Origin: a virus
IMG/VR virus record: IMGVR_UViG_3300044643_000612
Coordinates: 20,338-84,337 of that record
Length of the DNA stretch: 64,000 bases
Strand: one strand, 5' to 3'
Shown: in pieces, positions 1 through 64,000 of the stretch
Layout: the number at the start of each line of letters is the position of its first letter
How positions within the stretch are numbered: the first letter of the stretch is position 1
Translations under genes and position numbers: made by a program
Notes under the pieces: model-generated
What the model was told of the DNA's origin: nothing
The model's database searches: none
Seen by the model: the letters and a program-made list of their open reading frames with translations, nothing else

Positions 1-2
1 GG

Positions 3-788
3 AACAGTGTCCTAGTCGTCAAGTATAGCCCGGCAGGGGTATTTCAATGGTCCCGAAACGTGGACCTAATACCGGCCGAAGGCTTGACGCTTGATGCGTC
101 GGAAAACGTTTACGTCCTCACATACATACCGGGCGGGCTTCTGAAGTTAAACAGCGCCGGAACCCTGCAATGGAGCGTGCAACGTTCAGGCGGGACGGCA
201 CCCAATCAAGTCCAAAAAATAGCCGTAGCTTCTAGTGGCGAGACATATGTTGTCGGCAGCCACCCGAGCGGCAGCGGTGCCTGTGCGCTCTGGGCTATTG
301 ATGCAAGCGGCGCGGCGCGGTGGTCGCGCGGCTTGGGGACGGATAGCAGCGTTTGGTTTGGTGTTGTGTTGTCAGGCTCAAGCGTCTTCTGCCTTGGCGC
401 GACCACACAAGCCGGCGCGGGCGGTGCCGACATTCTTTTGGCAGAATACGACACCAGCGGCGCGCTCAAGTCGCAAAGGACCATCGGTAGCGCGGGCAAC
501 GATTACGGTTATGCAATCGCAGATGCTGACATCAACTCGCTAGCGATTTTTGGCTCTACGGCGCTAGGCGCAGGCAGTGGCGACGTGTTCATCGGTCGCG
601 TTCCCAAGAGTGGTCTGCCCGGCGGGCAGGTGGGGCCTTACACACTCGCGGCGGCAAACTTAACGGCCCAAAACCTGACCACCACTTTTGCAAGTGCATC
701 GCCTGCGACGCAGCCGCTCGGCTCTGATGCCGCGTCAAGCCTGAGCCTAACGTCAACAGTTTTGACCACAGCCATATATCCGCTCTGA
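3..788 (+). CDS. Beta-propeller repeat protein, probable tail/receptor-binding protein (5' truncated)
   Basis: Frame is open from base 3. Repeated xxKxxxxGxxQW / D-x-SGxxYVxG blades resemble SBBP-like propeller repeats. Lies upstream of the lysis and tail genes. Confidence 0.55.
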   Translation, partial: NSVLVVKYSPAGVFQWSRNVDLIPAEGLTLDASENVYVLTYIPGGLLKLNSAGTLQWSVQRSGGTAPNQVQKIAVASSGETYVVGSHPSGSGACALWAIDASGAARWSRGLGTDSSVWFGVVLSGSSVFCLGATTQAGAGGADILLAEYDTSGALKSQRTIGSAGNDYGYAIADADINSLAIFGSTALGAGSGDVFIGRVPKSGLPGGQVGPYTLAAANLTAQNLTTTFASASPATQPLGSDAASSLSLTSTVLTTAIYPL

Positions 789-795
789 GGACCGC

Positions 796-1227
796 ATGAC
801 CCTCTACCAACGCAAGACCCTTCCCGACACGCTCATGGGCGACCCGGCCCCGCTTCCCGCCGCTCTGGTGGGCCTTGCGGACGCCAGCCTTGCCGACCTG
901 ACCGCCGCTCTCGGCGTGGCGGCGAGCGAACTCGGCTTCGACGGGCAGGGGTTCTTTCCCTTCACGCCTGAACCGCCCCCGCCTGCCCCGGTGGATGAAC
1001 TGAACAAGGTGGACTTCCTGCGGCTGTTCACCCAGGCCGAGCGCATCGCCATCCGGCAGGCGGCGACGGCCTATCCCACCATTGCCGATTACCAAGCCAT
1101 GCTCGACGCGGCGTCGCTGGTTCGGCTGTCCGATCCTGACATGCAGGCGGGGGTGCCGATGCTGGAGTTTGGCGGGCTGCTCGGCGTGGGCCGGGCGGCG
1201 CAGATCCTTTCCGGAGTGCGTCCATGA
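796..1227 (+). CDS. Tail-fibre-associated / chaperone-like hypothetical protein
   Basis: SD GAGGA before ATG. C-terminal FLRLFTQAERIAIR...GRAAQIL segment is typical of small proteins following phage tail fibres. Confidence 0.45.
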   Translation: MTLYQRKTLPDTLMGDPAPLPAALVGLADASLADLTAALGVAASELGFDGQGFFPFTPEPPPPAPVDELNKVDFLRLFTQAERIAIRQAATAYPTIADYQAMLDAASLVRLSDPDMQAGVPMLEFGGLLGVGRAAQILSGVRP

Positions 1228-1532
1228 TCGAGCATCCGCAGGAAGAAGCGACCATCCCCGGCCGTCCGATCCTGTCCTATTTCCGGCGGCTGTTCGTGTC
1301 GGCGGATCAACTGCTGAACGTCATCCTCGGCGGACACGAGGACGAGACCATCTCCTCCCGCATCGCCAAGGACCGCAGGCGTGGGCGCAAGTTCGCCTGC
1401 ATCCTCTGCCGGGTGCTGGACTGGCTCGACCCGCACCATTGCGAGAAGGCCCTTGAGAAGGACGAGGGCAAGCGCCCCGGCCAGTACGACCCCCCTCGTA
1501 AAGATTACCCGCCTCGGAGCGATTGGAGTTAA
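1224..1532 (+). CDS. Conserved phage hypothetical protein (DETISSR motif)
   Basis: DQLLNVILGGHEDETISSR...LCRVLDWLDPHHC motif. ATGA overlap with the upstream gene. Confidence 0.6.
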   Translation: MIEHPQEEATIPGRPILSYFRRLFVSADQLLNVILGGHEDETISSRIAKDRRRGRKFACILCRVLDWLDPHHCEKALEKDEGKRPGQYDPPRKDYPPRSDWS

Positions 1533-1537
1533 CCGTT

Positions 1538-1771
1538 ATGCAGTGGGACGCCATCCTACAAATCTTCGCCGGATTCGTCATGGCCCTCGGTGGGTGGTTC
1601 ATGCGCGAGTTGTGGGGTGCCGTGAAAGAGTTGCGCACAGACCTCGCCGCCTTGCGCGCCGACCTTCCCAAAGAGTATGTGTCCAAGAACGACTACCAGC
1701 AGGACATCGGTCGCATCCACGTGCTTCTCGACAAGATTTACGACAAGCTGGACACGAAGGCCCCCCTGTAA
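1538..1771 (+). CDS. Small membrane protein, holin/antiholin-like
   Basis: N-terminal hydrophobic helix followed by a coiled coil (LPKEYVSKNDY...LDKIYDKLD). Located in the lysis region. Confidence 0.5.
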   Translation: MQWDAILQIFAGFVMALGGWFMRELWGAVKELRTDLAALRADLPKEYVSKNDYQQDIGRIHVLLDKIYDKLDTKAPL

Positions 1772-1789
1772 CAGCCGCAAGGAGCACCT

Positions 1790-2941
1790 GTGGCCATCCC
1801 TTCGATCACACGCGAAGCCGCCGAGGATTTGATCTCGGCTATCGAGGACATCATGGGCGAGGGGTATCCGTACCCCGGCGTCGCAGGAGATCACGTCAAC
1901 CCCGGCGCGGTTCACATCTATGCCCAGCGGGAGGTGGTTCCCGCCATGACCATCCGCTCCCGACTGAAGCGCATCAAGGAACTCTACGGCATCGAACCCA
2001 ACCAGAGCGCCTACCGCCCGGCCAAGGCGAAGCCCATCTTCACTGTAGACAGCCTGCCAGACGACGGCGAGCCCGAAGCCGCGGACCTCATCGCCAAGCT
2101 GGCCGAGCAACACCGCAAGCGCAGCGAACACCACCAGGCCGCCAAGCTGCGCCAAGTCCGGGTCCACATGGATGGCCCGATCGCCATTGCAGGCTTCGGA
2201 GATCCGCACATCGACGACCCCGGCTGCGCTTGGGGCGACCTCGAACGGGACGTTCGCATCTGCCGCGACACGCCGGGCATTATGGCGGTGAACATCGGGG
2301 ACAGCACAAACAACTGGGTCGGGCGCCTCATGCGGTTGTATGCCGACCAAGAGGTCACGTCGAAGCAGGCCCTGAAGCTGATCGAATGGCTCATGACGGC
2401 GCTGCCCTGGCTGCTGGACAAGGAGGGCAATCACGACCTCTGGAACACGGAGAAGGGCGACCCTGCCGAGGTCATTCACCGGCTCATGAAGCTGCCCGGC
2501 ATCCGCGAGATGGGCTCATCCCGCTTGCGCCTTGCCCTGCCATCCGGGGCTGAGGTGCTGATGCACGTTCGCCATGACTTCCCCGGCGGCTCGCAATTCA
2601 ACCCGGCCCATGCCCTCGTCCGCGAGACCCTGTTCGGCTTCCGAGACCACATTCTGATGTGCGGGCACCGGCACTCGTCGGGCTATATCCCGGTCTTCCA
2701 CAACGACCCGCGCCGGCTCTGCCACGGCTTCCGCCTCGGGACCTACAAGGACTTCGACCACTACGCTGCCGAGAAGGGCTTTCAGGATACGAACTGGGCT
2801 CGCAGCATGGGTGCCGTCATCAACCCCGATCACGCCGACGACCCGACCCGGTTCATCAAGCCGTTCTTCAACCTGGAGGAGATGGCGGAGTATCTGACTT
2901 GGCGTCGAGGCAAGTGGGAACTAGGAAAGAGCGCAGCATGA
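1790..2941 (+). CDS. Calcineurin-like metallophosphoesterase
   Basis: Motifs GDPH, GDSTNN, GNHD, RHDF and GHRH in the canonical order. SD AAGGAG before GTG. Confidence 0.85.
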   Translation: MAIPSITREAAEDLISAIEDIMGEGYPYPGVAGDHVNPGAVHIYAQREVVPAMTIRSRLKRIKELYGIEPNQSAYRPAKAKPIFTVDSLPDDGEPEAADLIAKLAEQHRKRSEHHQAAKLRQVRVHMDGPIAIAGFGDPHIDDPGCAWGDLERDVRICRDTPGIMAVNIGDSTNNWVGRLMRLYADQEVTSKQALKLIEWLMTALPWLLDKEGNHDLWNTEKGDPAEVIHRLMKLPGIREMGSSRLRLALPSGAEVLMHVRHDFPGGSQFNPAHALVRETLFGFRDHILMCGHRHSSGYIPVFHNDPRRLCHGFRLGTYKDFDHYAAEKGFQDTNWARSMGAVINPDHADDPTRFIKPFFNLEEMAEYLTWRRGKWELGKSAA

Positions 2942-3471
2942 TCAACCCCCTCGCTTTCATCGCACTTGCGGCGATCCCTCTCTACCGTTGGGCTGACCGG
3001 CGCGTTGGGTCTGGCGGCGCTAACGTCCTCGGCCCTCTGGGTGGACGGAGCGTCGGCTTCCTCGGCGGCGCGCTCCTCGGGGCAGCCATCGGCTATGTCG
3101 CCGTGGGCCTGTGGGGTGCCCTCCTCGGCCCCTTCTGGGCACTCTACCGCTCGTTGGACTTTAAGCGCGGCGCCTTGACACCCATCGACGGCAGGGAACG
3201 TGTAAACGCAGTCCTCCGCCACGCGCTCGCCCTGCTGATCGCCGTGCCGATCTTCTTCCTCGGCGGCTCTTGGATTACCGCCCTCGTGGTCATGGCCGTC
3301 TACGCTGTGGTGGCCTCTCTGCTGGCGTTCGACCTCGGCGACCGGCTGATCGCCTGCAACCGCGACGGCGGCGCTTGGAACGACGAGTGGAACAATGAGG
3401 CCGAGCGCAGCCGAGGCACAGCCTACGGCGTAGCCTTTGCGGTCCTGTGCCTTTGGGGTGCGCTATGGTAA
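2938..3471 (+). CDS. Multi-pass membrane protein
   Basis: ATGA overlap at 2938. Several hydrophobic segments. Confidence 0.6.
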   Translation: MINPLAFIALAAIPLYRWADRRVGSGGANVLGPLGGRSVGFLGGALLGAAIGYVAVGLWGALLGPFWALYRSLDFKRGALTPIDGRERVNAVLRHALALLIAVPIFFLGGSWITALVVMAVYAVVASLLAFDLGDRLIACNRDGGAWNDEWNNEAERSRGTAYGVAFAVLCLWGALW

Positions 3472-3722
3472 TCAAAGAGGTCCAGTGGTTCTGGCGTCGT
3501 CTGTTCACTTTCCTGTTCGCCGGCATCAACACCGCCACCGTCGGATGGATCGTCCTCAAGGTCGACGAGCCCGATGCCCTGAAGTGGATCGGGCTGGGCC
3601 TGATCGCCGCCAACATCCTGCTCGCCTTCGTCTACATGGCCGGGGCGACGTTGGTCGATCTCACGCGGATCAAGACCGAGGCCATCAAGACGGCGGAAGA
3701 GGTCAAGGAGATCATCACATGA
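3465..3722 (+). CDS. Putative holin (2 TM)
   Basis: Two hydrophobic helices and a charged C-terminal tail. Directly upstream of the spanins and endolysin. Confidence 0.6.
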   Translation: MVIKEVQWFWRRLFTFLFAGINTATVGWIVLKVDEPDALKWIGLGLIAANILLAFVYMAGATLVDLTRIKTEAIKTAEEVKEIIT

Positions 3723-4087
3723 TGCAGATCAACCGCTACCTGCTCGCCTTCTGCGCCATCCTCGTCGCCTTCGGCCTCATCCTCGCGGGCTACTACAAGG
3801 TGATGTTCGACATCCAGCGTAAGCGCGCCGAGGCCGCAGCCGCCGAGATCAAAGCCACGCGCCAGGCTCTTGAAGCCGCCAACGTCTACACCGAGAAAAC
3901 CGTCATCATTCGGGAGAAGGGCAATGCAGCCACCCAGCGGATATACAAAGCGCCGAACGCGGACAGTCCTGTGCCTGACGGCGTGCTGTCTGCTTGGCGC
4001 GACGGCATTGGCCGGCTGCGCGACGACAGCGCCGAGCCAGCCGATCCCGCAGGCGTTCAAGGAGCCGTGCAAGGGGCCGGAGGATAA
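3719..4087 (+). CDS. Rz-like inner-membrane spanin
   Basis: N-terminal TM followed by an Ala-rich coiled coil. Overlaps a lipoprotein ORF in another frame. Confidence 0.7.
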   Translation: MMQINRYLLAFCAILVAFGLILAGYYKVMFDIQRKRAEAAAAEIKATRQALEAANVYTEKTVIIREKGNAATQRIYKAPNADSPVPDGVLSAWRDGIGRLRDDSAEPADPAGVQGAVQGAGG

Positions 4088-4223
4088 CGTCAAGACCATC
4101 GCCGACCTCGCCGCCTTCTCCGTGCAGCAAGAGGTCGCGCTACAGGACTGCGAGGCCAAGCGGGTCGGCCTCCTGTCGCTGATCGACAAGCCCGCGAAGA
4201 AGCCCTGGTGGAGGTTCTGGTGA
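3924..4223 (+). CDS. Rz1-like outer-membrane lipoprotein spanin
   Basis: Lipobox LAG-C and Pro-rich mature part. Partly overlaps the i-spanin gene in a different frame. Confidence 0.7.
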   Translation: MQPPSGYTKRRTRTVLCLTACCLLGATALAGCATTAPSQPIPQAFKEPCKGPEDNVKTIADLAAFSVQQEVALQDCEAKRVGLLSLIDKPAKKPWWRFW

Positions 4224-4717
4224 CTGGACCGCTTTGGTACCGCGTAGCTGGGAAGCAGATCGGCGTGAAGGAGATCCCCGGCGCCAAGTCCAATCCGACG
4301 ATCATGTCGTGGGCCAAGGCCCTCGGCGCGAAACTCGGCATCGCCTACACGAATGATGACACACCCTGGTGCGGCGTGTTCGTCGGCTACTGCGTGCAGG
4401 CCGCGGGCTTCAAGCCCCCGCCCATAGCCGTGCGCGCCAAGGCGTGGGCGACGTGGGGTGAGCCGCTCATCACCCCGACGCTCGGCTGCGTCCTCGTGTT
4501 CGAGCGCCCGGGCGGCGGGCACGTCGGCTTCTACGCCGGCGAGACGACCACCGCCTACCGCGTGCTCGGAGGCAACCAGTCGAACAGCGTCAACTACGCC
4601 TGGCTGGCGAAGGACCGCTGCATCGCCATGCGCTGGCCGGACAACAGCGCCCCCATCGTGCCTACGCGCGTCGTGGGGTTCACCGAGCCGAAGCAGGTCT
4701 CAACCGACGAGGCTTGA
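4220..4717 (+). CDS. Endolysin, TIGR02594-type (CHAP/NlpC-P60-like peptidase)
   Basis: DDTPWCGVFV, GHVGF and VLGGNQ motifs. SD GGAGG before GTG at 4220. Confidence 0.85.
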   Translation: MTGPLWYRVAGKQIGVKEIPGAKSNPTIMSWAKALGAKLGIAYTNDDTPWCGVFVGYCVQAAGFKPPPIAVRAKAWATWGEPLITPTLGCVLVFERPGGGHVGFYAGETTTAYRVLGGNQSNSVNYAWLAKDRCIAMRWPDNSAPIVPTRVVGFTEPKQVSTDEA

Positions 4718-4804
4718 CCCCTCGCGCTGATAGGCTATGCTCCTGTTCTCACGCTTCGGCGTGGGTGGCGTCCTCGACAACCCTCACGGCTTCGGGCGTG
4801 GGGC

Positions 4805-4839
4805 GCAGGGCCGGGGGAAACCTCGGCCCTTGCTTTTTG
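4805..4839 (+). terminator. Intrinsic terminator after the lysis module
   Basis: AGGGCCGGGG-GAAA-CCTCGGCCCT stem-loop followed by TGCTTTTT. Confidence 0.7.
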
Positions 4840-5205
4840 TGGCGGTGCGGGGCATAGTCCCCTTGTTGGACGGTTTACACCAACTCTCTTTTCTACCGGA
4901 TCGCCACAATCCACCCTCCCGCCCACGGCTAGCGCAGGCCAAGTGCCGGGAGATACGCCACCGACACGCAGAAGGTCGGGGTTCTACAACTCAGGGGCCG
5001 GGGGAAACCTCGGCCTCAGCCATTTGTGGCCCACCTAGCTGATCCACAACCTCCTCACACACTCCCTGCGTCACCTAGGTGGCCCATAACCGTATGCCCT
5101 TCCCCTGCGCTTTCCTTCTCCGGGCTGCCGTGATACACTCTTCGGACTGACGGTCGAGGCCCAAAAAAGGGCTGCGGCGTCCATCAGCCCCCGACACGGT
5201 GCTTC

Positions 5206-5859
5206 ATGGCGACGACGACCACCTTCACGACCCTCAAGGCCGATGTGCAGCGATACCTGGAGCGCGGATCCACGCTCGGTAACGACCCGGTAATCATCGA
5301 GCAGCTTCCCCGCCTCATCAACCTGGCCGAGCGGCGCATCGCCCGCGAACTCAAGGTGCAGGGCTTCATCAACGTCGTCACCGGCACCCTGACGCCCAGC
5401 CAGTCCGTCTACGCCAAGCCCGACCGCTGGCGCGACACCGTGTCGATCAACATCGGCACCGGACCCGGCAACAGCACCCGCAAGCAGGTGTTCTCCAGGG
5501 CCTACGAGTATGTCCGGCAGTACTGGCCCAACGAGGGCACAACGGGCGAGCCCGTGTTCTACGCAGACTACAACTCCAGCAACTGGTTGTTCGCGCCGTC
5601 GCCCGACGCCGCCTACCCGTTTGAGATCCTCTACTACGAGTTGCCGCCCCTGCTCGACGACGTGGTGCAGAGCAACTGGCTCACCGAGTACGCGCCCCAA
5701 CTGCTGCTCTACGGCACGCTGCTGGAGGCGACCCCCTTCCTCAAGAACGACGAGCGCATCCCGGTTTGGCAAAGCATGTACGACCGTGCTGCCGCCATGC
5801 TCAACGGCGAAGACCTCGCCAAGGTGCTCGACCGCAACTCTGCCCGCAAGGAGGCATAG
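5206..5859 (+). CDS. Head-tail adaptor / tail tubular protein A-like
   Basis: LINLAERRIARELK...NWLTEYAPQLLLYGTLLEA...KNDER pattern typical of podovirus adaptors. First gene of the tail module. Confidence 0.65.
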   Translation: MATTTTFTTLKADVQRYLERGSTLGNDPVIIEQLPRLINLAERRIARELKVQGFINVVTGTLTPSQSVYAKPDRWRDTVSINIGTGPGNSTRKQVFSRAYEYVRQYWPNEGTTGEPVFYADYNSSNWLFAPSPDAAYPFEILYYELPPLLDDVVQSNWLTEYAPQLLLYGTLLEATPFLKNDERIPVWQSMYDRAAAMLNGEDLAKVLDRNSARKEA

Positions 5860-7545
5860 GTGTCCTACACCGAAGTGTTTGGAGGCACGACCCTCTACCC
5901 GTCGAGCGTCTCGTACCTCGCTCTCTCGTTGACGGCAGACACCACACTGGAGTGGCCGCTTGAGGCCAACACGGCCACCCCGGTAGCCGCGTCGATCATC
6001 GACGTGACGCCAACCGGCGCGTTCGCCATCACCATGCCCGACGCCACGCTCACCGCCCCGGGCCAGACGACTCTGTTCAACAACCTCGGCCCCTCGACCG
6101 TGTTGGTCAAGAACGCCAGCGGCGGAACGATCCTGTCCATGCTGGCTGGAACCCAGTGGAGCGTGTACCTTGCCAGCAACACCACCGCCGCCGGAACTTG
6201 GCGCACGTTCCAGTCCGGAGCCAGCACCGCTCAGGCCCAAGCCTCCGCTCTCGCCGGATTCGGCCTCCTCGCCACCGGCTCAACCCTGTCTGTCGCAGAG
6301 CCTGTCACTGGCTTCAACACCGACATCACGCTCCCTGCGGGCGCTCGCGGAGCGGCTTATCTTTGGTCGGGTGGTCTCGGAACCGTAAGCCTGATCTCAG
6401 CCAGCACTCTGGGCAACAACTGGTTCGTTGACATTCGCAACGGCGGGTCGGGCAACCTGACCGTAGACCCTTCCTCTTCGGAACTGATCAACGGCGCCAC
6501 GACGCTCGTGCTGACGCCGGGCGATAGCTGTCGCGTCGTGACCGACGGAGTGGCTTGGTACACCTTCGGCCTTGGGCGCAGCGCGGTCTTTGCGTTCGAC
6601 TACACGACCATCAGCATGACCGGCCAGACCTCGCCCTACACCCTGAGCGGCAGCGAACTGAACCGGGTGGCCTACAAGTTCACCGGCGTCCTGACGGCGA
6701 ACATGGAGGTCGTGGTCCCGTCCACGACGCAGCAGTACTGGGTGGACAACTCGACCACCGGCGGATCGTTCACCCTTGGTCTGCGCACGGTGTCGCAATC
6801 ACCCGCGATTAACGTGGTGCGCGGCTCACGGGCCATCGTCTACAGCGACGGGTCCAACGTCGTTGACGCCGACACGAGCAACGTCGCCCTGCCCATCGGC
6901 ATCGCGGACGGCGGCACGGGCGCCACGACGGCTTCCGGCGCGCGCACGGCGCTCGGTGTGGCGGCGTCTGGGGCCAATGGCGACATTACCTCGCTGAACG
7001 GCCTGACGACGCCTCTGGCTATCGCCTACGGCGGCACAGGTGCCACGACCTCCGGTGCGGCGCTGGCGGCTCTCGGCGCGATTGGGTTGGCCAACGCCAA
7101 CACGTTCACGGCTCGCCAGACGATGAGCGGCTCGGCGACAGACGTCGGGATCAAGTTGACAAACGCCATTGAGGCGGTGACTCTCAGCGCCACGGCGGCA
7201 ACCGGCACCATCAACTACAACGCGCTGACCCAGTCGAACCTCTGGTACACGACCAACGCCTCCGGCAACTGGACCCTCAACATTCGCGGTGACGGGTCCA
7301 CCTCGCTAAACACGCTGCTGGCTGTGGGCGAGAGCATCACTGTCGTGTTCCAAGTGACGAACGGCGCCACAGCCTACTACCAGACCGCCTTCCAGGTCGA
7401 CGGCAACGCGGTCACTCCGACATGGCAGGGCGGCGCGGCTCCGGCGGCGGGCAACGCCAATTCGGTGGACGCCTACGCCTTCTCCGTCATCAAGACCGGC
7501 GTAGCGACCTTCGCGGTCCGGGCCAGCGTCTCGCGGTTCGCCTGA
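5860..7545 (+). CDS. Tail fibre protein
   Basis: Thr/Gly/Ala-rich beta protein with two IAxGGTGATT...AxxALG repeats. Confidence 0.75.
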   Translation: MSYTEVFGGTTLYPSSVSYLALSLTADTTLEWPLEANTATPVAASIIDVTPTGAFAITMPDATLTAPGQTTLFNNLGPSTVLVKNASGGTILSMLAGTQWSVYLASNTTAAGTWRTFQSGASTAQAQASALAGFGLLATGSTLSVAEPVTGFNTDITLPAGARGAAYLWSGGLGTVSLISASTLGNNWFVDIRNGGSGNLTVDPSSSELINGATTLVLTPGDSCRVVTDGVAWYTFGLGRSAVFAFDYTTISMTGQTSPYTLSGSELNRVAYKFTGVLTANMEVVVPSTTQQYWVDNSTTGGSFTLGLRTVSQSPAINVVRGSRAIVYSDGSNVVDADTSNVALPIGIADGGTGATTASGARTALGVAASGANGDITSLNGLTTPLAIAYGGTGATTSGAALAALGAIGLANANTFTARQTMSGSATDVGIKLTNAIEAVTLSATAATGTINYNALTQSNLWYTTNASGNWTLNIRGDGSTSLNTLLAVGESITVVFQVTNGATAYYQTAFQVDGNAVTPTWQGGAAPAAGNANSVDAYAFSVIKTGVATFAVRASVSRFA

Positions 7546-8378
7546 TGCCTTTGGCCACTACCTTCGCTAACGCCTCGGCGCGCGCTTACGGGCTGTTTGG
7601 TAGGAGTGGGCCGGAAAGTGTTTTTGACCTGCTTGTCGTAGGGGGCGGCGCAGGCGGGGGCGCGGGAAACTACTCCACTTTCGCCGCAGGTGGTGGCGCG
7701 GGCGGCGCGGATGTAGGCACCGCTAGTGGGCTCCTTTTCGCTGTGGGCTCGTACACCGTAACAATTAGCGGCGGCGGCGCGGGAGGAAGTGGCGGTACTG
7801 GGAACAACGGCTCCGCTGGGGGGACTACATCGGTCGGCATGTACTCCGCCGTTGGTCCGTCTTCGGGAGGCGGCGGCGCTCCGGGCTCCACGGGCGGGAA
7901 CGGGGGAGTGAACGGCTCCGGTTTCTCAGGGGGTTCTGGCGCGGTGAGTTCCGGCCCGGGTTCGGGTACGGGCGGCGGCGGCGGCGGACGCGGCTACACA
8001 GGCGCTGCGGGGAACGCAAGCAACGCTACGTCCACCGGCGGTGCTGGCGGCGCAGGGGCAACCTCGGCCATAAGCGGTACGTCTCTCGGCTACGGCGGCG
8101 GCGGTGGCGGCGGTTTCTCGTCGATGGGGACGCCGGGAGCAGGGGCCGATGGCGGGGGCAGTGGTGGTGCGGATGGCACAGCTAATAGAGGGGGAGGCGG
8201 CGGTGGCGCGGGAAGCGGCGGCGGTCTGGGCTCAGGCGGCCATGCGGGCGGCTCAGGCGTTGCCGTCGTTCGCTATCCGACGGGCGCGTTTACCTGCACA
8301 GGCGGAACGGTTACGACCAGCGGCATATATACCATCCACACCTTCACAGGCTCCGGTACTTTCGAGAGGATTGCCTGA
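7545..8378 (+). CDS. Glycine-rich tail fibre/accessory protein
   Basis: TGATG coupling. LVVGGGAGGG...ANRGGGGGG...GGSGVAVVRY...YTIHTFTGSGTF glycine-rich domain. Confidence 0.75.
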   Translation: MPLATTFANASARAYGLFGRSGPESVFDLLVVGGGAGGGAGNYSTFAAGGGAGGADVGTASGLLFAVGSYTVTISGGGAGGSGGTGNNGSAGGTTSVGMYSAVGPSSGGGGAPGSTGGNGGVNGSGFSGGSGAVSSGPGSGTGGGGGGRGYTGAAGNASNATSTGGAGGAGATSAISGTSLGYGGGGGGGFSSMGTPGAGADGGGSGGADGTANRGGGGGGAGSGGGLGSGGHAGGSGVAVVRYPTGAFTCTGGTVTTSGIYTIHTFTGSGTFERIA

Positions 8379-8632
8379 TGGCCCATTTTGCTGAACTCGA
8401 CCAAAACAACATCGTCCTCCGCGTCATCGTCGTGAACAACAGCGACATCATGGTCAATGGCCAGGAGAGCGAGGCCAAGGGCATTGCCTTCTGCCAGTCT
8501 CTGCTCGGCGCTGACACGCGGTGGGTCCAGACTAGCTATAACGGCAAGTTCCGGGGTTGCTACGCAGGCATAGGGTACACCTACACTTCTGCGGCGGACA
8601 TTTTCGTCCCACCTCAAAACACGGGGGCCTGA
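8378..8632 (+). CDS. Conserved small protein accompanying glycine-rich tail proteins
   Basis: MAHFAELD..NIVLRVIVV...WVQTSYN..FR..YAGIGYTY motif. Confidence 0.7.
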   Translation: MAHFAELDQNNIVLRVIVVNNSDIMVNGQESEAKGIAFCQSLLGADTRWVQTSYNGKFRGCYAGIGYTYTSAADIFVPPQNTGA

Positions 8633-8636
8633 TCGG

Positions 8637-10169
8637 ATGCCCGAGAACATCATCCGCATCCAGTCTCAGCCCGGCATCAAGCGCGACGGCACCATGCTGG
8701 AGGGCGACGCCTACGTCGACGGGCAGTGGGTGCGGTTCCAGCGCGGCCTGCCCCGGAAGGTCGGCGGCTACCGTTCGATCAACAAGTATCTGTCCGAGGT
8801 CAGCCGGGCGCTGAACGCCTACACGCAGAACGACTTGACCTACGTCCACTCGGGCTCGGCCAACAAGATCGAGCGGTTCTTCATTGACACGTCGAACAAC
8901 ACCTCGGTCATCACCGACCGCACCCCGACGTCCGGCTTCACAGCCAACACCGCGAACACCTGGCAGTTCGACGTTGACAGCGACACCACGCAGAACCTGA
9001 TCGTCGCCCAAGTGGCGCCGAACGGCGTGAACATCGCCAACAGCACCGGCGGCGAACTGTTCTCCGGCCCAATCCTGGGGACCGGCGTCTTGACGTCAAT
9101 CGCCCTGCCCGCCGGCGGCAACTGCACGGGCGGCGTCGTGGCGCTGCACCCCTACACTTTCATCTACGGGACCAACGGCTACGTGGCCTGGTCCGTGGCG
9201 GGCGACCCGACCGACTTTGTCGGCGCAGGCAGTGGATCCGCAAACGTCACGGCGCAGAAGATCGTCAAGGCCATGCCGCTCCGCGGCGGCCCGGGTAACT
9301 CCCCCTCTGGCCTGCTGTGGTCGCTGGACGCCGTCGTGCGGGCCACCTTCATAGGCGGCGCCGAGGTCTTCCAGTTTGACACCATCACCACCGAGTCCTC
9401 GATTCTGTCGCCCAACAGCGTCATCGAGTACGACGGGGTATTCTTCTGGCTCGGGGTTGACAGGTTCCTGATGTTCAACGGCGTGGTGCGCGAAGTGCCC
9501 AACGCCATGAACCTCAACTGGTTCTTTGACGGCCTGAACGAGACGCAGGCGCAGAAGGTATTTGCCATCAAGGTGCCGCGCTACGGTGAAATCTGGTGGT
9601 GCTACCCTCGTGACGGGGCCACGGAGTGCAGCCACGCCATCATCTACAACGTGCGCGAGAACTCCTGGTACGACTGCGAGTTGCCGAACGGCGGCAGGTC
9701 CGCCGGCGCGTCGCCCGCCGTGTTCCGCAAGCCGCTGATGACCGGCGTGCAATCCTCGGCCAGCGGCTACAAGCTGTGGGTCCACGAGACCGGCGTCGAC
9801 GAGGTGGACGGCACGTCTACTCAGCCGGTCTACTCGTTCTTCGAGACGGCGGAGTTGTCCCTGCCCATCTCCACCGAGGGCAAGATCAACAAGCAGCTTC
9901 AGGTCGCCCACATCGAGCCCGACTTCGTGCAGACCGGCGAGATGGTCGTGTCGGTGCATGGCCGCTTCAACGCGCGCTCGCTAGAAGTCGAGGGGCCGTT
10001 CATGCCGTTCCCGGCGACGGCTACAGACCAGACGGACCAAGTCGTCTACCTCAAGACGCAGCGGCGCCAGATGCGGTTCCGCTTCGCGTCGAACGTGGTC
10101 GGCGGCGACTACCAGATGGGTCTGATCCTCGCGCACGTCCAGCCGGGCGACGGGACGATGATCGGATGA
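8637..10169 (+). CDS. Tail tubular protein B / DNA stabilisation (nozzle) protein
   Basis: 510 aa beta-rich protein with PGIKRDGT and EIWWCYP...IYN...NSW motifs. Position between tail and ejection genes. Confidence 0.65.
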   Translation: MPENIIRIQSQPGIKRDGTMLEGDAYVDGQWVRFQRGLPRKVGGYRSINKYLSEVSRALNAYTQNDLTYVHSGSANKIERFFIDTSNNTSVITDRTPTSGFTANTANTWQFDVDSDTTQNLIVAQVAPNGVNIANSTGGELFSGPILGTGVLTSIALPAGGNCTGGVVALHPYTFIYGTNGYVAWSVAGDPTDFVGAGSGSANVTAQKIVKAMPLRGGPGNSPSGLLWSLDAVVRATFIGGAEVFQFDTITTESSILSPNSVIEYDGVFFWLGVDRFLMFNGVVREVPNAMNLNWFFDGLNETQAQKVFAIKVPRYGEIWWCYPRDGATECSHAIIYNVRENSWYDCELPNGGRSAGASPAVFRKPLMTGVQSSASGYKLWVHETGVDEVDGTSTQPVYSFFETAELSLPISTEGKINKQLQVAHIEPDFVQTGEMVVSVHGRFNARSLEVEGPFMPFPATATDQTDQVVYLKTQRRQMRFRFASNVVGGDYQMGLILAHVQPGDGTMIG

Positions 10170-10396
10170 TCAACCCGCGAAACATGACGCTGACAGACTG
10201 GGCGGATAGTGTTATCCTTGTCGTGAGTGATGCGTGGTCCTTCGGCAAGCTGGAGGACGAAGCGCGTTGGCAAGACTGGGCCATCGGCTTCGTGAGAGCC
10301 TCACCGTTCACACAGCAGGCGATTCCCGACCCCTACCTGTTTGCGGACTGGCGCGACTGGGCCGAGCGCGTCTATCCCATGCTTGAGGTGACTTGA
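10166..10396 (+). CDS. Small Trp-rich virion-module protein
   Basis: ATGA overlap. MINPRNMTLTDWADSV...PDPYLFADWRDWAER. Confidence 0.6.
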   Translation: MINPRNMTLTDWADSVILVVSDAWSFGKLEDEARWQDWAIGFVRASPFTQQAIPDPYLFADWRDWAERVYPMLEVT

Positions 10397-12690
10397 TGCC
10401 TGACTTTGCCGTTAACTTCCCGGGCGAGCCGCGAGAGGACCTTTCCGGGTTCGCCGTCAACGCGCCTGCGCCAGGCGGGAGCCAACCGGCGAGCGGCATG
10501 ACCGCGAACATCTCCGGGCTGCCGGACGACCTGTTCAACAAGTACTCGCAAGGGCCGACCGCGCAGTTGATGCCCGCCGACCCGAAGAAGGGCTACGGCA
10601 CGTCCTACTACGCGGCCTACACCAATGACGGTGACATGGCGGGCGCCGTGATGGTCGCCGACGGCCAGAAGGTCCGCCTCGTGGACAAGATGACCGGCGA
10701 CGTCGTGTTCGAGGGCGTAGGCCCGGAGGGCGCACGGCTGGCCACTTCGGTAGCCAACGGCATCTCGCAGGACCTCGGGCGCAAGGCCGCTTGGGCCATC
10801 CAGAAGCCGTCCGACGAGGGCGGCTGGGTGTCCATGGCCGAGGAGCGGTACGACCCCAAGGAGCAGAGCACCCTCGGCAAGCTGGCCGACTTCGCCCTGC
10901 CGATCCTTGGCGCTATCCTCATGCCTGTCGTTGGTCCTCTCGGCCCCGTTCTGGCGGCAGGTCTCGGCTCGGCGGCAGGCTCGGCCCTGTCGTCTATCGC
11001 GCAAGGCCGCGACGTCAGCGAGACCGTCAAGCGCGCCGCCATCGCCGGGTTGACGGCGGGCGTCGGTGCGAAGGTCATGCCGATGCTCGGCAACGCGCTC
11101 GCCAACAGCACCAGCCCGGCGGGGCAGGCACTTTCTCAAACCTACTCTAATGTCATGAACCCGCTCAACGCCGGGGTCAACGCGGTGCGGGGTGGGGCGA
11201 GTGCGATAGGTGATGCGGTGTTTGACGCCGCTGGTAACTTGATTGTGCGCGGGGGCAGCAACGCCCTGACGTCGGCCACGGGCGGCGCCCTCGGCTCGCT
11301 CGCGGGGGGCGCGACGAACGCCCTGACGGGCTCCAGCGGCCAGAACGTCGCGCAAGGTGGCTCAGGCGCTGACACGGTCGGCAACACCATTGAGGGCGTG
11401 GACGTCGTTGGGACGGGAGCCGACGCCGCTACGGGCGGCGCTCTCGGCTCGGTCGTTGGCACCGGAGCCGCCGACACCGGCAACACCGTCTCAGAGGTCG
11501 AGGTCACGGGCACAGGGGCCGACACCGCGACAGGTGGTGCGCTCGGCTCGGTCGTTGGCACCGGAGCCGCCGACACCGGCAACACCGGCAACACCGTCTC
11601 AGAGGTTGAGGTCACGGGCACAGGGGCCGACACCGCGACAGGTGGCGGGCTTGGCTCGGTCGTGGGCACCGGAGCCGCCGACACCGGCAACACCGTCTCA
11701 GAGGTTGAGGTCACGGGCACAGGGGCCGACACCGCTACGGGCGGCGTGATCGGGACTGCGGTAGGCGACGTGCTCACAGGGAGTGAAGGGTCGAACACCC
11801 TTGAAGACACGAGTACCGGCGACGACGTAGACAAGTCCCTGACCGACAAGATGCTGGACTGGATCAAGGCCAACCCCGTCAAGGCCGCGCGACTTGGCCT
11901 GACCCTGGCGGGCGGTATCGGCGGCGGTGCGGCTGCGCTTGACGACACGGACGGCGGCGGAGCGCCCCTGCCCCCTGGCTTCGCGGCTGCGGGCACACCG
12001 GGTTCGCTGTCCGACATCTTCCGCGCCAAGCTGCCGGCGCCCTCCGGGCCGTTCGCCGACCTGTCCGCTCGCAACGTCAGCATGACGCCCGAGGAGTGGA
12101 AGACCTACGGCCAGCGGTCAGAGCAGTCGTTCTTCAACAACGTGCCGCAGCGCCCGTCGGGTATCGACAACAGCAAGCGCGCACCTGTCAACCCGGGTCC
12201 TGTCGAACCGGAGCCGGGGTTCGCGGTGGCTAACACCCCGAGCGCGGCACCCAACCCCGCAACCGTCCCCGGCTTCAGTCCGACTGCACCCTCGTCCGTC
12301 AACAGCACGTCAGGCAGCGACATGAACAGGGGCGGCATGACCGCTGCGCAGTTCGCTGTCGCCATGAAGCGGTTGGAGAACGACCGCCGCGCACCGCCGA
12401 TGCCCACGCCGTCCGCCGAGCCTGAGCGATTCGCCCGCGGCGGCTTCGCCGTGCGCGGCATCGGTTCTGGCCGCGAGGACAAGATCCCCGCGCGACTGAG
12501 CGACGGCGAGTATGTCATCGACGCAGAGACCGTGGCCCTGCTCGGCGACGGCTCGTCGGACTCCGGGGCCAAGCGCCTCGACGCCTTCCGCGCCAACATC
12601 CGCAAGCACAAGGGCAAGAAACTCGTCCGGGGCGAGTTCAGTGTGAACGCCAAGAAGCCCGAAGCCTACCTCAAAGGGGGACGCGCCTAA
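10396..12690 (+). CDS. Internal virion / ejection protein with tandem repeats
   Basis: Gly/Ala-rich helices. C-terminal GGxxVRGxGxGxEDxIPARLSDGEYVI domain, homologous to the ORF ending at 63707. Confidence 0.65.
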   Translation: MPDFAVNFPGEPREDLSGFAVNAPAPGGSQPASGMTANISGLPDDLFNKYSQGPTAQLMPADPKKGYGTSYYAAYTNDGDMAGAVMVADGQKVRLVDKMTGDVVFEGVGPEGARLATSVANGISQDLGRKAAWAIQKPSDEGGWVSMAEERYDPKEQSTLGKLADFALPILGAILMPVVGPLGPVLAAGLGSAAGSALSSIAQGRDVSETVKRAAIAGLTAGVGAKVMPMLGNALANSTSPAGQALSQTYSNVMNPLNAGVNAVRGGASAIGDAVFDAAGNLIVRGGSNALTSATGGALGSLAGGATNALTGSSGQNVAQGGSGADTVGNTIEGVDVVGTGADAATGGALGSVVGTGAADTGNTVSEVEVTGTGADTATGGALGSVVGTGAADTGNTGNTVSEVEVTGTGADTATGGGLGSVVGTGAADTGNTVSEVEVTGTGADTATGGVIGTAVGDVLTGSEGSNTLEDTSTGDDVDKSLTDKMLDWIKANPVKAARLGLTLAGGIGGGAAALDDTDGGGAPLPPGFAAAGTPGSLSDIFRAKLPAPSGPFADLSARNVSMTPEEWKTYGQRSEQSFFNNVPQRPSGIDNSKRAPVNPGPVEPEPGFAVANTPSAAPNPATVPGFSPTAPSSVNSTSGSDMNRGGMTAAQFAVAMKRLENDRRAPPMPTPSAEPERFARGGFAVRGIGSGREDKIPARLSDGEYVIDAETVALLGDGSSDSGAKRLDAFRANIRKHKGKKLVRGEFSVNAKKPEAYLKGGRA
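11416..11760 (+). repeat. About 3.5 tandem 99-108 bp coding repeats
   Basis: Unit GADTATGGALGSVVGTGAADTGNTVSEVEVTGT, near-identical at the DNA level. Confidence 0.9.
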
Positions 12691-12691
12691 G

Positions 12692-13729
12692 ATGCCCGAC
12701 GACAACGGACTGACCAGTTTCCTGAACAGCGGCAACGTGAGCGTCGTGCCGTCCGCGAGCACGACCGAGACCGTGCTGCCGGATTGGTACACGAACTACG
12801 GGATGCAGCTTCTGGCCAACCAGAACGCGCTGATGAACACCCCGTATCAGACCTACCAGGGTCCTCGCGTCGCAGGCTTTACGCCCGACCAGCAGGCCGG
12901 GTTCGCAGCCACCAAGGACGCGGCGTTCTCCTACCAGCCCGGACTGAACGCGGCTCAGGGCGCCACAGCGGGCCTGATGAACGCGCCCGGCGGCCTTGAG
13001 ACCGCCCAGCCCTTCCTCAACCGCGCCGGCCAGACGTCGGCGTCGCAGGTGCAGCAGTACATGAACCCCTACCAAGATGCGGTGGTCAACCGCATCGGGG
13101 AACTCGGTGCGCGCACCCTGCGTGAGCAAATCCTGCCGGAGATCAGCGACCGCTTCATCAAGTCGGGGCAGTTCGGCGGGTCGCGCCAGGCCGAGATGAT
13201 CGGTCGGGGGATCCGCGACACGATGGAGGGCATAACGGCCAAGCAGGCCGAGGCCCTGTCGACCGGCTACACCGGAGCCCTTGGCGCGGCGCAGACCGAC
13301 CTGTCGCGCGTCGGCAACCTCGCTGGAACTGCTGGCACCCTCGGTGCGGGCGACATCTCCTCCCGGCGCGCTACCGCCGCGCAGATGGCGGACATGGCTG
13401 CCCGCGAGCAGAGCCTCGGGCTCACCGGCGCCGGAGCCCTGTCCAGCATCGGCGACAAGCAGCGCGAGATGGACCAAGCGAACCTCGATGTCGGCTACCA
13501 AGACTTCCTGCGAAGCCAAGGCTACCCGCAGGAGCAGATCGACAAGGCGGCTGCCACGATGAAGAATGTGCAAGGTGCAGTGCCCCAAGGCACACTGAAA
13601 TACGGCTACGGGCCGGAAGGCGCGACGAAAAATCCCGCCGAGCCGACCGACCTGATGAAGTTCAACACGCTGGTCGGCACCGGGCTCACGGTGGCCGAGG
13701 CGTGGAACAAGATTTTCGGAGGCCCGTGA
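12692..13729 (+). CDS. Ejection / DNA transfer protein
   Basis: YQGPRVAGFTPDQ, QYMNPYQ and FGGSRQ motifs shared with 62046..63695. Confidence 0.65.
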   Translation: MPDDNGLTSFLNSGNVSVVPSASTTETVLPDWYTNYGMQLLANQNALMNTPYQTYQGPRVAGFTPDQQAGFAATKDAAFSYQPGLNAAQGATAGLMNAPGGLETAQPFLNRAGQTSASQVQQYMNPYQDAVVNRIGELGARTLREQILPEISDRFIKSGQFGGSRQAEMIGRGIRDTMEGITAKQAEALSTGYTGALGAAQTDLSRVGNLAGTAGTLGAGDISSRRATAAQMADMAAREQSLGLTGAGALSSIGDKQREMDQANLDVGYQDFLRSQGYPQEQIDKAAATMKNVQGAVPQGTLKYGYGPEGATKNPAEPTDLMKFNTLVGTGLTVAEAWNKIFGGP

Positions 13730-15075
13730 TGGAAGACGAAGAACTGGGTGCCCTGTCGTCGGTGACGGACGCAGAGTCCGAAGCGATGCCGGGTATGACC
13801 GGCAACCCGCAGGCGCTCGCCGTCCTGAACTCGATCCGCGCCGAGCAGAAAAAGCGATACGACGACTATGCCGCCCGCATCCGCGCCGCTCGCGCCGCCC
13901 AGCAGCCGACCCCCACGTCGGACATGTCGCGGCTCGCCAGCGCGTTTCTGGCCGCCGGCAAGCCGAACGAGGCGCGCTCCAACTGGATGGCCCTGCAACA
14001 GGGCGTTGAGAACTGGAACCAGAGCGGCGAGGCGCAGAAGGCCGCGGAACTGAAGCAGAGGCAGATCACCGCTGCCGAGGAAGCCGAACTCGCCAAGGCG
14101 GCGTTTGAGCAGGGCTCGTCGCTGGAGACCCTGGCGGCGAAGTACGCGCTCGATCCCCGGAAGTCGGGGTGGAGCGGATCTGCCGGGGTGTCGGCGGCGG
14201 GAGAGCCTTACGGCATCTTCAAAGATCCTACTACCGGACGGGTCGTCGTGAAAACCCGAGGCGGCGAGACGGCGTTTGACGCGCCGGGCACTCCGCCTGC
14301 TGGTGGTGGTGGCGCCCCTGCGGGTAACGCTCCGCCTGCTGGCGGCGGCGGCGTGTCCACCGAGGGCCTCTTCACCGGGCCGGACGGCAAGACCTACCGG
14401 AAGGACGCCTTTGGCGTGCCGCGCGAGGTGTTCGGCGCGGTGAACCGTCCGGCGAGCCCGGAAGAGGCGCGGCAGTTCGGTGCGACGGAGGGGGCCTTTG
14501 AGGGCGGCGTGTTCAAGCCGGGCGCGGGTTCCGTGCCGCTGTCGCAACTCCAGTCGGAGATTGCGAGCGGCGAAGGCAAGATCCAACACATGGGCGAGAT
14601 GATCGCCCTCGCGGAGGACATCAAGTCCCGTGTCGGCCCGACCACCGCAGGCCCCGTCGGAGCCGTTGCCGGGTTCATTCCCGGTACCGCAGCCTTCACG
14701 CTCAAGGAAGAGATGGTCAAGACGCTCGGCGGCAACATCGCCTTCGACCGCCTCCAGCAGATGCGCGAAGAGTCCAAGACGGGCGGCGCTCTCGGCCAGG
14801 TTGCCGTGCAGGAGTTGGACGCCTTGCGTGCCTCTCTCGGTGCCCTGAACTCGTCAATGAACCCGCAAGACCTTCAGCGCAACCTTGACCGCGTGATCGC
14901 CGGGTATCAGCGCGCGATGGCGGCCTATCAGCGGATGCTGGCAGACAAGCAGCGTCGTCTGTCCGGCGGCGCTCCGCCGCAAGGCGCGGCCCCGGCGCAA
15001 GGTGGTGCGCCTGCGGGTGGAAAAGTGCTACGGTTCGACCCGAAGTCTGGCACGTTCAAACCCGCAGGGGGCTGA
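13729..15075 (+). CDS. Ejection / internal virion protein
   Basis: TGATG coupling. C-terminal FDRLQQMREESKTGGALGQV motif. Position in the ejection module. Confidence 0.6.
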   Translation: MEDEELGALSSVTDAESEAMPGMTGNPQALAVLNSIRAEQKKRYDDYAARIRAARAAQQPTPTSDMSRLASAFLAAGKPNEARSNWMALQQGVENWNQSGEAQKAAELKQRQITAAEEAELAKAAFEQGSSLETLAAKYALDPRKSGWSGSAGVSAAGEPYGIFKDPTTGRVVVKTRGGETAFDAPGTPPAGGGGAPAGNAPPAGGGGVSTEGLFTGPDGKTYRKDAFGVPREVFGAVNRPASPEEARQFGATEGAFEGGVFKPGAGSVPLSQLQSEIASGEGKIQHMGEMIALAEDIKSRVGPTTAGPVGAVAGFIPGTAAFTLKEEMVKTLGGNIAFDRLQQMREESKTGGALGQVAVQELDALRASLGALNSSMNPQDLQRNLDRVIAGYQRAMAAYQRMLADKQRRLSGGAPPQGAAPAQGGAPAGGKVLRFDPKSGTFKPAGG

Positions 15076-15078
15076 TCC

Positions 15079-18000
15079 TTGGAACCGCAGATCGTAGAAC
15101 TGCCCGACGGCACCCGGCTAGAGTTCCCCCCGGGCATGAGCCCAGAGGACATGCTGGCCGCTACCAAGCAGTATTATAGCCAGCAAGCCCCTGAGCAGCG
15201 CGCCACGGGCGACAAGCCCCCCGAAGCGCTGACCGAGACGGCCCCCGGCGAGTTCACCGGCGAGAGCGGCGCTCGCTACTCCGACAAGCCGCGCCAGCCA
15301 CAACTCGTCACCGACCTCGAAGAGACCAACCGCCTGAGCCCCGAGGGTCTGCCGTCGGTTGAGGACCTGCGCGGCAACATCTTCCGCAACATCCTCGGCA
15401 AGGAGCCGCCGCCGTCAACCCCGGAACCCCCGCCCAGTCAGTTCGGAGCGGCGGCTCAAGGCGTCGCGTTGAGCACGCTGCCCACTCTCGCTGGGTATTT
15501 CGGTATGCGCGGGGGCGCCGGCCTCGGGGCACTCACCGGCCCCGCCGCCCCTGTCGCCGTCCCTGCACTGGCTCTCACCGGAGGAGCGGGGAGCGCGCTG
15601 GCCGCAGCGGAAGCGCAGCGGCAAGGGCTGGACGCGCTGCCCGAAGATTTCAAAGCCCGTTTCGGGCTGTCCGAGGAGCAGATCGCCGCGTCAAAGGAGG
15701 CATATCCCTACTCGTTCAACGCTGGCGCGCTGGCCCCCAGCCTGTTGGCTGGGCGTCCGATCTCCGCCGGGAACATGAAGCTGCTCCAGTCGGCGCTCAA
15801 GGAAGTCAACCCGGCGCTGGCCGCCCGGGTGTTCGGCCAAGGCATCAAGGAGGCCGTGCCTGTCGCCGCGCTGTCCGCTGGAGTCGGCGGCTCCATGGAG
15901 GCGGGGGGTCAACTCTTCGACGGCGACAAGAACTTCGACCCTGTCAAGATCGGCCAGTCCGCCGTTGTCAGTGGGCTCACCGGCTACAGCCCCCGCAACG
16001 TCACGGCGCTAGAGCGCAGCCTGATCGGCACCCAACAGCCGACCGCAGCGTCCGACACCCTGCAAGCGGGCACCCTGCGTCTCGGCGGCGAAGCGACCCC
16101 CGTTGACATCCTGCCGCCTGACGTCGTCACCAACCTCGCGTCCGACGTCGCCCGGGTCAACCCGCAGGCTGGTCGCAGCCTCGTGGCGGGTGCCGAGACC
16201 CGCCGCGGTCAGATGCCCGGCGCACTGTCCACAACGGCTGAGAGCCTGCCGGGCGTGCCTCCGGGCGCGACTGTCGCTGGCATCAAGGACGCCGCCAGCG
16301 CCGCCCGCCAAGCACGCCAAGATCGCATTGCGTCCGGCAAGACGAGCATCGTCCAAGGCGCGGAGGCCGAGCAGGCCGCGGCCAAGGCGGCAACTCCCGA
16401 GATTACCGAAGGCGCCATGCCCGCCATCACCCGCGGCAAGGCGGGCGAGGTCGTGCGCGACACCCTGTCGGCGCAAAAGCAGGCGGACTTCGACAATTAC
16501 AAGGCTCTCTATGCCGAGGCAGAGGCGAAGGGCGACGTGCCCATTTCACCGAAGTTTGAGCGCGGGGAGGGTGCGGAGGTGTTCGACCCTGTGTCAGGCA
16601 AGTCCGGCACGCCGCAGGATCTCGGGCCGGACGCTACGGGTGTGATCTCGCAGATCGCTGACGCCGCCATGGGCCGGCGCAGCACACTCCCCCGCACCAA
16701 CATCCCGAAGACCGAGGGGGTCCTATCGCAACTGAACCCCGACAACCTCACCTTCCGCACGCTGATCGACGCCCGACAGGCGTTCAGCACGATTCGCCAG
16801 GGTAACGCCGACGCCACTGAGGCCGCCGCCGCCCGGGACGCCATCGCGGCTATTGACAGCACGCTCAAGGACCTGACGGCGGCGGGGCGCTTCGGCGACT
16901 CTGAGGCCGCCACCGCGTGGTCGTCGGCCAACTCTGCGTTCAGCGGTTTCATGTCTCGGTGGGACGACACCTTCGCCGACCGGATCGTCGCCAGTGACGC
17001 CCCGGGTGCCAGCGCCGCGATCTTCGGAGGCCCGGACACCCTGCCCGGCCAGACGCCTAACCGGGTTCGCGACCTCGCCGACCTGCGCGACCGCCTCGGG
17101 CAGGACAGCGCGGAGTGGGCCGCTGTGCAGCAGGAGATGCTGGACCGCGCCCTGAGCCGGGACATGGGCAAGGGCACCTTCGGCACGGCGTTCGCCAAGT
17201 GGGAGCGCATCAACCCGGAACTGGCCGCGCTGCTGGTGCCAGAGGGGGGCCGCAACGCCCTGGTCCGCGCACAAGGAGAAATCAAGGCAGCGACCGAAGC
17301 GTCCGTCGCGGCGAAAGCCCGCGGCGTCCGTGCCACCGAGCGCGCCACCACCTTGATGAAGCGGACAGAGGATGCGTTCAAGGCGAAGGTTGAGCCCGCT
17401 TCGCAGGGCCTGAACTTCATGTCGACGGGGGCGCTGGACTTCCGCAACGCTGTTGACGGCTGGACACCCTCGCAACGCCAAGCGGCGAAGGTCGGTGTGC
17501 GCCAAGCCATGCGCGACGCGGCATCCAAGCCCGACGCCTCGATCCGACTGCTGGCCGACCTGGCCGACAACACTGATGCGCAGGCCAACCTGCGCTCCCT
17601 GCTTGGGAACGCCGAGGCCGACGACATTATCCGCAAGGCCGTTGCCGCCAAGGAGGTCGCGAAGCGCATTGGCGCTCTGGAGCAGGGCGCCCGGTCGGGT
17701 CTCGGCGCCGCACCCACGGAGCGGGACCTTTCAGACATCGCGCCCGACGTCATCGTTAAGTCCGGGCCGATGGGCAACAAGGTGGAGTTGTTTGACAACT
17801 TCTTCCAGTCTGTCTCGCGCCTGCTGACCGCCAAGGGCCTGTCCAGCGCGGAGGCGCTTCAGGTGTCTCGCGACCTGCTGGACCCGGAGAAGGCGGATCT
17901 GGTGCGCGACCAGCTTGCCAAGCAAATCGGCGAGGGGCCAGCGGACGCCGCCCGCCGCCGGGCGCAAGCGTTCTACGGGCCGATGGCGGAGCGCCTTGGT

Positions 18001-18645
18001 ATCGCCGCCACCCGTGCCGCCGTGACGCAACGCGAGCCCCCACCCAAAGCCGAAGCACCTGCCGCGCCGCCGGCGGAAGAGGAAAAGGCCGAGTTCATCT
18101 CGCTCACGGCGCCGACCCCGGAAGCCGCGATCACTGTCGCATCAACAATGGAGTTGCCTGCGGAGCGCGCTGCGGAAATCGCCGCCCCGATCATCGCCAA
18201 CGAACAGGTTGAGGGCACAGGCGACAATCCGCGATCCAGCGCAGTCGGGTACGGGCAGTTCATCGACCCGACCTTTATCGCCTACTACCGCAAGGCTTTC
18301 CCTCAAGAAGCGCGGGGCCTTTCCGAGCAGGACATCCTCGCCAAGCGCGGCACCGGCGTCGAGCGCCCCATGCTCTTGGCTTACACGCAGGACAACGTCG
18401 GCGCCTTGGTGCAGAACGGCATGAAGTTGACCCTGCAAAACCTATACGCGCTGCATCACATGGGCGCGGCGCTTGGGGTAGAACTGCTTCGCGCCCGGCC
18501 AGATCAGCCCGCCGAGCAGGTGCTAGGCGCCGACGTGGTCCGGGCCAACCCGCAATTCAGCGGTATGACCGCCGGGCAGGCCGTGAAGTGGCTCGCATCG
18601 CACGCAGCCAAGGGTGTTCCGATCACCCGGCCCGGCGCCGCATAG
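15079..18645 (+). CDS. Large internal virion protein with C-terminal lytic transglycosylase-like domain
   Basis: 1188 aa. C-terminus has E...NPRSSAVGYGQFIDPTF...LYALHHMG, an SLT/lysozyme-like signature. Confidence 0.7.
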   Translation: MEPQIVELPDGTRLEFPPGMSPEDMLAATKQYYSQQAPEQRATGDKPPEALTETAPGEFTGESGARYSDKPRQPQLVTDLEETNRLSPEGLPSVEDLRGNIFRNILGKEPPPSTPEPPPSQFGAAAQGVALSTLPTLAGYFGMRGGAGLGALTGPAAPVAVPALALTGGAGSALAAAEAQRQGLDALPEDFKARFGLSEEQIAASKEAYPYSFNAGALAPSLLAGRPISAGNMKLLQSALKEVNPALAARVFGQGIKEAVPVAALSAGVGGSMEAGGQLFDGDKNFDPVKIGQSAVVSGLTGYSPRNVTALERSLIGTQQPTAASDTLQAGTLRLGGEATPVDILPPDVVTNLASDVARVNPQAGRSLVAGAETRRGQMPGALSTTAESLPGVPPGATVAGIKDAASAARQARQDRIASGKTSIVQGAEAEQAAAKAATPEITEGAMPAITRGKAGEVVRDTLSAQKQADFDNYKALYAEAEAKGDVPISPKFERGEGAEVFDPVSGKSGTPQDLGPDATGVISQIADAAMGRRSTLPRTNIPKTEGVLSQLNPDNLTFRTLIDARQAFSTIRQGNADATEAAAARDAIAAIDSTLKDLTAAGRFGDSEAATAWSSANSAFSGFMSRWDDTFADRIVASDAPGASAAIFGGPDTLPGQTPNRVRDLADLRDRLGQDSAEWAAVQQEMLDRALSRDMGKGTFGTAFAKWERINPELAALLVPEGGRNALVRAQGEIKAATEASVAAKARGVRATERATTLMKRTEDAFKAKVEPASQGLNFMSTGALDFRNAVDGWTPSQRQAAKVGVRQAMRDAASKPDASIRLLADLADNTDAQANLRSLLGNAEADDIIRKAVAAKEVAKRIGALEQGARSGLGAAPTERDLSDIAPDVIVKSGPMGNKVELFDNFFQSVSRLLTAKGLSSAEALQVSRDLLDPEKADLVRDQLAKQIGEGPADAARRRAQAFYGPMAERLGIAATRAAVTQREPPPKAEAPAAPPAEEEKAEFISLTAPTPEAAITVASTMELPAERAAEIAAPIIANEQVEGTGDNPRSSAVGYGQFIDPTFIAYYRKAFPQEARGLSEQDILAKRGTGVERPMLLAYTQDNVGALVQNGMKLTLQNLYALHHMGAALGVELLRARPDQPAEQVLGADVVRANPQFSGMTAGQAVKWLASHAAKGVPITRPGAA

Positions 18646-19984
18646 CCTCAAGCAGCACGTCCTGCACGCTGCGCTTGTTGACGAGTCGGTCCAGCACCAT
18701 CGCGTCCACCGTCCCCTTGGCGAGGATGTAGTGGATAAAGACAGGCCGGTCGTAGCCGGACTGCTTCTGGCGCTGCGGGCCGATCCGCTCGATGATCTGG
18801 TCGTGTTCCTCAAGGTTCCAGTTCAGGCCGAAGAACGCGAGGATGTTGCCGCCGTCCTGTAGGTTCAGGCCGTGGCCCGCCGACGCCGGATGCGCGACCA
18901 GCACCGGGATGCGCCCAGCGTTCCAGTCCACAATCGTCTTGGGGTTGTCGTCCAGCGGCTTGGCCCCTGGAACCGCAGCGAGGATCCGCGCCAGATCGCT
19001 CTTGAAGTTGTAGGCGACCAGCACGGGCATCCCGTTGGCCTCCTCCACCACGCTCTTGAGCGCGTCGATCTTCTCGTCATGCACGACGGCCCACGAGCCG
19101 TCCTCCTTGTAGACCGCGCCATTCGACAACTGGAGGCACTTGCTGGTGCGCACCGCAGCGTTCACGGCCTCCACGCCCTCGCCCTCGATGAGCGCCCACA
19201 TGTCGCGCTCCATCTCCTCGTAGGTCTTGCGCGCGTCCTTCGGCAACTCGACCTCGATCACGTTGCGGATCGGCTCGTCGACGTCCAAGCCCTTGACCGT
19301 CAGGCACACGTCCTTGAGCCGGTCCTCGATCTCAGCCTGCGCGAACTCGCGTGGCTGGAGGCTGTAGCCGTCCCAGCCCTTGGTGAACCAGCGCGCCTCG
19401 AACGCCGAGAACGTGCGGCCCAGCCGCTCGCCGCGGTCAACGAACCAGACCTGGCCCCACAGGTCCTTGAGCCCATTCGGTGCCGGCGTGCCCGTCAGGC
19501 CGATAAACCGGCGCGACTTGGTGTGCGCCACCTTCGCCAGCGCCCGCGCCCGGGAGCCGCCCTGCCGGGTGCGGTAGGACTTCAGGCGGGTCAACTCGTC
19601 GGCGATCACCGTCTTGAACGGCCAGCCCTCGCCGTAGTGGGCGACGAGCCAGGGCACGTTGTCGTAGTTGGTGGCGTAGACGTCAGCAGGAAGGCGCAGG
19701 GCGGCCTCTCGCTGCTTGGCGGTGCCCAACACTGGCACGACCCGTAGCGCCTGTGTGTGAGCCCATTTGGCGGCTTCCTGTGGCCATGTGCTGCTCACGA
19801 CGCGCTTCGGTGCCAGCACCAGCGCGGGGAACACCTCCTCGACCGTGTCCAGCGCGCTCAGGGCCGTCAGCACCGTGACCGTCTTGCCCCCGCCCATCGG
19901 CATCCACAGGACGCTGCGGCGCAGGTTGTAGAGGTGGTCGAGGGCCTCGCGCTGGTAGTCGTGCGGCGTGAAGGTGCGGGTCAC
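18623..19984 (-). CDS. SNF2-family DEAD-like helicase
   Basis: MGGGKT, IADE, LTGTPAPN, SAGHGLNLQ and QxxERI motifs. GTG start at 19984. Confidence 0.9.
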   Translation of the reverse strand: MTRTFTPHDYQREALDHLYNLRRSVLWMPMGGGKTVTVLTALSALDTVEEVFPALVLAPKRVVSSTWPQEAAKWAHTQALRVVPVLGTAKQREAALRLPADVYATNYDNVPWLVAHYGEGWPFKTVIADELTRLKSYRTRQGGSRARALAKVAHTKSRRFIGLTGTPAPNGLKDLWGQVWFVDRGERLGRTFSAFEARWFTKGWDGYSLQPREFAQAEIEDRLKDVCLTVKGLDVDEPIRNVIEVELPKDARKTYEEMERDMWALIEGEGVEAVNAAVRTSKCLQLSNGAVYKEDGSWAVVHDEKIDALKSVVEEANGMPVLVAYNFKSDLARILAAVPGAKPLDDNPKTIVDWNAGRIPVLVAHPASAGHGLNLQDGGNILAFFGLNWNLEEHDQIIERIGPQRQKQSGYDRPVFIHYILAKGTVDAMVLDRLVNKRSVQDVLLEAMRRRAG

Positions 19985-20265
19985 ACGAGGTCGCCGCCGA
20001 ACAGCTTGTCGGCGTCGACACGGAAGCCGAAGCCCCGGCGGTTGATGACGGAGCCCTCCGGCACTTTCTGCCGGATGCGGTGGATCACGACCGACAGGTG
20101 GGTGTGCGACTTGCGCCAAGCGTCCATCGACGACGAGGTGTCAAGGCCGATGGCCGTGGCCAGATGCACGTTGCTGGCGTAACCCTCGTGCTCAAGCAGG
20201 TAAGCCAGCACCAGCGCCTCCTGTGGGCCGAGGTTGAACATGTCGGCCAGTTGCGAGATGGTCAT
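19981..20265 (-). CDS. Stand-alone OmpR/PhoB-type winged-helix DNA-binding protein
   Basis: LSVVIHRIRQKV...INRRGFGFRV matches the Trans_reg_C recognition helix and wing. No receiver domain. Confidence 0.65.
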   Translation of the reverse strand: MTISQLADMFNLGPQEALVLAYLLEHEGYASNVHLATAIGLDTSSSMDAWRKSHTHLSVVIHRIRQKVPEGSVINRRGFGFRVDADKLFGGDLV

Positions 20266-20702
20266 GCGATGTGCCTTCCGTCGGTCTTGAGGCGAGGGGG
20301 TTTGGACATGACGAAGGGGGTCTGCTTCGAGTAGACCACCTTCTGGTGCGCCGGGCAGTAGGAGCGGTGCCCCTCGGTGTCGGCGCAGCAGGAATAGATC
20401 CCGTCGTCCTTGACGATGGGGAAGGCGCACTCACCGAACTTGCGCTCGGTCCACAGGCTCATCGGCGAGCCCCGCACCGGCGCGACGCTGACGGGCGGCT
20501 GCACCTTGGGCGGGCGCGGGGTAGCGGGTCTCGCCGGCTTGGCACCAGGTGCCCCCGGCGCCTGACGTCGGAGGCCCATGCGGCGCAGCTTGCCGAGGAC
20601 GGAGTTGCGCGTGGTGCCGAGGACCTTGCTGATCTCCGCGGCGCTCTTGCCCTCGGCCCACAGGCTTTCGAGGGTGTCGGTGTTTTTATCGGTCCAAATC
20701 AT
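20262..20702 (-). CDS. gcrA: GcrA-like transcriptional regulator
   Basis: WTD...LWAEGKSAAEI...TRNSVLGKLRRMGL N-domain and CAFPI...C...SYCPAH C-domain. Confidence 0.85.
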   Translation of the reverse strand: MIWTDKNTDTLESLWAEGKSAAEISKVLGTTRNSVLGKLRRMGLRRQAPGAPGAKPARPATPRPPKVQPPVSVAPVRGSPMSLWTERKFGECAFPIVKDDGIYSCCADTEGHRSYCPAHQKVVYSKQTPFVMSKPPRLKTDGRHIA

Positions 20703-21012
20703 GCCCGACTGTATCCCTGCTTGTTAGCTGTCCGTCAAGCGCCAATTCGATGAAGGCGTCCACCTCCTCGCGGGAGGCGACCACCCATACCCGGAAGCCG
20801 TCGGCGCGTAGCCGGTCGCCCTCGACGACCTGGAGCGGGTGCAGTCGGCCACCCGCCCGCTTGACCTCCACGAAGTGCAGGTTCGGCCCCGGCCACCAGA
20901 CCATGCGGTCAGGGGCGCCGCGCCTGCCGATCCATTGCAGTTTGCGTTGCCGCCCACCCGTCGCCTTGACGCGAGCGATCAGGTAGGCCTCCACCTTGCC
21001 TTCGGGGGTCAC
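20686..21012 (-). CDS. VRR-NUC domain nuclease
   Basis: E..VE..L, GAPDR, FVEVK and LQ motifs. Confidence 0.85.
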   Translation of the reverse strand: MTPEGKVEAYLIARVKATGGRQRKLQWIGRRGAPDRMVWWPGPNLHFVEVKRAGGRLHPLQVVEGDRLRADGFRVWVVASREEVDAFIELALDGQLTSRDTVGHDLDR

Positions 21013-22071
21013 TCAGTCCTCCTTCTTATAGCGATATGTCTCGAACCCCGCTGCGGCAAGGGGCAGGCCGACCGACCACTGGGTGCCCTGCGACATGAGC
21101 GCGGCCAGGCCCTGCGCGCTGAACGACACGTCGTCCGCCGTCTCGCAGAGGATCTCGTCGTGGACGTGCAGGACCGGGCTGTAGCCCGCCGCCTCCGCCG
21201 CGAGCAGGCCGGCGGCGAGGACGTCGCGAGCGACGGCCTGTGTCAGGTTCTCCACAAGTTTTCCACCGTATGTGTCCAGCCGCTCCCAGCGTCGGGTGTA
21301 TTGGTTGGTGCCCATGTAGGACAGGCGCCCGTCCTCGTCGACTTGCGGTGACGGGTAGCAGAGGTAGCGGCCTGATGGCAGGCGGGCGCGCAGCCAGCCG
21401 CCGGAGCGCCGGAAGGCAATGCTGCTGGCCCGGTAGACCTCGCCCGGGTTGCTGATGGCGTTGCGGGCGGCGCGCTCGCAGTCATACCAGAACTTGACCG
21501 TCGCCTTGTGCTTCGCGCGCCAAGCCTTGACGATCTCAAGCACTTTGGGTTCGGGCAGGTTGACGCCGTAGATCGCGCCCATAGCAGCGAACGCGCCTAT
21601 ACTGCCCTGAAAACCGCAAGCAAGCTCAGAAACTTTCCCGTTTACTTGCCGCTCGTCCTTGGTTACTTCACTCGGGTCCTTACCGAGGATGCCACCTGCT
21701 GTAATCTTGTAGATGTCGTGGCCTATACCTGCGTCGAAGTCTTTGAACGCCTCCAGCTTCCACTGCTCGCCGGCAAGCCACGCTAGGACCCGCCCCTCGA
21801 TGTTGGACAGGTCGGCCACGACCAGCTTGCACCCTGGCGCCGCGACGATAGACCCGCGCACCGCACTGGCGCACAACTCCATGACGTCGTCGTAGAACAC
21901 CGTCTCGACGCCCGCCTTCATGGCCTCGATGCCGAGGTCGATCTGCGGCTGCTTCAGGGTCGGTCGCGGCAGATTTTGGGGCTGGAAAATGCGCCCTGAG
22001 TTGGAGACGATGCGCCCGTTCGCCATGAAACGGTTGCGCGGGCCGGCGTTCACGATGTCATACGTCCGCAC
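21013..22071 (-). CDS. Family-A DNA polymerase C-terminal part, led by a 24-aa split-intein C-fragment (IntC)
   Basis: GTG at 22071 with SD CGGAGG 7 nt upstream. MRTYDIVNAGPRNRFMANGRIVSN|SGRIFQPQNLPR, followed by PolA motifs DLSNIEGR, KVSELACGF and HVHDE. Confidence 0.85.
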   Translation of the reverse strand: MRTYDIVNAGPRNRFMANGRIVSNSGRIFQPQNLPRPTLKQPQIDLGIEAMKAGVETVFYDDVMELCASAVRGSIVAAPGCKLVVADLSNIEGRVLAWLAGEQWKLEAFKDFDAGIGHDIYKITAGGILGKDPSEVTKDERQVNGKVSELACGFQGSIGAFAAMGAIYGVNLPEPKVLEIVKAWRAKHKATVKFWYDCERAARNAISNPGEVYRASSIAFRRSGGWLRARLPSGRYLCYPSPQVDEDGRLSYMGTNQYTRRWERLDTYGGKLVENLTQAVARDVLAAGLLAAEAAGYSPVLHVHDEILCETADDVSFSAQGLAALMSQGTQWSVGLPLAAAGFETYRYKKED

Positions 22072-22975
22072 TGGCGAGCCTCCGCTTGGCCGCCGCAGCC
22101 GCACGGCGCTGCGCCCCAACTTCGGCGCGACGCTCCGGCGTCCAGTAGGCGATGAGCGCCTCCTTCTGGCGCCGCTTCCGCTTATCGTGGTCAATGCGCT
22201 CCCGCGCCGCGGCAAGTTGTGACTGTCGTTCGGCACGCTGCTCGTCGGGCAGTTGAGCGTTGAAAGCCACCAGGCTCTCCGAGATTTTGACGCTCACGCC
22301 CGCGACCTGTTCAGGGGTGCGTGCGTCCCACACCTTCTTTGCCCGCGCGCGGGCCGCACGCCTGGCTTTCAACTTTTCAGACGGCGTGCGCTCCGCAAAG
22401 TGTTTCAAAAGCCGTTCACTCTGCGCCTTGCGGTCCTCGTCGGTCCACGCCTTGGGGTTTACGTTTTTGCGTTCGGCTTTCAAAGCCAGCCGCAGGTTCC
22501 GACGCGCTATGCGGTACGCCTCGCGCGGGTTGGCCAACCGCCAGTCTCGGGCTAGCGCCGAGAGTTCGGCGGCGTGTGCCTGATGCGCTTCACTCTCGCG
22601 GCAGCCCCGGGAAAGCGCCGCGCGGTAGGCGGCTTCCCACGCCGGGTCGCGGCGAAGTTCTGCGGTGGCCGAAACCCCTGCGGGGCCGTCAAACGCCCCT
22701 CCAGGTGACAGGTTGTACGGGCTGACCAGCGCCGCGATCTCTTCGATCTCGGCGACAAAAGCCTCCTCAAGCGTGTCGCATGTCCGCAAGACCTCGATGG
22801 TGAACGCCTGCGCGCCGTACTTGCGGATAGCCGCACAGAATGGGTGGTGCGCGCCCTTGGCCGCGCGCCGCACATGCTGCCCCCAGCGAACCTGTAGCGG
22901 TTGAGACGTGAGACCGGCGTAGCTGCGCCCGCTAGGACTGGTCAGCCGGTAAATCGTGTAGCGTTCCCTCTCCAT
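22058..22975 (-). CDS. GIY-YIG homing endonuclease
   Basis: TIYRLTSPSGRSYAGLT...RWGQH...AIRKYG...E...YN GIY-YIG core with a basic helical C-terminus. Overlaps both polymerase halves. Confidence 0.85.
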   Translation of the reverse strand: MERERYTIYRLTSPSGRSYAGLTSQPLQVRWGQHVRRAAKGAHHPFCAAIRKYGAQAFTIEVLRTCDTLEEAFVAEIEEIAALVSPYNLSPGGAFDGPAGVSATAELRRDPAWEAAYRAALSRGCRESEAHQAHAAELSALARDWRLANPREAYRIARRNLRLALKAERKNVNPKAWTDEDRKAQSERLLKHFAERTPSEKLKARRAARARAKKVWDARTPEQVAGVSVKISESLVAFNAQLPDEQRAERQSQLAAARERIDHDKRKRRQKEALIAYWTPERRAEVGAQRRAAAAAKRRLASADV

Positions 22976-24174
22976 AGGGGTAGCCCTCTCTGCTTTGCCT
23001 CTCCGAGGGTAACATGTTCTGAAGTTGAAACATACACTTTATGTTCAACCGTCGCACAAACCCCGTCGTGCGTAATCACAGGCTTGTCGCCGGAAAACAC
23101 CACGCCTTCGTGTCGAACCCACGACTCGCCGTCCCACACCAAGTCGTCGGTCGTGACGTCCTCTATGGGCCGCTCCAAGATGCGTCCAGTGTCGTCCTTG
23201 ACCCGGACAAGTGTGCCTTCCGCCAAGCAGAAACGCCCCGTGCGAGACGCCCCGGCGTACTGCATGGTGCCCCGCAGCCGCCCGTCGGACGAGGTGCCGC
23301 GCACCAGCACCCGGTACTTGGCCGGGCTGGTCGCGGCTGCTTGCAGGCGCACCTCCAGCAACTCGCGCACATCGTCCGGCACGTCGGTCTTGAGCAGGGC
23401 GCCCAGCGTGCCCTTGCGCAGGTCTTCAATCTCAAGGCCCATCGCCTCGCGCAGGTAGCCGATCAGGGCGTCCCGCTGCGTGGCGCTGGGCACGGCGCCG
23501 TCCGTCATGCGCGCCGACTCCACTGCTAGTCGCTGGCCCGCCTCCTTGGCGGCGCGCAGGGCGGCGTGGGCCAGGTCCATGTCGATCTGGATGCCGCGGT
23601 CGTTGATGGCTTGGTCCAGCCGCCACACGGCCTTCTCGGCGTCGGTCCAGTTGACCTTGGGCTGGCGAGCGTAGACCTCGCGCATGGCGACGATGTCCAT
23701 GCGGGCATATTCCTTGAACGCCTCCCACTCCGCCGGATGCGTCTCTTTCGTGGCCCGGCGGATCTTGCGCGTCTTGGCCTGCGGCTTGCAGAACAGTTGG
23801 ATCAGCTTCTTGCCCGCCTTGTCCTTGGCCTTGTCCAGCGGGACGCCGAGGACCTCGCACTGTTTATCAAGGGCGCCCGGCAGGCTGTGCAGCAGGCCCA
23901 CGGCGAGGGTGTCGTAGATGCGCTCAACGGGCACACGCACCTGACTGAACGACAGGACCGTGCGGTCGAAGTGGCTGTTGTGAATGATGATCCGGTCGGC
24001 AGCGTCGATGAGCGACTGCATCATGCCGGGGGCCGGGAACTCGACGACCTGGACCTCGTCGTCGTCCCATGCGTAGGCCAGCAGCAGGATCTCCGCGCTC
24101 TCCGCATAGGCCCATGTGCCATGCGTGATCGGCGTCTCGCTGTAGGTTTCGAGGTCGAGCATGAGTGTGCGCAT
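22942..24174 (-). CDS. Family-A DNA polymerase N-terminal part (3'-5' exonuclease) ending in a 95-aa split-intein N-fragment (IntN)
   Basis: DLETYS, HNSHFDR and YARMD exonuclease motifs. ...ASRTGRF|CLAEGTLV...TVEH (intein blocks A and B, C1 codon at 23227-23229), then TGA. Confidence 0.85.
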   Translation of the reverse strand: MRTLMLDLETYSETPITHGTWAYAESAEILLLAYAWDDDEVQVVEFPAPGMMQSLIDAADRIIIHNSHFDRTVLSFSQVRVPVERIYDTLAVGLLHSLPGALDKQCEVLGVPLDKAKDKAGKKLIQLFCKPQAKTRKIRRATKETHPAEWEAFKEYARMDIVAMREVYARQPKVNWTDAEKAVWRLDQAINDRGIQIDMDLAHAALRAAKEAGQRLAVESARMTDGAVPSATQRDALIGYLREAMGLEIEDLRKGTLGALLKTDVPDDVRELLEVRLQAAATSPAKYRVLVRGTSSDGRLRGTMQYAGASRTGRFCLAEGTLVRVKDDTGRILERPIEDVTTDDLVWDGESWVRHEGVVFSGDKPVITHDGVCATVEHKVYVSTSEHVTLGEAKQRGLPLWRGNATRFTG

Positions 24175-24185
24175 GGCAAGGGGTG

Positions 24186-24222
24186 AGGGGCAGGACGGCA
24201 GGAGAAGGACCGCCCTGCCCCT
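24186..24222. other. Inverted repeat between gapR and the polymerase gene
   Basis: GAGGGGCAGG...CCTGCCCCTC 10-bp stem. No clear U-tract. Confidence 0.4.
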
Positions 24223-24231
24223 CTGGCTTCG

Positions 24232-24492
24232 CTAGATCAGATCAGCGCAGCCAAGCGCGTTGGCGTAGAGTTCGAGCATGGCCCGCTCCTCCATCGCCTT
24301 GTCGCGGTCCTTCTTGCGAAGGGCCACGATCTTGCGGAGGGTCTTGGTGTCGAAGCCGTTGCCTTTGGCCTCGGCGTAGACCTCCTTGATGCCCGCGGCG
24401 ACCTCGCTCTTTTCCTCTTCAAGACGCTCAACGCGCTCGATGATGGATTGGAGTTGGCTCGCCGCGACGGAGTTGTGACCCAGGTCCGACAT
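24232..24492 (-). CDS. gapR: GapR / DUF2312 (UPF0335) nucleoid-associated protein
   Basis: [16 protein letters not shown]...[26 protein letters not shown]...LELY signature. Confidence 0.9.
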
Positions 24493-25046
24493 CAGACGAA
24501 GTCCTCCTCGTCGTCCGCGTCGAACTCGTCAGCCGAAGCTGCCGTCGACCCGCCGAAGCCCTCGCCGTCAGCGTAGAACTTCACGCCGCGAAGCACGGCG
24601 TTGATGCGCCGGCCCCACTTCGGGCTGTCGTAGGCGTAGATCTCGACGCTGGCGTGGACGTAGCAGCCAGCGTAGATGACCCCGTCGGCTTCCGTGACCG
24701 GCTGGCCCTGACGGTCCAGAGCGGTCGGGCGCAGCTTCTCGGAGCGGGTGGACAGGAAGAAGTTGCCCTCGAAGCCGTCCCACGTGTCGCCGTCCTTGGT
24801 CGTGTACGGCCCTTCGACCCATGCCGACCGCTGGTCAGCCTTGAGTTTCTTGACGATGTCGTCCGCCTTCGGACCCCACTTCTCCTTGGCCGACGCTGAG
24901 ATGGCCTCGCGGATCGCCGCCACGTTGGGGGAGGCGGGGTCGATGATCAGCTTGGCGCCGTAGGCGGGGTTGTTGTCGCCGAAGGCTTGGGCCTTGAAGA
25001 CCGCCGGGAAGGCCAGGCGGACGTTACGCAGTTGCAGAATGGTCAT
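24492..25046 (-). CDS. DUF2815 single-stranded DNA-binding protein
   Basis: NVRLAFP, IYAGCYV and DGEGFGG motifs, and an acidic tail ending DDEEDFV. Confidence 0.85.
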
Positions 25047-25071
25047 GTCGCATGTCTCTCGTTTCAGGTTT

Positions 25072-26265
25072 CTAGTCGAAGTCCGCCGCCGTGGCCCCGA
25101 GGGACAACGCCGGCTTCTTATCCGTGGCCGGGGCCACCGATGGCTTGCCCGGGGACCGCGTGACCAGAGCGTTGATGCGCTGGAGGCGGGCTGGGCTGTG
25201 CTTGAGCAACTTCTCCGCAACCGTCGGAGAAATCAAGTCGTATTCGTACATCTCGCTGTTCTTGAAGCGCCAGGACTTCAGCAGCTTGGCGACGTCGTCC
25301 GGGTTGGACCACTTGCGGTTGCCCATCCGGCCCTCGACCAGCTTGTAGCCGGGCACGTCAGCGCCCGCGAACAGGCGCCGCTCAATCTCGCCGCGCACGG
25401 CCTTGCACCAGTCCTCGATCAGCCCGACCTTCATCATCGCGCCGGCGAGCCACTCGGGATCCACGTTGGCCAGCGTGCCAACGAACGCCTCATCCACGTC
25501 GTCGAAGTCCTCCGCCGTCGCGCCGGTGATGGTGTCCAGCACCTCGTCCTTGAGCGCCGGGCAGACGAAGCGGGCATCGCAGAACCGGCACTGCTTCTCG
25601 CCGGGGTCGTAGGTCTGGTCGCCTGCCAGGATGCCCTGCACGACCTCCTTGGTGCTACTGGCGAAGGCCATCAGGTCGTCATGCGACAGGCTCCACCGGC
25701 TGACCGGGTTGCCGTTCTGCGCCCTCGGCTGGTGGATGATCAGGTCGAACTGCTCGAAGGGTCCGAGGAAGTCGAAACTGTGCATGGCGCCAAGGGCGTA
25801 GAGCATGAGTTGCTCGTTGGCCTCGGCGTTGACCAGCACACCCGACCCGTACTTGTAGTCGATCATGGTCAGTCTGCCTTCGGCCACGACGATGGCGTCC
25901 GCCGTGCCGAAGGCGTCGGGCGCCCCGATGTAAGGCGAGAAATCCACGCGCTGGTCGGCGAAGGCCCGGCCATCCTCGCCCATGGCCTCAAGAACCAGGT
26001 CGCGGAAGGCAAGGCCCCCTTCGATCATGGCGTCGGTGACGGGCCAGTCGGTGTCGTCAACCCGCACGGTGGTGCCGCGCAGGTTGGCGAACGCCTCGTT
26101 GCCGCCCCAGTCCTCCAGCACGATGCGGTTCGCCACGTCATGCGCGGCGGTGCCCTCGTCGGCGTAGACTGAGGTGCGCGGCGGGACCGTGTCGCACAGG
26201 GCGAGCGACCCGGGGCAGCGCAGCCAGCGGTGGGCAGCAGAGGGGGAGAAGCGAGCGTGTTGCAT
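25072..26265 (-). CDS. DUF2800 Cas4/PD-(D/E)XK-like exonuclease
   Basis: HARFSPSAAHRWLRCPGS, EGTAAH, FGTAD, IDYKYG, QLMLYALG and CRFC...CP motifs. Confidence 0.85.
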   Translation of the reverse strand: MQHARFSPSAAHRWLRCPGSLALCDTVPPRTSVYADEGTAAHDVANRIVLEDWGGNEAFANLRGTTVRVDDTDWPVTDAMIEGGLAFRDLVLEAMGEDGRAFADQRVDFSPYIGAPDAFGTADAIVVAEGRLTMIDYKYGSGVLVNAEANEQLMLYALGAMHSFDFLGPFEQFDLIIHQPRAQNGNPVSRWSLSHDDLMAFASSTKEVVQGILAGDQTYDPGEKQCRFCDARFVCPALKDEVLDTITGATAEDFDDVDEAFVGTLANVDPEWLAGAMMKVGLIEDWCKAVRGEIERRLFAGADVPGYKLVEGRMGNRKWSNPDDVAKLLKSWRFKNSEMYEYDLISPTVAEKLLKHSPARLQRINALVTRSPGKPSVAPATDKKPALSLGATAADFD

Positions 26266-26456
26266 CAGCCGCACTCCTCCTGCGCCATCTCGTAGCCGTA
26301 GACCAGGTCGCTGAAGATGCGGCCCACCATGTCGGTGTCGTCCATGCTGCCTGAGCGGATCGGACGGGCCATCAGGTTGGCGTGCGACTTGGACAGCCGC
26401 GACAGGGCGCGCTCCCTGGCCAAGACGCGCAGACGCTGCTCGATGTCGGGTGCCAT
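26265..26456 (-). CDS. Hypothetical protein
   Basis: Stop/start overlaps with both neighbours. Confidence 0.5.
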   Translation of the reverse strand: MAPDIEQRLRVLARERALSRLSKSHANLMARPIRSGSMDDTDMVGRIFSDLVYGYEMAQEECG

Positions 26457-26923
26457 CACAGTGCGATCTCCGCAGCGGCCTGCACGGCGGCGACGATCTT
26501 CGGCCACATGTCCTCGGTCGTGCCGCGGGCGGTGGTCAGGCCGAGGGTGGCCAGCGCAGCCTTGGTGGCGTCCGGTCCCTTGCTCTTGGCCAGGGCCAGC
26601 ACCGCACGGGACATGTCCTCGTAGGTGAGAGGCTCAGAGGCAGTCGTCGCAGAACCAGATGCGGGCTCGTCCGATCCAGGTTCCGAGGTAGACGCCTGTG
26701 TTGCCACAGGCGCATCGACGGAAGGGACGTGCTCCTCCACGATGGGCGTCGTCTCGTAGACCGGCTCGGGGGCCGCCTCCTCGACGCTCACCTGCACCGG
26801 CGCCGTGGCCTTGGTGCGGGTCGCGCGGGGCTTGGGGGCCTCGGCGGGTTCGCCGATGATCTGGCGGGCTTGGGACACGATCTCGGCCCAGTCAGCGCCT
26901 TCAAGCGTGATGATGATAGACAT
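26456..26923 (-). CDS. Hypothetical protein with Pro/Ala/Glu-rich linker
   Basis: SD GAGGAG upstream. Typical small gene upstream of DUF2800. Confidence 0.65.
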   Translation of the reverse strand: MSIIITLEGADWAEIVSQARQIIGEPAEAPKPRATRTKATAPVQVSVEEAAPEPVYETTPIVEEHVPSVDAPVATQASTSEPGSDEPASGSATTASEPLTYEDMSRAVLALAKSKGPDATKAALATLGLTTARGTTEDMWPKIVAAVQAAAEIAL

Positions 26924-27059
26924 GGTTCAGTTCTCCTCTTGGTAAATCAGGGTCTCAAAGCGGTCGACCAACTCCTGCACGAGCGGGTGGTCAAACGCCT
27001 CGCGCACGCGCTCGATGAGCGCCTCGTCCTCAAGCCCTGCGGCCTGTGTCCTCGTCATG

Positions 27060-27278
27060 TCAGTCCTCCCACGGCCTGTACAGGGCGCGGTTCATAGCCA
27101 TGAAGCCCTGCTGGAAGTGCGTCTTTGCGATGGAAGCCCACCGCGTGTTGACCTTCGAGGAGTCCACCCGCTGGATGTCGCGGAGGAGGCGCATGAGCCT
27201 ACCCTCGTTCAGGGCGAAAAGGCTCAGGGCCTCGGCGACGGTCAAGGTCTCGGGGTCGTAGTCCACAGGCTCGGTCAC
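27060..27278 (-). CDS. Acb2/Vs.4-like putative cyclic-oligonucleotide sponge
   Basis: C-terminal RWASIAKTHFQQGFMAMNRALYRP resembles the Acb2 C-terminal helix. SD GGAGA before GTG. Confidence 0.55.
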   Translation of the reverse strand: MTEPVDYDPETLTVAEALSLFALNEGRLMRLLRDIQRVDSSKVNTRWASIAKTHFQQGFMAMNRALYRPWED

Positions 27279-27348
27279 AGGTTGTCTCCTTGTCGCGCCA
27301 GGCCACAGCGGCCCGACAACAATTATCTAATACCTAACAAGCGGGTTG

Positions 27349-29358
27349 TCACGCACAAAATTGCACGACGCCATGCTCCAGCATCAGCGGGGCGTCGTCG
27401 CCCTTCTGCAAGCTGCGAACTGCGCGCATCACGCTCTGCCGCCGGATGTCGCGGGCGCCCTCCTCGGGTGCCGGCACCGTGCCCACCACGTAGTCCAGCA
27501 GCCGGTCCATGCCCATGCTGGTGACGCTGGGCTCCAAGAGGCCGATGGCGTCCATCACCACCTGCTCCCACGCCCCCAGCCGCCGCTTGGCCGTCGGCTT
27601 CTGCGCCACCGGCACCGTAGCGTCCCGCACCACAAGGCTGCTCATCTCCTCGCCGTCACGGTCGAGGCCGACCACCACAGGCTCCAGGGTGAACCCCCAC
27701 GACAGGTCGTCCCTGCCGTCCTTCTGCTTGCTGACCCGCATCACGCGCACAGGCCCCTCGTCGGGCCGCATGACCTCGAACTCGACGTCCGCGGCGGCGC
27801 GGATCCCGCTCCAGCCCCGCGCACCCCGCGCCGCGTCCTTGCCGCTGTGATGGACCAGCAGCACCATGGCGCCGGTCGCATCGCGGATAGCGCGGGCGTG
27901 ACGCAGGGCCAGGCCCATGTCCTCGCCGCTGTTCTCGTTCGCGCCGGGCGTCACCTGTGCGAAGGTGTCGACCACCACCAGGTCGGTCGGACCCGCAGCG
28001 GCCATGGCCTCGACCACGGCGGTGATGTCCTCCTCAATCAGGAAGTTGGGGACCGCGTTCATGATGCCAAGCGGCACGCCGTCGAGGCTCAGGCCTTGGT
28101 CAAGGGCATATGCCTTGACACGAGACGCCACGCCCCCGCCGCCTTCAGCCGCGACATAGAGCACCGCGCCCTGCTTGACGGGCCGTCCGCGCCAGTCCGT
28201 CCCGCGCGCCACGGCCAGGGCCATGTCCAGCACGGCGAAGGACTTGCCGCTGCCGCTCGCGCCGTAGAGCACGCCGAGGTCGGCCCGGGGCAGGACGCCC
28301 TTGATGATCCACTCCGGTGGCTCGCGCATCATGTAGTCGCTGGCGGCGACGAAGGGGAAGCGGCCCGGGTAGCCCGGCGGCGTGGCGTAAGAGGCCGACG
28401 GCTCGGCGACCTGCACCTTCTCCGCCAGCCGCTCCAGCCGCTCGGACGGGTTCTGCGCCTCGCGCGCCTCGCGGGCCATCTTGATGACCGACGCCATGGT
28501 GACCTGGCGGCCCGTGGCCTGCCGGCGGGTGAACGAGTCCCATTGCGCCTGTAGCTGGTCGCTGCCGGGGTATTGCTCGCCGTCGCTGGACCACTCGTCC
28601 CACAGGTCGAACCCGTCGCCCTCGGTCTCGTGGTGCAGGGCCATGCCGACGCGGATCCAGTCGTCGCGACCCATGCTGGCGTCGAGGTCGGCCAGCAGCG
28701 CCTTGATCTCGGTCTCGGCCAGGCCAAGGGTGGGCTCGTGCCCGACCATGAAGTCGTCGGGGTCGCTCGGGCTTGAGGTCTGCGGGCCGAACCGCGCCTC
28801 GCAGAAGGCCCGCAGCTTAGGGGTGACGGGCGCCACCACGTCGCCGGTGTCGAACAGGTCCACGGTATAGAGCGGGTTGCCTGTGACGGTGACGAAGCCG
28901 GAAGCGGTGAATGTCTCCACGCCATAGCGGTCGGCGATGGCGCGGCTCTTGCGGTCGCCCAGCGCCCCGGCCACGAAGGCCCGGACGCCCTTGCCGCTCG
29001 GGCTGTATTCCGCATAGGTGTCGCAGACCAGCGCCTCCAGTTCGGCAGGCAGGTGGCCTTGCGCGTCTACGCAGGCGTCGAAGTCCAGCGCCGTGATGCC
29101 CCAGTCGGCGAGCATGGCCAGACCCACACCGTCCATGCCGCGGGCCTTGGCGCGCTCCAGGGCGCGCTCCAGTGGCACGAGGGAAGCGCGGTCTCGGGCG
29201 TCGCCCTGCCGGCCATAGCGCCTGCCGGCATTGGCGTAGTAAGGCACCTTGATGGCCTTGCCAGAGCCCTCGATGCGCTCATACCGCCAGCACAGCCAGC
29301 CGGGCAGGTCGCGCAAGAGCGAGGGGACGGCGAGGCCCGGAGTCGGGCCAGCCATCAC
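27349..29358 (-). CDS. Primase-helicase (AEP primase, PriCT-2, AAA_25 RecA-like helicase)
   Basis: LDFD and YAEYSPSGKG (AEP), WIRVGMALH...WDEWS (PriCT-2), GASGSGKS, VVDT, VHHSGKD and RGWS (AAA_25). Confidence 0.9.
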   Translation of the reverse strand: MMAGPTPGLAVPSLLRDLPGWLCWRYERIEGSGKAIKVPYYANAGRRYGRQGDARDRASLVPLERALERAKARGMDGVGLAMLADWGITALDFDACVDAQGHLPAELEALVCDTYAEYSPSGKGVRAFVAGALGDRKSRAIADRYGVETFTASGFVTVTGNPLYTVDLFDTGDVVAPVTPKLRAFCEARFGPQTSSPSDPDDFMVGHEPTLGLAETEIKALLADLDASMGRDDWIRVGMALHHETEGDGFDLWDEWSSDGEQYPGSDQLQAQWDSFTRRQATGRQVTMASVIKMAREAREAQNPSERLERLAEKVQVAEPSASYATPPGYPGRFPFVAASDYMMREPPEWIIKGVLPRADLGVLYGASGSGKSFAVLDMALAVARGTDWRGRPVKQGAVLYVAAEGGGGVASRVKAYALDQGLSLDGVPLGIMNAVPNFLIEEDITAVVEAMAAAGPTDLVVVDTFAQVTPGANENSGEDMGLALRHARAIRDATGAMVLLVHHSGKDAARGARGWSGIRAAADVEFEVMRPDEGPVRVMRVSKQKDGRDDLSWGFTLEPVVVGLDRDGEEMSSLVVRDATVPVAQKPTAKRRLGAWEQVVMDAIGLLEPSVTSMGMDRLLDYVVGTVPAPEEGARDIRRQSVMRAVRSLQKGDDAPLMLEHGVVQFCA

Positions 29359-29567
29359 TCACCCGTCAGGGCAGCAACCATCTTGCGGACGGCGGGGGAC
29401 ACGAGGGCCAGGCCCGGCACGCCGGAGATCTCCGCGATCTGCATGGCGCGCTTCGGCGGGGCATAACCCTGCGAGGACCACAGGCAGACGGCTTGGTGGG
29501 TCACGTCGAGGAGGCGGGCCAGAGCGGCCTTGCCGCCCACAGCCTCGATAGCGGTGTCGATGTTCAT
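29355..29567 (-). CDS. Cro/YdaS-like HTH regulator
   Basis: AIEAVGGKAALARLLDVTHQAVCLW...PPKRA. SD AAGGAG. Confidence 0.8.
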   Translation of the reverse strand: MNIDTAIEAVGGKAALARLLDVTHQAVCLWSSQGYAPPKRAMQIAEISGVPGLALVSPAVRKMVAALTGE

Positions 29568-29613
29568 GTAGGGCTCCTTGAGCGGCGAAGGTAAACGCTT
29601 GCGTTGCGGGGCG

Positions 29614-30018
29614 TCAAGGGCGCCACCACCCTTTGGGCCGTGGCACCTCGGCGAAGGCGCGGATTGACTTCCGAAAGCCCGGATCGAGTAGCACCTTGGC
29701 GCGCATGGGCGGCAAGATTTGGTTGTCCCTGTCGAGGATAACGACCCAGCGATAGTCGGAGACGTCAATGGACCCGCTATCGGGAGAGCGCCACCCGTAC
29801 GGGGTAGGCGCCGGGTCGGCTTTGAGGCGGGAAACTTCGCTGCGCAGTCGGTCGCGCTCCTTCCTGTCCACGGTCGCTTCGGCTTTAAGCACCCCGACCT
29901 CTAGGGTCAATTCGTCGACCTGTTGCAGCGCGCGATGCGCGGTTTCGTTTCCGAACGCCGCGGCTCGGCGCCGGACGTCCGTTTCGGTCACGCCGGTGAA
30001 TGTGACGCTGACGGTCAT
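29614..30018 (-). CDS. Hypothetical protein
   Basis: ATGA overlap with the upstream gene. Coiled-coil segment. Confidence 0.5.
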   Translation of the reverse strand: MTVSVTFTGVTETDVRRRAAAFGNETAHRALQQVDELTLEVGVLKAEATVDRKERDRLRSEVSRLKADPAPTPYGWRSPDSGSIDVSDYRWVVILDRDNQILPPMRAKVLLDPGFRKSIRAFAEVPRPKGWWRP

Positions 30019-30329
30019 TTGCACGGCCACTTCCCGGTGACGGCTAGGTCCACGGCGAGGAACGCATCATCGCCGCCCCGCTTGGGGTGAGCCCGCGCGT
30101 AGGCGATGAACGTGCGCCGGAGATCATCGGCGGTCGGGTTGGTGGCGGGGCAGTAATGGGTCCGCACGCCGTTGAGCGCACGGCGCCAAGTGTTGCCGCG
30201 GACAGCGGCGCGCACATAGCCGAGGCAGAAGGACCGCTCGGCGGGCATGGGCGACTCGCAGATCGGCAAGAGCCAACCGGCGGTGTCGGGTGCCGCGCTG
30301 ATAGCGGCGGCGAGGGCGAGGGCGATCAT
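30015..30329 (-). CDS. Rap1a/Tai-family immunity-like secreted protein
   Basis: Signal peptide followed by C...CLGYV...YCP...Y...HP...WPC cysteine pattern. Confidence 0.7.
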   Translation of the reverse strand: MIALALAAAISAAPDTAGWLLPICESPMPAERSFCLGYVRAAVRGNTWRRALNGVRTHYCPATNPTADDLRRTFIAYARAHPKRGGDDAFLAVDLAVTGKWPCK

Positions 30330-30631
30330 CGTGCAGTCCTCTCGTTGGCGGCGCGCGCGCCGTCGTTACAGTGCTCGTGATAGGCCATGGTCTCGGCGTC
30401 GTCGGCCTCGGCGCCCCAGCAGGGGCCGCACCAGGCGTCGGCGTGGGCGTCGGTGGTTACGAGGTCGCCGTCCTCATGCCAGTCGTCACAGCGCGGGCAT
30501 TGCACAGCGTCCAGCAGTCGGAGTTGGGTGGCGAAGGACTCGGGGTCCTCGCCCGGGCGCAGGGCGTCCTGCCAGGGGGCGCCGTACAGGTCCGTCAGCG
30601 GCGCGTGGATGTTGTCGGGTGTCAGCTTCAC
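30326..30631 (-). CDS. Hypothetical Zn-finger-like protein
   Basis: CPRC and CGPC pairs. Overlapping operon arrangement. Confidence 0.5.
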   Translation of the reverse strand: MKLTPDNIHAPLTDLYGAPWQDALRPGEDPESFATQLRLLDAVQCPRCDDWHEDGDLVTTDAHADAWCGPCWGAEADDAETMAYHEHCNDGARAANERTAR

Positions 30632-30819
30632 CGCCCCGCCTCCAGCGCGTCGGCCAGGGCCGCGGCCTCGGTGGCCAGCTTGCGGGCGGCATAGCGCGCG
30701 GCGTCAACGCCGGCCTCGGTGGTGAAGCTGTTGGTCAGCGTGCGGCGGATCACGGACGCCTGTGCCTCGACAGCAGAGGCGCGGCGGTTCAGGTCGATGG
30801 TGACAGTGCAGTAAGTCAT
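30628..30819 (-). CDS. Hypothetical protein
   Basis: Chained overlapping ORF in the minus-strand early operon. Confidence 0.45.
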   Translation of the reverse strand: MTYCTVTIDLNRRASAVEAQASVIRRTLTNSFTTEAGVDAARYAARKLATEAAALADALEAGR

Positions 30820-30892
30820 CTGCGGTTCCCTAGTGAGATGATGAGCATGAGGATGGTGGCGAGGATCCAGAAGGTAGAGCGAAGGGCGGCGA

Positions 30893-31114
30893 TCATCGGC
30901 CCGCCCCCTTCATGTCCTCAAGGGCGCGCGAGATGGCGTCCAGCAAGTCTGCGTTGGTCATCTCGTTGAGGGTGTCCAGCGAGTATCCCATGGCGAGACG
31001 GGCGGGGTGCTGGGTCGCCACCACTACCAACGGGAGGTGGGACCGCATAAGCCGCGCCATGACGAAGTCGTCCAGCGTGACAGGCGGGTAGCCCAAAGCG
31101 TCTTCAAGTGTCAT
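30893..31114 (-). CDS. Hypothetical protein
   Basis: ATGA overlap with the upstream gene. Confidence 0.5.
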   Translation of the reverse strand: MTLEDALGYPPVTLDDFVMARLMRSHLPLVVVATQHPARLAMGYSLDTLNEMTNADLLDAISRALEDMKGAGR

Positions 31115-31311
31115 TGCGTCCCTCGCATGTTGCGGTGGGCTTCCAGCGTCCGGCGGGCGAACGAGGCAAGCACGGTGTCAGGTAGGGCATCGGCCAGGGT
31201 GTAGAGGCTGGCAGACAGTCCGCGCCCGATGTCGCCGAACGTCTCGGCCTCCTCGATAGCGTGGATCAGGTCGGCCCGGGCAGGGATGCGCGGGGGTGGG
31301 TGGAGCATCAT
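31111..31311 (-). CDS. Hypothetical protein
   Basis: ATGA overlaps at both ends. Confidence 0.5.
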   Translation of the reverse strand: MMLHPPPRIPARADLIHAIEEAETFGDIGRGLSASLYTLADALPDTVLASFARRTLEAHRNMRGTQ

Positions 31312-32009
31312 GCGCCCGCCCTCCGCTCGAAGAACTCCAGAATGTCCAGCGTCTCGCGGGCATTAACTGTGCCGGGGTATTCGGCGGCGACGTGGGCGCG
31401 ATATTCGGGGATCGTCAACCAACGACAACCGGCCATGATCTTGTGCGAGCCGTCCGTCAGTCGGAACAGGTGGAAGGTGTATCCGTCCATGCGCTCGGCG
31501 GCGGCGATAAGAGTGGCAAGAGTGTCCTCTTCGTATTTGGCATCGCGCAGGTTGGCATCGCGCAGGTTGGCACCGCGCAGGTTGGCACGGCTCAGGTAGG
31601 CACCGCGCAGGTCGGCACCGCTCAGGTCGGCACCGCGCAGGTCGGCACCGCTCAGGTTGGCACCGCTCAGGTCGGCACCGCTCAGGTTGGCACCGCGCAG
31701 GTAGGCACCGCGCAGGTCGGCACCGCGCAGGTCGGCACCGCGCAGGTAGGCACCGCTCAGGTCGGCACCGCGCAGGTCGGCACCGCTCAGGTCGGCACCG
31801 CTCAGGTTGGCACCGCGCAGGTTGGCACCGCGCAGGTCGGCACCGCGCAGGTAGGCACCGCTCAGGTCGGCACCGCGCAGGTCGGCACCGCTCAGGTCGG
31901 CACCGCTCAGGTAGGCACCGCGCAGGTTGGCACGGCTCAGGTAGGCACCGCGCAGGGTTCCGCCGTTCGCCCATGCGACGGCGGCGAGGTAGGTTATGTG
32001 CTTGTTCAC
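31308..32009 (-). CDS. Pentapeptide repeat protein
   Basis: About 28 L-(R/S)-(G/R/D)-A-(D/N/Y) units. SD GGAGGT before GTG at 32009. C-terminal MAGCRWLTI domain. Confidence 0.9.
   Translation of the reverse strand: MNKHITYLAAVAWANGGTLRGAYLSRANLRGAYLSGADLSGADLRGADLSGAYLRGADLRGANLRGANLSGADLSGADLRGADLSGAYLRGADLRGADLRGAYLRGANLSGADLSGANLSGADLRGADLSGADLRGAYLSRANLRGANLRDANLRDAKYEEDTLATLIAAAERMDGYTFHLFRLTDGSHKIMAGCRWLTIPEYRAHVAAEYPGTVNARETLDILEFFERRAGA
31536..31955 (-). repeat. 15-bp tandem repeat array encoding pentapeptide repeats
   Basis: About 28 copies of GTNGGCACCGC(G/T)CAG-like units on the + strand. Confidence 0.9.
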
Positions 32010-32109
32010 AGCGCACCTCCGATAGCGGCTAGGGCAATCAGCAGCCATGCCAGCGCGGTGAACGCGGCGGCGGTTAGGATGGCCTCTGCGGCGAGGCGGA
32101 TGAGGCGGG

Positions 32110-32367
32110 TCATTGGGCGTTCTCCTTGTCGGTGGCCAAGGTCGGGATGGGGAACCAGCGAGTAGGTTCGGGGTTGGTTTCGGAGCAACATCCGCAGCCG
32201 TGAGACGGGAGGACGGCGGGATCCCAATCTTCCCACTTATCGGACGGTCGCCCGCGCCAGTCGGTCACGCGGCGGACTTGGATCCACTGCCCATCAACCT
32301 CGGCGATAACGGCGCTTAGGTCCGGAGGAGGGGGCCAGTCGGCTACGGTCGCGTGATACTCGGTCAT
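32110..32367 (-). CDS. Hypothetical protein
   Basis: SD CAGGAG. Overlapping chain of small genes. Confidence 0.5.
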   Translation of the reverse strand: MTEYHATVADWPPPPDLSAVIAEVDGQWIQVRRVTDWRGRPSDKWEDWDPAVLPSHGCGCCSETNPEPTRWFPIPTLATDKENAQ

Positions 32368-32741
32368 CGGTCGTTCTCCTGCGCCATGACTTCATCGGGG
32401 GCGGCCTCGGCGTATCCGAGCCACTGGAAGCTGTTGTTCACGACCTTGCTGAAGATAGCCGCCTCGCCGTCGGCACGGTTGTGTGCGAAGGCGTGCGGGG
32501 CGGCGGTCACCTCCCCGGGCGGCGAGGCGAGCGGGATCAGGGACGATAGTGCGCCGCTGCCGCCGGGCTGGCCGACGCGCAGGACGTAAAGCCGTTCACG
32601 GACGCGCGGATCCCGATAGCTTTTTATCTCATACCGCCGGCCACCATGCGTCAGGATCAGGCGGGCGGCGTCCCGCTCGGACAGGCCGGAAGCAAGCACG
32701 GTGTCGCCGTGCAGGACGGTGAAGGTCTCGGCGCGGGTCAC
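32364..32741 (-). CDS. Hypothetical protein (paralogue of 32738..33076)
   Basis: Shared N-terminal GLxExxAAxxILTHxxxxYEI motif. Confidence 0.55.
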   Translation of the reverse strand: MTRAETFTVLHGDTVLASGLSERDAARLILTHGGRRYEIKSYRDPRVRERLYVLRVGQPGGSGALSSLIPLASPPGEVTAAPHAFAHNRADGEAAIFSKVVNNSFQWLGYAEAAPDEVMAQENDR

Positions 32742-33076
32742 TCTACACCCTCCGCAGCAAGCCGGGCCTGCATCTCATCCCAATCAGCTTGTGGGATGGC
32801 CTCGGCGGTCCAGCCTAACGAGGTGTCAGCGATACGGACAACCTCGGCCAAGATTTCGACCTCGGCGGCGTCTTGTTCGGCCTCCCACGACGCAACCAGC
32901 CAAAGGCTGAAGGCGCCGTTTAGCGACTTGCCCCAAAGAGACCAACCCGCGTTGACAGGGTGTTTGCGAATCTCATACTGCGCACTGTCGTGCGTCAGGA
33001 TCTCGTGGGCGGCCTCGGCCTCGGTCAAGCCCTCGGCGATGGGCTCGCCGGATCGGTCAACGACTACGTAAAGCAT
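32738..33076 (-). CDS. Hypothetical protein (paralogue of 32364..32741)
   Basis: ACAGGAGA SD and hairpin leader. Shared ILTH..YEI motif. Confidence 0.6.
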   Translation of the reverse strand: MLYVVVDRSGEPIAEGLTEAEAAHEILTHDSAQYEIRKHPVNAGWSLWGKSLNGAFSLWLVASWEAEQDAAEVEILAEVVRIADTSLGWTAEAIPQADWDEMQARLAAEGVE

Positions 33077-33188
33077 AATGCGGTGTCTCCTGTGAGCGGG
33101 CCAGGCTGGCCCTCCTACTGCCTCCGGCCCGCTACGCCGGAGCGCGCGGGCCTGCTGTGGCAAGTAAAGGCTGAACTTGTGGCGGCTG

Positions 33189-33563
33189 TCAATCGGTAGC
33201 TGTGCGGGCTCGCCTGACGGCGGCGTGGGCGGCGTCCCATGCCTCGGACGCCTTGCGCGAGCGCGGCGGCTCCATAGTGTCAAGAAGATGCTTCAGGGCA
33301 GCGAGCGTGCTCGGGGCCTCTGCGATCAGGCGGGCGTCAGCTTCCGCATAGACGTTGCCGATATGGCGGGGCGCATGTGCCGGGAGCGTCTCGCTGACGG
33401 GCGCTCCGATCATGAAGCCGAGCCACGGCGCATCGTTGCGGGTTGCAACCCAAGGGCCGGGCGTGTGTCGTGTGGCGAGTGTCAACCTGTGCGGGCCGGG
33501 GGTGTCTGCCTCGGCAGCGTTGCACAAATCCACGTCCGCGAAGTGGCCGTAACCGTAAGGCAT
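33189..33563 (-). CDS. Hypothetical phage protein with HTPGPW...ARLIAEAP motif
   Basis: Widespread small phage early-gene motif. Paralogue at 34527..34778. Confidence 0.6.
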   Translation of the reverse strand: MPYGYGHFADVDLCNAAEADTPGPHRLTLATRHTPGPWVATRNDAPWLGFMIGAPVSETLPAHAPRHIGNVYAEADARLIAEAPSTLAALKHLLDTMEPPRSRKASEAWDAAHAAVRRARTATD

Positions 33564-33568
33564 GGCGA

Positions 33569-33817
33569 TCAGGTCCTTTCGATCAGGTCAAAGCGGGCGG
33601 TCTTGCCGGAGGGGGAGAATCCCCAATCTTGAATCCGCGGGTTCTGGTAGCCCATGCGACGGGCCAAGGCGCGCACGGCGCCGGCGTGCCCCTCCTCCGC
33701 CGGGCAGATTGCCGACGGGCCGGAAACGTGGCGCGCTCGATACGTGCCGGCGCCCCATTGGCTAGCGGGCCGGTCGCGGCATACGGTGACGTTGTAGCCG
33801 TAGGTCATAGCGGTCAC
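33569..33817 (-). CDS. Hypothetical protein
   Basis: Overlaps the upstream gene end. Confidence 0.45.
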   Translation of the reverse strand: MTAMTYGYNVTVCRDRPASQWGAGTYRARHVSGPSAICPAEEGHAGAVRALARRMGYQNPRIQDWGFSPSGKTARFDLIERT

Positions 33818-34203
33818 TCCCCGTAGTAAAACTGTTGCGCGAAGGTAAGGACGTCTTCCCGCTCCTCATCGGTGAGCGCATACGGGGTCCAGGGCGTGCC
33901 CCAATCCTGATACTCAAGCCGGGCGGTGTCGGGCTGGGCGTCGCCGTCCAGGTCGCCTGTGATGCGGACAGAGGGGCCGCCGAATGACAGGAGGATCTGA
34001 TATTCAACCGACACGGCAACCCGAACGGGATCATGCCAGCTTGAGCGGACTTCGACCGAGAGGGGCGCTTCGTAAATGGCCTGTGCGGCGGCGTCGATAT
34101 CGTCGTCTTCGACGGCGGCGCGATCGTTGGCGACAAGTTCGCGGATGGTCTCAAGCCAGGCGGTTGCGGCGTCGCGCCCGTGGTTGTCAGGGGTGGCGGT
34201 CAT
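33814..34203 (-). CDS. Conserved acidic phage early protein
   Basis: ACAGGAGAAACCCTCATG leader. YQILLSFGGPSVRITG...LEYQDWGTPW motif. Confidence 0.65.
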   Translation of the reverse strand: MTATPDNHGRDAATAWLETIRELVANDRAAVEDDDIDAAAQAIYEAPLSVEVRSSWHDPVRVAVSVEYQILLSFGGPSVRITGDLDGDAQPDTARLEYQDWGTPWTPYALTDEEREDVLTFAQQFYYGE

Positions 34204-34261
34204 GAGGGTTTCTCCTGTGAGGGGGTGGCCCGGCGACCTCGCGCCGCCGGGCCGGGGGTTG

Positions 34262-34456
34262 TCAGACGTTGACGGGAGCCGCCTCTTTCGTGAGGCTTTC
34301 GGCGTGCTTCCAAGCCTTGCCGCCGGCAAGGGGGCCGTCCAGTTGGCGAAGATAGACGACGCGCCCGCTATTCGGGCCGATTCCGGTGACGGTGGCGCGG
34401 CGCGTAATGCCGTAATCTTCGTAGGTCACGCGGTCGCCGGGCTTGAAGTCAGACAT
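34262..34456 (-). CDS. Small SH3-like hypothetical protein
   Basis: FKPGDRV start motif. Same leader as the 34203 gene. Confidence 0.6.
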   Translation of the reverse strand: MSDFKPGDRVTYEDYGITRRATVTGIGPNSGRVVYLRQLDGPLAGGKAWKHAESLTKEAAPVNV

Positions 34457-34526
34457 GAGGGTTTCTCCTGTAGCGCGGGCCAGGCTGGCCCTAGGGTTAA
34501 AGCGGTAACTTGTATGGTGGCGGGTG

Positions 34527-34778
34527 TCAATCGCCGGTCGCCTTGGCGATGGCGGCGCGTGCGATAGCGAGCGCGGCGGCGGTTTGCCCGTAATCGAGCT
34601 GTTGCTCGATTCGCTCCAGGGCCGCCAGCATGTCCGGCGCGGCGGCGATCAGGTAAGCGTTGTGCGCGTCTGTATCCGCAACGAACGCGCCATGCTCGTT
34701 AACGATCAGGGGTTGCTTGCTGTAGATCGTAGTCTGGATTCGCCAAGGCCCCGGCGTGTGCTGGTGCGATGCAATCAT
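34527..34778 (-). CDS. Hypothetical phage protein with HTPGPW...NAYLIAAAPDML motif
   Basis: Motif shared with 33189..33563. Confidence 0.65.
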   Translation of the reverse strand: MIASHQHTPGPWRIQTTIYSKQPLIVNEHGAFVADTDAHNAYLIAAAPDMLAALERIEQQLDYGQTAAALAIARAAIAKATGD

Positions 34779-34889
34779 TGGTCAATTTCCTGTAGCTAGG
34801 CGGGCCAGGGTGGCCAGCCTTCACGCCGGCGGCCTCCGCACGCTAGGCGCCGGAGGCTTTCGGGCGGGTTGTCCGCGATGGGGGCGGGG

Positions 34890-35114
34890 TTAGTCGAGGA
34901 TCCCGCGCATAGCCTCGCGAATGCAGGTCAGGTTGTAGCGGGCGCCGTCGGGGGTCCGCTCGCCGGCAAGGGCGATTGCGAGGCGGGCGGCGCCGCGTTG
35001 GGCGCCGTGCTCGCGGGCGAGGTCGCGCGCCCACTGATACAAGCCTTCGTCATTGTTGAGCCAGAGCGACACGTTCCAAGCGTTCCAGCTACGGTGGCCT
35101 TGATATGCGGGCAT
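34890..35114 (-). CDS. Conserved phage early protein (WNVSLWLNNDEGLY)
   Basis: ACAGGAGAAACCC leader. Recognisable conserved motif. Confidence 0.65.
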   Translation of the reverse strand: MPAYQGHRSWNAWNVSLWLNNDEGLYQWARDLAREHGAQRGAARLAIALAGERTPDGARYNLTCIREAMRGILD

Positions 35115-35142
35115 AGGGGTTTCTCCTGTGAGGGGTTGGGGG

Positions 35143-35475
35143 TCAGTCGGCGTCGCGCTCTTGGGCATAGCCGTTTGCGGCATCCCAAATCAGGTACATT
35201 TCGGCGTGTTCGACGTCGCGAAACTCTGTCTCGAAATAGATAGCGCGCGCCGTCTCGGTAATCTCGTCATCCGTTGCTAGGCGGTTCTCATACTCGCCGG
35301 CGGCGTTGCGCGCGACAATGCGAAACTCGGGGCGCAGGTGGCGCCGGACATACTCGCAAGCGGGCTCACAGTCGCCGGAGCGCGTGCAATCGAGAACGTC
35401 GGGGGCGATATCCTCCGGCACGTCGCAGAAGCTGGCGCGCGGCTCGCGGGGGCAGATTTCGATAATGAGGGGCAT
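35143..35475 (-). CDS. Hypothetical protein
   Basis: First gene downstream of the leftward promoter. SD GGAGA. Confidence 0.6.
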   Translation of the reverse strand: MPLIIEICPREPRASFCDVPEDIAPDVLDCTRSGDCEPACEYVRRHLRPEFRIVARNAAGEYENRLATDDEITETARAIYFETEFRDVEHAEMYLIWDAANGYAQERDAD

Positions 35476-35535
35476 GTTGCCGGTCTCCAGGACGGGGGCG
35501 GGCCGCTATTGGCCCGCGCTCCCCGTCTGAATCGA

Positions 35536-35564
35536 TATATAAGGGAAGGCTAAAAAGTGGTCAA
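35536..35564 (-). promoter_or_regulatory. Sigma70-type leftward early promoter
   Basis: TTGACC-17 nt-TATATA on the minus strand. Confidence 0.6.
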
Positions 35565-35610
35565 GCGTTCAATTGCACCTTTTACGAGTTAAAGCGGATT
35601 GTTATCCTTC

Positions 35611-35780
35611 GCAACGTGCAACGCGACGCATCATGATGCATCGTGTTGCATGTGTTGCAGCGCCCCTGAAATGCAGCACCACATGCAACACGAGGGGGGC
35701 CCTATACGTAGTATAGGCCCCTCCGTGATGCGTGATGCATTTGGCGCTGCGTCGCGTTGCACGCTGCGTTGCACGCTGCA
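35611..35780. repeat. Nested inverted-repeat element (candidate origin or packaging site)
   Basis: Perfect IRs at 35615-35630/35748-35763 (16 bp) and 35641-35654/35680-35693 (14 bp), plus a CCTATAC-GTA-GTATAGG hairpin. Many TGCA/GTTGCA units. Confidence 0.75.
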
Positions 35781-35913
35781 AAGCCTTTAACTGTCTGTTA
35801 GTAGGCGCTGAGACGGTGGCCAGGATGGCGGTTAGTCGGAGGCTGTTAGGTCCGGTTAGCCTTCTATCGGATAGCAGGTCGCGGCGCCCTTCGCACATAT
35901 AGGCGCCCGCGCA

Positions 35914-35942
35914 TTGACGCCAGGCCGGTCGGCGGGTATAAC
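35914..35942 (+). promoter_or_regulatory. Sigma70-type promoter for terS
   Basis: TTGACG-17 nt-TATAAC, 31 nt before the ATG at 35974. Confidence 0.65.
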
Positions 35943-35973
35943 ACTCGGCTGTAATCCGAAAGGGATTTGACGC

Positions 35974-36471
35974 ATGGCAGTCAACGGCGTTGGGCGCCCG
36001 CACTCGTTTCGGGTGGAAGTTGGCGACGCGATTTGTGAGCGGCTGGTTAATGGCGAGTCGCTAAGGGCGATTTGCCGGGATCCTGAAATGCCGACCGTTG
36101 GCGTTGTGCTAAGGTGGGTAGCTGAGGGGGACGTCCCGGCGGATGAAAGCGGGAAGGGGCTGAGCGATGCACATACCGCTCTCCGCCGATTCCGCGAACA
36201 ATACCTGCGCGCTCGCCAGGAACAGGCCGACGTGTTGGCGGATGAGATTATCGACATTGCCGATCGCGCCACGGATCCGCAGCTTGCCCGCCTCCAAATC
36301 GATTCTCGCAAGTGGTATGCCGGCAAGGTGCGTCCGAAGGTCTATGGCGAGGGCATTGCGCTAAGGCATACTGGCGCCGACGGATCCGGCGCCGTCCAGG
36401 TCGACGTCAACGCCAAATCGGCCCTTGTCGACGGGATCCTAGACGCCATGAAAAAGGCGCCCGGCGGTTAA
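35974..36471 (+). CDS. terS: Terminase small subunit (Sf6-like)
   Basis: ICERLVNGESLRAIC...P...RW...QYLRAR..QAD.LADEIIDIAD...RLQIDSRKWYAGKVRPKVYG signature. Confidence 0.85.
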   Translation: MAVNGVGRPHSFRVEVGDAICERLVNGESLRAICRDPEMPTVGVVLRWVAEGDVPADESGKGLSDAHTALRRFREQYLRARQEQADVLADEIIDIADRATDPQLARLQIDSRKWYAGKVRPKVYGEGIALRHTGADGSGAVQVDVNAKSALVDGILDAMKKAPGG

Positions 36472-36513
36472 GCCGGGCGCCCCTTGGCGCGACCTGCTAG
36501 GCCAGGCTAGGCC

Positions 36514-36963
36514 CTAGTCTTCGTCGCCGGCCCGGTAGTCCCGCTCCCTCTCGGCGGCATACTCCGCCGCACAATGCGCGGCGCTGGCGGCGCTTTCCGC
36601 GTCGGGATAGACCTCCGGCTCCAATGTCCCGCACATGTTCGCCCCCATGGTCCATCCCGCGAGGAAGCCGCGGCCAGATGGAAGCCGCGCGATAATCGGC
36701 TCTAACGTCGTGTCTTGGTAGTCGTCGGCATAGTAGCCAGACACATAGCGGCGCCGGTCCTGTATGTGGTCGTTCGCGTCTTCGAGTCGCAGGGCAAGGG
36801 AAGAGCCGCGAGGATCCATCGTCAGGGCGTGCGCGCCGCTATAGAAGCCGCGGCCCTTGCCCGGCGCTGACGGGCGCCACCTGTAGGGTCCAACATAGCG
36901 CCGCGCCGTTTTGCGGTCCGCAAGCGGGCGCCCGTAGTCTAGCAAGGTGATTGTGTCGAACAT
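36514..36963 (-). CDS. Hypothetical protein
   Basis: SD GGAGA plus repeated leader element. Confidence 0.6.
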   Translation of the reverse strand: MFDTITLLDYGRPLADRKTARRYVGPYRWRPSAPGKGRGFYSGAHALTMDPRGSSLALRLEDANDHIQDRRRYVSGYYADDYQDTTLEPIIARLPSGRGFLAGWTMGANMCGTLEPEVYPDAESAASAAHCAAEYAAERERDYRAGDED

Positions 36964-37067
36964 GCTCTGTCTCCAATGTAGCTAGGCCACGTCGGCCCTA
37001 CGCCAAAGGGACCGCACGCGCGTGGCGCCGGTCCCGATAGGCGGTCTGCCCGCTATGTGCGGCGCTG

Positions 37068-37304
37068 CTAGGCGTAGGGCGTGGCAAGAGCCTCTTCTAG
37101 CGTCGGGCGCCATGGTGCCGCCTCGTCAACGAATGACCAAGCCTCCGCTTCCTCGCATTCCATATCTAGCCAACACAGTGCGAAGCCTTCGGCGCGACGA
37201 ATAACGAACGCGCCATCCGCGCATTGCGTCCCCTCAGACGGGACCGCAACCACAGTTGCCTGAAGCCCATTGGCATACTCTATCTCTTGTCCCGTGCGAT
37301 ACAT
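37068..37304 (-). CDS. Hypothetical protein
   Basis: TAATG coupling to the upstream gene. SD GGAGG. Confidence 0.55.
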   Translation of the reverse strand: MYRTGQEIEYANGLQATVVAVPSEGTQCADGAFVIRRAEGFALCWLDMECEEAEAWSFVDEAAPWRPTLEEALATPYA

Positions 37305-37594
37305 TATGCGCGCCCTCCGGTCATTTCCCGCCACGCTTGCCAAGCGCGATTCCAAGTGTCCATATCCGACTCCGCTTGCTCGTCACACTCAGGAAACTCC
37401 CTGCCCGTGACGCGCTGATAGGCGTCAAGCATTGTCATGTTCGCATCGCAGAAATCGTGCGAGGCGCAAGCGCAAGCGTAGTCAGGTCGCAAATTCCGGC
37501 GCCGGACCTCGGCATAATTGAAAGCGCCAATGTCGAGGCGCAATTGGACATCAAACGCTTTGGCCAGGGCTTGTTCTGTTTCGGTGTAGGTCAT
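37304..37594 (-). CDS. Hypothetical protein (CASHDFCDAN motif)
   Basis: Conserved-looking Cys/His motif. Repeated leader element upstream. Confidence 0.6.
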   Translation of the reverse strand: MTYTETEQALAKAFDVQLRLDIGAFNYAEVRRRNLRPDYACACASHDFCDANMTMLDAYQRVTGREFPECDEQAESDMDTWNRAWQAWREMTGGRA

Positions 37595-37794
37595 GGCGTC
37601 ATGCTCCCGTCTATCTAGGCCACGTCGGCCCTACGCCATAGGCTCATATCCTAGCCGCCGACGCAAGCGATTAGTTGCGCCGCACCTATGCGGCGGATTG
37701 TCGCACCTAGCTAAGGGGAAGCTACTCTTTATAAATGCACGCAAGGCGGGCGCCCGGCGCCGCACGTGCGACACTATGCCGCGGCGACTAAGGC

Positions 37795-37823
37795 TTGACG
37801 CCATGGGCCGGCTGGCCTAGGAT
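37795..37823 (+). promoter_or_regulatory. Putative sigma70-type rightward promoter
   Basis: TTGACG-17 nt-TAGGAT upstream of the + strand gene run starting at 37949. Confidence 0.5.
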
Positions 37824-37948
37824 CCTCTGGCGTGTAGGGCCTTTGGCCCGGACCCCTATACCCCACCTGGGAACAGCGGTCTGGTGCTGGCATGGCCAGA
37901 GATAATTTTTGCAACAGCCCACCCTCAAAGGGCTAACAAGGAGACAAC

Positions 37949-38185
37949 ATGATAGATACTACGTTCATCAGCATGACGCCCGAAGGCATACGCACGGCGC
38001 TGGCCGTCATTCCGGACAGCGACCGCCTCACCCTCGTGAAGGGCGAGGGGTTTGACGCCTGGCGCGCGGACACCACCCCCGTGTCGCTCGTGTTCGGCGA
38101 GCCCACCGTGCCGAAGCGCGACGCCGACATGGCAGCCCTCGTCGAGCACATCCGCGCATGGCTCGACGGCAAGGAGACGCCGTGA
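37949..38185 (+). CDS. Hypothetical protein
   Basis: SD AAGGAG. First gene of the + strand run. Confidence 0.6.
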   Translation: MIDTTFISMTPEGIRTALAVIPDSDRLTLVKGEGFDAWRADTTPVSLVFGEPTVPKRDADMAALVEHIRAWLDGKETP

Positions 38186-38658
38186 TGCCTGACGTCCCCG
38201 ACGACTACTGGCTCCGCCGCGCCGGCGTGCTCACCGAGGAGGACGACGCCGGGTGGATCCCGCACGACGGCGGTTCGTGCCCGGTGCCCTCGGGCACGCA
38301 CGTCGTCCTACGGCGCCAAGACGGCAAGGAGTTAGCAGGACCCGCGGGCCGCTTTGGGTGGCAGTGGGGCGTGGAGCTTTGCGAGGACTGCGACATCGCC
38401 GCCTACCGCGTCCTCGACAGCGAGCAGCCCGCCTCCCCCAAGCCCACCCCGCCCAACGCCCACTACCGCCAGGGCGACATCGAGTGCATCGACGCGATCC
38501 GCGCAGCCCTGACCGACGAGGAGTGGCGCGGCTATTGCAAGGGCAACGTGCTGAAGTACGTCTGGCGCGAGAAGCACAAGGGCGGCAACGAGACCCTCGT
38601 CAAGGCGCAGGACTACCTGCGCTGGGCGGTGGCGGGCAAGGCGGAGGGCAAGCGATGA
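38185..38658 (+). CDS. DUF3310 domain protein
   Basis: HYRQGDIECIDAI...YCKGNVLKYVWR..HKGG...KAQDYL motif, with an N-terminal WIPHDGG.CPV domain. Confidence 0.85.
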   Translation: MPDVPDDYWLRRAGVLTEEDDAGWIPHDGGSCPVPSGTHVVLRRQDGKELAGPAGRFGWQWGVELCEDCDIAAYRVLDSEQPASPKPTPPNAHYRQGDIECIDAIRAALTDEEWRGYCKGNVLKYVWREKHKGGNETLVKAQDYLRWAVAGKAEGKR

Positions 38659-38873
38659 AGCTGTCTGAAATCCTGCTCACGATCGCCTTCTTTCCCGCCG
38701 GGGCGGCCTTCATCGCGTGGCTTTTGGTCGAGGCGGCCTTCGCGTGGAGGCTTGTTTGGCCCCGGCTGTTCACTTGCGGGCGGTTGAACTCCGACGGCTG
38801 GATGGCTGTCGCGATGCTCGCGACCCTCGCGCTTGCTGTGCTGGGCGCCACCCTTCGACACTTTGGGGCCTAA
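38655..38873 (+). CDS. Small membrane protein
   Basis: Two hydrophobic segments. ATGA overlap. Confidence 0.55.
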   Translation: MKLSEILLTIAFFPAGAAFIAWLLVEAAFAWRLVWPRLFTCGRLNSDGWMAVAMLATLALAVLGATLRHFGA

Positions 38874-38949
38874 CCCATGACCGACCGCAACTGGCCAATG
38901 GTGGCCGGTTACGCACCTTTGAGGCCGACAAGTGGCCTGGAGAGACAAC

Positions 38950-39288
38950 ATGACTGAATGGATCAAGCACGACGGCGGACCCCAGCCGGTCGCGGATGAT
39001 GTGTGGGTAGAGTGCGCTCCCTTCACAGGGGGTCAGGCCGAGGCTCTCAAGGCCGGTGTTGATCCGAGCCTGTGGAATTACAAGTTTTTCTACCGCATCC
39101 TCAACCAGCACCTGATCGACGCCGCCCGCATAGAAGGCATCCGGGATGGGCTAGAGGCTGCACATATGGCCATTGGCAAGGAACTGAACGACAAGACGCC
39201 ATTGGAAGTGGCCGCTACAATTATGCGGGCGGAGATAACGATTGTGGAACTAGACCCCGAGACCATCGCAAAGGAGACTGCACGATGA
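38950..39288 (+). CDS. Hypothetical protein (WIKHDGGPQPV domain)
   Basis: N-terminus is related to the domain in 38185..38658. Confidence 0.6.
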   Translation: MTEWIKHDGGPQPVADDVWVECAPFTGGQAEALKAGVDPSLWNYKFFYRILNQHLIDAARIEGIRDGLEAAHMAIGKELNDKTPLEVAATIMRAEITIVELDPETIAKETAR

Positions 39289-39752
39289 CTGAACCCGACG
39301 AGGCCCTGCTATGGGCGAGGGGGCAAACCGACGCACCCAGCCTACACCTTGTGTTGGGGCAAACCGAGACACCCGGCCTACACCTTATTATGGCCCACGG
39401 CTACCGCGCCGGGCAGGCCGCATCCGCCGAGAGGATCAAGGCGCTGGAGGAGGCTCTGGCGAAGGCGAACAAGCCCGAATGGTTCTATGGCGACCATGAG
39501 GCGTCTCCCGCCGACTCTGTGGATGAAGTCATTGAGGAAGCCCTTGAATGGGGCCTTCTCGGAGAGGCGGAACCGGGCCACATAGAAGTGTTTCAGATCA
39601 ACACGGCCCGCCCCTGCGCAACCGTTTGGGCCGTTGTTCGCATTCTCACAGTGGATGAGCGCGAGGCCCGCGACGACGGCTTTCTGTTTGACGTGACGGA
39701 GTGCGCCACGGAAGCCGAAGCCGAGGCCCTGCTCAAGGAGGCTGACCAGTGA
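39285..39752 (+). CDS. Hypothetical cassette protein
   Basis: RIKALEEAL module. Ends LLKEADQ. Confidence 0.6.
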   Translation: MTEPDEALLWARGQTDAPSLHLVLGQTETPGLHLIMAHGYRAGQAASAERIKALEEALAKANKPEWFYGDHEASPADSVDEVIEEALEWGLLGEAEPGHIEVFQINTARPCATVWAVVRILTVDEREARDDGFLFDVTECATEAEAEALLKEADQ

Positions 39753-40012
39753 GTGATGATATTTTTGACCGGGCGCTGGATCGACGGAATGCCCTTATTA
39801 AAGAGCAACGCCGCAGGATCAAGGCGCTGGAGGAGGCTTTGCGGGGGCTGGCAAGCGCATCCACTGAGAGGATCGGGGCGCTGGAGGAGGCGTTGCGGGA
39901 AGTGATCGAAGATTACGATTGGGTCCAAGGCGGACCCGGTGATCGAGATTGGAACGTCCTCGACAACACCATAATTCGCGCCCGCAATCTGCTCAAGGAG
40001 GCTGACCAGTGA
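39749..40012 (+). CDS. Hypothetical cassette protein
   Basis: GTG start inside the boundary motif. Two RIxALEEALR modules. Ends LLKEADQ. Confidence 0.6.
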   Translation: MSDDIFDRALDRRNALIKEQRRRIKALEEALRGLASASTERIGALEEALREVIEDYDWVQGGPGDRDWNVLDNTIIRARNLLKEADQ

Positions 40013-40188
40013 AGATTTCTATTCGTCTCTCACAAACAGCACTGCCGATAACGATTAACAATGTAGTCAACACCAACACCAAGGGGCTATTCTACTGCGT
40101 TTATACAGAAGACGGAATCGTTCGGAAGTTTCCAATAATAACAATCTTCGACGTAACTGAGGGTTACAAGGAGGCTGCCAGTGAGTGA
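40009..40188 (+). CDS. Small AT-rich cassette protein
   Basis: Open frame MKISIRLSQ...GYKEAASE between two boundary motifs. Confidence 0.5.
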   Translation: MKISIRLSQTALPITINNVVNTNTKGLFYCVYTEDGIVRKFPIITIFDVTEGYKEAASE

Positions 40189-40336
40189 CGATGAACGCAT
40201 TGAGGCACTGGAGGAGGAACTGGCTGTCGCGCTTATGCAAGTGAGCCTGTGGGCGCAGGCGCGGAGATATCAAATCGGCGGAATACCGACTACCGACGCC
40301 TTCCGGGCCCCGCGCTCTGCTCAATGAGGCTGACCA

Positions 40337-40687
40337 GTGAACAGCGCGAACTTAAGGATGGCGGTTATCACTTACAACGCCACGCTTCTTAACCAGTCAC
40401 AGGACAGTCGCGACCAACCCGCCGCTATGCGCGCCGCGCTTGCCCCGTTTCTTGAGCGCATCAAGCAACTAGAGGGCGAAAACGCAGAGTTAAAAGATTG
40501 GCGACGCAGGGCCGAAAAGATGATGTCCGTCATGAAGGCAAATGCAATCGACAACATCAACTCTCGGGCGCGGCCCCTGACCGGATTTGTTTCCACCTTG
40601 ACCGCAGAACAGAAGGAAGCGGCGATGTCGTATGAAGGTGACGACCACCACGGACCCGAGACCACCGCCAAGGAGGCTGACCAGTGA
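40337..40687 (+). CDS. Hypothetical cassette protein
   Basis: GTG start in the boundary motif. ERIKQLE module. Ends AKEADQ. Confidence 0.6.
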   Translation: MNSANLRMAVITYNATLLNQSQDSRDQPAAMRAALAPFLERIKQLEGENAELKDWRRRAEKMMSVMKANAIDNINSRARPLTGFVSTLTAEQKEAAMSYEGDDHHGPETTAKEADQ

Positions 40688-40727
40688 GGCTAATGGTTGG
40701 GCGCACGACACGAAAGGACCCTTGGTC

Positions 40728-40907
40728 ATGATGATTTCTCAAGAGACCTGCCTGCTGCTCATGCTCGTTATCGGCATGATATCTACTCTGGGTTTTCAAT
40801 GGTGGCCTGACTGGACAAAAGTGCAGCGGCGGCTGTCCATCTTGTGGATTGTGTTCTGGCTTGGCCCGCCTCTGTATTTCGTCTGGACCAAAGGAGTGCT
40901 GGGATGA
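40728..40907 (+). CDS. Small membrane protein
   Basis: Two hydrophobic helices. Confidence 0.5.
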   Translation: MMISQETCLLLMLVIGMISTLGFQWWPDWTKVQRRLSILWIVFWLGPPLYFVWTKGVLG

Positions 40908-41077
40908 CCTATCCGCCCGAACTGCAAGCCTACTACGACGCCCACGACCGAATGATGAATCAGGAGCGGACCGCAGATCAATTGGCGTGGTGGCCTGTCC
41001 AATACGGCTACTACAAGGTCGCCCGATACAACGCTGTCAAGGCTGGCTATCTGCCCGAGACGCCGGAGTTTGGCTAA
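40904..41077 (+). CDS. Hypothetical protein
   Basis: SD AAGGAG. ATGA overlap. Confidence 0.5.
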   Translation: MTYPPELQAYYDAHDRMMNQERTADQLAWWPVQYGYYKVARYNAVKAGYLPETPEFG

Positions 41078-41271
41078 TGGTTGGGCGCACGACGTGGACG
41101 GAAGAACAGCACGCTAAGGTGGTGGAGCTGTGGGAGGCGGGGCATACCGCTGCCGAGATAGGTAAAGAGATGGGCAAGACCCGGAACGCCATCCTCGGAC
41201 ACGTTAACCGGAGAGGTATTAGCCGTAACGGAGCCCTCCAGTCGTGGTGGAGGAAGCCGGATGAAGGTTAA
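41077..41271 (+). CDS. Short GcrA-like protein (N-terminal HTH only)
   Basis: WTEEQ...LWEAGHTAAEIG...TRNAILG..NRRGI. Lacks the Cys-rich C-domain. Confidence 0.75.
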   Translation: MVGRTTWTEEQHAKVVELWEAGHTAAEIGKEMGKTRNAILGHVNRRGISRNGALQSWWRKPDEG

Positions 41272-41509
41272 GGAGGTTCACGCCGGGAGACTGTACCGGG
41301 TAAAAAAGACTAAACTTAGCGAGTATGATTTCGTAAAGGGCGGCGGACATCTGTGGGTAGCAGAAGAGTCTGGAAACCTAATGTCGGGGAACGTTTACGT
41401 CGCAAAGGCCTACTTGTTTCGTTCTGTGGCTACTGGAGTAGTCATTCGCGCGAACGGAATACTTTTTGACTCTCTTGGGCTGGAGGAAGCCGATGGCGGC
41501 GACACCTGA
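41261..41509 (+). CDS. Hypothetical protein
   Basis: SD GGAGG. In the operon chain. Confidence 0.5.
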   Translation: MKVKEVHAGRLYRVKKTKLSEYDFVKGGGHLWVAEESGNLMSGNVYVAKAYLFRSVATGVVIRANGILFDSLGLEEADGGDT

Positions 41510-41801
41510 GAAGAAGGTTAAGGCCCGGGTGGAGGCCATGCTCAAGGCGAAGGGGGTTTACTATTTCTTCCCGGCTACGCATGGTTACGGGCGGAGCGGA
41601 GTCCCTGACATCATCGCCTGCGACCGGGGACGGTTCCTCGCCATAGAGTGCAAGGCTGCGGGGGGTAAGCTTACGGCGCTACAGGAGCGGGAGATTACCC
41701 GTATTAGAGTAGAAGGCGGCGTGGCACTCGTCATCCACGAAGACAACTTCCACGAGTTAGAGCAAGCGTTAGAGCAAGCGCTGGAGTATACATGCCTTTA
41801 A
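41493..41801 (+). CDS. VRR-NUC domain nuclease
   Basis: TPEKKVK, SGVPDII, IECKA and LQ motifs. Confidence 0.85.
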   Translation: MAATPEKKVKARVEAMLKAKGVYYFFPATHGYGRSGVPDIIACDRGRFLAIECKAAGGKLTALQEREITRIRVEGGVALVIHEDNFHELEQALEQALEYTCL

Positions 41802-44500
41802 TTGTCTGCGATTTCGAAACATATTACGACTCCGACTTCAGCCTGTCTAAGATGACGACGGAGGAATACATCCGAAGTCCTCGGTTTGAGGTGATCGGCG
41901 TAAGTGTAAAGGTGGATAGCGAGCCGCCCCGGTGGTTCTCCGGTACCATGCCTGACATTCAGAAGTGGCTCCTGCGCTTCCCGTGGGAAACCTCCATCGC
42001 CGTGGCGCACAACGCTGCCTTCGACATGGCCATCCTGAACTGGAGTTTTGGCATTATCCCGGCGAGGATCGCGGACACGCTCTCTATGGCTAGGGCGATA
42101 GACGGACCGGATGCAGGCAACAGCCTCGCCAAGCTGGCAGAGCGCCACGGTCTCGGGGCCAAGGGCAACGAGGTTATCAACGCGCTAGGCAAACGCCGAC
42201 TGGATTTCTCCACGGCACAGCTGGCGGCTTACGGCGAGTACTGCTGCAACGACGCCGACCTGACCTACGACCTGTTCCAGAAGCAAGTGGCGGGCTTCCC
42301 GCTAAGCGAGCTCCGGGTGATCGACCTAACCATACGCATGTTCACCGAGCCGGTACTGCGACTGAGCCAACCGGTGTTGGACGGCCACCTCACTGAGGTG
42401 CTGGACCGCAAGGCGAAACTTCTCGATGGGTTAGGCGTCTCCACCGAAGCCCTTATGAGCAACGACAAGCTGGCTAAGGTCCTTGCAGACCTAGGTGTGG
42501 AGCCCCCGACTAAGACCAGCCCCACCACGGGCAAAGTGGCTTGGGCCTTCGCTAAGAACGACGAGGGGTTTAAGGCCCTACTGGAACATGAGGACGAGCG
42601 CGTCCAAGCCATTGTGGCTGCGCGGCTAGGGATCAAGTCCACGTTGGAGGAGACCCGGACCGAGCGGTTCATCGACATCTCCAAGCGCGGGACCCTGCCC
42701 GTACCCCTACGCTACTACGCAGCTCACACGGGGCGCTGGGGTGGCGACGACAAGATCAACCTCCAGAACCTGCCGCGCAAATCCCCACTCAAGAAATCCA
42801 TGCGCGCGCCCAAGGGGTTCCTGTTGGTGGACTGCGACTCCAGCCAGATTGAAGCGCGGACCCTAGCTTGGCTGGCCGGACAAGACGACCTTGTCCAGTT
42901 CTTCGAGAAGAACAACGCCGAGATCGCGGCGGGCGTTGCCAAGGCGGACATGCAGTTCGACCCCTACAAGATCATGGCCTCCGGCATCTACGGGGTACCT
43001 GTGTCGGAGGTGACGGACGACATGCGCTTCGTAGGCAAGACAACTATACTGGGTTGTATTGCCGAGGGAACCCCGGTACTAACTGATCGCGGCTGGGTAG
43101 CGATTGAGGAGGTAACTACCTCTGACCGGCTGTGGGACGGAGAGGAGTGGGTATGCCACCAAGGGCTAGTGCAGAAAGGCACCAAAGAAACGTTGAGTCT
43201 TTGCGGGCTTTGGTTGACGCCGGATCACAAAGTGTTGTGCGGGACCCAGTGGCTGCAAGCGCACTCAGTGGTTCAAGACAGAAATACCCTCTCCCAAGCG
43301 TTGGATACAGGAGCGGTCAGCTGGTTGTGTCCGGATACGTCAAAGGGCCAAGGAGAGGGGTACTATCCATCATCGTGCGGTGCGACTGCGGGTTCCCAGA
43401 ATACACCGTTGATAGGCACAACTTCAAGGACTTCAAAAGCACCCGATGCCCCCTCTGCGGTAGACGGGAAGGACACCGAAAACGTTATTGGAAGTATATA
43501 TCGGCGCTCCCCGACACTGCGCACCGAGAGCGACTGCTCAACCGACTATCGGCTGCTATCAGCCGCTGCCACGCACCCAATAACCGGATGTACGCAGACT
43601 ACGGAGGTAGGGGTATCGCAGTATACAAACAGTGGAGAGCTGACCGCGCCGAGTTCCTACGGTACGTCCAAACAGTGTCCGGGTGGGACAACCCAGAGTT
43701 CGATATGGACCGTACAGACAACAACCGGGGGTATGAACCCGGAAACATCCGGTTTGTCTCTAGGGCGGAAAACCACGCCAACCGAAGAAAGGTCAGCATT
43801 CTCCAGACGGAACTTGATGACCTACGACATCGCCTACGCCGGGCCGAGGAACAGATACACAGTTGCGACGGATGCCGGTCCAATTATCGTTCATAACTGT
43901 GGCTACGGCATGGGAGCAGCGAAGTTCCAAGGCCAGCTCAAAAACTTCAACGTGGATATGGACCTTGAGGAGTGTAAGCGGATCATCACTGTGTACCGAC
44001 GCACCTACCCGCGCATCGTGGAGTTCTGGGACAAGGCCGACATGGCACTGGAAGCCATGATGCAGGGGATGACCGCCCCTCTGGACGACCACGGGGTTTT
44101 GCTCGTTGGGAAGGACAACTCCATCCGGCTGCCGAACTCCCTGCTTCTCCGCTACGACAATCTCCGTAAGTGGGTGGACCCCAAGGATGGCAAGACGCGG
44201 ACCATCTACGACACCAAGAAGGGCAAGAGCATTGTGCCCAAGTCCACTTGGGGCGGCGCGGTCACGGAAAACGTCTGTCAGGCGGTGGCTAGGATCATCA
44301 TCGCGTGGCAGATGCTGAAGATCGCGGAGAAGTACAAGGTCGCCATGACCGTCCACGACAGCGTGGTCGCCGTGGTTCCGGAAGCCGAGGCCGACGAGGC
44401 CCGCAAGTATATAGAGACGTGTATGCAAGCCCGCCCACCGTGGGCTAAGGGCTTGCCCCTTAACTGTGAGAGCAAGATGGGAGAGACCTATGGCGGATGA
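41792..44500 (+). CDS. Family-A DNA polymerase containing a 281-aa intein in motif B
   Basis: DFETYY, HNAAFD, TGRW, NLQNLP, DSSQIEAR, KTTILG|intein|CGYG and VHD motifs. Confidence 0.92.
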   Translation: MPLIVCDFETYYDSDFSLSKMTTEEYIRSPRFEVIGVSVKVDSEPPRWFSGTMPDIQKWLLRFPWETSIAVAHNAAFDMAILNWSFGIIPARIADTLSMARAIDGPDAGNSLAKLAERHGLGAKGNEVINALGKRRLDFSTAQLAAYGEYCCNDADLTYDLFQKQVAGFPLSELRVIDLTIRMFTEPVLRLSQPVLDGHLTEVLDRKAKLLDGLGVSTEALMSNDKLAKVLADLGVEPPTKTSPTTGKVAWAFAKNDEGFKALLEHEDERVQAIVAARLGIKSTLEETRTERFIDISKRGTLPVPLRYYAAHTGRWGGDDKINLQNLPRKSPLKKSMRAPKGFLLVDCDSSQIEARTLAWLAGQDDLVQFFEKNNAEIAAGVAKADMQFDPYKIMASGIYGVPVSEVTDDMRFVGKTTILGCIAEGTPVLTDRGWVAIEEVTTSDRLWDGEEWVCHQGLVQKGTKETLSLCGLWLTPDHKVLCGTQWLQAHSVVQDRNTLSQALDTGAVSWLCPDTSKGQGEGYYPSSCGATAGSQNTPLIGTTSRTSKAPDAPSAVDGKDTENVIGSIYRRSPTLRTESDCSTDYRLLSAAATHPITGCTQTTEVGVSQYTNSGELTAPSSYGTSKQCPGGTTQSSIWTVQTTTGGMNPETSGLSLGRKTTPTEERSAFSRRNLMTYDIAYAGPRNRYTVATDAGPIIVHNCGYGMGAAKFQGQLKNFNVDMDLEECKRIITVYRRTYPRIVEFWDKADMALEAMMQGMTAPLDDHGVLLVGKDNSIRLPNSLLLRYDNLRKWVDPKDGKTRTIYDTKKGKSIVPKSTWGGAVTENVCQAVARIIIAWQMLKIAEKYKVAMTVHDSVVAVVPEAEADEARKYIETCMQARPPWAKGLPLNCESKMGETYGG
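43055..43897 (+). mobile_element. Contiguous intein (C1...HN, +1 Cys)
   Basis: CIAEGT block A, TPDH block B, TYDI...IIVHN blocks F/G. Removing it restores KTTILGCGYG. Confidence 0.9.
43153..43896 (+). CDS. HNH-type homing endonuclease overprinted in an alternative frame within the intein
   Basis: VRCDCG, CPLC, RCH.P....Y..YGGRGI and DRTDNNRGYEPGNIRF....N..NRR motifs. SD GAGGAG 5 nt before ATG 43153 (alternative start GTG 43249). Confidence 0.8.
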   Translation: MPPRASAERHQRNVESLRALVDAGSQSVVRDPVAASALSGSRQKYPLPSVGYRSGQLVVSGYVKGPRRGVLSIIVRCDCGFPEYTVDRHNFKDFKSTRCPLCGRREGHRKRYWKYISALPDTAHRERLLNRLSAAISRCHAPNNRMYADYGGRGIAVYKQWRADRAEFLRYVQTVSGWDNPEFDMDRTDNNRGYEPGNIRFVSRAENHANRRKVSILQTELDDLRHRLRRAEEQIHSCDGCRSNYRS

Positions 44501-44978
44501 ACCGCAACTGCACGACCTGACCAAGCTGCTACTGACGCGGCTGGAGAGCAACCCGGAGGAGTTCAGCAGAGAGAGCCACTTGAAGGCGTACAAGTGGCAC
44601 AAGGCCGTCGAGACGGTGCGTGAGCACGGGGCCAAGGCGGACAAGGAGACCCTGAACGCCGCCCTGCACAAGTTCCAAATGGACGAGGCGCACGTAGATG
44701 CGTTGAAGCTGCTTATGAATGGGGACGGGGACGGTGTAGCTCTTAGGTCTACCAAACACCCGACCGGTTACGCTGCTGGGCTATCGGGTCATACGCCCGG
44801 AAACGCTGGTAACGGTGGTCCCGGCGGAATGAACGTTAATATAGGTCCATACAGCCCCCGGAACCTGACGCCGGAAGAAGCGCTAGCGATAATTCAAGCC
44901 TCGCCGCAGCCACTGAGCGTTCCGACTACCAACGCACTCACGTCATTCGGGCAAATCAAAAAGAGGCTAGGGCTATGA
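44490..44978 (+). CDS. Hypothetical protein
   Basis: LLLTRLESNPEEF N-terminal motif. Overlaps the polymerase end. Confidence 0.6.
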   Translation: MADEPQLHDLTKLLLTRLESNPEEFSRESHLKAYKWHKAVETVREHGAKADKETLNAALHKFQMDEAHVDALKLLMNGDGDGVALRSTKHPTGYAAGLSGHTPGNAGNGGPGGMNVNIGPYSPRNLTPEEALAIIQASPQPLSVPTTNALTSFGQIKKRLGL

Positions 44979-45577
44979 GCAACGACTACGAGTTTACCAA
45001 GGATTGGTTTGCCCACGCGCCGGAGGTCTGGGAGCACCTGATCCCCATGCTTCCCGGTACGCCGGGGGAGCGTAGCTTCCTAGAGATCGGCTCTTACGAG
45101 GGGCGCAGCGCCGTCTGGATCGCGGAAAACATGATGGAGGAAGGCGACACCCTTCTCTGTATCGACACGTGGAAGGGAGGCGAGGAGCACTCCGGGGAAG
45201 ACATGCTGGAGGTACACCAGCGGTTCCTCAGGAACATGGAGAAGCTTGAGAACCTAAAGCAGGTAAACTGGGGTTTTGTCCGCGCCCCTTCGGCGGCGGC
45301 GATTGCGAGCTACTTCAGCGGACGGCAACCTCTACTCGCCTTCATCTACATCGACGGGTCACATCAAGCTAAGGACGTCCTGACCGACGCCTGCATGGCG
45401 TGGCAAGTGCTCGCCCCCGGGGGCATCATGGTCTTTGACGACTACCTGTGGGGCGACCCTCGCGACGTCCTTCACAGACCCAAGCTGGCCATCGACGCCT
45501 TCGTCAACATCTTCGCGGAGGACCTGACGGTCCTGCATGTGGGTCACCAGCTAGCCATTAAGAGGAATGAGGGATGA
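44975..45577 (+). CDS. Class I SAM-dependent methyltransferase (Methyltransf_24-like)
   Basis: LEIGSYEGRS, CIDTW, IYIDGSH and PGGIMVFDDY motifs. Confidence 0.85.
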   Translation: MSNDYEFTKDWFAHAPEVWEHLIPMLPGTPGERSFLEIGSYEGRSAVWIAENMMEEGDTLLCIDTWKGGEEHSGEDMLEVHQRFLRNMEKLENLKQVNWGFVRAPSAAAIASYFSGRQPLLAFIYIDGSHQAKDVLTDACMAWQVLAPGGIMVFDDYLWGDPRDVLHRPKLAIDAFVNIFAEDLTVLHVGHQLAIKRNEG

Positions 45578-45807
45578 CCAAGCCCCTCGCAGGCACCATA
45601 CCTCCCCGCATTCGGGACGCCCTAGAGGAGACCCAGTTACCGTGGACCCTCGAAATCGGGGGCAAGCACTGGAAAATTAAACTCGCAGGGAGGTTTGTCG
45701 GCGTCCTCCCAAAGAGTAAGAAGGCACACGAAGCGGACCTTCGTCCTACGCTGAACACCATTTCCCAAATCCGCAGGGTAGCGCGGGAAATCCGAGGAAC
45801 CCCATGA
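45574..45807 (+). CDS. Small basic protein, possibly HicA-like fold
   Basis: GGKHWKI motif and basic C-terminal helix. Confidence 0.4.
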   Translation: MTKPLAGTIPPRIRDALEETQLPWTLEIGGKHWKIKLAGRFVGVLPKSKKAHEADLRPTLNTISQIRRVAREIRGTP

Positions 45808-46478
45808 CTGCATGGTCCTACAGCAGCATCAAGACCTTCGACCAGTGCCCAAAAAAGTTCTTCCACCTGCGGGTGGCCAAGGACGTGGAGGACGTCGCGG
45901 GTCCTGAGGCGAGCTATGGGACCGATGTCCACAAGGCTGCCGAGCTATACATCAAGGACGGGACGCCGATCCCCGAGAAGTACGCCTTCATTCGGCCATA
46001 CGTTGAAGAACTGGATAGGCGCGCAGGGGTAAAGTACGCCGAACTGAAGGTAGGGGTGCGCAAGGAAGACGGTGCCTACCTGCCATGCGGGTTCTTCGAC
46101 AAGGGCGTCTGGTACCGGGGGGTAATCGACCTACTGGTTGTGGACGGAGCCCGCGCATGGATGGTGGACTACAAGACCGGCAAGAGCGCCAAGTACGCCG
46201 ACATGAAGCAGCTGGACCTGATGGCGGGCGCTGTATTCACCCACTTCCCCGAGGTGAAGACCATTAAGTCGGGCCTTCTGTACGTCGTAAGCAAAGAGTT
46301 CCCGAAGAAGACCCACGTGCGGGAGAAGCAGGGCGAGTACCTGTCTGTCTTCTCCACCCAGCTTGACCGACTGGACAGTGCCATGGAGAATGGGGTGTGG
46401 AACCCCAAGCAGGGTCCGTTGTGCGGCTGGTGCCCGGTGAAAGCCTGCGAGCACAATCAACCGAGGAGGGGCTGGTGA
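45804..46478 (+). CDS. PD-(D/E)XK (Cas4/RecB-like) exonuclease
   Basis: WSYSSI...CP, G..VH, GVID, VDYKTGK, QL and CGWCPV..C motifs. Confidence 0.85.
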   Translation: MTAWSYSSIKTFDQCPKKFFHLRVAKDVEDVAGPEASYGTDVHKAAELYIKDGTPIPEKYAFIRPYVEELDRRAGVKYAELKVGVRKEDGAYLPCGFFDKGVWYRGVIDLLVVDGARAWMVDYKTGKSAKYADMKQLDLMAGAVFTHFPEVKTIKSGLLYVVSKEFPKKTHVREKQGEYLSVFSTQLDRLDSAMENGVWNPKQGPLCGWCPVKACEHNQPRRGW

Positions 46479-46663
46479 GACTGGTACGGCTTACGGACGG
46501 TGACCATCGCTACCTGAAGCATGTAAAAGACAGGGGCGGCTATATCTATCAAGTGGTAGAAGAGGACTGGACGCACTCCGTCCTCACGCTTAGGTCCCTT
46601 GCAAACGGGCACGAGTCCATGGTCTTGGTACAGCACGTTGAGGATTTACCCGTAGACGAGTAG
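46475..46663 (+). CDS. Hypothetical protein
   Basis: GTGA overlap with the upstream gene. SD GAGGAGG. Confidence 0.45.
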   Translation: MRLVRLTDGDHRYLKHVKDRGGYIYQVVEEDWTHSVLTLRSLANGHESMVLVQHVEDLPVDE

Positions 46664-46681
46664 CAGGTATGTTCTGCGCCC

Positions 46682-47143
46682 ATGGTCGAGCGTGCTCCTA
46701 AGGCGTGTAAGGTGTGTGGTGAGGACTTTATCCCCCGCTCCGTTTCGCACCGGTACTGTGGAGACGCCTGTCGGGCGCAGTGGCATCGGATCACATTCCA
46801 GTCCACGGAATACCAGTACCGGACCATAAGCGGCGACTGGCATAGGTACTTTGTCCGGCTCTGCAACAGCAAAGAACGCAAAGGGGTCATCACCCCACAA
46901 GACTGTATAGAGATACTTAACCAGCAGCAGGGGCGCTGTGCGCTTTCCGGAGAAACCCTAACCTGCCGCCTCGAACGGGGAACCCTCCAGCCTACTAACG
47001 CCAGCCTCGACCGCAAGAATCCCGGTGGTAGCTACCGCCCGGAAAATATACAGTTGGTCTGCGTCGTGCTAAACAGTTTCAGGGGCGCGACCCCCCTCAA
47101 CGAGTTCATCAGCTGGTGTAAGAAGGTAGCCGCCAATGGCTAA
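46682..47143 (+). CDS. HNH-like endonuclease with N-terminal Zn finger
   Basis: CKVC...YCGDAC, then QQGRCALSG...SLDR...Y..ENIQLVC...N motif. Confidence 0.75.
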   Translation: MVERAPKACKVCGEDFIPRSVSHRYCGDACRAQWHRITFQSTEYQYRTISGDWHRYFVRLCNSKERKGVITPQDCIEILNQQQGRCALSGETLTCRLERGTLQPTNASLDRKNPGGSYRPENIQLVCVVLNSFRGATPLNEFISWCKKVAANG

Positions 47144-47429
47144 GAAGCCCCGCGATTATAAGCGCGAGTACGCGCTGTACCACGGCAAGCCCGAACAGAT
47201 CAGCAACCGGAACGCCCGGAACGCTGCCCGCGCCAAGCTCATGAAGGCGGGCAAGGTCCGCAAGGGGGACGGCATGGACGTCGCCCATGTAAAAGCGTTT
47301 GACAAAGGCGGGGGAAACGGGGACGGTGTGCGGGTGGAGCCCGCGTCGAAGAACCGGTCATTCGCCCGAGACCCTAAGAACAATCTCGTCTCCGAGACAA
47401 GCAAGAGAGAGCGTAAGCGGAGACGCTAA
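47136..47429 (+). CDS. Small HNH-family protein
   Basis: RDYKREY...RNAAR...KGDGMDVAH...GG...NRS motif common in podophages. Confidence 0.7.
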   Translation: MAKKPRDYKREYALYHGKPEQISNRNARNAARAKLMKAGKVRKGDGMDVAHVKAFDKGGGNGDGVRVEPASKNRSFARDPKNNLVSETSKRERKRRR

Positions 47430-47447
47430 ACCACTTGGAGCAAACTG

Positions 47448-48992
47448 GTGGAAATCATAGACAACCGAGCGCTGCTCGTCAGCGCCGAAGACCCGGGCCT
47501 TATCACGGAGTCCATCCGTAAGAGCGCTGACACCAAGGACGGCGTTGTCGTCCACTGGGGCTTCCACGAAGCCGAAACACTGGTCAAGCTGGGCGTCAGC
47601 GACGTACCCTCCCCCATCTTGCGTAACTACGAGTGGACCGGGAAGTACACCCCGTTCAACCACCAGAGGACCACGGCTTCCTTCTTGTCCCTGCGCCGCA
47701 GGGCGTTCTGCTTCAACGAGCAGGGTACGGGTAAGACCGCTTCCGTCATCTGGGCTGCCGACTACCTGATGAAGCTAGGCAAGGTGAAGCGGGTACTGGT
47801 CATCTGCCCCCTGTCCATCATGCGTTCGGCTTGGCAAGAAGACCTGTTCACTTTCGCCATGCACCGTTCGTGCTCCATCGCCCACGGGTCCTCCAAGCAA
47901 CGGGCCAAGGTCATTCAAGCGGGGGCCGAGTTCGTCATAATAAATTACGATGGCGTGGCTGTCGTGGAAGAAGAAATTGCCAAGGGTGGGTTCGACCTGA
48001 TCGTCATCGACGAAGCAAACGCCTACAAGAACGCGCAGACATCGCGCTGGAAGATCATGAAGCGCATCATGAATAACACGGACCCGCGCCTGTGGATGCT
48101 TACGGGTACTCCGGCGGCACAGAGCCCAGTGGATGCGTACGGTCTGGCCAAACTAGCTGGATCGCCCAACTGCCCCAAGTACTTCGGGTTCTACCGGGAC
48201 TCCGTGATGCACAAGATCACGCAGTTCAAGTGGGCGGTGCGCCCCGGGGCGCAAGACATCGTGCACAACATCCTCCAGCCTGCCATCCGGTTCGAGAAGA
48301 AGGATTGTCTCGACCTGCCAGAGGTCACGCACGTAGACCGGGAAGCCCCCCTGACACCACAGCAGCGTAAGTATTACGCCGAGCTCAAGAACCAGCTCCT
48401 TATCTCTTCGGACGGGGAGGACGTCAGCGCCGTTAACGCCGCGTCCAAGATCAACAAGCTCCTCCAGATCAGCGGAGGGGCGGTCTACACCGACAACAGG
48501 GAAGTGTTGGAGTTCGACGTCTCTAACCGCATCAACGTGGTGCTGGAGGTCATCCAAGAAGCCAGCAACAAGGTGCTGATTTTTGCCCCCTTCACGCACA
48601 CCATCGACCTACTGAAGGAGCGGATGGACAAGGAGGGCATCAGTGCAGCGGTTATCAACGGGGCCGTCCCGGCAAACAAGCGCGGGGATATCATCCAGCA
48701 GTTCCAAGAGAACCCCGACCCCCACGTTCTTATCATCCAGCCCCAAGCCGCCTCTCATGGGCTTACCCTTACCGCCGCAGACACAATCATCTGGTACGCG
48801 CCCGTCACGAGCGTAGAGACCTACCTTCAGGCCAATGCGCGTATCGACCGCGCTGGGCAGAAGAACACGATGACAATCGTCCATATCCACGGCAGCCCCG
48901 CCGAGCGGCACGTCTACCAGATGCTCCGTGGGAACATTCAGGAACACCAAAAAATTATCGACTTGTACCGGACGGTGCTTGACGCGGAGTAA
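47448..48992 (+). CDS. SNF2-family helicase
   Basis: QGTGKT, IDEA, LTGTP, SHGLTL and QANARIDRAGQ motifs. Confidence 0.9.
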   Translation: MEIIDNRALLVSAEDPGLITESIRKSADTKDGVVVHWGFHEAETLVKLGVSDVPSPILRNYEWTGKYTPFNHQRTTASFLSLRRRAFCFNEQGTGKTASVIWAADYLMKLGKVKRVLVICPLSIMRSAWQEDLFTFAMHRSCSIAHGSSKQRAKVIQAGAEFVIINYDGVAVVEEEIAKGGFDLIVIDEANAYKNAQTSRWKIMKRIMNNTDPRLWMLTGTPAAQSPVDAYGLAKLAGSPNCPKYFGFYRDSVMHKITQFKWAVRPGAQDIVHNILQPAIRFEKKDCLDLPEVTHVDREAPLTPQQRKYYAELKNQLLISSDGEDVSAVNAASKINKLLQISGGAVYTDNREVLEFDVSNRINVVLEVIQEASNKVLIFAPFTHTIDLLKERMDKEGISAAVINGAVPANKRGDIIQQFQENPDPHVLIIQPQAASHGLTLTAADTIIWYAPVTSVETYLQANARIDRAGQKNTMTIVHIHGSPAERHVYQMLRGNIQEHQKIIDLYRTVLDAE

Positions 48993-49027
48993 GCGGGGGT
49001 TTACAAAGTCAACAGAAGGAGCACAAC

Positions 49028-49435
49028 ATGTCTGACAAAGTCATTAACGATCTCGTCAAGGTATACCGGCGTCTCCGTGACGCCGTTGCGGAATTGGAGG
49101 AGGAACACAAGGCAAAGCTTGCCGAGCTCAAGTACCAGATGGACCTTGTCAGCCAAAACCTCCTAGAGTTCTGTGAGCGGCACAACCTCGACAGCGTCCG
49201 AACCCCGATGGGCACGGTCTCGCGGCGGGTTCAAACCCGCTACTGGACCAATGATTGGGAGTCTCTCTACAAGTGCGTTGAGGAGAACGGTGCGTACCAC
49301 CTGCTGGAGAAGCGCATCAACAACCACAACATGAAAGAGTTTCTGGAGGAAAACCCGGACATCCTCCCGCCCGGCCTGCAAGTGGACCGGAAGTACATTG
49401 TCCAAGTCCGTAAACCCAACCGTAAGGATACCTAA
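49028..49435 (+). CDS. Conserved replication-module hypothetical protein
   Basis: SD AAGGAG. Coiled coil followed by SVRT..GT...DW...LLEKRI...PPGL. Confidence 0.7.
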   Translation: MSDKVINDLVKVYRRLRDAVAELEEEHKAKLAELKYQMDLVSQNLLEFCERHNLDSVRTPMGTVSRRVQTRYWTNDWESLYKCVEENGAYHLLEKRINNHNMKEFLEENPDILPPGLQVDRKYIVQVRKPNRKDT

Positions 49436-49437
49436 CC

Positions 49438-50403
49438 ATGGGTAACATCGCTATTTTCAAGGAGCAGTCGGAGCTCGCCGTCGTCCGCCGCCAGTCCCGG
49501 CTCGCGGATAAGATGGGTACTGGCGGAGCTCTTCGCCGTATCCAGATGAGTAAGAAGGGCACGTTCAAGCGTATCGTCGGTGGCGAGCAGGTGGGCGGGG
49601 TTGCCCGCGACTCCATCGACGTCATCATCGTGGATATGCTCTCGGAAGTGTCCCGGCAGTTCTATGCCAGCACCTACGACCCGAATGCAGCAGCGACCCT
49701 TCCGGATTGCTGGTCCAACGAGGGTGCCAAGCCGGAGGCCAAAGCTTCCAACAAGCAGGCTAGCGCCTGTAGCGCTTGCCCCAAGAACGTCGATGGCTCG
49801 GGCACTAACGGTAAGGGCCGCGCCTGCCGATACGTGCGTAGGCTGGCGCTGCAACTCGTTGGGGACCCCTCCGGCGAAGTCTGGCAGATCAACATCCCGG
49901 CCATGTCCCTGTTCGCCAAGGGTGTGGGTAACGTCCACGGCTTCGAGAGCTACAAGAAGTTCCTCGTCGCCAACGGTGAGGGCGTGGATACGGTAGTGAC
50001 GCGCATCCAGTACACCCCGAACGACGAGCTGGAGGTGCGCTTCCAACCCATCCGGCAGCTGACCGCTGAAGAGGATGCTCGGGTGACTGCTGCGCAGGAA
50101 GACCCGGAGACCGCGAGATACACCGTGCTGACCGCTGCGGAAGCTGATGGCGTGAACAAGACTCCCTTGGTTCCCCCGCCCGCCCCTGCCCCTGCCCCTT
50201 CCGGCTTCTTTGGTGCCACCGAAGACACTGACGAGGACGAGGACGAGGACGAGGAAGAAGCTCCGGTTCAGGTCAAGGAGCCCGAACCCAAGAAGAGGGC
50301 TTCCAAGAAGGCCGAGGTTCCTGCTACCCAAGTTAAGCCGGAACTGAACAGCGTTCTGAGCTCGTGGCTCGACGACGACGCTGGCGACGACGTCCCCTTC
50401 TAA
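49438..50403 (+). CDS. Putative single-stranded DNA-binding / recombination protein
   Basis: PDCWS.EG, CSACP and RACR motifs. Acidic tail ending DDVPF. Confidence 0.6.
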   Translation: MGNIAIFKEQSELAVVRRQSRLADKMGTGGALRRIQMSKKGTFKRIVGGEQVGGVARDSIDVIIVDMLSEVSRQFYASTYDPNAAATLPDCWSNEGAKPEAKASNKQASACSACPKNVDGSGTNGKGRACRYVRRLALQLVGDPSGEVWQINIPAMSLFAKGVGNVHGFESYKKFLVANGEGVDTVVTRIQYTPNDELEVRFQPIRQLTAEEDARVTAAQEDPETARYTVLTAAEADGVNKTPLVPPPAPAPAPSGFFGATEDTDEDEDEDEEEAPVQVKEPEPKKRASKKAEVPATQVKPELNSVLSSWLDDDAGDDVPF

Positions 50404-50412
50404 GGAGCAGAC

Positions 50413-50652
50413 ATGTCTAAGGGATATACGGTTAGCATAGTACGCGCTAACGCCGACGCGGACCCCCATCTTCTGGGGGTCCAACTTGGCCAGTACTGCA
50501 TTCCCCGGAACATCTCCGTTGCGGAGGTTGCGGCGGCGGTGGGGGTCACTCGGGCCACTATCTACAACTGGTTTTGCGGCGGGACGGTCGGGAAAGCGAC
50601 CCATGTCGAGGCGGTCAAGGCTTATCTCGGGCTTGAAGACGCCGTTGACTGA
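50413..50652 (+). CDS. HTH DNA-binding protein
   Basis: SVAEVAAAVGVTRATIYNWF helix-turn-helix. Confidence 0.75.
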   Translation: MSKGYTVSIVRANADADPHLLGVQLGQYCIPRNISVAEVAAAVGVTRATIYNWFCGGTVGKATHVEAVKAYLGLEDAVD

Positions 50653-53495
50653 TGAACCCTGCCGAGTTCCTGACCCATCTCCAGTCCGAGGAAGGCTGGT
50701 TCGCCGTAGTCGGCATCAGGTCAGGCGACGTCAAGCAGACGCTTGTAGCTACGCTGGAAGAAGCAGAAGAGACCATTGGTTGGTATGCTTCCCAGCAGCG
50801 TGACGTTTACTTCGGAGTAGCCAAATATAAGAACGGCTCAAGCCGCACGAAGGAAAACGTCCGCACCCTCAAAGCGTTCTGGTTGGACATCGACTGTGGC
50901 CCAACAAAGGCAGTGCCCGACCCATCGACGGGGAGGCCCGGCGGTTATCTTGACCAGTCCGAGGCCCTCTCTGCCCTTCGGTCGTTCTGCCGTACAGTGG
51001 GCCTGCCCCGACCGACTATTATCGACTCAGGCCGTGGACTGCACGTCTACTGGCCCCTTAAGGAGGAAGTGACCCGCGCAGACTGGGAACCCGTGGCCTC
51101 GCGCCTGCGGGAAATCTGCCACGCTCAGGAGTTCTATGTAGACGACAAGGTCTTCGAAGTGGCGCGCATCCTGCGTGTGCCGGGGACCTACAACTACAAG
51201 GGCGACGAACCTATCCCGGTCAAAGTCCTTAACACTGGGGAGCCTACCTCCTACGAAGATTTCCAGAAGCTTCTTGGGGTCGACACAACACGTAAGGCTA
51301 GCATTTTTGACCCCAACTGGACTGCGTCTCCGCAGGACGAAGCGCGTATGCGCGGCGTCGGTTATAGCTTCCGGCGGATAATGCAGCGTACTGCTCGGGG
51401 TGAAGGCTGCAACCAGCTCAGCCACGCCTACGCTAACCGCTCGACGATTAGCTACTACGAGTGGTTCTACGCTCTGTCGGTTGCTGCGCTCTGTGAGGAC
51501 GCGGATACCGCTACCCATATGATGTCTGAGGGGTACCCCGGATACGACCGGGACACGGTGGACAAGAAGGTAGCCACCATCCGGAAGTCCACCAGCTGCG
51601 CCAAGTTCCGGGAAGCTAACCCCGGCTTGTGCGAGGGCTGCCCCCACTTCGGGGAAATCCTAGGCCCGCGTGACCTCGGTAAGGTTGCCAAGGAAGCTAA
51701 GTCCGACACGGTTGTCGTGGAAGACGAAGACGGGGAGCCTATCGAGACCTACGTCATACCTCCCTACCCACAGCCCTATTACCGGGCGGAAGGCGGCGGC
51801 ATCTGGAAAATGCCGCCCAAGGACGAGCCGGAAGCGGAGCCTATCTGCATCTACGAGAACGACATCTACCTCGTGAAGCGGATGATGGATACGGACCCGG
51901 AAGACGGTCAAAAGATGGAAGTGGTGCTTATCCGCCTCCACCTAGCGCAAGACGGGGTGCGGGAGTTTACCGTTCCCTTCAACAAGCTCACCGACGTCAA
52001 GACGATGCGGAAAGTCCTGACCGGTAAGGGGGTGGGCCTGATCGGCGGGGCGATGGACAGGCTGATGGACTACCTCGTGAAATCCTTCAACGAGATGCAA
52101 AAGGCGAGAAAGGCAGAGATCATGCGCCAACAGTTCGGATGGGTGGCGAACAACAGCCGCTTCGTCATCGGGGATCAAGAAATCACAGCGGACGGCAACC
52201 TCTACTCGCCTCCCTCCAAGGTAACGGCCAAGCTGTCTAAGTTCATCGGTCCCACGGGGTCGCTCGACAAGTGGAAGGAAGTCGCGGCCCTCTACGGCCA
52301 GCCCGGTATGGAGCCTCACGCGTTCGCCGCGCTCAGTGCATTTGGTGCCCCGCTCCTGCGGTTCCTCAACCAGACGGGAGCTGTCATCAACCTCTATAGC
52401 CCGCGCTCGGGTACGGGTAAGACCACGATCCTGAACTTCATCAACAGCGTCTACGGGCACCCCAAGGAACTGCGGATGAAGAAGGACGACACCATCAACG
52501 GTCGTCTGATGTGGGTGGGTATCCTGAACAACCTGCCTGCTACCATGGACGAGCTTACCAACATGTCGTCCAAGGAGTTTTCTGACTTCCTGTACGCCCT
52601 GTCGAACGGCAAGGGGAAGGAGCGGATGCAAGCCTCGACCAACGAGCTGCGGGAGAACAACACCACTTGGCAGACCATCACGGTCTCGACGTCGAACGCG
52701 GCCTTTGCGGAGAAACTCTCCGTCCTGAAGGGTAACCCGGAGGGGGAGCTCATGCGTCTCTTTGAGTACCCCATCGACCTTGTGGAGACCCCCGACACCG
52801 CTAACACCAAGCAGCTCTTCGACCGCATTCTGATGGAGAACTACGGCCACGCCGGACCCATTTTCATCCGCTACATCGTGTCCAACTTGGAGCTCGTCAT
52901 GAAGTGGTGCGAGCAGATACAGGCCAAGATCGACTACGAAGTTCGGCTGGAACCCAAGGAGCGCTTCTGGTCTGCGAACGTCGCGGTGAACATCGTCGGG
53001 GGGCTTATCGCCAAGCGGCTGGGTCTAATCGACTGGGATATAGACGCCATCTACCAATGGGCCTGCCAACGCGTGACTGAGTTGCGCAAGGACACCAGTG
53101 CCCCTCTGAGCGGCATCGACCAGATTGTCGGGGACTACCTCTATCGCAACATGCAGAACATCCTCGTCGTTGACGGGTTGGCTGACCGCCGAAGTGGTAT
53201 GCAGCCGCTGCCTAAGCGGGAGCCCAAGGGGAACCTGACTGTGCGTATCGAACCCGATACCAAGCTGATCTACCTCGCGGCCAAGCCGTTCAAGGAGTTT
53301 TGCGTAGAGTTCCAAGTGAACTACACCGATACGGTCCGCCAGCTGTCGGAGAGGGGCCTGCTGGTAAACCGCGCCCTCAAGCGCCTCGCCACGGGGACAA
53401 ACGTCAGCGCCCCGCCCGTCCACTGCCTATGCCTCAAAGCGGAGGAAGACTTCGTGAGCGTAGAGAGCTATTTCGAGCCGGAAGATGCGGATTGA
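50652..53495 (+). CDS. Primase-helicase (AEP-type primase, DUF927, P-loop ATPase)
   Basis: WLDID, SGRGLHVYW and RILRVPGT (primase), CEGCPH, QFGW (DUF927) and SGTGKT Walker A. Confidence 0.85.
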   Translation: MNPAEFLTHLQSEEGWFAVVGIRSGDVKQTLVATLEEAEETIGWYASQQRDVYFGVAKYKNGSSRTKENVRTLKAFWLDIDCGPTKAVPDPSTGRPGGYLDQSEALSALRSFCRTVGLPRPTIIDSGRGLHVYWPLKEEVTRADWEPVASRLREICHAQEFYVDDKVFEVARILRVPGTYNYKGDEPIPVKVLNTGEPTSYEDFQKLLGVDTTRKASIFDPNWTASPQDEARMRGVGYSFRRIMQRTARGEGCNQLSHAYANRSTISYYEWFYALSVAALCEDADTATHMMSEGYPGYDRDTVDKKVATIRKSTSCAKFREANPGLCEGCPHFGEILGPRDLGKVAKEAKSDTVVVEDEDGEPIETYVIPPYPQPYYRAEGGGIWKMPPKDEPEAEPICIYENDIYLVKRMMDTDPEDGQKMEVVLIRLHLAQDGVREFTVPFNKLTDVKTMRKVLTGKGVGLIGGAMDRLMDYLVKSFNEMQKARKAEIMRQQFGWVANNSRFVIGDQEITADGNLYSPPSKVTAKLSKFIGPTGSLDKWKEVAALYGQPGMEPHAFAALSAFGAPLLRFLNQTGAVINLYSPRSGTGKTTILNFINSVYGHPKELRMKKDDTINGRLMWVGILNNLPATMDELTNMSSKEFSDFLYALSNGKGKERMQASTNELRENNTTWQTITVSTSNAAFAEKLSVLKGNPEGELMRLFEYPIDLVETPDTANTKQLFDRILMENYGHAGPIFIRYIVSNLELVMKWCEQIQAKIDYEVRLEPKERFWSANVAVNIVGGLIAKRLGLIDWDIDAIYQWACQRVTELRKDTSAPLSGIDQIVGDYLYRNMQNILVVDGLADRRSGMQPLPKREPKGNLTVRIEPDTKLIYLAAKPFKEFCVEFQVNYTDTVRQLSERGLLVNRALKRLATGTNVSAPPVHCLCLKAEEDFVSVESYFEPEDAD

Positions 53496-53679
53496 CGGCG
53501 TCAGCTATGAGCTCGACTGGCGGGATTTCAAGCCCGGGATGTCTTTCTTCGTCCCGTGTCTTGACCCCGAAAGGGCCAGAGCGAGCATAACGCAAACCAC
53601 ATCCCGACTGGGCGTGAACGTCCTTACGAAAGTTTTGATCTCAGAAGGTGTCAGGGGTTTACGCGTCTGGCGGATGTGA
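53485..53679 (+). CDS. Small conserved hypothetical protein
   Basis: W..FKPGMSFFVPCLD...GLRVWR motif. Follows the primase. Confidence 0.65.
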   Translation: MRIDGVSYELDWRDFKPGMSFFVPCLDPERARASITQTTSRLGVNVLTKVLISEGVRGLRVWRM

Positions 53680-53728
53680 TAGGCTCCGAGTCGGAAGTTT
53701 GCTCCTTCCCCGCGCACGCGAATGCGCC

Positions 53729-53776
53729 GCCCCCATCGCGGTTTTTGCTCCCTCTTGCCGCGATGGGGGCTTTTTT
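53729..53776 (+). terminator. Intrinsic terminator at the convergence of replication and virion genes
   Basis: 13-bp stem GCCCCCATCGCGG/CCGCGATGGGGGC followed by TTTTTT. Confidence 0.7.
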
Positions 53777-56700
53777 ATTGGGCCTCTTCTACCCGGCGAG
53801 CCCCGACGTAGACGTTCAGGGGGTTCTTGGGATCGAGGGTAAGCCCCTTGATAGCCCCAGCCTGCTCTTCCGCCTTCCGCGTTGCCGCTTCGCCTAGCGT
53901 GTCCAGCCCGATGGCGTACAGCGGGTTCTCGGTGTTGAACTCCGTGATGTCATCCATGATCTTGGCGAAGGCGTCGCCGTTTTGACCATCAGTGGAGTTG
54001 TAGCGCGTCTGGGCTGCGACATATTGCCGCACAAGCAGGGTTGCCTTCGCGTCGATCTTCTTACTGATACCCTTAAGCTCGACGTTCTCGCGCTGCGCTT
54101 GGTACGCTTCCGTGCTGCCGAAGCCAGCCGTTTGCGCCGACAGCTTGGCGAAGCTGTAGAACTCCGGAGGCATGACGGGGACGCCGCTCTTGGTTACCAG
54201 ACCTTCGCGGTCAAGGCGCTGGGCCGTGATAGCTCCACGAAAGAACGCAGGCACAACGTACTCAGCTGCTCGTGCTCCGTCTCCTTGTTGCATGTAGTCC
54301 ACCGCAGTGGCTGCGTTACGTACAAGTCCTCCGGCAGGGCCTAGCAGGGTGTTAAAGAAAGCCTCTTGCGTCTTACCCAGAAGCGTGTCGGACCGCAGGT
54401 CTTGGGAGAACCACAGGCTGCTGATCGACGTTGAAGGCTGAATGCTCAGGTCTGTCAGGGCTCCGACCGGCCCAAACTCCCACATCCGGGCGAGCATGGC
54501 GGCGTCTTCTGGGGACAGGCCAAGGCTCTGCGCAACGCCGCTACCTGCGCCAAACATCTCGGGGATGAAGTAGCTACGGAACCAAGTGTCGAGGTCTACC
54601 CCGCTCAGGGCGCTCGTCGGGTCGTCATCCTCATCCCCAGTGGCTTCCTTCCACGCGCCAAGTGCCGCTTGGGCAACAGCCGCCGTGGACATGTAGATAA
54701 GCCCCATACCCGGCACACCCGCGACCATCCCAGTCATCAGCATTGTACCGAAGAACTTATTGGCAGCTTCCTTGCGCTCCGCCTTCTCGTTAAGCATCGG
54801 CATCATACCGAGGAAGTTTCGCACCAGATACGACGTCATCTGCATGGGGAACATCTGGAACTGGAACGGAATACGCCACAGGCCCTGCTTCGCGATCCTC
54901 GGACGGTTGTAGTATGTGTAGTTGAAAAGCGCTTCGTTAGTGAGCTCCGCAGCTTCTTTAGACGCAGCCTCCACAGCGGCATCGGGGCGCATACCCGAGG
55001 CCAGTTTCTTGTCGTAGGCCAGCTCGAACGACGCCATGAACATGAGCTCGCGGGACGCCCGCTCTGTCATCTGGAACGCCGCACCCATGAAATTAAACGT
55101 AGACCGGACGCCCTGTGAAAGGGCGGAAGCGTAGCGGCCCTGCTTGAGGGCTTGCCCGACGCCAAACTCGGTCGTGGACTCTCGGGTACGGTCGTTCAGG
55201 TCCCCGGAGAAAGTGGACATGAAGATGTTGCGGATGTTGGCGTAGTTCCACGCTTGGAGCATGGCAGCATGGCGCACCGGGTCTGACGCCTCAAGGTCTT
55301 TGATGTACCGGGATTCCCGCATGGAGATGTCGCCCGTTCGGGTAATAACTTCGCCGTCGCGGTCTTTGTGGGTGAAGGAGAACTGCTTGAGGGTAAGGAA
55401 GTTCCCCATGTACTTGTTCATCATCCCGATGGACTTGGCTGCGCCAAACCTTCCGGACAGGACAGGCATTCCCACCAGCGGGAGCTGGGTAAGCTGAATG
55501 ATAGCCGTCTTGGGCGAGGTCATCATCATGATGAACACGGTCTTGGTCCCCAGCGCGCCGAGCTTGTCCCAGTCGATCTCGCCCGCCTTCGAGTAGTTGG
55601 GGGTGATTTCCTCAATCGCCCGAAGCTTAAGCTCCTTCACAATGGGTTCCAGAAGCTCAATATTGGGCAGGCGCTCCACGGGAGCATCGTCACCTTCATC
55701 AGTACTGCGAGACTTTAGCAGGTCTTCCAGTTGGCTTACAGCGGCCCTGATTTTATATCCGTTACCCAGCCGGGCCAGCTGGCTGGCAGCTGCGTTCTGA
55801 GAGACCACAAAATTGCGTAGCGCGTCTGTACTCCAGCCAGTCTTGTACTTCACCGTCAGGAACCGGCGGCGCATGTCCCCTTCCGGCAGCGTCTGTAGGT
55901 ACATCTGGAAGATGCTGTCCTTGAAAGCGTCCACGTCGGGGATGCCGTTATCCAGCATGCCCAGCACAGAGTTCAGCGCCGCAGACGCGCTCTTTTCTTC
56001 AACCATCCGGCTGCGGAGGCCCGTAAGATCATTACCGATGTTCACCTCGCGGCGGTCTTTCGCATCGCGCAGCTCACGCTCTCGCTGGATTTGGAACAGG
56101 TTCCTCTGGGTCTCGCTCTCGAAGAGGTAAAACTCGCTCTTCTCTCCTGTACCCACGGACACCCAGAACCGCCCATGCCGCATGAAGGGGAAGTAGACCG
56201 TACGGGCGAACGCCGGAGCGAACATCTCGTCGATCTGGCTCATAACCTCGGCGCGACGCTCCTCCGTGCGGTGCGAAGCCTCCACCCACTGCTTGATAAG
56301 GTCGTAGTGCCTATCAAGCGAACCCTTGTACGCGTCCTTGACCATGGCAAAGATGCGCTTACCTTCCCCACCGCCAAACTCAGCCTTGGCTAGGTCGTTC
56401 CAGCCGCCGATGACCTCGTGCTCGGCAGTGTTGGCTCCTTGGTAGACGCGCCTGATCTCTTCTTCCCGCTCGGCAATTGCCGCCCGGTCCGGGTTCGGGT
56501 TAGACCGGAGAGACTGAAGTGCCTCGTCAACCGCCATATAGGCCCGGGCACTGGGTGCGCGCGTAGGGTCAACGTCGTAACGCACCGACATCGCCATGAC
56601 GTCAGCGAGAAGCTGACCGCCAGCTTCGGATTTCTTGTTGAACGCGTCCCACTTGCGCACGTGCTCTTCTAGTAGCTGAAGGGCACCGATCCGGTCCGTG

Positions 56701-59700
56701 GCAACCTGCTCTACGGCGCTGTTGACCCGCTTTACGTCCAGACCCAGTCGCTTGGCGATTACCGTGAGGTCGTCCGTCGTCAGCGCGCGCACCACAGTGC
56801 GCATACCCTTGCCCGTAAGCGAGCGCCAGACCGCAGTCAGGGTATCGAGCCCCTGCTGCCGGTTGTGGAAGGTAGCTGCCAGACCCCCCGCACCATTAGC
56901 CATCTCGGATGCGCTGCGCGACAGGCGCACGCGCTCTTCAAACTCGCCACCCTTAGAGCGCTGCTGGCTAATGTCTCGCAGGATTCGGTCGATCTCGTCG
57001 TCGCCCAGAAGCGCTTCGGCGTCTGCTTCCACCTCAGTCCGGTTCGCCATCTGGGGCCTGCCGCTGATAAGGTCGAGTACGTCCCTGCTCCGGAACTTGC
57101 CGTCGCTCTTCGCAAGGCTATCCAGCGCCCGAACCACAGGGTTGTCCTTACCCGTCAACCTGTCCGCGATATCCCGGAAGAACTTTACCGCCTTCTGAAG
57201 CAGGGTGAGCTGCTCCGGCGTGAACCCATCCTTGAACCGCTGCTGTAGGATCGACGTGGCGTTGACCGCCCAAAACTCAGACGGGTTAATGTACTGATAG
57301 TAGTCAAACGGGACGTCGCCCTTCGCCCACATTTGGGAGGCTTTCTGCCTAGCATCGCGTGTCCGTGCCCGCGCCAGCTGGAGAAACTCCTTGCTCGGGG
57401 CGTCAGAAACGCTAGCGAGAAGCGCATTGACCTGCTTAAGCCACTGAGCGCGGATCGCAGACTGGAGCCCGGGGGTCAGTACCCGCTCCATACCATGCAG
57501 TAGCTCGTGGACGAGCAGAGTATCCCGGATGTCTTCGCGGTCTGTAGCGGTGGGGTTTTCTACATAGTGACGGATAACGTCGCCATACAAACGGACGATG
57601 TGTTCTTTGGGGTCGTATACGCCCAGTGGCAGGTTCTTGGTACCGTCTACCAGACCGGTGCCTTCCTGAAGCTCCAGCTTGACTGTATTTAGAACGGGCA
57701 ACACGTTGTTTACCCAGGTCGTGAAGGCGTTGGCGTACTCCGTCGTGAGCGCCCCTCGGGCGGACTCTGCCTTGATGGGTTGGGGAGGCCCCTGCCGCGC
57801 TTCCTGCTTCGCGCCTACCGCCCGCTTCGTCGGGCCGTAGAGGACAAACGGCTCTTTGTTCGCCTTCTTCCGGGCGAGGAAGCGCTCCAGAAACTCGGGC
57901 GACAGGTACTCTGCCGCCTTCAGCGCGTCATTGAGCATCTGGACTTGCTCGGGCGTGGCCTTACTCAGCGACTTGCGGCCCATGACCGCGCGCTTGATGG
58001 CCGCTGCGTGCTTAGGTGCACGTGCCTCTAGGTCTGGCGCAGCAGGCGCAGTACCGGCTTCGGCCTCCTTCGCCGCCAGAGCCTCCTTCTTGGTGTAGAG
58101 CGGCTTGCGCTTCGTAACTTCCTTAGTCGCGCCTTCCCTCGTTATGGCAGAGACTTCCCGCTGGCGGTCAGCAAACTTGAGCTCACGCTCCGCGACAGCC
58201 ATGACCTGATTACGACGAGCTGCCACATGGTCAGCGATACGCTGGAGAAACTGGGTGTCTCCCACTAGCGTCTTACCCTGTAGCTTCTTCGTCGTGCCCC
58301 CAGTTGGCACCAGTGGATTATCGACGTCTCTGTTGGCCTCACCGTAGTTAGCAAGGGAAGCCGAGTCGTAAAGGTCGTCCTCGACGCGGTACTCGAACCC
58401 CCCGTCTGGGGCCTCGTCGGCGTAGAGCTTGATTTGGGTGCCGTCGTTCAACGTCACCGGGAAGAACCAGCTAGCCGAGTTAGCCTCGTCTGCCGTATTC
58501 GCCTTACTCTCCTGTAGGGAAGGCTCGATTTGATCGACAGTTAGCGGCGCGTCTCCGCGCTGCGCCTGAACGGCAGCGATGTTCTTGGCGTCTTCGATAA
58601 GGCCGGGCGTACTCGTGCCACGATCAAACACCTCTACCGACTCCGGGGCCTCTCCCAGTCGGCGGGTGAAGTCGTTCACCAGCTGGGTCTCTTGGTCAAT
58701 TTCGGTCGGGGGTGCCGGGCGTGGGGTAGGCTCAAGCAAGGGCTCCGCAGGCACCGACTGGTCGTAGGAAAGCACCTCATACGGAGGCAGTTCCGCGTTG
58801 GGGCCGGGAGTGGGCGGAGGGGCAGAAACAGGAGCCACAGGCTCGGGGGGAGCAATTTCCTCCACCGGCGCAGGCTGGATAGGCTCTGGAGCAGGAGCAG
58901 TAACCTCGGGCGGAGGAGCCGCTACAGGCGGAGGAGCAGGCGGAGCGGCAGGAGCCGGGGCGGGCGCAGCCGTGGGCGCAAGCGGGGTCTCTACCGTAGC
59001 AGCTTTGGCCTGTTCGAGACTGGGTACGATCTTCGGGGGAGCCACGGGTGCGGTAGGGGCGACCTCCGGTGCAAGGTCCATGGGCTGGCCCACGTACGCC
59101 TTCAGCTCCGTGACCGGGTCAAACTCAAGGCCCTTGGCGGCTTTTTGCGCAAGCTGGCGAGCCAGAGGGGCAAGCTTAGTGCCCTCGGGGATTTCAACGC
59201 CCATCTCGGATGCGAGTTCAGGAAGCGTAGCCTTCCACTGGGCCACGCGCTCCTTCATCGGCATCTTGACCTTGGGGGTCAGTGCACCGGGTTGTTCTGC
59301 TTCTCCAGCAACAGGAGGGACAACAGCAGGCTCAACATCTGCCACTGGTCCAAGGTCAGGGACTCCGCCCATGGTGGGAGCTTGTCCCGGGGTACCTCCT
59401 CCAACAGGAACTGAAACGCCTGCTCCACTTGGAGCGCTGACATCCACTCCAGCTCCGACATCTGTGGGTGGAGCTCCTTCCTCAGTAGGCTCAGTGGTAG
59501 CATTAGCACGCTCCCATACATTAGAAGCGGCCTCGGCCAACATCTCGTTTCGGCGGGTCATAACCTCCGCGCGAGCTTCTTCAGGAGTGAACTGGGGGTT
59601 CTCCGCCTGAACGGTAGCCAGATTGGATTCGAAGATACGCTGGAACTCTTCCCGGGTCTGGGCACGAGCCTCTTCAGGAGAAAGCCCCATAGCGGTGGCG

Positions 59701-60725
59701 GTTGCGCCCGTGGCGGGCGGCTCTACCTTTCGCTCAAACTGGGCACCAACAGCACCCACGGGAGCGCCGACGAGACCGGCGGTCAGCCCCGATACCAGAT
59801 ATTCCTTGCGGGCCTCCTCGTCAGCCAAAGGCAGCTCAGCCGCAAAACGCTCACCCACTTGCTGGAGCGGTTCGGTGATGGCTTCTTCCGCTGCGCCCTT
59901 GACCGCACCCTTAGCGGTCTGCGTCAGGAAGGTCTGGACAGGCTTCGACGCAGCCTTGGTAGCAGCCTCACCAACAACCTTCTTAACCGGGGCACCAAAC
60001 ACGCGACCCAGACCGGGGACGAAGCGCTCAGCAACGGTCTCGACGCCTGCCTGTACCGGCGCAACTGCAACGCTCTTGGCGGCTTCGCTTTTGGTTAGTT
60101 TCTCCGTGCCACCCTCCGTGGCGCGGTCCACGTTCGACCCGACGAAGAACGGAGTAGAGGCCACAGTGCCCCCAAGGACACCAGCGACACCCCCGGCAAC
60201 AGTGCCTGCGCCCGGAGCAACAACTGTACCCGCAGCAGCACCAGCAAGACCGCCGACAATGCTAGCCCCCATCTGGGGAGCGGACACAGCGAGGTTTTCC
60301 AGCAGAAGTGCACCAAGACCCGCGTTGCCTTGAGCAAGGTCTTCGATGGACGGAGCGCCACCGGGCAGTTGCTCTTCGGCCTTATCGCGCGCTGCGCGTA
60401 GCCTCCGGAGGTAGTCTTCTTCCTCGTCCGGCGTCAGCGTGCCAGCCAGCTTCTCGATAGCGTACGGCAGTCCCGCCGTAAGCTGACTACCCGCAAGCGT
60501 CATACCCGCGCCGAGTGCGTCCCGCTTACCCGGCTTCTTGTCCGTCGCGCCCGGGGTGGGGGTGGTAGAGATTGGGACCCAGGTATCCCCGGCGAGGAAA
60601 AACTGCTCCCCCGTTTTCGGGTTAGCCGCAAGCGTACCCTTTGACATGGGGTACCACGTCCCGCCAACCTGCATAAACCGCTCACCGGTCTTCGGGTTGA
60701 GGGCAATAGGCCGGACATTAGCCAT
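53775..60725 (-). CDS. Very large internal virion / ejection protein with a zincin-like motif
   Basis: 2316 aa. Gly/Ala-rich N-terminus, Pro-rich linker, VHELLH...PSEFWA motif and long helical C-terminus. Confidence 0.7.
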   Translation of the reverse strand: MANVRPIALNPKTGERFMQVGGTWYPMSKGTLAANPKTGEQFFLAGDTWVPISTTPTPGATDKKPGKRDALGAGMTLAGSQLTAGLPYAIEKLAGTLTPDEEEDYLRRLRAARDKAEEQLPGGAPSIEDLAQGNAGLGALLLENLAVSAPQMGASIVGGLAGAAAGTVVAPGAGTVAGGVAGVLGGTVASTPFFVGSNVDRATEGGTEKLTKSEAAKSVAVAPVQAGVETVAERFVPGLGRVFGAPVKKVVGEAATKAASKPVQTFLTQTAKGAVKGAAEEAITEPLQQVGERFAAELPLADEEARKEYLVSGLTAGLVGAPVGAVGAQFERKVEPPATGATATAMGLSPEEARAQTREEFQRIFESNLATVQAENPQFTPEEARAEVMTRRNEMLAEAASNVWERANATTEPTEEGAPPTDVGAGVDVSAPSGAGVSVPVGGGTPGQAPTMGGVPDLGPVADVEPAVVPPVAGEAEQPGALTPKVKMPMKERVAQWKATLPELASEMGVEIPEGTKLAPLARQLAQKAAKGLEFDPVTELKAYVGQPMDLAPEVAPTAPVAPPKIVPSLEQAKAATVETPLAPTAAPAPAPAAPPAPPPVAAPPPEVTAPAPEPIQPAPVEEIAPPEPVAPVSAPPPTPGPNAELPPYEVLSYDQSVPAEPLLEPTPRPAPPTEIDQETQLVNDFTRRLGEAPESVEVFDRGTSTPGLIEDAKNIAAVQAQRGDAPLTVDQIEPSLQESKANTADEANSASWFFPVTLNDGTQIKLYADEAPDGGFEYRVEDDLYDSASLANYGEANRDVDNPLVPTGGTTKKLQGKTLVGDTQFLQRIADHVAARRNQVMAVAERELKFADRQREVSAITREGATKEVTKRKPLYTKKEALAAKEAEAGTAPAAPDLEARAPKHAAAIKRAVMGRKSLSKATPEQVQMLNDALKAAEYLSPEFLERFLARKKANKEPFVLYGPTKRAVGAKQEARQGPPQPIKAESARGALTTEYANAFTTWVNNVLPVLNTVKLELQEGTGLVDGTKNLPLGVYDPKEHIVRLYGDVIRHYVENPTATDREDIRDTLLVHELLHGMERVLTPGLQSAIRAQWLKQVNALLASVSDAPSKEFLQLARARTRDARQKASQMWAKGDVPFDYYQYINPSEFWAVNATSILQQRFKDGFTPEQLTLLQKAVKFFRDIADRLTGKDNPVVRALDSLAKSDGKFRSRDVLDLISGRPQMANRTEVEADAEALLGDDEIDRILRDISQQRSKGGEFEERVRLSRSASEMANGAGGLAATFHNRQQGLDTLTAVWRSLTGKGMRTVVRALTTDDLTVIAKRLGLDVKRVNSAVEQVATDRIGALQLLEEHVRKWDAFNKKSEAGGQLLADVMAMSVRYDVDPTRAPSARAYMAVDEALQSLRSNPNPDRAAIAEREEEIRRVYQGANTAEHEVIGGWNDLAKAEFGGGEGKRIFAMVKDAYKGSLDRHYDLIKQWVEASHRTEERRAEVMSQIDEMFAPAFARTVYFPFMRHGRFWVSVGTGEKSEFYLFESETQRNLFQIQRERELRDAKDRREVNIGNDLTGLRSRMVEEKSASAALNSVLGMLDNGIPDVDAFKDSIFQMYLQTLPEGDMRRRFLTVKYKTGWSTDALRNFVVSQNAAASQLARLGNGYKIRAAVSQLEDLLKSRSTDEGDDAPVERLPNIELLEPIVKELKLRAIEEITPNYSKAGEIDWDKLGALGTKTVFIMMMTSPKTAIIQLTQLPLVGMPVLSGRFGAAKSIGMMNKYMGNFLTLKQFSFTHKDRDGEVITRTGDISMRESRYIKDLEASDPVRHAAMLQAWNYANIRNIFMSTFSGDLNDRTRESTTEFGVGQALKQGRYASALSQGVRSTFNFMGAAFQMTERASRELMFMASFELAYDKKLASGMRPDAAVEAASKEAAELTNEALFNYTYYNRPRIAKQGLWRIPFQFQMFPMQMTSYLVRNFLGMMPMLNEKAERKEAANKFFGTMLMTGMVAGVPGMGLIYMSTAAVAQAALGAWKEATGDEDDDPTSALSGVDLDTWFRSYFIPEMFGAGSGVAQSLGLSPEDAAMLARMWEFGPVGALTDLSIQPSTSISSLWFSQDLRSDTLLGKTQEAFFNTLLGPAGGLVRNAATAVDYMQQGDGARAAEYVVPAFFRGAITAQRLDREGLVTKSGVPVMPPEFYSFAKLSAQTAGFGSTEAYQAQRENVELKGISKKIDAKATLLVRQYVAAQTRYNSTDGQNGDAFAKIMDDITEFNTENPLYAIGLDTLGEAATRKAEEQAGAIKGLTLDPKNPLNVYVGARRVEEAQ

Positions 60726-60734
60726 GGCTTATCC

Positions 60735-62036
60735 TCAGTTAATTCGGACCGTGCCGGGCGGAAGCTGGCTACCGGCGGCAGCGGGAGCCGCTTGGCCACC
60801 CAAAGAAGACGCACCATCTGAGAACACAGGGATACCGTTATCCTGCATAGCCTTATTTTCAATGGCCATAGCCGTACCAAAGTCACCCCTTTGCATGGCT
60901 TTCATGTACGGGCCGTTGGTCTGAAGCCCCTGCCGAACCCACTTACGCCCTTCTTCGGAGCGCTTAAAGTCTTCTGCTCGTAGCTGCTTTTCCATGGCGC
61001 TAGCGCCACGGTCAGCGGAGTACCTTTGGGCGCTAGCCGCAAGACGCGCCTTAGCCATCTCAGTAGCATTCCCCTCTCGGGCAATCTGCATTGCCTGATC
61101 TAGCTTGATACCTTCCGCAACCATCTGCTTCGTAGCCTGTATCTCGCTCAGAGTCATATTCATCAGTTCGGCGCGCTGCTTGTTGGTGGCCCCTTCCTGC
61201 GCCGCCAGCGCGTCGATAGCCTCCCGCATACCCTGTTTGCGTTCCTTGGCCATCTGCTGCGCACCCGGTAGAGCAGACTCGATACCCGCAGCAGCCCCAC
61301 GTAGGAACCCACCCGGGGTCGTCGCCATCTTGGCTCCGATCTGGGCCAGCGTCATGTACATGTCCTGCTTCTTCTGCGCTGCCTGCGCTTCGGGGGACAT
61401 CTCGCTCTCGTAGTAGCCTCGCTGCATATCCGAGTACTTCGTCTCGCGTCCGAGGAGCGCTTCCCGCTCGTCCATTCTGCGCTTAATTTCTTCGGGGTCG
61501 GTAACCGATAGCTGCCGCATTTTCTCGCTCGCGGTCTGCGGCTTCTTGACCGCACCTGCTTCTGCGAAGGCCACGATTCCGCCGTTAGCGTAGCCGCCGT
61601 TGTCAGGTTCATCGAACATGCTGGGCGGGAGTGGCAGACCCACAATACCGCCGGACGCCATGCTGGGGGGAGGACCCATGGGAGACGGAGGCTCCATAGG
61701 CGGGGGACCGCCCATAGGCGGAGGCGGACCCATCGGGGGACCGCCCATAGGCGGAGGAGCGGGGGGAGCACCACCGGGCGCGATAGCACCAAGACCCGCA
61801 CCGCCGGGAGGCATGGGGGGAGCCGGAGGGGCAAAAGTCTGCTGAGCGACGGTCTGTTGCGGAGCTGCTTCTTGTTGAGCGGCAGAGCGCATACGGTCGA
61901 TGAACATGCCCGCAAGGGTACCGGCAGTGGGGTCAACGACTCCCATCTGCATCGCCTGAGCGATCTTCTGCTTGTTACCGCCGTAGTCCTTAGCGATCTG
62001 CTCGGGGGACTGGAGGTTGAACGGCTTCGTTTCCAT
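60735..62036 (-). CDS. Ejection / internal virion protein
   Basis: Pro-rich segment, MASGGIV and ANGGIVAFAE motifs, helical remainder. Confidence 0.6.
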   Translation of the reverse strand: METKPFNLQSPEQIAKDYGGNKQKIAQAMQMGVVDPTAGTLAGMFIDRMRSAAQQEAAPQQTVAQQTFAPPAPPMPPGGAGLGAIAPGGAPPAPPPMGGPPMGPPPPMGGPPPMEPPSPMGPPPSMASGGIVGLPLPPSMFDEPDNGGYANGGIVAFAEAGAVKKPQTASEKMRQLSVTDPEEIKRRMDEREALLGRETKYSDMQRGYYESEMSPEAQAAQKKQDMYMTLAQIGAKMATTPGGFLRGAAAGIESALPGAQQMAKERKQGMREAIDALAAQEGATNKQRAELMNMTLSEIQATKQMVAEGIKLDQAMQIAREGNATEMAKARLAASAQRYSADRGASAMEKQLRAEDFKRSEEGRKWVRQGLQTNGPYMKAMQRGDFGTAMAIENKAMQDNGIPVFSDGASSLGGQAAPAAAGSQLPPGTVRIN

Positions 62037-62045
62037 CGTCAGCCC

Positions 62046-63695
62046 TTACCTATACATGTTGTACATGCTGGCCGCGCTAAGGCCCGTACCCACCGCCTGC
62101 TGGAACATAGAAGGAGCTGCGGTCGCCGTCGTCTGGGTGTTGTTCATTTGGATGGGCAGGCCACGGATGATATTGCTGTAGTTGCCCAGCTGCTCCATCG
62201 GGTAATTCTGCTGCCGCTGGAAGTCCCCATACGACATATCCATGCGCTGCTGTTCCATGCGCTGCTGCATACCCGCCGCATCCCCCTGAGCCTGAAGCCG
62301 AGAGAGGTTGGACTGCTGCTGGTACTGGCCGAGGTTACCCAGAGTTTGCGCCATCTGACCTGCGGCTTGCGCGCCAGCCAGACCCTGCTGGGAACCGAAC
62401 TGACGTGACTGCTCCCCAAGGCGCTGCGCCTCAAGGTTCTGCGTGGAGTTGAACTGCCCCGCCGTAAGCCCAGCCTGCTGATTAGCCAGCGCTGCCTGAA
62501 GCCCGGCCTGCTGATTGTCCCGGGAAGCCTGATACCCGTACTGCTGGTTGGACTGGTTCGCCGTAAGGTCTGCCTGCTGGTTAGCCAGTGCCGCCTGCAT
62601 GGCTTGCTGAGCGCTAAGCCCCTGTGTCTGAAGCTGCGCCGCAAGGTTCTGTTGACCCACGGTGAGGCCAGCCTGCTGGTTAGCGAGGGAGGCTTGGAGC
62701 GACGCCTGCTGGTTAGCCATTGCAGCTTGCATAGCCTGCTGGGCATTGAGGCCCTGCGTCTGGAGCTGCGCCGCGAGGTTCTGTACCCGCGACTGACTTT
62801 CAGCGTCGAGGTTAGCCAGCGCTGCCTGAAGACCAGTCTGGGTCCCAAGCTGCTGCACACCAAGCCGGGCTTGGAGGTTTGCTTGTCCTGTAGTCAGCCC
62901 CGCAGCGCGGTCGCGCTCAAACTGAGCCTGCGCGTTCTCATACGCCGACTGGGACCCACGGGCTTGGATGTCGCCCATCTGCTGGCCGAGGTTCCGCTCA
63001 CGCTCAAGAGACGCAAGCAGTTGGCGGCTACCGCCATAGGTTCCCTGACGAGCTGCGCCGAGGTCTTGGACAAGCTGCCCCTGCTTTGCGTCCCGGATAG
63101 CTTCGCGCTTCTGGATGTCGGTGACGTTCTGCTGGTACGGCGACATGTACTGGGAGGCTTGCTGGCCACCAAACTGCTGCGGCCCCTCCATCTGGTACTG
63201 CTGAAGTTCAGGACGAAACCCAGTCTGCGCCGCCCGCATCTCCGGGGAGGTGTATTCCCTCGCTTGGATTTGCTGCGCTTGGACGTCCGCAGGCCCCCGC
63301 ATCTGGTACTGTTGGAGCCCCGCAGCTTGGACTTGCTGCGCTTGGATACGTTCGGCCTGCGCCTGCTGAGCTTGGACCTGTTCCGGAGTCACCCCTTGCG
63401 TGGTGTACTGGTACGGGTTGTATTGAGAAGAGGCGAGCGCTTGGAGCCCGGCCTGCTCCGCCATGGCGGAGCCGACGTTGTACTGGTCCGGGGACTGGAG
63501 CCCCATGACATTCTGTTGGACTTCCAGCTGCGCAGGCGTGAACCCAGCGATGCGCTCTTGGCCGTAAGGCGTGTACTGCCGGTTCGACTCTGCCTGCGCG
63601 CGGCGCATGACGTCTTCGTAGAACGGGCGAGCGTACTCCGGGACGTTGGAGGTCGTCTGCGTGACTTGTGAGACCTGCGTGTTCGACTTGCTCAT
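62046..63695 (-). CDS. Ejection / DNA transfer protein with QAALANQQA repeats
   Basis: YGQERIAGFTPAQ, QYMSPYQ and YGGSRQ motifs, homologous to 12692..13729. Confidence 0.65.
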   Translation of the reverse strand: MSKSNTQVSQVTQTTSNVPEYARPFYEDVMRRAQAESNRQYTPYGQERIAGFTPAQLEVQQNVMGLQSPDQYNVGSAMAEQAGLQALASSQYNPYQYTTQGVTPEQVQAQQAQAERIQAQQVQAAGLQQYQMRGPADVQAQQIQAREYTSPEMRAAQTGFRPELQQYQMEGPQQFGGQQASQYMSPYQQNVTDIQKREAIRDAKQGQLVQDLGAARQGTYGGSRQLLASLERERNLGQQMGDIQARGSQSAYENAQAQFERDRAAGLTTGQANLQARLGVQQLGTQTGLQAALANLDAESQSRVQNLAAQLQTQGLNAQQAMQAAMANQQASLQASLANQQAGLTVGQQNLAAQLQTQGLSAQQAMQAALANQQADLTANQSNQQYGYQASRDNQQAGLQAALANQQAGLTAGQFNSTQNLEAQRLGEQSRQFGSQQGLAGAQAAGQMAQTLGNLGQYQQQSNLSRLQAQGDAAGMQQRMEQQRMDMSYGDFQRQQNYPMEQLGNYSNIIRGLPIQMNNTQTTATAAPSMFQQAVGTGLSAASMYNMYR

Positions 63696-63706
63696 CTCAG
63701 TTATCC

Positions 63707-64000
63707 TTACGCCAGACCACGACGGAGTTTGGTGTCTTCACCACGATCAGCCTTCTTACGTGCCTTATGCGCGCGGTCCATCATTGCGTACAGCTTGTCG
63801 GCCCCGCGCTTGTTGGAACCCTTGCCGATCCGGTTGACCGCCTGAGGGGGGAAGATAACCTCGTCACGCGCCACACGCGCTGCCTGCCTGCCACCAATCT
63901 TTGCAGGGACAGAGTCGCTTACGCCGTCGCCCGGTCCACGGACAGGCTGGCCACCCATGCGAGAGAGCATGTCGATCCCCGCGCTGCTGCTGCCGTTACC
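63707..64000 (-). CDS. Ejection protein C-terminus (5' part outside the window)
   Basis: VRGPGDGVSDSVPA...DE.I...GS.KRGA..L motif, homologous to the C-terminus of 10396..12690. Confidence 0.65.
   Translation of the reverse strand, partial: GNGSSSAGIDMLSRMGGQPVRGPGDGVSDSVPAKIGGRQAARVARDEVIFPPQAVNRIGKGSNKRGADKLYAMMDRAHKARKKADRGEDTKLRRGLA

Follow-up and report, generated by a model that had tools for sequence, protein, structure and literature searches.

The contig analysed here carries two inteins in two phage-type family-A DNA polymerase genes, and we consider it very likely that one element (A) is a split, trans-splicing mobile cassette, that the other (B) is a dual-coded intein acting in cis, and that they belong to separate clades. 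Dual-coded and split layouts are already known kinds; here both stand side by side in one intein family. The window is a 64,000-nucleotide stretch (positions 20,338 to 84,337 of IMG/VR record IMGVR_UViG_3300044643_000612), and all coordinates refer to it. Across the 84,337-bp contig we found solely these two inteins, one HNH ORF and one GIY-YIG ORF.

Polymerase gene A and its split intein

The features of element A, all on the minus strand, are as follows.

22942..24174, minus: polymerase A first gene (3'-5' exonuclease and family-A polymerase N-part, then N-intein, stop)
22945..23229, minus: N-intein of A (IntN), 95 aa, with Cys1 and block B TVEH
22058..22975, minus: GIY-YIG homing-endonuclease gene of 305 aa, free-standing, located between the N-intein and the C-intein
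22000..22071, minus: C-intein of A (IntC), 24 aa, with its own GGAGG-GTG start and ending ...IVSN/S
21013..21999, minus: polymerase A C-extein, beginning SGRIFQPQNLPRP and running to the stop

The first gene matches phrog_17 DNA polymerase (E 6.4e-43). Its translation ends in ...GASRTGRF/CLAEGT..., the 95-aa N-intein (125 bits against the intein HMM) and a stop, after which the IntN frame meets seven stops before it reopens. IntC starts at a GTG (22071), spaced 7 nt from the upstream GGAGG, and reads (V/M)RTYDIVNAGPRNRFMANGRIVSN/SGRIFQPQNLP; the C-extein matches PF00476 (E 1.9e-11) and phrog_17 (E 4.6e-63). The insertion site is TGRF/S (site A), and the motif-B site of the same polymerase, GKVSELA/CGFQGS, is unoccupied. 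Excision would restore an uninterrupted motif, since the joined exteins, GASRTGRF plus SGRIFQPQNLPRP, match the uninterrupted motif of APSE-1.

The ORF between the halves lies in a different frame from IntN and matches PF01541 (E 4.5e-5; 24.1 bits against a cut-off of 22.6) and the phrog_314 homing endonuclease (E 1.6e-12). Its ATG at 22975 overlaps the last 11 IntN codons, the overlap with the IntN ORF being 34 nt, and its stop end overlaps the IntC start by 14 nt. A hairpin over the GIY-YIG start weakly beats shuffled sequences (z -2.0; 5 of 200 shuffles as good).

The two halves of polymerase A are most likely translated separately and rejoined by protein trans-splicing. Docking of IntN with IntC gave an ipSAE of 0.82, against 0.02 for the best control, with at least 94% of contacts common to the runs and a partner pLDDT of at least 77. 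In calibration 51 of 78 solved complexes scored at or above the mark, as did 2 of 108 mismatched pairs, and the pass may reflect likeness to known complexes, since split-intein complexes have already been solved. Element A would then be a "fractured gene": at TGRF/S an N-intein and stop, a GIY-YIG gene, and an SD/GTG with a 24-aa C-intein.

The same layout could mean that the nuclease insertion broke the gene, with no repair by splicing and with replication left to polymerase B or the host, which we regard as highly improbable. It is true that a second complete polymerase gene lies on the contig, and that splicing of A is predicted for an IntC of merely 24 aa ending in Ser-Asn rather than His-Asn. 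However, each half is an uninterrupted ORF whose catalytic blocks are conserved, and the docking prediction clears its controls. Among the matches listed, 11 of 13 site-A loci also keep a start codon precisely 24 codons upstream of the junction. The intein halves are also better conserved than the extein across the 108 protein clusters that end in A's N-intein at a length similar to A's first gene, and many relatives carry the split gene without a second polymerase in the contig stretch examined. We suggest that the targets of the GIY-YIG enzyme are most likely polymerase alleles that lack the intein; cleavage there would lead to the whole cassette being copied in as one unit, and its arrival would fracture the recipient gene at once.

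Polymerase gene B and its dual-coded intein

The features of element B, all on the plus strand, are as follows.

41792..44500, plus: polymerase B precursor, 902 aa, with one contiguous intein
43055..43897, plus: intein of B, 281 aa, inside motif B (GKTTILG/...HN/CGYGMG)
43139..43155, plus: likely RBS and start of the nested ORF (GGAGAGGAG, 5-nt spacer, ATG)
43153..43896 (ORF 43132/43153..43896), plus: nested HNH-like (I-HmuI-type) endonuclease ORF, +2 frame, 247 aa
43334..43798, plus: polymerase-frame filler, intein residues 94-248, Ser/Thr/Gly-rich

Polymerase B matches PF00476 (E 2.7e-25) and PF01612 (E 3.3e-7), and its site-A motif, HTGRWGGDDKINLQNLP, is unoccupied. The translation contains ...GKTTILG/CIAEGT...TPDH...TYDIAYAGPRNRYTVATDAGPIIVHN/CGYGMG. 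The intein scores 94 bits against the intein HMM, and its AlphaFold model has a pLDDT of 82-93 at residues 1-93 and 249-281. Excision would restore an uninterrupted motif, because the joined exteins, GKTTILG plus CGYGMG, match polymerase A's own uninterrupted GKVSELACGFQGS; we infer that this intein splices in cis.

About 90% of the intein DNA also codes the HNH-like ORF. Selection in the middle of the intein targets the nuclease frame; the polymerase reading of that DNA is just a stop-free, disordered linker. The filler is modelled at a pLDDT of 24-42 without secondary structure. When codons were shuffled synonymously 3000 times, none of the shuffles left the polymerase frame open (mean 6.55 stops); across the nested ORF the third frame contains 16 stops. 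In seven relatives the same shuffle test left the polymerase frame open in 0-2.1%. In 11 of 11 pairs of relatives, substitutions in the intein middle fall on third codon positions as read in the HNH frame; in the N part they fall on polymerase-frame third positions in 10 of 11, with one tie.

The nested ORF matches phrog_374 "HNH endonuclease" (E 5e-28), and many of its best database matches are exactly 247 aa long. We call its product a putative nuclease because a Pfam search returned no family at E up to 0.1. Its model has a pLDDT of 84-95 over residues ~45-220 and a beta-beta-alpha element at 183-237, the first 43 residues having no confident fold. The TAA stop is built from the intein's terminal His-Asn codons, an overlap seen in 21 of 66 +2-class members among the matches listed, and the codons of the intein motif WDGEEWVC supply the likely RBS and start. 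Among the listed loci of the +2 class, these codons likewise yield a purine-rich run and an ATG; several have a stop just upstream, so translation must begin there at the internal ATG. Translation in B, too, probably starts from the internal SD/ATG of the WDGEEWVC codons.

The only solved structure touched by the nested-ORF profile is I-HmuI (PDB 1U3E), an intron-encoded HNH nicking endonuclease, through a weak match (E 0.079) to the beta-beta-alpha-metal motif in which D, N and N align. The Asp-His of I-HmuI is Asp-Arg in 14 of 14 aligned nested members, Arg taking the place of the general-base His, and the zinc-ribbon (CxCG...CxxC) and YGxRGI modules upstream lie outside the match. The Arg, the Pfam result and the lack of a confident fold in the first 43 residues fit a different reading, in which the ORF is no independent gene and is instead fused to the polymerase frame by frameshifting or is a DNA-binding, maturase-like relic that does not cut; translation of hidden HNH frames is treated as an open question in the available text of Arsenault et al. 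2025 (PMC11855218). We judge this unlikely in view of the strong SD and ATG at one conserved spot, the upstream stops in several relatives and the strong purifying selection on the frame. Moreover, between relatives the inteins are 74-92% similar where the exteins are 48-78% similar, and many phages have free-standing genes of this protein family that are annotated as HNH.

One family, several architectures

The two inteins belong to one large family specialised on phage PolA: an alignment of their N-parts over 69 aa shows 45% identity (E 6e-13), far beyond chance. The first-pass annotation had proposed homologous inteins at different sites (TGRF/S and motif B ILG/C), hosting different nucleases (GIY-YIG and HNH) that are out of frame and overlap intein codons, and all of this is borne out, both junctions being present in the sequence.

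The splicing core of the family is small, with ~95 N-side and ~24 C-side residues, and there are at least five insertion sites in phage PolA genes; B's intein is matched over its length by 192 phage records. Among the matches listed, which were gathered with queries from A or from B's clade and include near-duplicates, 119 inteins had both ends found: 102 contiguous, 16 split and 1 frameshifted. A nested HNH ORF occurs in 93 of these 102 contiguous inteins and a nested GIY-YIG ORF in 0 of 102. In the same set, GIY-YIG is confined to split members at site A, where all 13 loci are split; 9 of the 13 carry homologues of A's GIY-YIG ORF and 2 more carry remnants.

Mobility and origin of the split cassette

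A's IntN-GIY-IntC cassette shares 86-99% nucleotide identity with that of a relative, L007, against 56-70% in the flanking polymerase DNA, with sharp boundaries at the intein ends. For another relative, P0001, identity to A is 99% over IntN and drops to 53% over the N-extein. We also compared 36 pairs whose IntN sequences are at least 85% identical: similarity was lower for the N-extein in 34 of them, the gap being at least 20 points in 15, although moderate gaps need not mean transfer because the intein is generally better conserved than the exonuclease domain. The sequence comparisons show that the cassette was transferred, A having been a ready-made split unit on arrival and not having formed in place.

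In intein trees of ~106-110 columns, with the root unplaced and many forks open, A and B fall in different deep clades (96/92, 98). The expectation that both would share a clade thus holds at the level of one large family and fails below it: A and B are cousins, neither ancestor and descendant nor stages of one local history. The same trees nest the split clade among dual-coded clades, as had been predicted. A second split lineage, which retains the family's HNH gene (L046 and L047), branches as sister to the GIY-YIG split clade, and in an HNH tree from a quick search, with 6 free-standing or hidden sequences, the L046/L047 HNH is sister to that of the neighbouring dual-coded clade. Two congruent trees therefore suggest that the GIY-YIG split clade probably descends from an HNH-bearing dual-coded ancestor, the path running, as we propose, from a dual-coded HNH form through a split HNH stage to replacement of the nuclease gene by GIY-YIG. 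More than one capture of a nuclease gene is likely, since free-standing and nested HNH genes interleave in the HNH tree.

The first-pass annotation had instead favoured an origin in place from a B-like dual-coded intein: a nuclease gene would have entered a mini-intein in a shifted frame, the intein frame would have gathered stops, and the C-half would have been rescued by an internal start, leaving the common frame of IntN and IntC as a relic of that local history. For A we find this quite unlikely. The halves do share one frame, and mini, dual-coded and split forms all occur within the family. One locus, L018, resembles a dual-coded intein (compare L107 at the same site) broken by a 1-nt shift, with its HNH stop overlapping the IntC ATG; yet only one metagenomic contig represents L018, and an assembly error of 1 nt would give the same picture. 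Against an origin in place, the cassette moved whole, the site-A split clade is old and monophyletic, and no listed contiguous intein has a nested GIY-YIG. The annotation had itself held that random frames at split loci would count against it: relative IntN/IntC frames at the 13 site-A loci listed are 6:4:3 (4:4:3 with near-duplicates collapsed), so A's shared frame is chance and the relic reading falls. The dual-coded to split route survives for the family, through the nesting of the trees, and not for A's own cassette. With no nested GIY-YIG among the 102 listed contiguous inteins, a dual-coded stage with that nuclease is not supported.

Comparison with known systems

The general model, a nuclease gene invading a mini-intein with a split outcome, is already in print in the available parts of Dassa et al. 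2009 (PMC2677866) and of the preprint by Gosselin, Arsenault and Gogarten (bioRxiv 10.1101/2025.01.02.630785). As far as the available text of Dassa et al. goes, in a fractured gene the two parts of a split intein flank a free-standing homing-endonuclease gene. Element A is alike in its adjacent same-strand genes, with IntN ending the first and IntC starting the second, in its free-standing GIY-YIG gene, and in its phage origin and DNA-synthesis host enzyme; the nuclease 3' end overlaps the IntC start in both (14 nt in A, 6-69 bp there). A differs in its host, a family-A polymerase rather than gp41, IMPDH, DnaE, NrdA, NrdJ, ligase or terminase, in its IntC of just 24 aa, and in a nuclease gene that begins within the end of IntN, where theirs begins after an untranslated hairpin. 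Moreover, A's cassette moves whole between divergent host genes, whereas in their model a nuclease invades a resident intein.

Inteins with the nuclease in a separate frame are described as non-canonical by Gosselin et al., and also by Phillips et al. (bioRxiv 10.64898/2026.09.14.751524), and both preprints cite Gorbalenya 1998. Their available texts propose that a free-standing nuclease invades a mini-intein, split inteins being the commoner outcome, and name DNA polymerase among the hosts. B resembles these elements in its contiguous, open host frame, with the nuclease in another frame of the middle, and in the shift of purifying selection to the nuclease frame. The nucleases there are endonuclease VII-like (same strand), LAGLIDADG or Vsr-like (antisense or +2) in actinobacteriophage and cyanobacterial genes, whereas that of B is I-HmuI-like and its family lies in PolA of Proteobacteria and Firmicutes phages. 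Unlike theirs, B's nuclease takes up ~90% of the intein and draws its start and stop signals from conserved intein codons.

B's intein and nested HNH families also occur in APSE-1 (P46 inside P45) and Sodalis phage SO-1 (gp39 inside gp38), where GenBank annotates the nested out-of-frame HNH genes, and likewise in the "intein-containing DNA polymerase precursor" of Jerseyvirus phages. Our literature search found no paper on the intein/HNH overlap of the APSE-1, SO-1 or Jerseyvirus elements. SO-1 and Ent2 share B's +2 offset and differ in insertion site (GKA/CELGLGYG; YGGKS/CEN in APSE-1). The SO-1 record labels the element a type I intron, and the Ent2 record annotates an intein with splicing domains only.

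The available text of Arsenault et al. describes hidden out-of-frame HNH elements in phage methylase genes (the ShiLan domain and Pacc40) that share with B a stop-free in-frame insertion and an other-frame HNH gene ending in TAAC at the insertion end. According to that text, these elements have no detectable splicing domains, whereas B has a complete, confidently modelled Hint core. A tblastn match at 29% identity, covering 63% of the query, makes the Pacc40 insert a homologue of B's nested ORF, and the insert groups with free-standing HNH genes in the HNH tree.

Contig context

Two replication modules, complete and divergent, stand back to back on the contig, each comprising one of the two polymerases, a phrog_62 helicase and a primase. 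The first ~40 kb of the window have a G+C content of 0.62-0.69, and the stretch at 40-56 kb one of 0.55-0.60. The duplicate modules and the G+C step near 40 kb would both suit a contig that joins two phages, as tandem prophages or a chimeric assembly, and we hold this to be a serious possibility, if somewhat short of an even chance. In that case the finding of a single genome with two inteins from one family would be incidental. The nature of elements A and B is the same either way.

Two homologous inteins in divergent polymerase genes

The window makes up bases 20338-84337 of a single contig of 84,337 bp, which bears phage structural genes. Back to back on it stand two replication modules, complete but divergent; each comprises a phrog_62 helicase, a primase and a polymerase of family A. 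When the entire contig was scanned, just two inteins, here called A and B after their polymerases, and just two nuclease ORFs associated with them were found. The remaining genes of the modules are as follows (window positions).

18623-20119, minus strand, helicase of the first module
27349-29358, minus strand, primase of the first module, which also holds polymerase A
47448-48992, plus strand, helicase of the second module, which also holds polymerase B
50652-53495, plus strand, primase of the second module

Polymerase A has the layout of a fractured gene, in which a gene ending in an N-intein (IntN), a free-standing endonuclease gene and a gene starting with a C-intein (IntC) adjoin on the minus strand.

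22942-24174, minus strand, first polymerase gene: exonuclease and N-terminal part as far as GASRTGRF, then a 95-aa N-intein and a stop
22058-22975, minus strand, GIY-YIG gene in a different frame, matching PF01541 and phrog_314
21013-22071, minus strand, gene beginning with the 24-aa IntC, followed by the C-extein

The N-intein of A begins CLAEGT, with Cys1 as nucleophile and TVEH as block B, and its frame runs through seven stops until it reopens. The ATG of the GIY-YIG gene overlaps the final 11 N-intein codons, and its stop overlaps the GTG of IntC (14-nt overlap). This GTG lies 7 nt 3' of GGAGG and opens (M)RTYDIVNAGPRNRFMANGRIVSN/SGRIFQPQNLPRP..., where the slash marks the splice junction. 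The junction is SN/S, with Asn and the +1 nucleophile present and Ser as the penultimate residue, and the joined exteins read TGRF-SGRIFQPQNLP, in agreement with the uninterrupted APSE-1 P45 sequence. The GIY-YIG ORF passed the catalytic domain model PF01541 over residues 6-78 with 24.1 bits (curated cut-off 22.6); ORFs of two related loci scored 37.5 bits (L008) and 28.6 bits (L026). Fractured genes in the sense of Dassa 2009 have a hairpin immediately 5' of the endonuclease reading frame; at A, a fold across the Shine-Dalgarno sequence and ATG of the GIY-YIG gene had -26.1 kcal/mol (z -2.0), equalled by 5 of 200 shuffles.

The two halves of A are predicted to dock. The model of IntN with IntC reached an ipSAE of 0.82 against 0.02 for the best control, with at least 94% of contacts common to the runs and a partner pLDDT of at least 77. 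In the calibration, 51 of 78 solved complexes attained the mark used, as did 2 of 108 mismatched pairs; split-intein complexes have already been solved, so the score measures likeness to those and is not proof of binding.

The intein of B is contiguous, and a second ORF is nested within it.

41792-44500, plus strand, polymerase B: 902 aa, interrupted between GKTTILG and CGYGMG by a contiguous insert of 281 aa
43132-43896, plus strand, nested ORF in the +2 frame; its ATG at 43153 lies 5 nt 3' of GGAGAGGAG

We take the insertion place to be motif B of Pol I. Polymerase A is uninterrupted there and reads GKVSELACGFQGS, with which the joined exteins of B agree. The insert has Cys1, block B TPDH and the C-terminus ...IIVHN/C (His-Asn, then Cys), and the TAA stop of the nested ORF is built from these terminal His-Asn codons.

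Excision of either insert restores an uninterrupted conserved host motif, and Cys1 plus the Thr and His of block B (TxxH) are invariant in 8/8 aligned members. On these hallmarks, A and B are predicted to be splicing inteins. Their N-inteins share 45% identity over 69 aa (E 6e-13), which confirms that the two are homologous; the first-pass annotation, which had described homologous inteins at different sites with different out-of-frame nucleases, was borne out in every particular.

Dual coding at locus B

Four lines of evidence agree that B is dual-coded, as had been proposed from its open intein frame: synonymous shuffles, codon positions, AlphaFold models and conserved start signals. When the codons of the nested ORF were shuffled synonymously, the polymerase frame stayed open in 0/3000 trials for B (mean 6.55 stops). 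Among relatives the counts were 0/3000 each for L004, L005 and L037, 1/3000 for L001, 9/3000 for L021, 18/3000 for L013 and 64/3000 for L003.

Substitutions were counted by codon position in 11 pairs of relatives, one of which (B vs L021) includes the window's own intein. Over the first 255 nt, third positions of the polymerase frame took the largest share of changes in 10 of the 11 pairs, the other being a tie on 2 differences. Over the middle part the largest share went to third positions of the nested frame in all 11 (for example 14/84/22 for L021-L022 and 108/34/32 for L037-L042), and in the last 72 nt changes were too few for a verdict. AlphaFold gave a matching picture: in the polymerase frame, residues 1-93 and 249-281 of the intein had pLDDT 82-93 and residues 94-248 were unstructured (24-42), and in the nested frame residues ~45-220 had pLDDT 84-95, with a strand-strand-helix element at 183-237. 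The codon-position pattern and the models together indicate that the element is partitioned, its ends under selection as intein and its middle as nuclease; in the middle of B the polymerase frame is merely held open.

The start signals are conserved as well. In the class with the nested ORF at +2, both an ATG and a stretch rich in purines are spelled by the DNA that encodes WDGEEWVC in the intein (TGG GAY GGR GAR GAR TGG GTA TGC). In several of these loci a stop lies just 5' of that ATG, so that translation there must start at it, and the resulting length of exactly 247 aa is that of many top database matches to the nested ORF.

Two simpler accounts of the nested frame were considered. That the ORF of B is an in-frame HNH domain shifted by sequencing errors was rejected in view of the same offset in 65 + 13 loci and of the consistent codon-position pattern. 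That a simple indel separates the +1 from the +2 nested forms was judged unlikely, since the host frame is seldom open by chance and the two forms carry different HNH subfamilies.

The nested protein is HNH-like

The nested ORF of B matched phrog_374, 'HNH endonuclease', from residue ~50 (E 5e-28). An alignment of 14 nested ORFs, from the window and 13 related loci, has the common motifs CxCG...C, RC, YGxRGI and LDRxD...Y.PGN.R...N..N.R, with no invariant His anywhere. Searched against the PDB, the profile made a sole, weak contact with I-HmuI (E 0.079) at the catalytic motif. The Asp-His of I-HmuI, with the general-base His in the first strand, is Asp-Arg in 14/14 nested ORFs. The model places strands at 183-187 and 199-203 and a helix from 204. 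Pfam searches of the nested ORF found no HNH family at E up to 0.1, and NCBIfam gave no match. Foldseek returned nothing at E up to 0.001 (top match E 0.19), and a wide VIA-align search gave Z up to 5.1 in a list that reflects mostly the long C-terminal helix. Because of the Asp-Arg substitution and the lack of a Pfam match, we call the protein of B HNH-like, a putative nuclease by its sequence.

Its family is large: 688 phage records match. Some of the matches are annotated as free-standing HNH genes (Bacillus W.Ph., Staphylococcus Kayvirus, Pseudomonas phi_D3 and Synechococcus ACG-2014f), and the hidden ORF of the Pacc40 methylase is among them too.

Distribution and architecture of the family

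A tblastn search with the intein of B found 192 phage records, in 166 of which at least 80% of the query was covered at one place; the N-intein of A matched 194. Matches came from Jerseyvirus (145 Salmonella phages), SO-1, EP23, APSE-1 to -7, Streptococcus Javan phages, Gardnerella, Ruminococcus, Caulobacter and others. The nested ORF is present in ~190 deposited phage genomes and is unannotated in most of the records; GenBank does annotate an out-of-frame HNH gene inside the polymerase gene of SO-1, where gp39 lies in gp38 and the element goes as an intron, and of APSE-1, where P46 lies in P45.

For tabulation, 19 IMG/VR loci and 19 genome loci were fetched with the N-intein of A, and 80 of 237 confirmed IMG/VR loci with an alignment of B's clade. 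The IMG/VR queries were the single N-intein protein and two closer alignments (A2 and A4), and all loci went through one pipeline. Both ends were found for 119 inteins, of which 42 come from the first set and 77 from the second (the 80 of 237 loci); the loci are not independent samples, as the queries derive from A or from B's clade. Of these 119, 102 are contiguous, with a host frame free of stops, 16 are split and 1 (L044) is frameshifted. A nested same-strand ORF of one HNH-like family is carried by 93 of the 102 contiguous inteins, at +2 in 78 and at +1 in 15; another 8, at 354-546 nt, are mini-inteins, of which some show HNH remnants, and 1 has a weak HNH match only. None of the 102 carries a GIY-YIG domain.

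Insertion sites of the family in PolA
Site a (that of A): between TGR(x) and S
Site a2: between TGRWGG and S
Site b1: between GK(x) and C(E/I/Q)LxLxY
Site b2 (that of B): between GKxxxxx and CGYG
Site c: between YGGK(x) and CEN
Site c2: between YGGKxxEN and C

At site a the intein is split in 13/13 loci. The start codon of IntC lies exactly 24 codons 5' of the junction in 11 of the 13, and the SN/S ending is common to 12, L008 having HN/C instead. The frames of IntN and IntC, whose identity at A had been thought potentially meaningful, are spread across the possibilities: 0 in 6 loci, +1 in 4 and +2 in 3, or 4:4:3 once the near-duplicates (A with L007, and L035 with L036) are merged. No significance therefore attaches to the shared frame of A.

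By Pfam scan, the gap between the halves holds a full-length GIY-YIG ORF in 9 of the 13 site-a loci and remnants in 2 (L027, L039). In place of GIY-YIG, L030 has an antisense DUF3800 gene (L030:3820-4578, minus strand, E 1.6e-12) and L032 a Bro-N/ANT KilAC gene (L032:3731-4543, plus strand, E 6.8e-30). The gap thus seems to accept other cargo. A protein search with the N-intein of A gave 108 clusters of 225-718 aa, most of about 410-430 aa with the N-intein at the end. In seven clusters (P0090, P0096, P0098, P0099, P0101, P0102 and P0106) a GIY-YIG domain follows in frame at the end of the N-intein (...LWKGKPAYEIYRLTSPSG...), and the nuclease would there be made as a tail of the N-terminal polymerase half. 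P0107 alone among the 108 is a contiguous mini-intein at A's site.

Three further split inteins carry an HNH ORF: L046 and L047, at site a2 and clearly diverged from each other, and L018, at site c2. Compared with the contiguous L107 at the same site, L018, a single contig, has a one-base shift between N-intein and HNH core, and its split state is possibly an assembly error. A split intein at a or a2 and a contiguous one at b2 occur together in one polymerase in L007, L028, L030, L046 and L047; in L035 there is a further N-intein, for which no end was located.

Two loci show decay states. In L044, on the chromosome of Eubacterium plexicaudatum ASF492, a frameshift disrupts the polymerase frame of the intein. 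At L047:3072-3839 a stop interrupts the nested HNH ORF, the polymerase frame being still open. Matches to the N-intein with flanks unlike the PolA sites were seen in L023, L024, L025, L101, L112 and L121 (for example NFPKGKHDDL/C and TKPEVVCT/C), and the family may also reside in host genes other than PolA.

Probable descent and nuclease exchange

Intein trees were built carefully from 41 inteins (110 columns) and quickly from 70 (106 columns), and an HNH tree from 47 rows by quick search; all are unrooted, with many open forks. Both intein trees divide into two super-clades (support 96/92 and 98). To that of B belong L018, the +2 HNH inteins (b1, b2) and the +1 inteins (c, c2), with several mini-inteins nested in between. 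In the other, a Firmicutes b2 clade with +1 HNH and two nested mini-inteins is sister to the split clade, within which a2/HNH is sister to a/GIY-YIG (SH-aLRT 90); P0107 falls inside the site-a clade with weak support. A and B therefore do not form the single clade that had been expected. Split members do branch within dual-coded ones as foreseen, the split clade beside the Firmicutes +1 HNH clade and L018 inside B's super-clade.

The HNH tree mirrors the intein trees. One clade holds all the +2 ORFs (98), the HNH of the split a2 inteins is placed as sister of that in the Firmicutes +1 clade (83), and a third grouping joins the c-site ORFs to the hidden ORF of Pacc40 and to five HNH genes that stand free (96). 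From these sequence relationships we infer that the ancestor of the second super-clade would have borne this HNH, one daughter staying contiguous and the other becoming split, and that on the site-a branch the HNH gene was probably replaced by GIY-YIG. The interleaving of free-standing with nested HNH genes suggests at least 2-3 separate HNH captures by the family.

Transfer of the whole cassette

Nucleotide identity between A and L007 is 56-70% in the N-extein. It rises to 89-99% where the intein codons begin, stays at 80-99% through the GIY-YIG gene and C-intein, and falls to 62-79% within some 90 nt of the junction. At the protein level, P0001 and A share 99% identity in the N-intein and 53% in the N-extein. 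In 36 cluster pairs with N-inteins at least 85% identical, the N-extein was less similar in 34, lower by at least 20 points in 15 and by 29-46 points in 5. The drop at the cassette limits and the 36-pair comparison are the signature of whole-cassette transfer from one polymerase gene to another, divergent one; between B and L082 the contrast is milder (intein 74-92%, exteins 48-78%). If the split cassette moves whole, genes are broken on arrival.

The proposal that nuclease invasion of a mini-intein leads either to dual coding or to splitting is supported in part. The trees suggest multiple HNH captures; against the proposal, the cassette of A was transferred whole. We put forward the following sequence of steps tentatively, with rather more doubt than belief that all of them hold jointly. 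In a PolA intein lineage, a splicing domain and a putative homing nuclease would have merged into one overlapped gene pair, in which the WDGEEWVC motif could double as ribosome-binding site and start of the nuclease, and the terminal His-Asn codons as its stop. One branch of the HNH-bearing ancestor would have split, later exchanging HNH for GIY-YIG and in places for unrelated cargo. The three-gene cassette may now spread, fracturing polymerase genes on arrival and repairing them with its very short, 24-residue C-intein. Gene fission would then follow from the homing of a ready-made split intein and not from the decay of a resident one.

Relation to known systems

A and B are new members of two already known kinds. 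In its treatment of fractured genes, Dassa 2009 (PMC2677866) reports 15 loci in which the 3' end of the endonuclease gene overlaps the start of the downstream IntC gene by 6-69 bp; A fits this pattern, including the nuclease overlap at the C-intein start, and the gene-breaking model outlined there is in essence the idea of the first-pass annotation. B belongs with the non-canonical inteins of two preprints from the Gogarten lab (bioRxiv 10.1101/2025.01.02.630785; 10.64898/2026.09.14.751524), which deal with nucleases read in a frame of their own and state that such invasions would for the most part lead to split inteins. The hidden ORF in the Pacc40 methylase is described by Arsenault et al. 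2025 (PMC11855218); PMC3185647 and PMC8425127 mention inteins or APSE-1 in passing only. Within open-access papers and bioRxiv, supplements aside, we found no description of a split PolA intein with GIY-YIG, nor of the nested HNH of the APSE, Jersey and SO-1 polymerase inteins.

Taken singly, both layouts are textbook-adjacent curiosities. What is rare is a natural series for testing split-intein origin, and this family offers one, with mini, dual-coded and split members at neighbouring positions in the same enzyme. We suggest that the series (mini, dual-coded, split with HNH, with GIY-YIG and with other cargo) deserves specialist attention, while leaving concepts unchanged. Whole-cassette movement, the gap open to DUF3800 or Bro-N/ANT cargo and the 24-aa C-intein are of possible interest to specialists. 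The C-parts of the natural split inteins DnaE, gp41-1, NrdJ-1 and IMPDH-1 measure about 35-41 aa, and a naturally evolved C-piece of 24 aa is attractive for peptide semisynthesis.

Other features of the contig

Near 40 kb of the window the G+C content steps from 0.62-0.69 (about 0.65) to 0.55-0.60 (about 0.58). The contig may represent a single genome, prophages in tandem or an assembly chimera of two joined genomes. A 2316-aa ORF at 53775-60725 (minus strand) matches phrog_10089, 'DarB-like antirestriction', in its C-terminal third (E 3e-28). The ORF at 31308-32048 (minus strand) consists almost entirely of pentapeptide-like repeats, A[ND]L[RS]GA[DY]LSG..., with a long GTAQV repeat on the opposite strand, and may encode a protein of the DNA-mimic type. 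Each module also has a small ORF, at 20262-20702 (minus strand) and about 41080-41271 (plus strand). The two share the N-terminal motif W(T/D)...LW.EG.(S/T)AAEI...G.TRN...G...R.G, presumably a likeness to GcrA-like regulators.

Follow-up and report, generated by a model that had tools for sequence, protein, structure and literature searches.

A class-1 intein with a Hint fold interrupts motif B of a family A DNA polymerase gene in the window (the whole 64,000-nucleotide stretch of viral DNA that was analysed), and this intein is probably a mobile element in which a separate homing nuclease gene is overprinted, at an offset of -1, across the loop of the Hint domain. The polymerase precursor ORF, intein included, occupies positions 41792 to 44500 and encodes 902 aa, with matches to Pfam DNA_pol_A (E=2.7e-25) and DNA_pol_A_exo1 (E=3.3e-07) and to PHROG family phrog_17 (E=1e-85); it and the other features of this locus lie on the + strand. 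The N-extein (41792-43054) ends within motif B as ...RFVGKTTILG, the intein (43055-43897, 281 codons) runs from Cys1 (TGT at 43055) to a terminal His-Asn (Asn281, AAC at 43895-43897), and the C-extein (43898-44500, CGYGMGAAKF...) begins at the +1 Cys at 43898, so that the intein is flanked by KTTILG and CGYGMG. The splicing blocks that had been read in the polymerase frame by the earlier note are all present: CIAEGT at the start, TPDH at intein residues 55-58, and TYDI...IVHN/C at the end.

The intein consists of three segments. An N-terminal half of the Hint domain (43055-43327, residues 1-91, with block B TPDH; pLDDT 74-92) and a C-terminal part (43799-43897, with blocks F and G, TYDIAYAGPRNRY...IIVHN; pLDDT 80-91) enclose a polymerase-frame linker (43328-43798, residues 92-248) that is open but unconserved as protein, and that AlphaFold models without secondary structure and with pLDDT below 50 throughout. 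Its description as Ser/Thr/Gly-rich filler was borne out by its composition, since S, T, G, A and P make up 89 of the 157 residues (57%), versus 32% in the exteins. The intein profile matched the Mtu RecA intein in the PDB (E=1.7e-4), and the confidently modelled parts (residues 1-91 and 249-281) resemble mini-inteins, all of the top 10 Foldseek rows being inteins (probability 0.99-1.00, E from 3.7e-3 to 1.1e-2). Neither Pfam nor NCBIfam has a family for the intein as a whole, and blastn in distant mode found no match to positions 42900-44100 in the phage collection; the relatives described below were all recovered by protein-level comparison. Nucleophiles at positions 1 and +1 and the terminal His-Asn are kept in all 13 loci parsed (the +1 residue is Ser in L003 and L009), and none of T55, H58, D258, G275, H280 and N281 varies among the 10 sequences compared. 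Because the Hint blocks are under purifying selection and the host gene is essential, we infer that the polymerase precursor undergoes protein splicing.

The nested gene (43153-43896) comprises 247 codons plus a TAA stop in the -1 frame. The alternative frame, reported to be open over 43132-43896, is free of stops from 43126 to 43896 (771 nt) and offers further in-frame starts at GTG 43132 and GTG 43147. A Shine-Dalgarno-like sequence, GGAGAGGAG, lies at 43139-43147 within the G-E-E codons of the Hint motif WDGEEWV, with a gap of 5 nt to ATG 43153, and the stop codon (43894-43896) is formed within the terminal His-Asn codons (caT AAc); the Shine-Dalgarno-like sequence, the start in the GEEWVC codons and the stop are placed as originally described, and the other sequence statements of the earlier note hold as well. 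In three related loci (L004, L005 and L006) GGGGAGGA is found at the equivalent place, the Shine-Dalgarno sequence being strong within the clade of the window and weak outside it, and in L004, L005 and L007 the end of the nested ORF coincides with that in the window. The ATG at the junction of the Val and Cys codons is kept in the window and in L004, L005, L006, L108, L113 and L119. Across 13 loci the ATG falls at the Trp position in 10, and in the remaining three, as in L006, it is two codons downstream. The Trp codon or the Val-Cys codons of WDGxEWV(C) supply the putative start codon, an arrangement that divergent polymerases share along with the rest of the layout. A scan of positions 41500-44700 detected no sigma-70-like promoter on the + strand, with a consensus that covers few phage promoter types. 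The expectation that gene callers would miss the nested gene agrees with all six annotated records that were opened, in which the polymerase CDS alone covers the match; the intein in the Ent2 record is annotated as 'encoding splicing domains' only.

Purifying selection follows different frames in different segments of this DNA, as far as pairwise comparison of homologues shows. Over the nested-gene core, 10 pairs gave a pN/pS of 0.12-0.45 in the nested frame versus 1.05-2.0 in the polymerase frame, like non-coding sequence, and 1.39-2.23 in the third frame, values drawn from divergent pairs in several of which synonymous sites are saturated, with the rows for L001, L002 and L010 taking in part of the Hint overlap since their core began approximately 40 codons early. 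The polymerase-frame pN/pS was 0.01-0.73 over the exteins and both parts of the Hint domain, including 0.23-0.65 in the Hint N-terminal half (8 pairs) and 0.04-0.49 in the C-terminal part. The N-terminal 40 or so codons of the nested gene, which overlap the Hint domain, have a nested-frame pN/pS of 0.79-1.25 and so no purifying selection of their own. A sliding window over six gap-free inteins placed the stretch in which selection follows the nested frame at approximately 43270-43810, the most variable codon position changing from 3 to 2 of the polymerase frame near 43235-43324 and back near 43775-43864.

The openness of the polymerase frame over this stretch is itself improbable by chance. 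When the nuclease protein was held fixed and its synonymous codons were redrawn from extein usage, 13 of the 5000 draws left the polymerase frame of the window open (P=0.0026); the observed 0 stops compare with a mean of 4.3 expected, and the third frame has 9. The probability of an open frame was at most 0.009 in 12 of 12 loci and at most 0.0004 in five further loci; across the tested loci, 0 stops were observed in the polymerase frame versus 3-20 expected, and the third frame contained 5-28. The linker frame is kept stop-free by codon choice, and is otherwise unconstrained and predicted to be disordered. AlphaFold gave opposite results for the two frames, with a mean pLDDT of 91.6 for the nested frame, showing that it encodes a protein confidently predicted to fold. 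The proposal of a separate nested gene for the nuclease, with the in-frame linker as its by-product, therefore gains evolutionary and structural support, from frame-specific purifying selection, a conserved start, a selected absence of stops and the opposite AlphaFold confidence of the two frames.

It is scarcely credible that an in-frame nuclease was merely displaced by compensating sequencing errors or indels, a reading that explains the bare fact of two frames and nothing more. The nested nuclease is found at -1 in at least 17 independently assembled loci and at +1 in four; no in-frame nuclease was found among the loci examined, and a Hint domain was present in none of the six longest nested-frame ORFs. 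Contigs from four of four lake-water metagenome runs (2020-2024), some of which may be the source sample, reproduce positions 42900-44100 with 0 differences and 0 gaps, so that a sequencing artefact, including the compensating indel errors that had been a concern, is ruled out. Decay of an endonuclease is likewise rejected on the purifying selection in the nested frame; the start codon is conserved, and neither stops nor frameshifts interrupt the nested frame in any of the 21 nested loci examined.

A programmed -1 frameshift, which would yield a fusion of N-extein, Hint N-terminal half and nuclease, with a second shift back producing a full in-frame intein, is very improbable. Both frames are on one strand at an offset of -1, and the window has one X XXY YYZ heptamer, AAAGGGC, at 43342, but this heptamer is 42 nt inside the conserved nuclease core; just 5 of the 13 loci have a slippery heptamer, and the closest relatives, L004 and L005, have none. 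Several loci, moreover, have a nested-frame stop one to three codons before the conserved ATG, and the nuclease of the four +1 loci is beyond the reach of -1 slippage. Frameshifting was rejected on these grounds, namely the scattered heptamers, the closed frame before the ATG and the +1 loci.

The earlier note had called the nested product a recognisable HNH nuclease, which holds at the level of PHROG but not of curated models. Three PHROG families labelled 'HNH endonuclease' (374, 2081 and 3377) matched it with E values from 5.6e-28 (phrog_374) to 8.6e-20, and the nested gene is one of a large family of small phage genes, free-standing elsewhere, that carry this label. No Pfam model of any kind matches the nested protein of the window, no Pfam HNH model matches any of the 45 family members, and no NCBIfam model matches the nested protein. 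The nuclease-frame motifs are CDCG (43381-43392), YGGRGI (43600-43617) and DRTDNNRGYEPGN (43708-43746), the last within a beta-beta-alpha-metal-like motif, DRTDNNRGYEPGNIRFVSRAENHANRR (43708-43788). A weak profile alignment to I-HmuI (1u3e, E=0.28) sets D-R of the nested protein opposite D-H of I-HmuI and aligns the candidate metal ligands D186, N198 and N210 with the D, N and N that serve as metal ligands in I-HmuI. The general-base His, with which the first beta strand ends, has an Arg as its counterpart in the nested protein. All 45 sequences share R187, Y194, E195, P196, N198 and N210, and D186 is nearly invariant.

Structural comparison of the nested-protein model gave no Foldseek match in the PDB at E <= 0.001. 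Two VIA-align searches returned weak rows only, in which PacI (3m7k, 3ldy) was the sole nuclease: model residues 111-212 superpose on most of PacI with Z 4.8, against a noise guide of Z 8, and an rmsd of 3.4-3.5 over 83-86 residues. Residues 41-95 of the model gave SH3/Tudor-like rows with Z 3-4. In the ESM Atlas the protein falls among unnamed viral clusters, one of which is auto-named 'Homing endonuclease family protein' at 0.92; these are leads only. Some His-Me nucleases are active without the His, PacI with its Tyr among them (PMC5714182), and since the general-base His is Arg here, the nested protein may use PacI-like catalysis with a Tyr in the role of the His.

The distribution of the intein bears on whether this product is a homing nuclease. 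Where identity to the nested protein reaches 40% or more (12 sources: the window and L001-L011), the offset is always -1, and the nested gene lies between C... and ...HN/C or S of polymerase ORFs of 697-1208 aa. Other cases are L069 at -1 and L046 (identical to L049), L036, APSE-7 and Javan104 at +1. Short spanning ORFs (95-263 aa) in L018, L024 and L044 were left out of the locus set, and a 428-aa spanning ORF in high-GC DNA (L034) has no Hint motif and was attributed to chance. In a separate search started from the exteins, 4 of the 80 closest polymerases bear an intein, each with the same -1 gene, and the other 76 run from GKTTILG straight into [ACS]GYGMG or GYAMG. Identity across clades is 18-28% for the exteins, 35-51% for the Hint domain and 38-53% for the nested protein; a mobility function is therefore needed to explain how Hint and nested gene can be far more alike than the exteins.

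A nested gene that is real and selected, with a product that resides in the intein loop as a DNA-binding or regulatory protein, or as a nuclease domesticated for some other function of the phage, and not as a homing nuclease, is an unlikely alternative to the homing nuclease. It would accord with the Arg in place of the general-base His in every one of the 45 aligned members, with the want of a matching curated HNH model and the weak match to a nuclease fold, and with L039, which pairs this module with a canonical HNH_3 domain, so that the module may not always be the catalytic part. It accounts poorly, however, for the sporadic occurrence of the intein and the cross-clade likeness of Hint and nested gene; the candidate metal ligands are kept, PacI is active without the His, and the same family is the 'hidden HNH' of an actively spreading methylase insertion, Pacc40 (PMC11855218). 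The nested protein of Pacc40 is homologous to that of the window (29% identity, E=6e-7), with an offset of +2.

Under the preferred reading, a mobile intein with an overprinted homing nuclease gene, ribosomes would start internally on the polymerase mRNA at ATG 43153, guided by GGAGAGGAG, and produce a free nuclease of 247 aa. The nested protein would cut or nick intein-less motif B alleles, at the DNA coding for KTTILG/CGYGMG, and repair would then copy in the intein together with the nested gene. The polymerase precursor would be read through the nested-gene DNA as a flexible linker of about 157 residues, to be removed with the intein upon splicing. As for origin, a free-standing endonuclease gene probably entered a mini-intein, as in the mini-intein invasion model (Dassa 2009; Gosselin 2025, bioRxiv 10.1101/2025.01.02.630785).

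Related arrangements have been described. In actinobacteriophages, non-canonical inteins encode the endonuclease in a frame or on a strand of its own (Gosselin, Arsenault and Gogarten, bioRxiv 10.1101/2025.01.02.630785). They share with the window a contiguous intein, an endonuclease between the splicing blocks but outside the extein frame, an in-frame middle without recognisable structure, and a proposed origin from a free-standing endonuclease gene invading an intein. In the portion of that report available, out-of-frame endonucleases on the same strand are of a single type, which is endonuclease VII-like and uses 'frame 3', and HNH endonucleases are in frame only, whereas the family of the window has D-R...N...N, belongs to PHROG 374 and uses both alternative frames; the hosts there are actinophage genes, and here family A polymerases of proteobacterial, Streptococcus and uncultured lake phages. 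A cyanobacterial dnaX intein has an out-of-frame LAGLIDADG endonuclease (Phillips, DeSimone and Gogarten, bioRxiv 10.64898/2026.09.14.751524, where the out-of-frame type is traced to Gorbalenya 1998, 'Non-canonical inteins'). Its endonuclease is encoded by a +2 ORF that overlaps the disordered middle of the intein, with low omega in the nuclease frame and high omega in that of the extein; Shine-Dalgarno motifs lie upstream, and intein-free, mini and full alleles coexist, all features in which it is like the window. It differs in being LAGLIDADG in a cellular gene of one phylum, not a His-Me-like family in phage PolA, and in that the start codon of the window is embedded in a conserved Hint motif.

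The 'hidden HNH' insertions ShiLan and Pacc40 in phage DNA methylases (Arsenault, Gosselin and Gogarten, Genes 2025, PMC11855218) resemble the window in having an out-of-frame HNH, an open host frame and a start a few codons in, and the ShiLan stop is within a final TAAC (compare caTAAc in the window), but their splicing domain is undetectable, whereas complete Hint blocks under purifying selection flank the nested gene of the window. In fractured genes, where a free-standing endonuclease gene separates the two parts of a split intein (Dassa et al. 2009, PMC2677866), the endonuclease is likewise its own gene in the intein loop, but the host gene is broken into two ORFs; the polymerase of the window is contiguous because the host frame is kept open. 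Inteins with a His-Me-type nuclease as a domain of the polypeptide have the same combination of parts, although in the window the nuclease is a separate overlapping gene. In openly accessible main texts, no out-of-frame HNH in a PolA intein was found, nor, among inteins whose endonuclease is out of frame or on the other strand, any with this nuclease family or in PolA, although figure 3E or the supplements of 10.1101/2025.01.02.630785 might list polymerase cases. Out-of-frame endonucleases in inteins are known; the different nuclease family and its occurrence in PolA inteins are new. To call this an overlooked intein class was an overstatement, since inteins whose endonuclease lies out of frame or on the other strand have already been published.

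A more tentative possibility is that the His-less (D-R...N...N) family is a lineage specialised for overprinting, possibly with a PacI-like Tyr, that links ShiLan and Pacc40 to true inteins. If so, the family would colonise loops of ORFs, among them methylase loops and the Hint loops of at least two PolA sites, in either alternative frame but never in frame, since the nuclease must be made as a free protein; the start codon hard-wired into WDGxEWV in the -1 inteins would make intein and nuclease inseparable; and the unexplained 'hidden HNH' insertions would be joined to true inteins.

The intein and its putative homing nuclease represent two genes on one stretch of DNA in many phage lineages, including cultured Salmonella Jerseyviruses, one E. 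coli phage and APSE, which makes them testable at the bench. Because pipelines miss such inteins or label them as splicing-only, intein surveys would undercount active endonucleases. The linker of about 157 residues, selected only for openness, is a natural case of protein sequence dictated by a different gene, and a large phage nuclease family without the canonical catalytic His is flagged as having no curated model. The window also encodes a second PolA (21013-24174) with a split intein and a GIY-YIG gene between the halves, so that a nested-gene intein and a GIY-YIG-split polymerase are paired as side-by-side cases for models of endonuclease entry.

The window encodes a family A DNA polymerase of 902 aa (41792-44500, + strand; Pfam DNA_pol_A, E=2.7e-25; phrog_17, E=1e-85) that includes a 3'-5' exonuclease domain (Pfam, E=3.3e-07) and, according to sequence motifs, an intein of 281 codons (43055-43897, + strand) that splits motif B between KTTILG and CGYGMG. 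The intein starts with Cys, carries TPDH at its residues 55-58, and ends with TYDI...IIVHN before the +1 Cys. Reading-frame analysis found the -1 frame (one base upstream) open over 43126-43896 of the same + strand; the gene nested in it starts at an ATG (43153, + strand) that has GGAGAGGAG upstream at 43139-43147 with a 5-nt spacer, and stops at a TAA built from the intein's terminal CAT AAC codons. The coordinates and motifs that an earlier note had reported all proved correct when the sequence was rechecked. The dual coding observed there was confirmed by the open frames, by the recurrence of the layout and by frame-specific selection, and we consider it practically certain that dual coding is real and selected.

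Full-length copies of the stretch are present in 20 lake-water metagenome runs, and in contigs of all four runs compared (2020, 2023, 2024 and 2024), some of which may be the window's own source sample, 42900-44100 has no letter differences and no gaps. The earlier note had named compensating indel errors as an observation that would refute dual coding, and these contigs did not bear them out. A sequencing or assembly artefact is ruled out by the identical contigs and, more strongly, by the occurrence of the same arrangement in independently assembled genomes.

Ten pairwise comparisons of the nested-gene core show differences concentrated at the third position of the nested frame. The nested frame has a pN/pS of 0.12-0.45, against 1.05-1.99 for the polymerase frame and 1.39-2.23 for the third, and amino acid identity is 56-97% in the nested frame versus 21-87% in the polymerase frame. 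Conservation of the middle region thus follows the nuclease frame, the comparison of substitution rates being a check that the earlier note had proposed. Outside the core the pattern is inverted: pN/pS of the polymerase frame is 0.01-0.73 in the N-extein, 0.23-0.65 in Hint N and 0.04-0.49 in Hint C. According to a sliding window over six gap-free inteins of 843 nt, constraint passes from the polymerase frame to the nested frame near 43235-43324 and returns to the polymerase frame near 43775-43864; the first ~40 and last ~25 codons of the nested gene are therefore set by the Hint domain. Selection nevertheless keeps the polymerase frame open over the core. When the nested protein was held fixed and synonymous codons were redrawn from extein usage (5000 draws per locus), the polymerase frame was open in 0-45 draws in each of 12 loci, with no stops observed versus 3.3-10.4 expected, and the third frame of the same loci contains 5-27 stops. 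In five further loci, including AT-rich ones with 8-20 expected stops, it was open in 0-2 of 5000 draws.

A tblastn search of GenBank phages with the nested protein matched 681 records. In the two best annotated of these, EBPR siphovirus 2 (gp51) and Salmonella phage EnJE6 (product annotated 'intein-containing DNA polymerase precursor'), the match begins at an offset of 2 mod 3 relative to the polymerase start given in the annotation, as in the window, and the layout in Vibrio phage 97.13 is identical in kind. A scan of IMG/VR with a four-protein alignment of the nested protein listed 80 loci. Twelve sources (the window and loci L001-L011) reach an identity of 40% or more, and in all of them the nested ORF lies at -1 within an ORF of 697-1208 aa with Hint blocks on both sides. 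The AT-rich locus L069 has this layout as well; in loci L046 (identical to L049) and L036 a similar intein contains a related nuclease at +1, and the remaining loci are mostly free-standing ORFs of ~170-290 aa that start just 5' of a conserved GxRFGxLxV strand. By a second, independent route, the N-extein was used as query to retrieve the best 80 IMG/VR polymerases (59-70% identity). Motif B lacks an insert in 76 of these (73 tagged automatically, plus three GYAMG variants judged by eye); the other four have the intein, each with the -1 gene (249-269 open codons) and with 18-28 stops in the third frame.

GenBank contributed three further cases. In APSE-7 (L164, LR794147.1, 217-3198), a related polymerase intein at a different site (GGKS/C...IVHN/CENICQA) has a nuclease of the same family at +1, and no stops in the polymerase frame versus 12 expected; Streptococcus phage Javan104 has an intein at motif B with the nuclease at +1. 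The methylase insertion in gp60 of Mycobacterium phage Pacc40 (L167) encodes, at +2, a protein homologous to the nested one (29% identity, E=6e-7), and the host frame over it is open and S/T/A-rich, without Hint blocks. No in-frame nuclease was seen among the loci examined, and none of the six longest nuclease-frame ORFs has an intein domain. The polymerase intein of Salmonella phage vB_SenS-Ent2 (L168) is annotated only as 'encoding splicing domains', and the neighbouring Jerseyvirus helicase gene (4634-5585) is annotated with a second intein that has an in-frame LAGLIDADG endonuclease; thus, the canonical and nested layouts are present in one phage. Ent2, EnJE6 and Escherichia phage Pubbukkers are cultured carriers. 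Across polymerase clades, identity is 18-28% in the exteins around the site, 35-51% in the Hint parts and 38-53% in the nested proteins. Because the Hint parts and nested proteins are more similar than the exteins, and 76 of 80 near relatives are intein-free, these comparisons fit a Hint domain and nested gene that would move as one unit into the same site of divergent polymerases.

Structure prediction on both frames, as the earlier note had suggested, gave a confident fold for the nested frame (AlphaFold, 45-sequence alignment, mean pLDDT 91.6) and a disordered middle for the polymerase frame (10-sequence alignment), in which residues 1-91 and 249-281 are confident (block means 74-92) and match mini-inteins, and residues 92-248 have pLDDT <50 and no predicted secondary structure. 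The description of the nested protein as a recognisable HNH nuclease held in part: PHROG families labelled HNH endonuclease match it strongly (E=5.6e-28), but no Pfam or NCBIfam model does, and its family profile matches the beta-beta-alpha motif of I-HmuI weakly (E=0.28), with D-R at the D-H of I-HmuI. R187, Y194, E195, P196, N198 and N210 are invariant in all 45 sequences. The sole nuclease among structural matches is PacI, whose Z score of 4.8 over 83-86 residues falls short of the noise guide of the tool. In this His-less HNH enzyme the catalytic histidine is described as replaced by tyrosine (PMC5714182), and by this analogy an active His-less enzyme is plausible for the nested protein, as a lead only. 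The YGGRGI...DRxDN module may not always be the catalytic part, since in a free-standing relative of 351 aa (L039, 3425-4477) the module is preceded by a canonical HNH_3 domain (Pfam, residues 84-114, E=1.7e-07). Overall, the nested protein is likely to be the homing nuclease of the intein.

The start of the nested gene lies within conserved intein codons. Ten of 13 loci have an ATG that combines the last base before the invariant Trp codon of WDGxEW with the TG of TGG; the window, L004 and L005 instead have GTG or TTG at this position. These three and L006 have an ATG two codons downstream, which arises from GTA TGC (Val-Cys) and lies behind GG(A/G)GAGGA(G), and the Val-Cys ATG is also kept in L108, L113 and L119. 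Frameshifting is the alternative on which slippery X XXY YYZ heptamers bear; these are present in only 5 of 13 loci, at positions that are not conserved, and in several loci the nested frame is closed by a stop 1-3 codons ahead of the ATG. A promoter scan of 41500-44700 found no promoter-like site on the + strand. Internal initiation is therefore the best reading, by which ribosomes would start internally on the polymerase mRNA, and the nested product is very likely a free protein made in this way. From the selection, start-codon and structure evidence we infer, in agreement with the mechanism first proposed, that the nuclease is made as a separate protein from a nested gene.

Endonucleases outside the intein frame are already known. 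Antisense or alternative-ORF LAGLIDADG inteins are in print (Gorbalenya 1998, as cited in bioRxiv 10.64898/2026.09.14.751524 and 10.1101/2025.01.02.630785), actinophage inteins are described in which 'frame 3' contains an endonuclease VII-like gene (bioRxiv 10.1101/2025.01.02.630785), and a cyanobacterial dnaX intein with LAGLIDADG in a +2 ORF is reported to have the same kind of omega contrast between frames as the window's intein (bioRxiv 10.64898/2026.09.14.751524). Out-of-frame HNH genes are likewise described in phage methylase insertions which, unlike the window's intein, are without splicing domains (PMC11855218); the Pacc40 insertion, whose nested protein is homologous to that of the window, is the published 'hidden HNH', without Hint. 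A literature search found neither the window's nuclease family reported in any intein nor a nested gene reported in a PolA intein, although preprint supplements or figures may include polymerase cases. What appears to be new is the presence of this nuclease family in an intein and of a nested gene in a PolA intein.

A second family A polymerase in the window (21013-24174, - strand) consists of two ORFs, broken by a split intein. Its N half (22942-24174, - strand) ends in a 95-aa N-intein (CLAEG...TVEH), its C half (21013-22236, - strand) begins with ...YDIVNAGPRNRF...VSN/S, and a GIY-YIG gene (22058-22975; Pfam, E=4.5e-05) lies between the halves; the Hint N part of the split intein is 44% identical to the intein at 43055-43897 (E=5e-15). 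In run X8, a low-depth contig of 151 nt matches only 43892-43929 (the intein/C-extein junction), with three differences and with other sequence on either side, and is probably a second, diverged intein allele from the same lake sample. A small ORF of 153 aa (46682-47143, + strand) contains Cys pairs as well as ...LDRKNPGGSYRPENIQLVC... and, read by eye, is a candidate for a further free-standing nuclease gene of the His-Me type.
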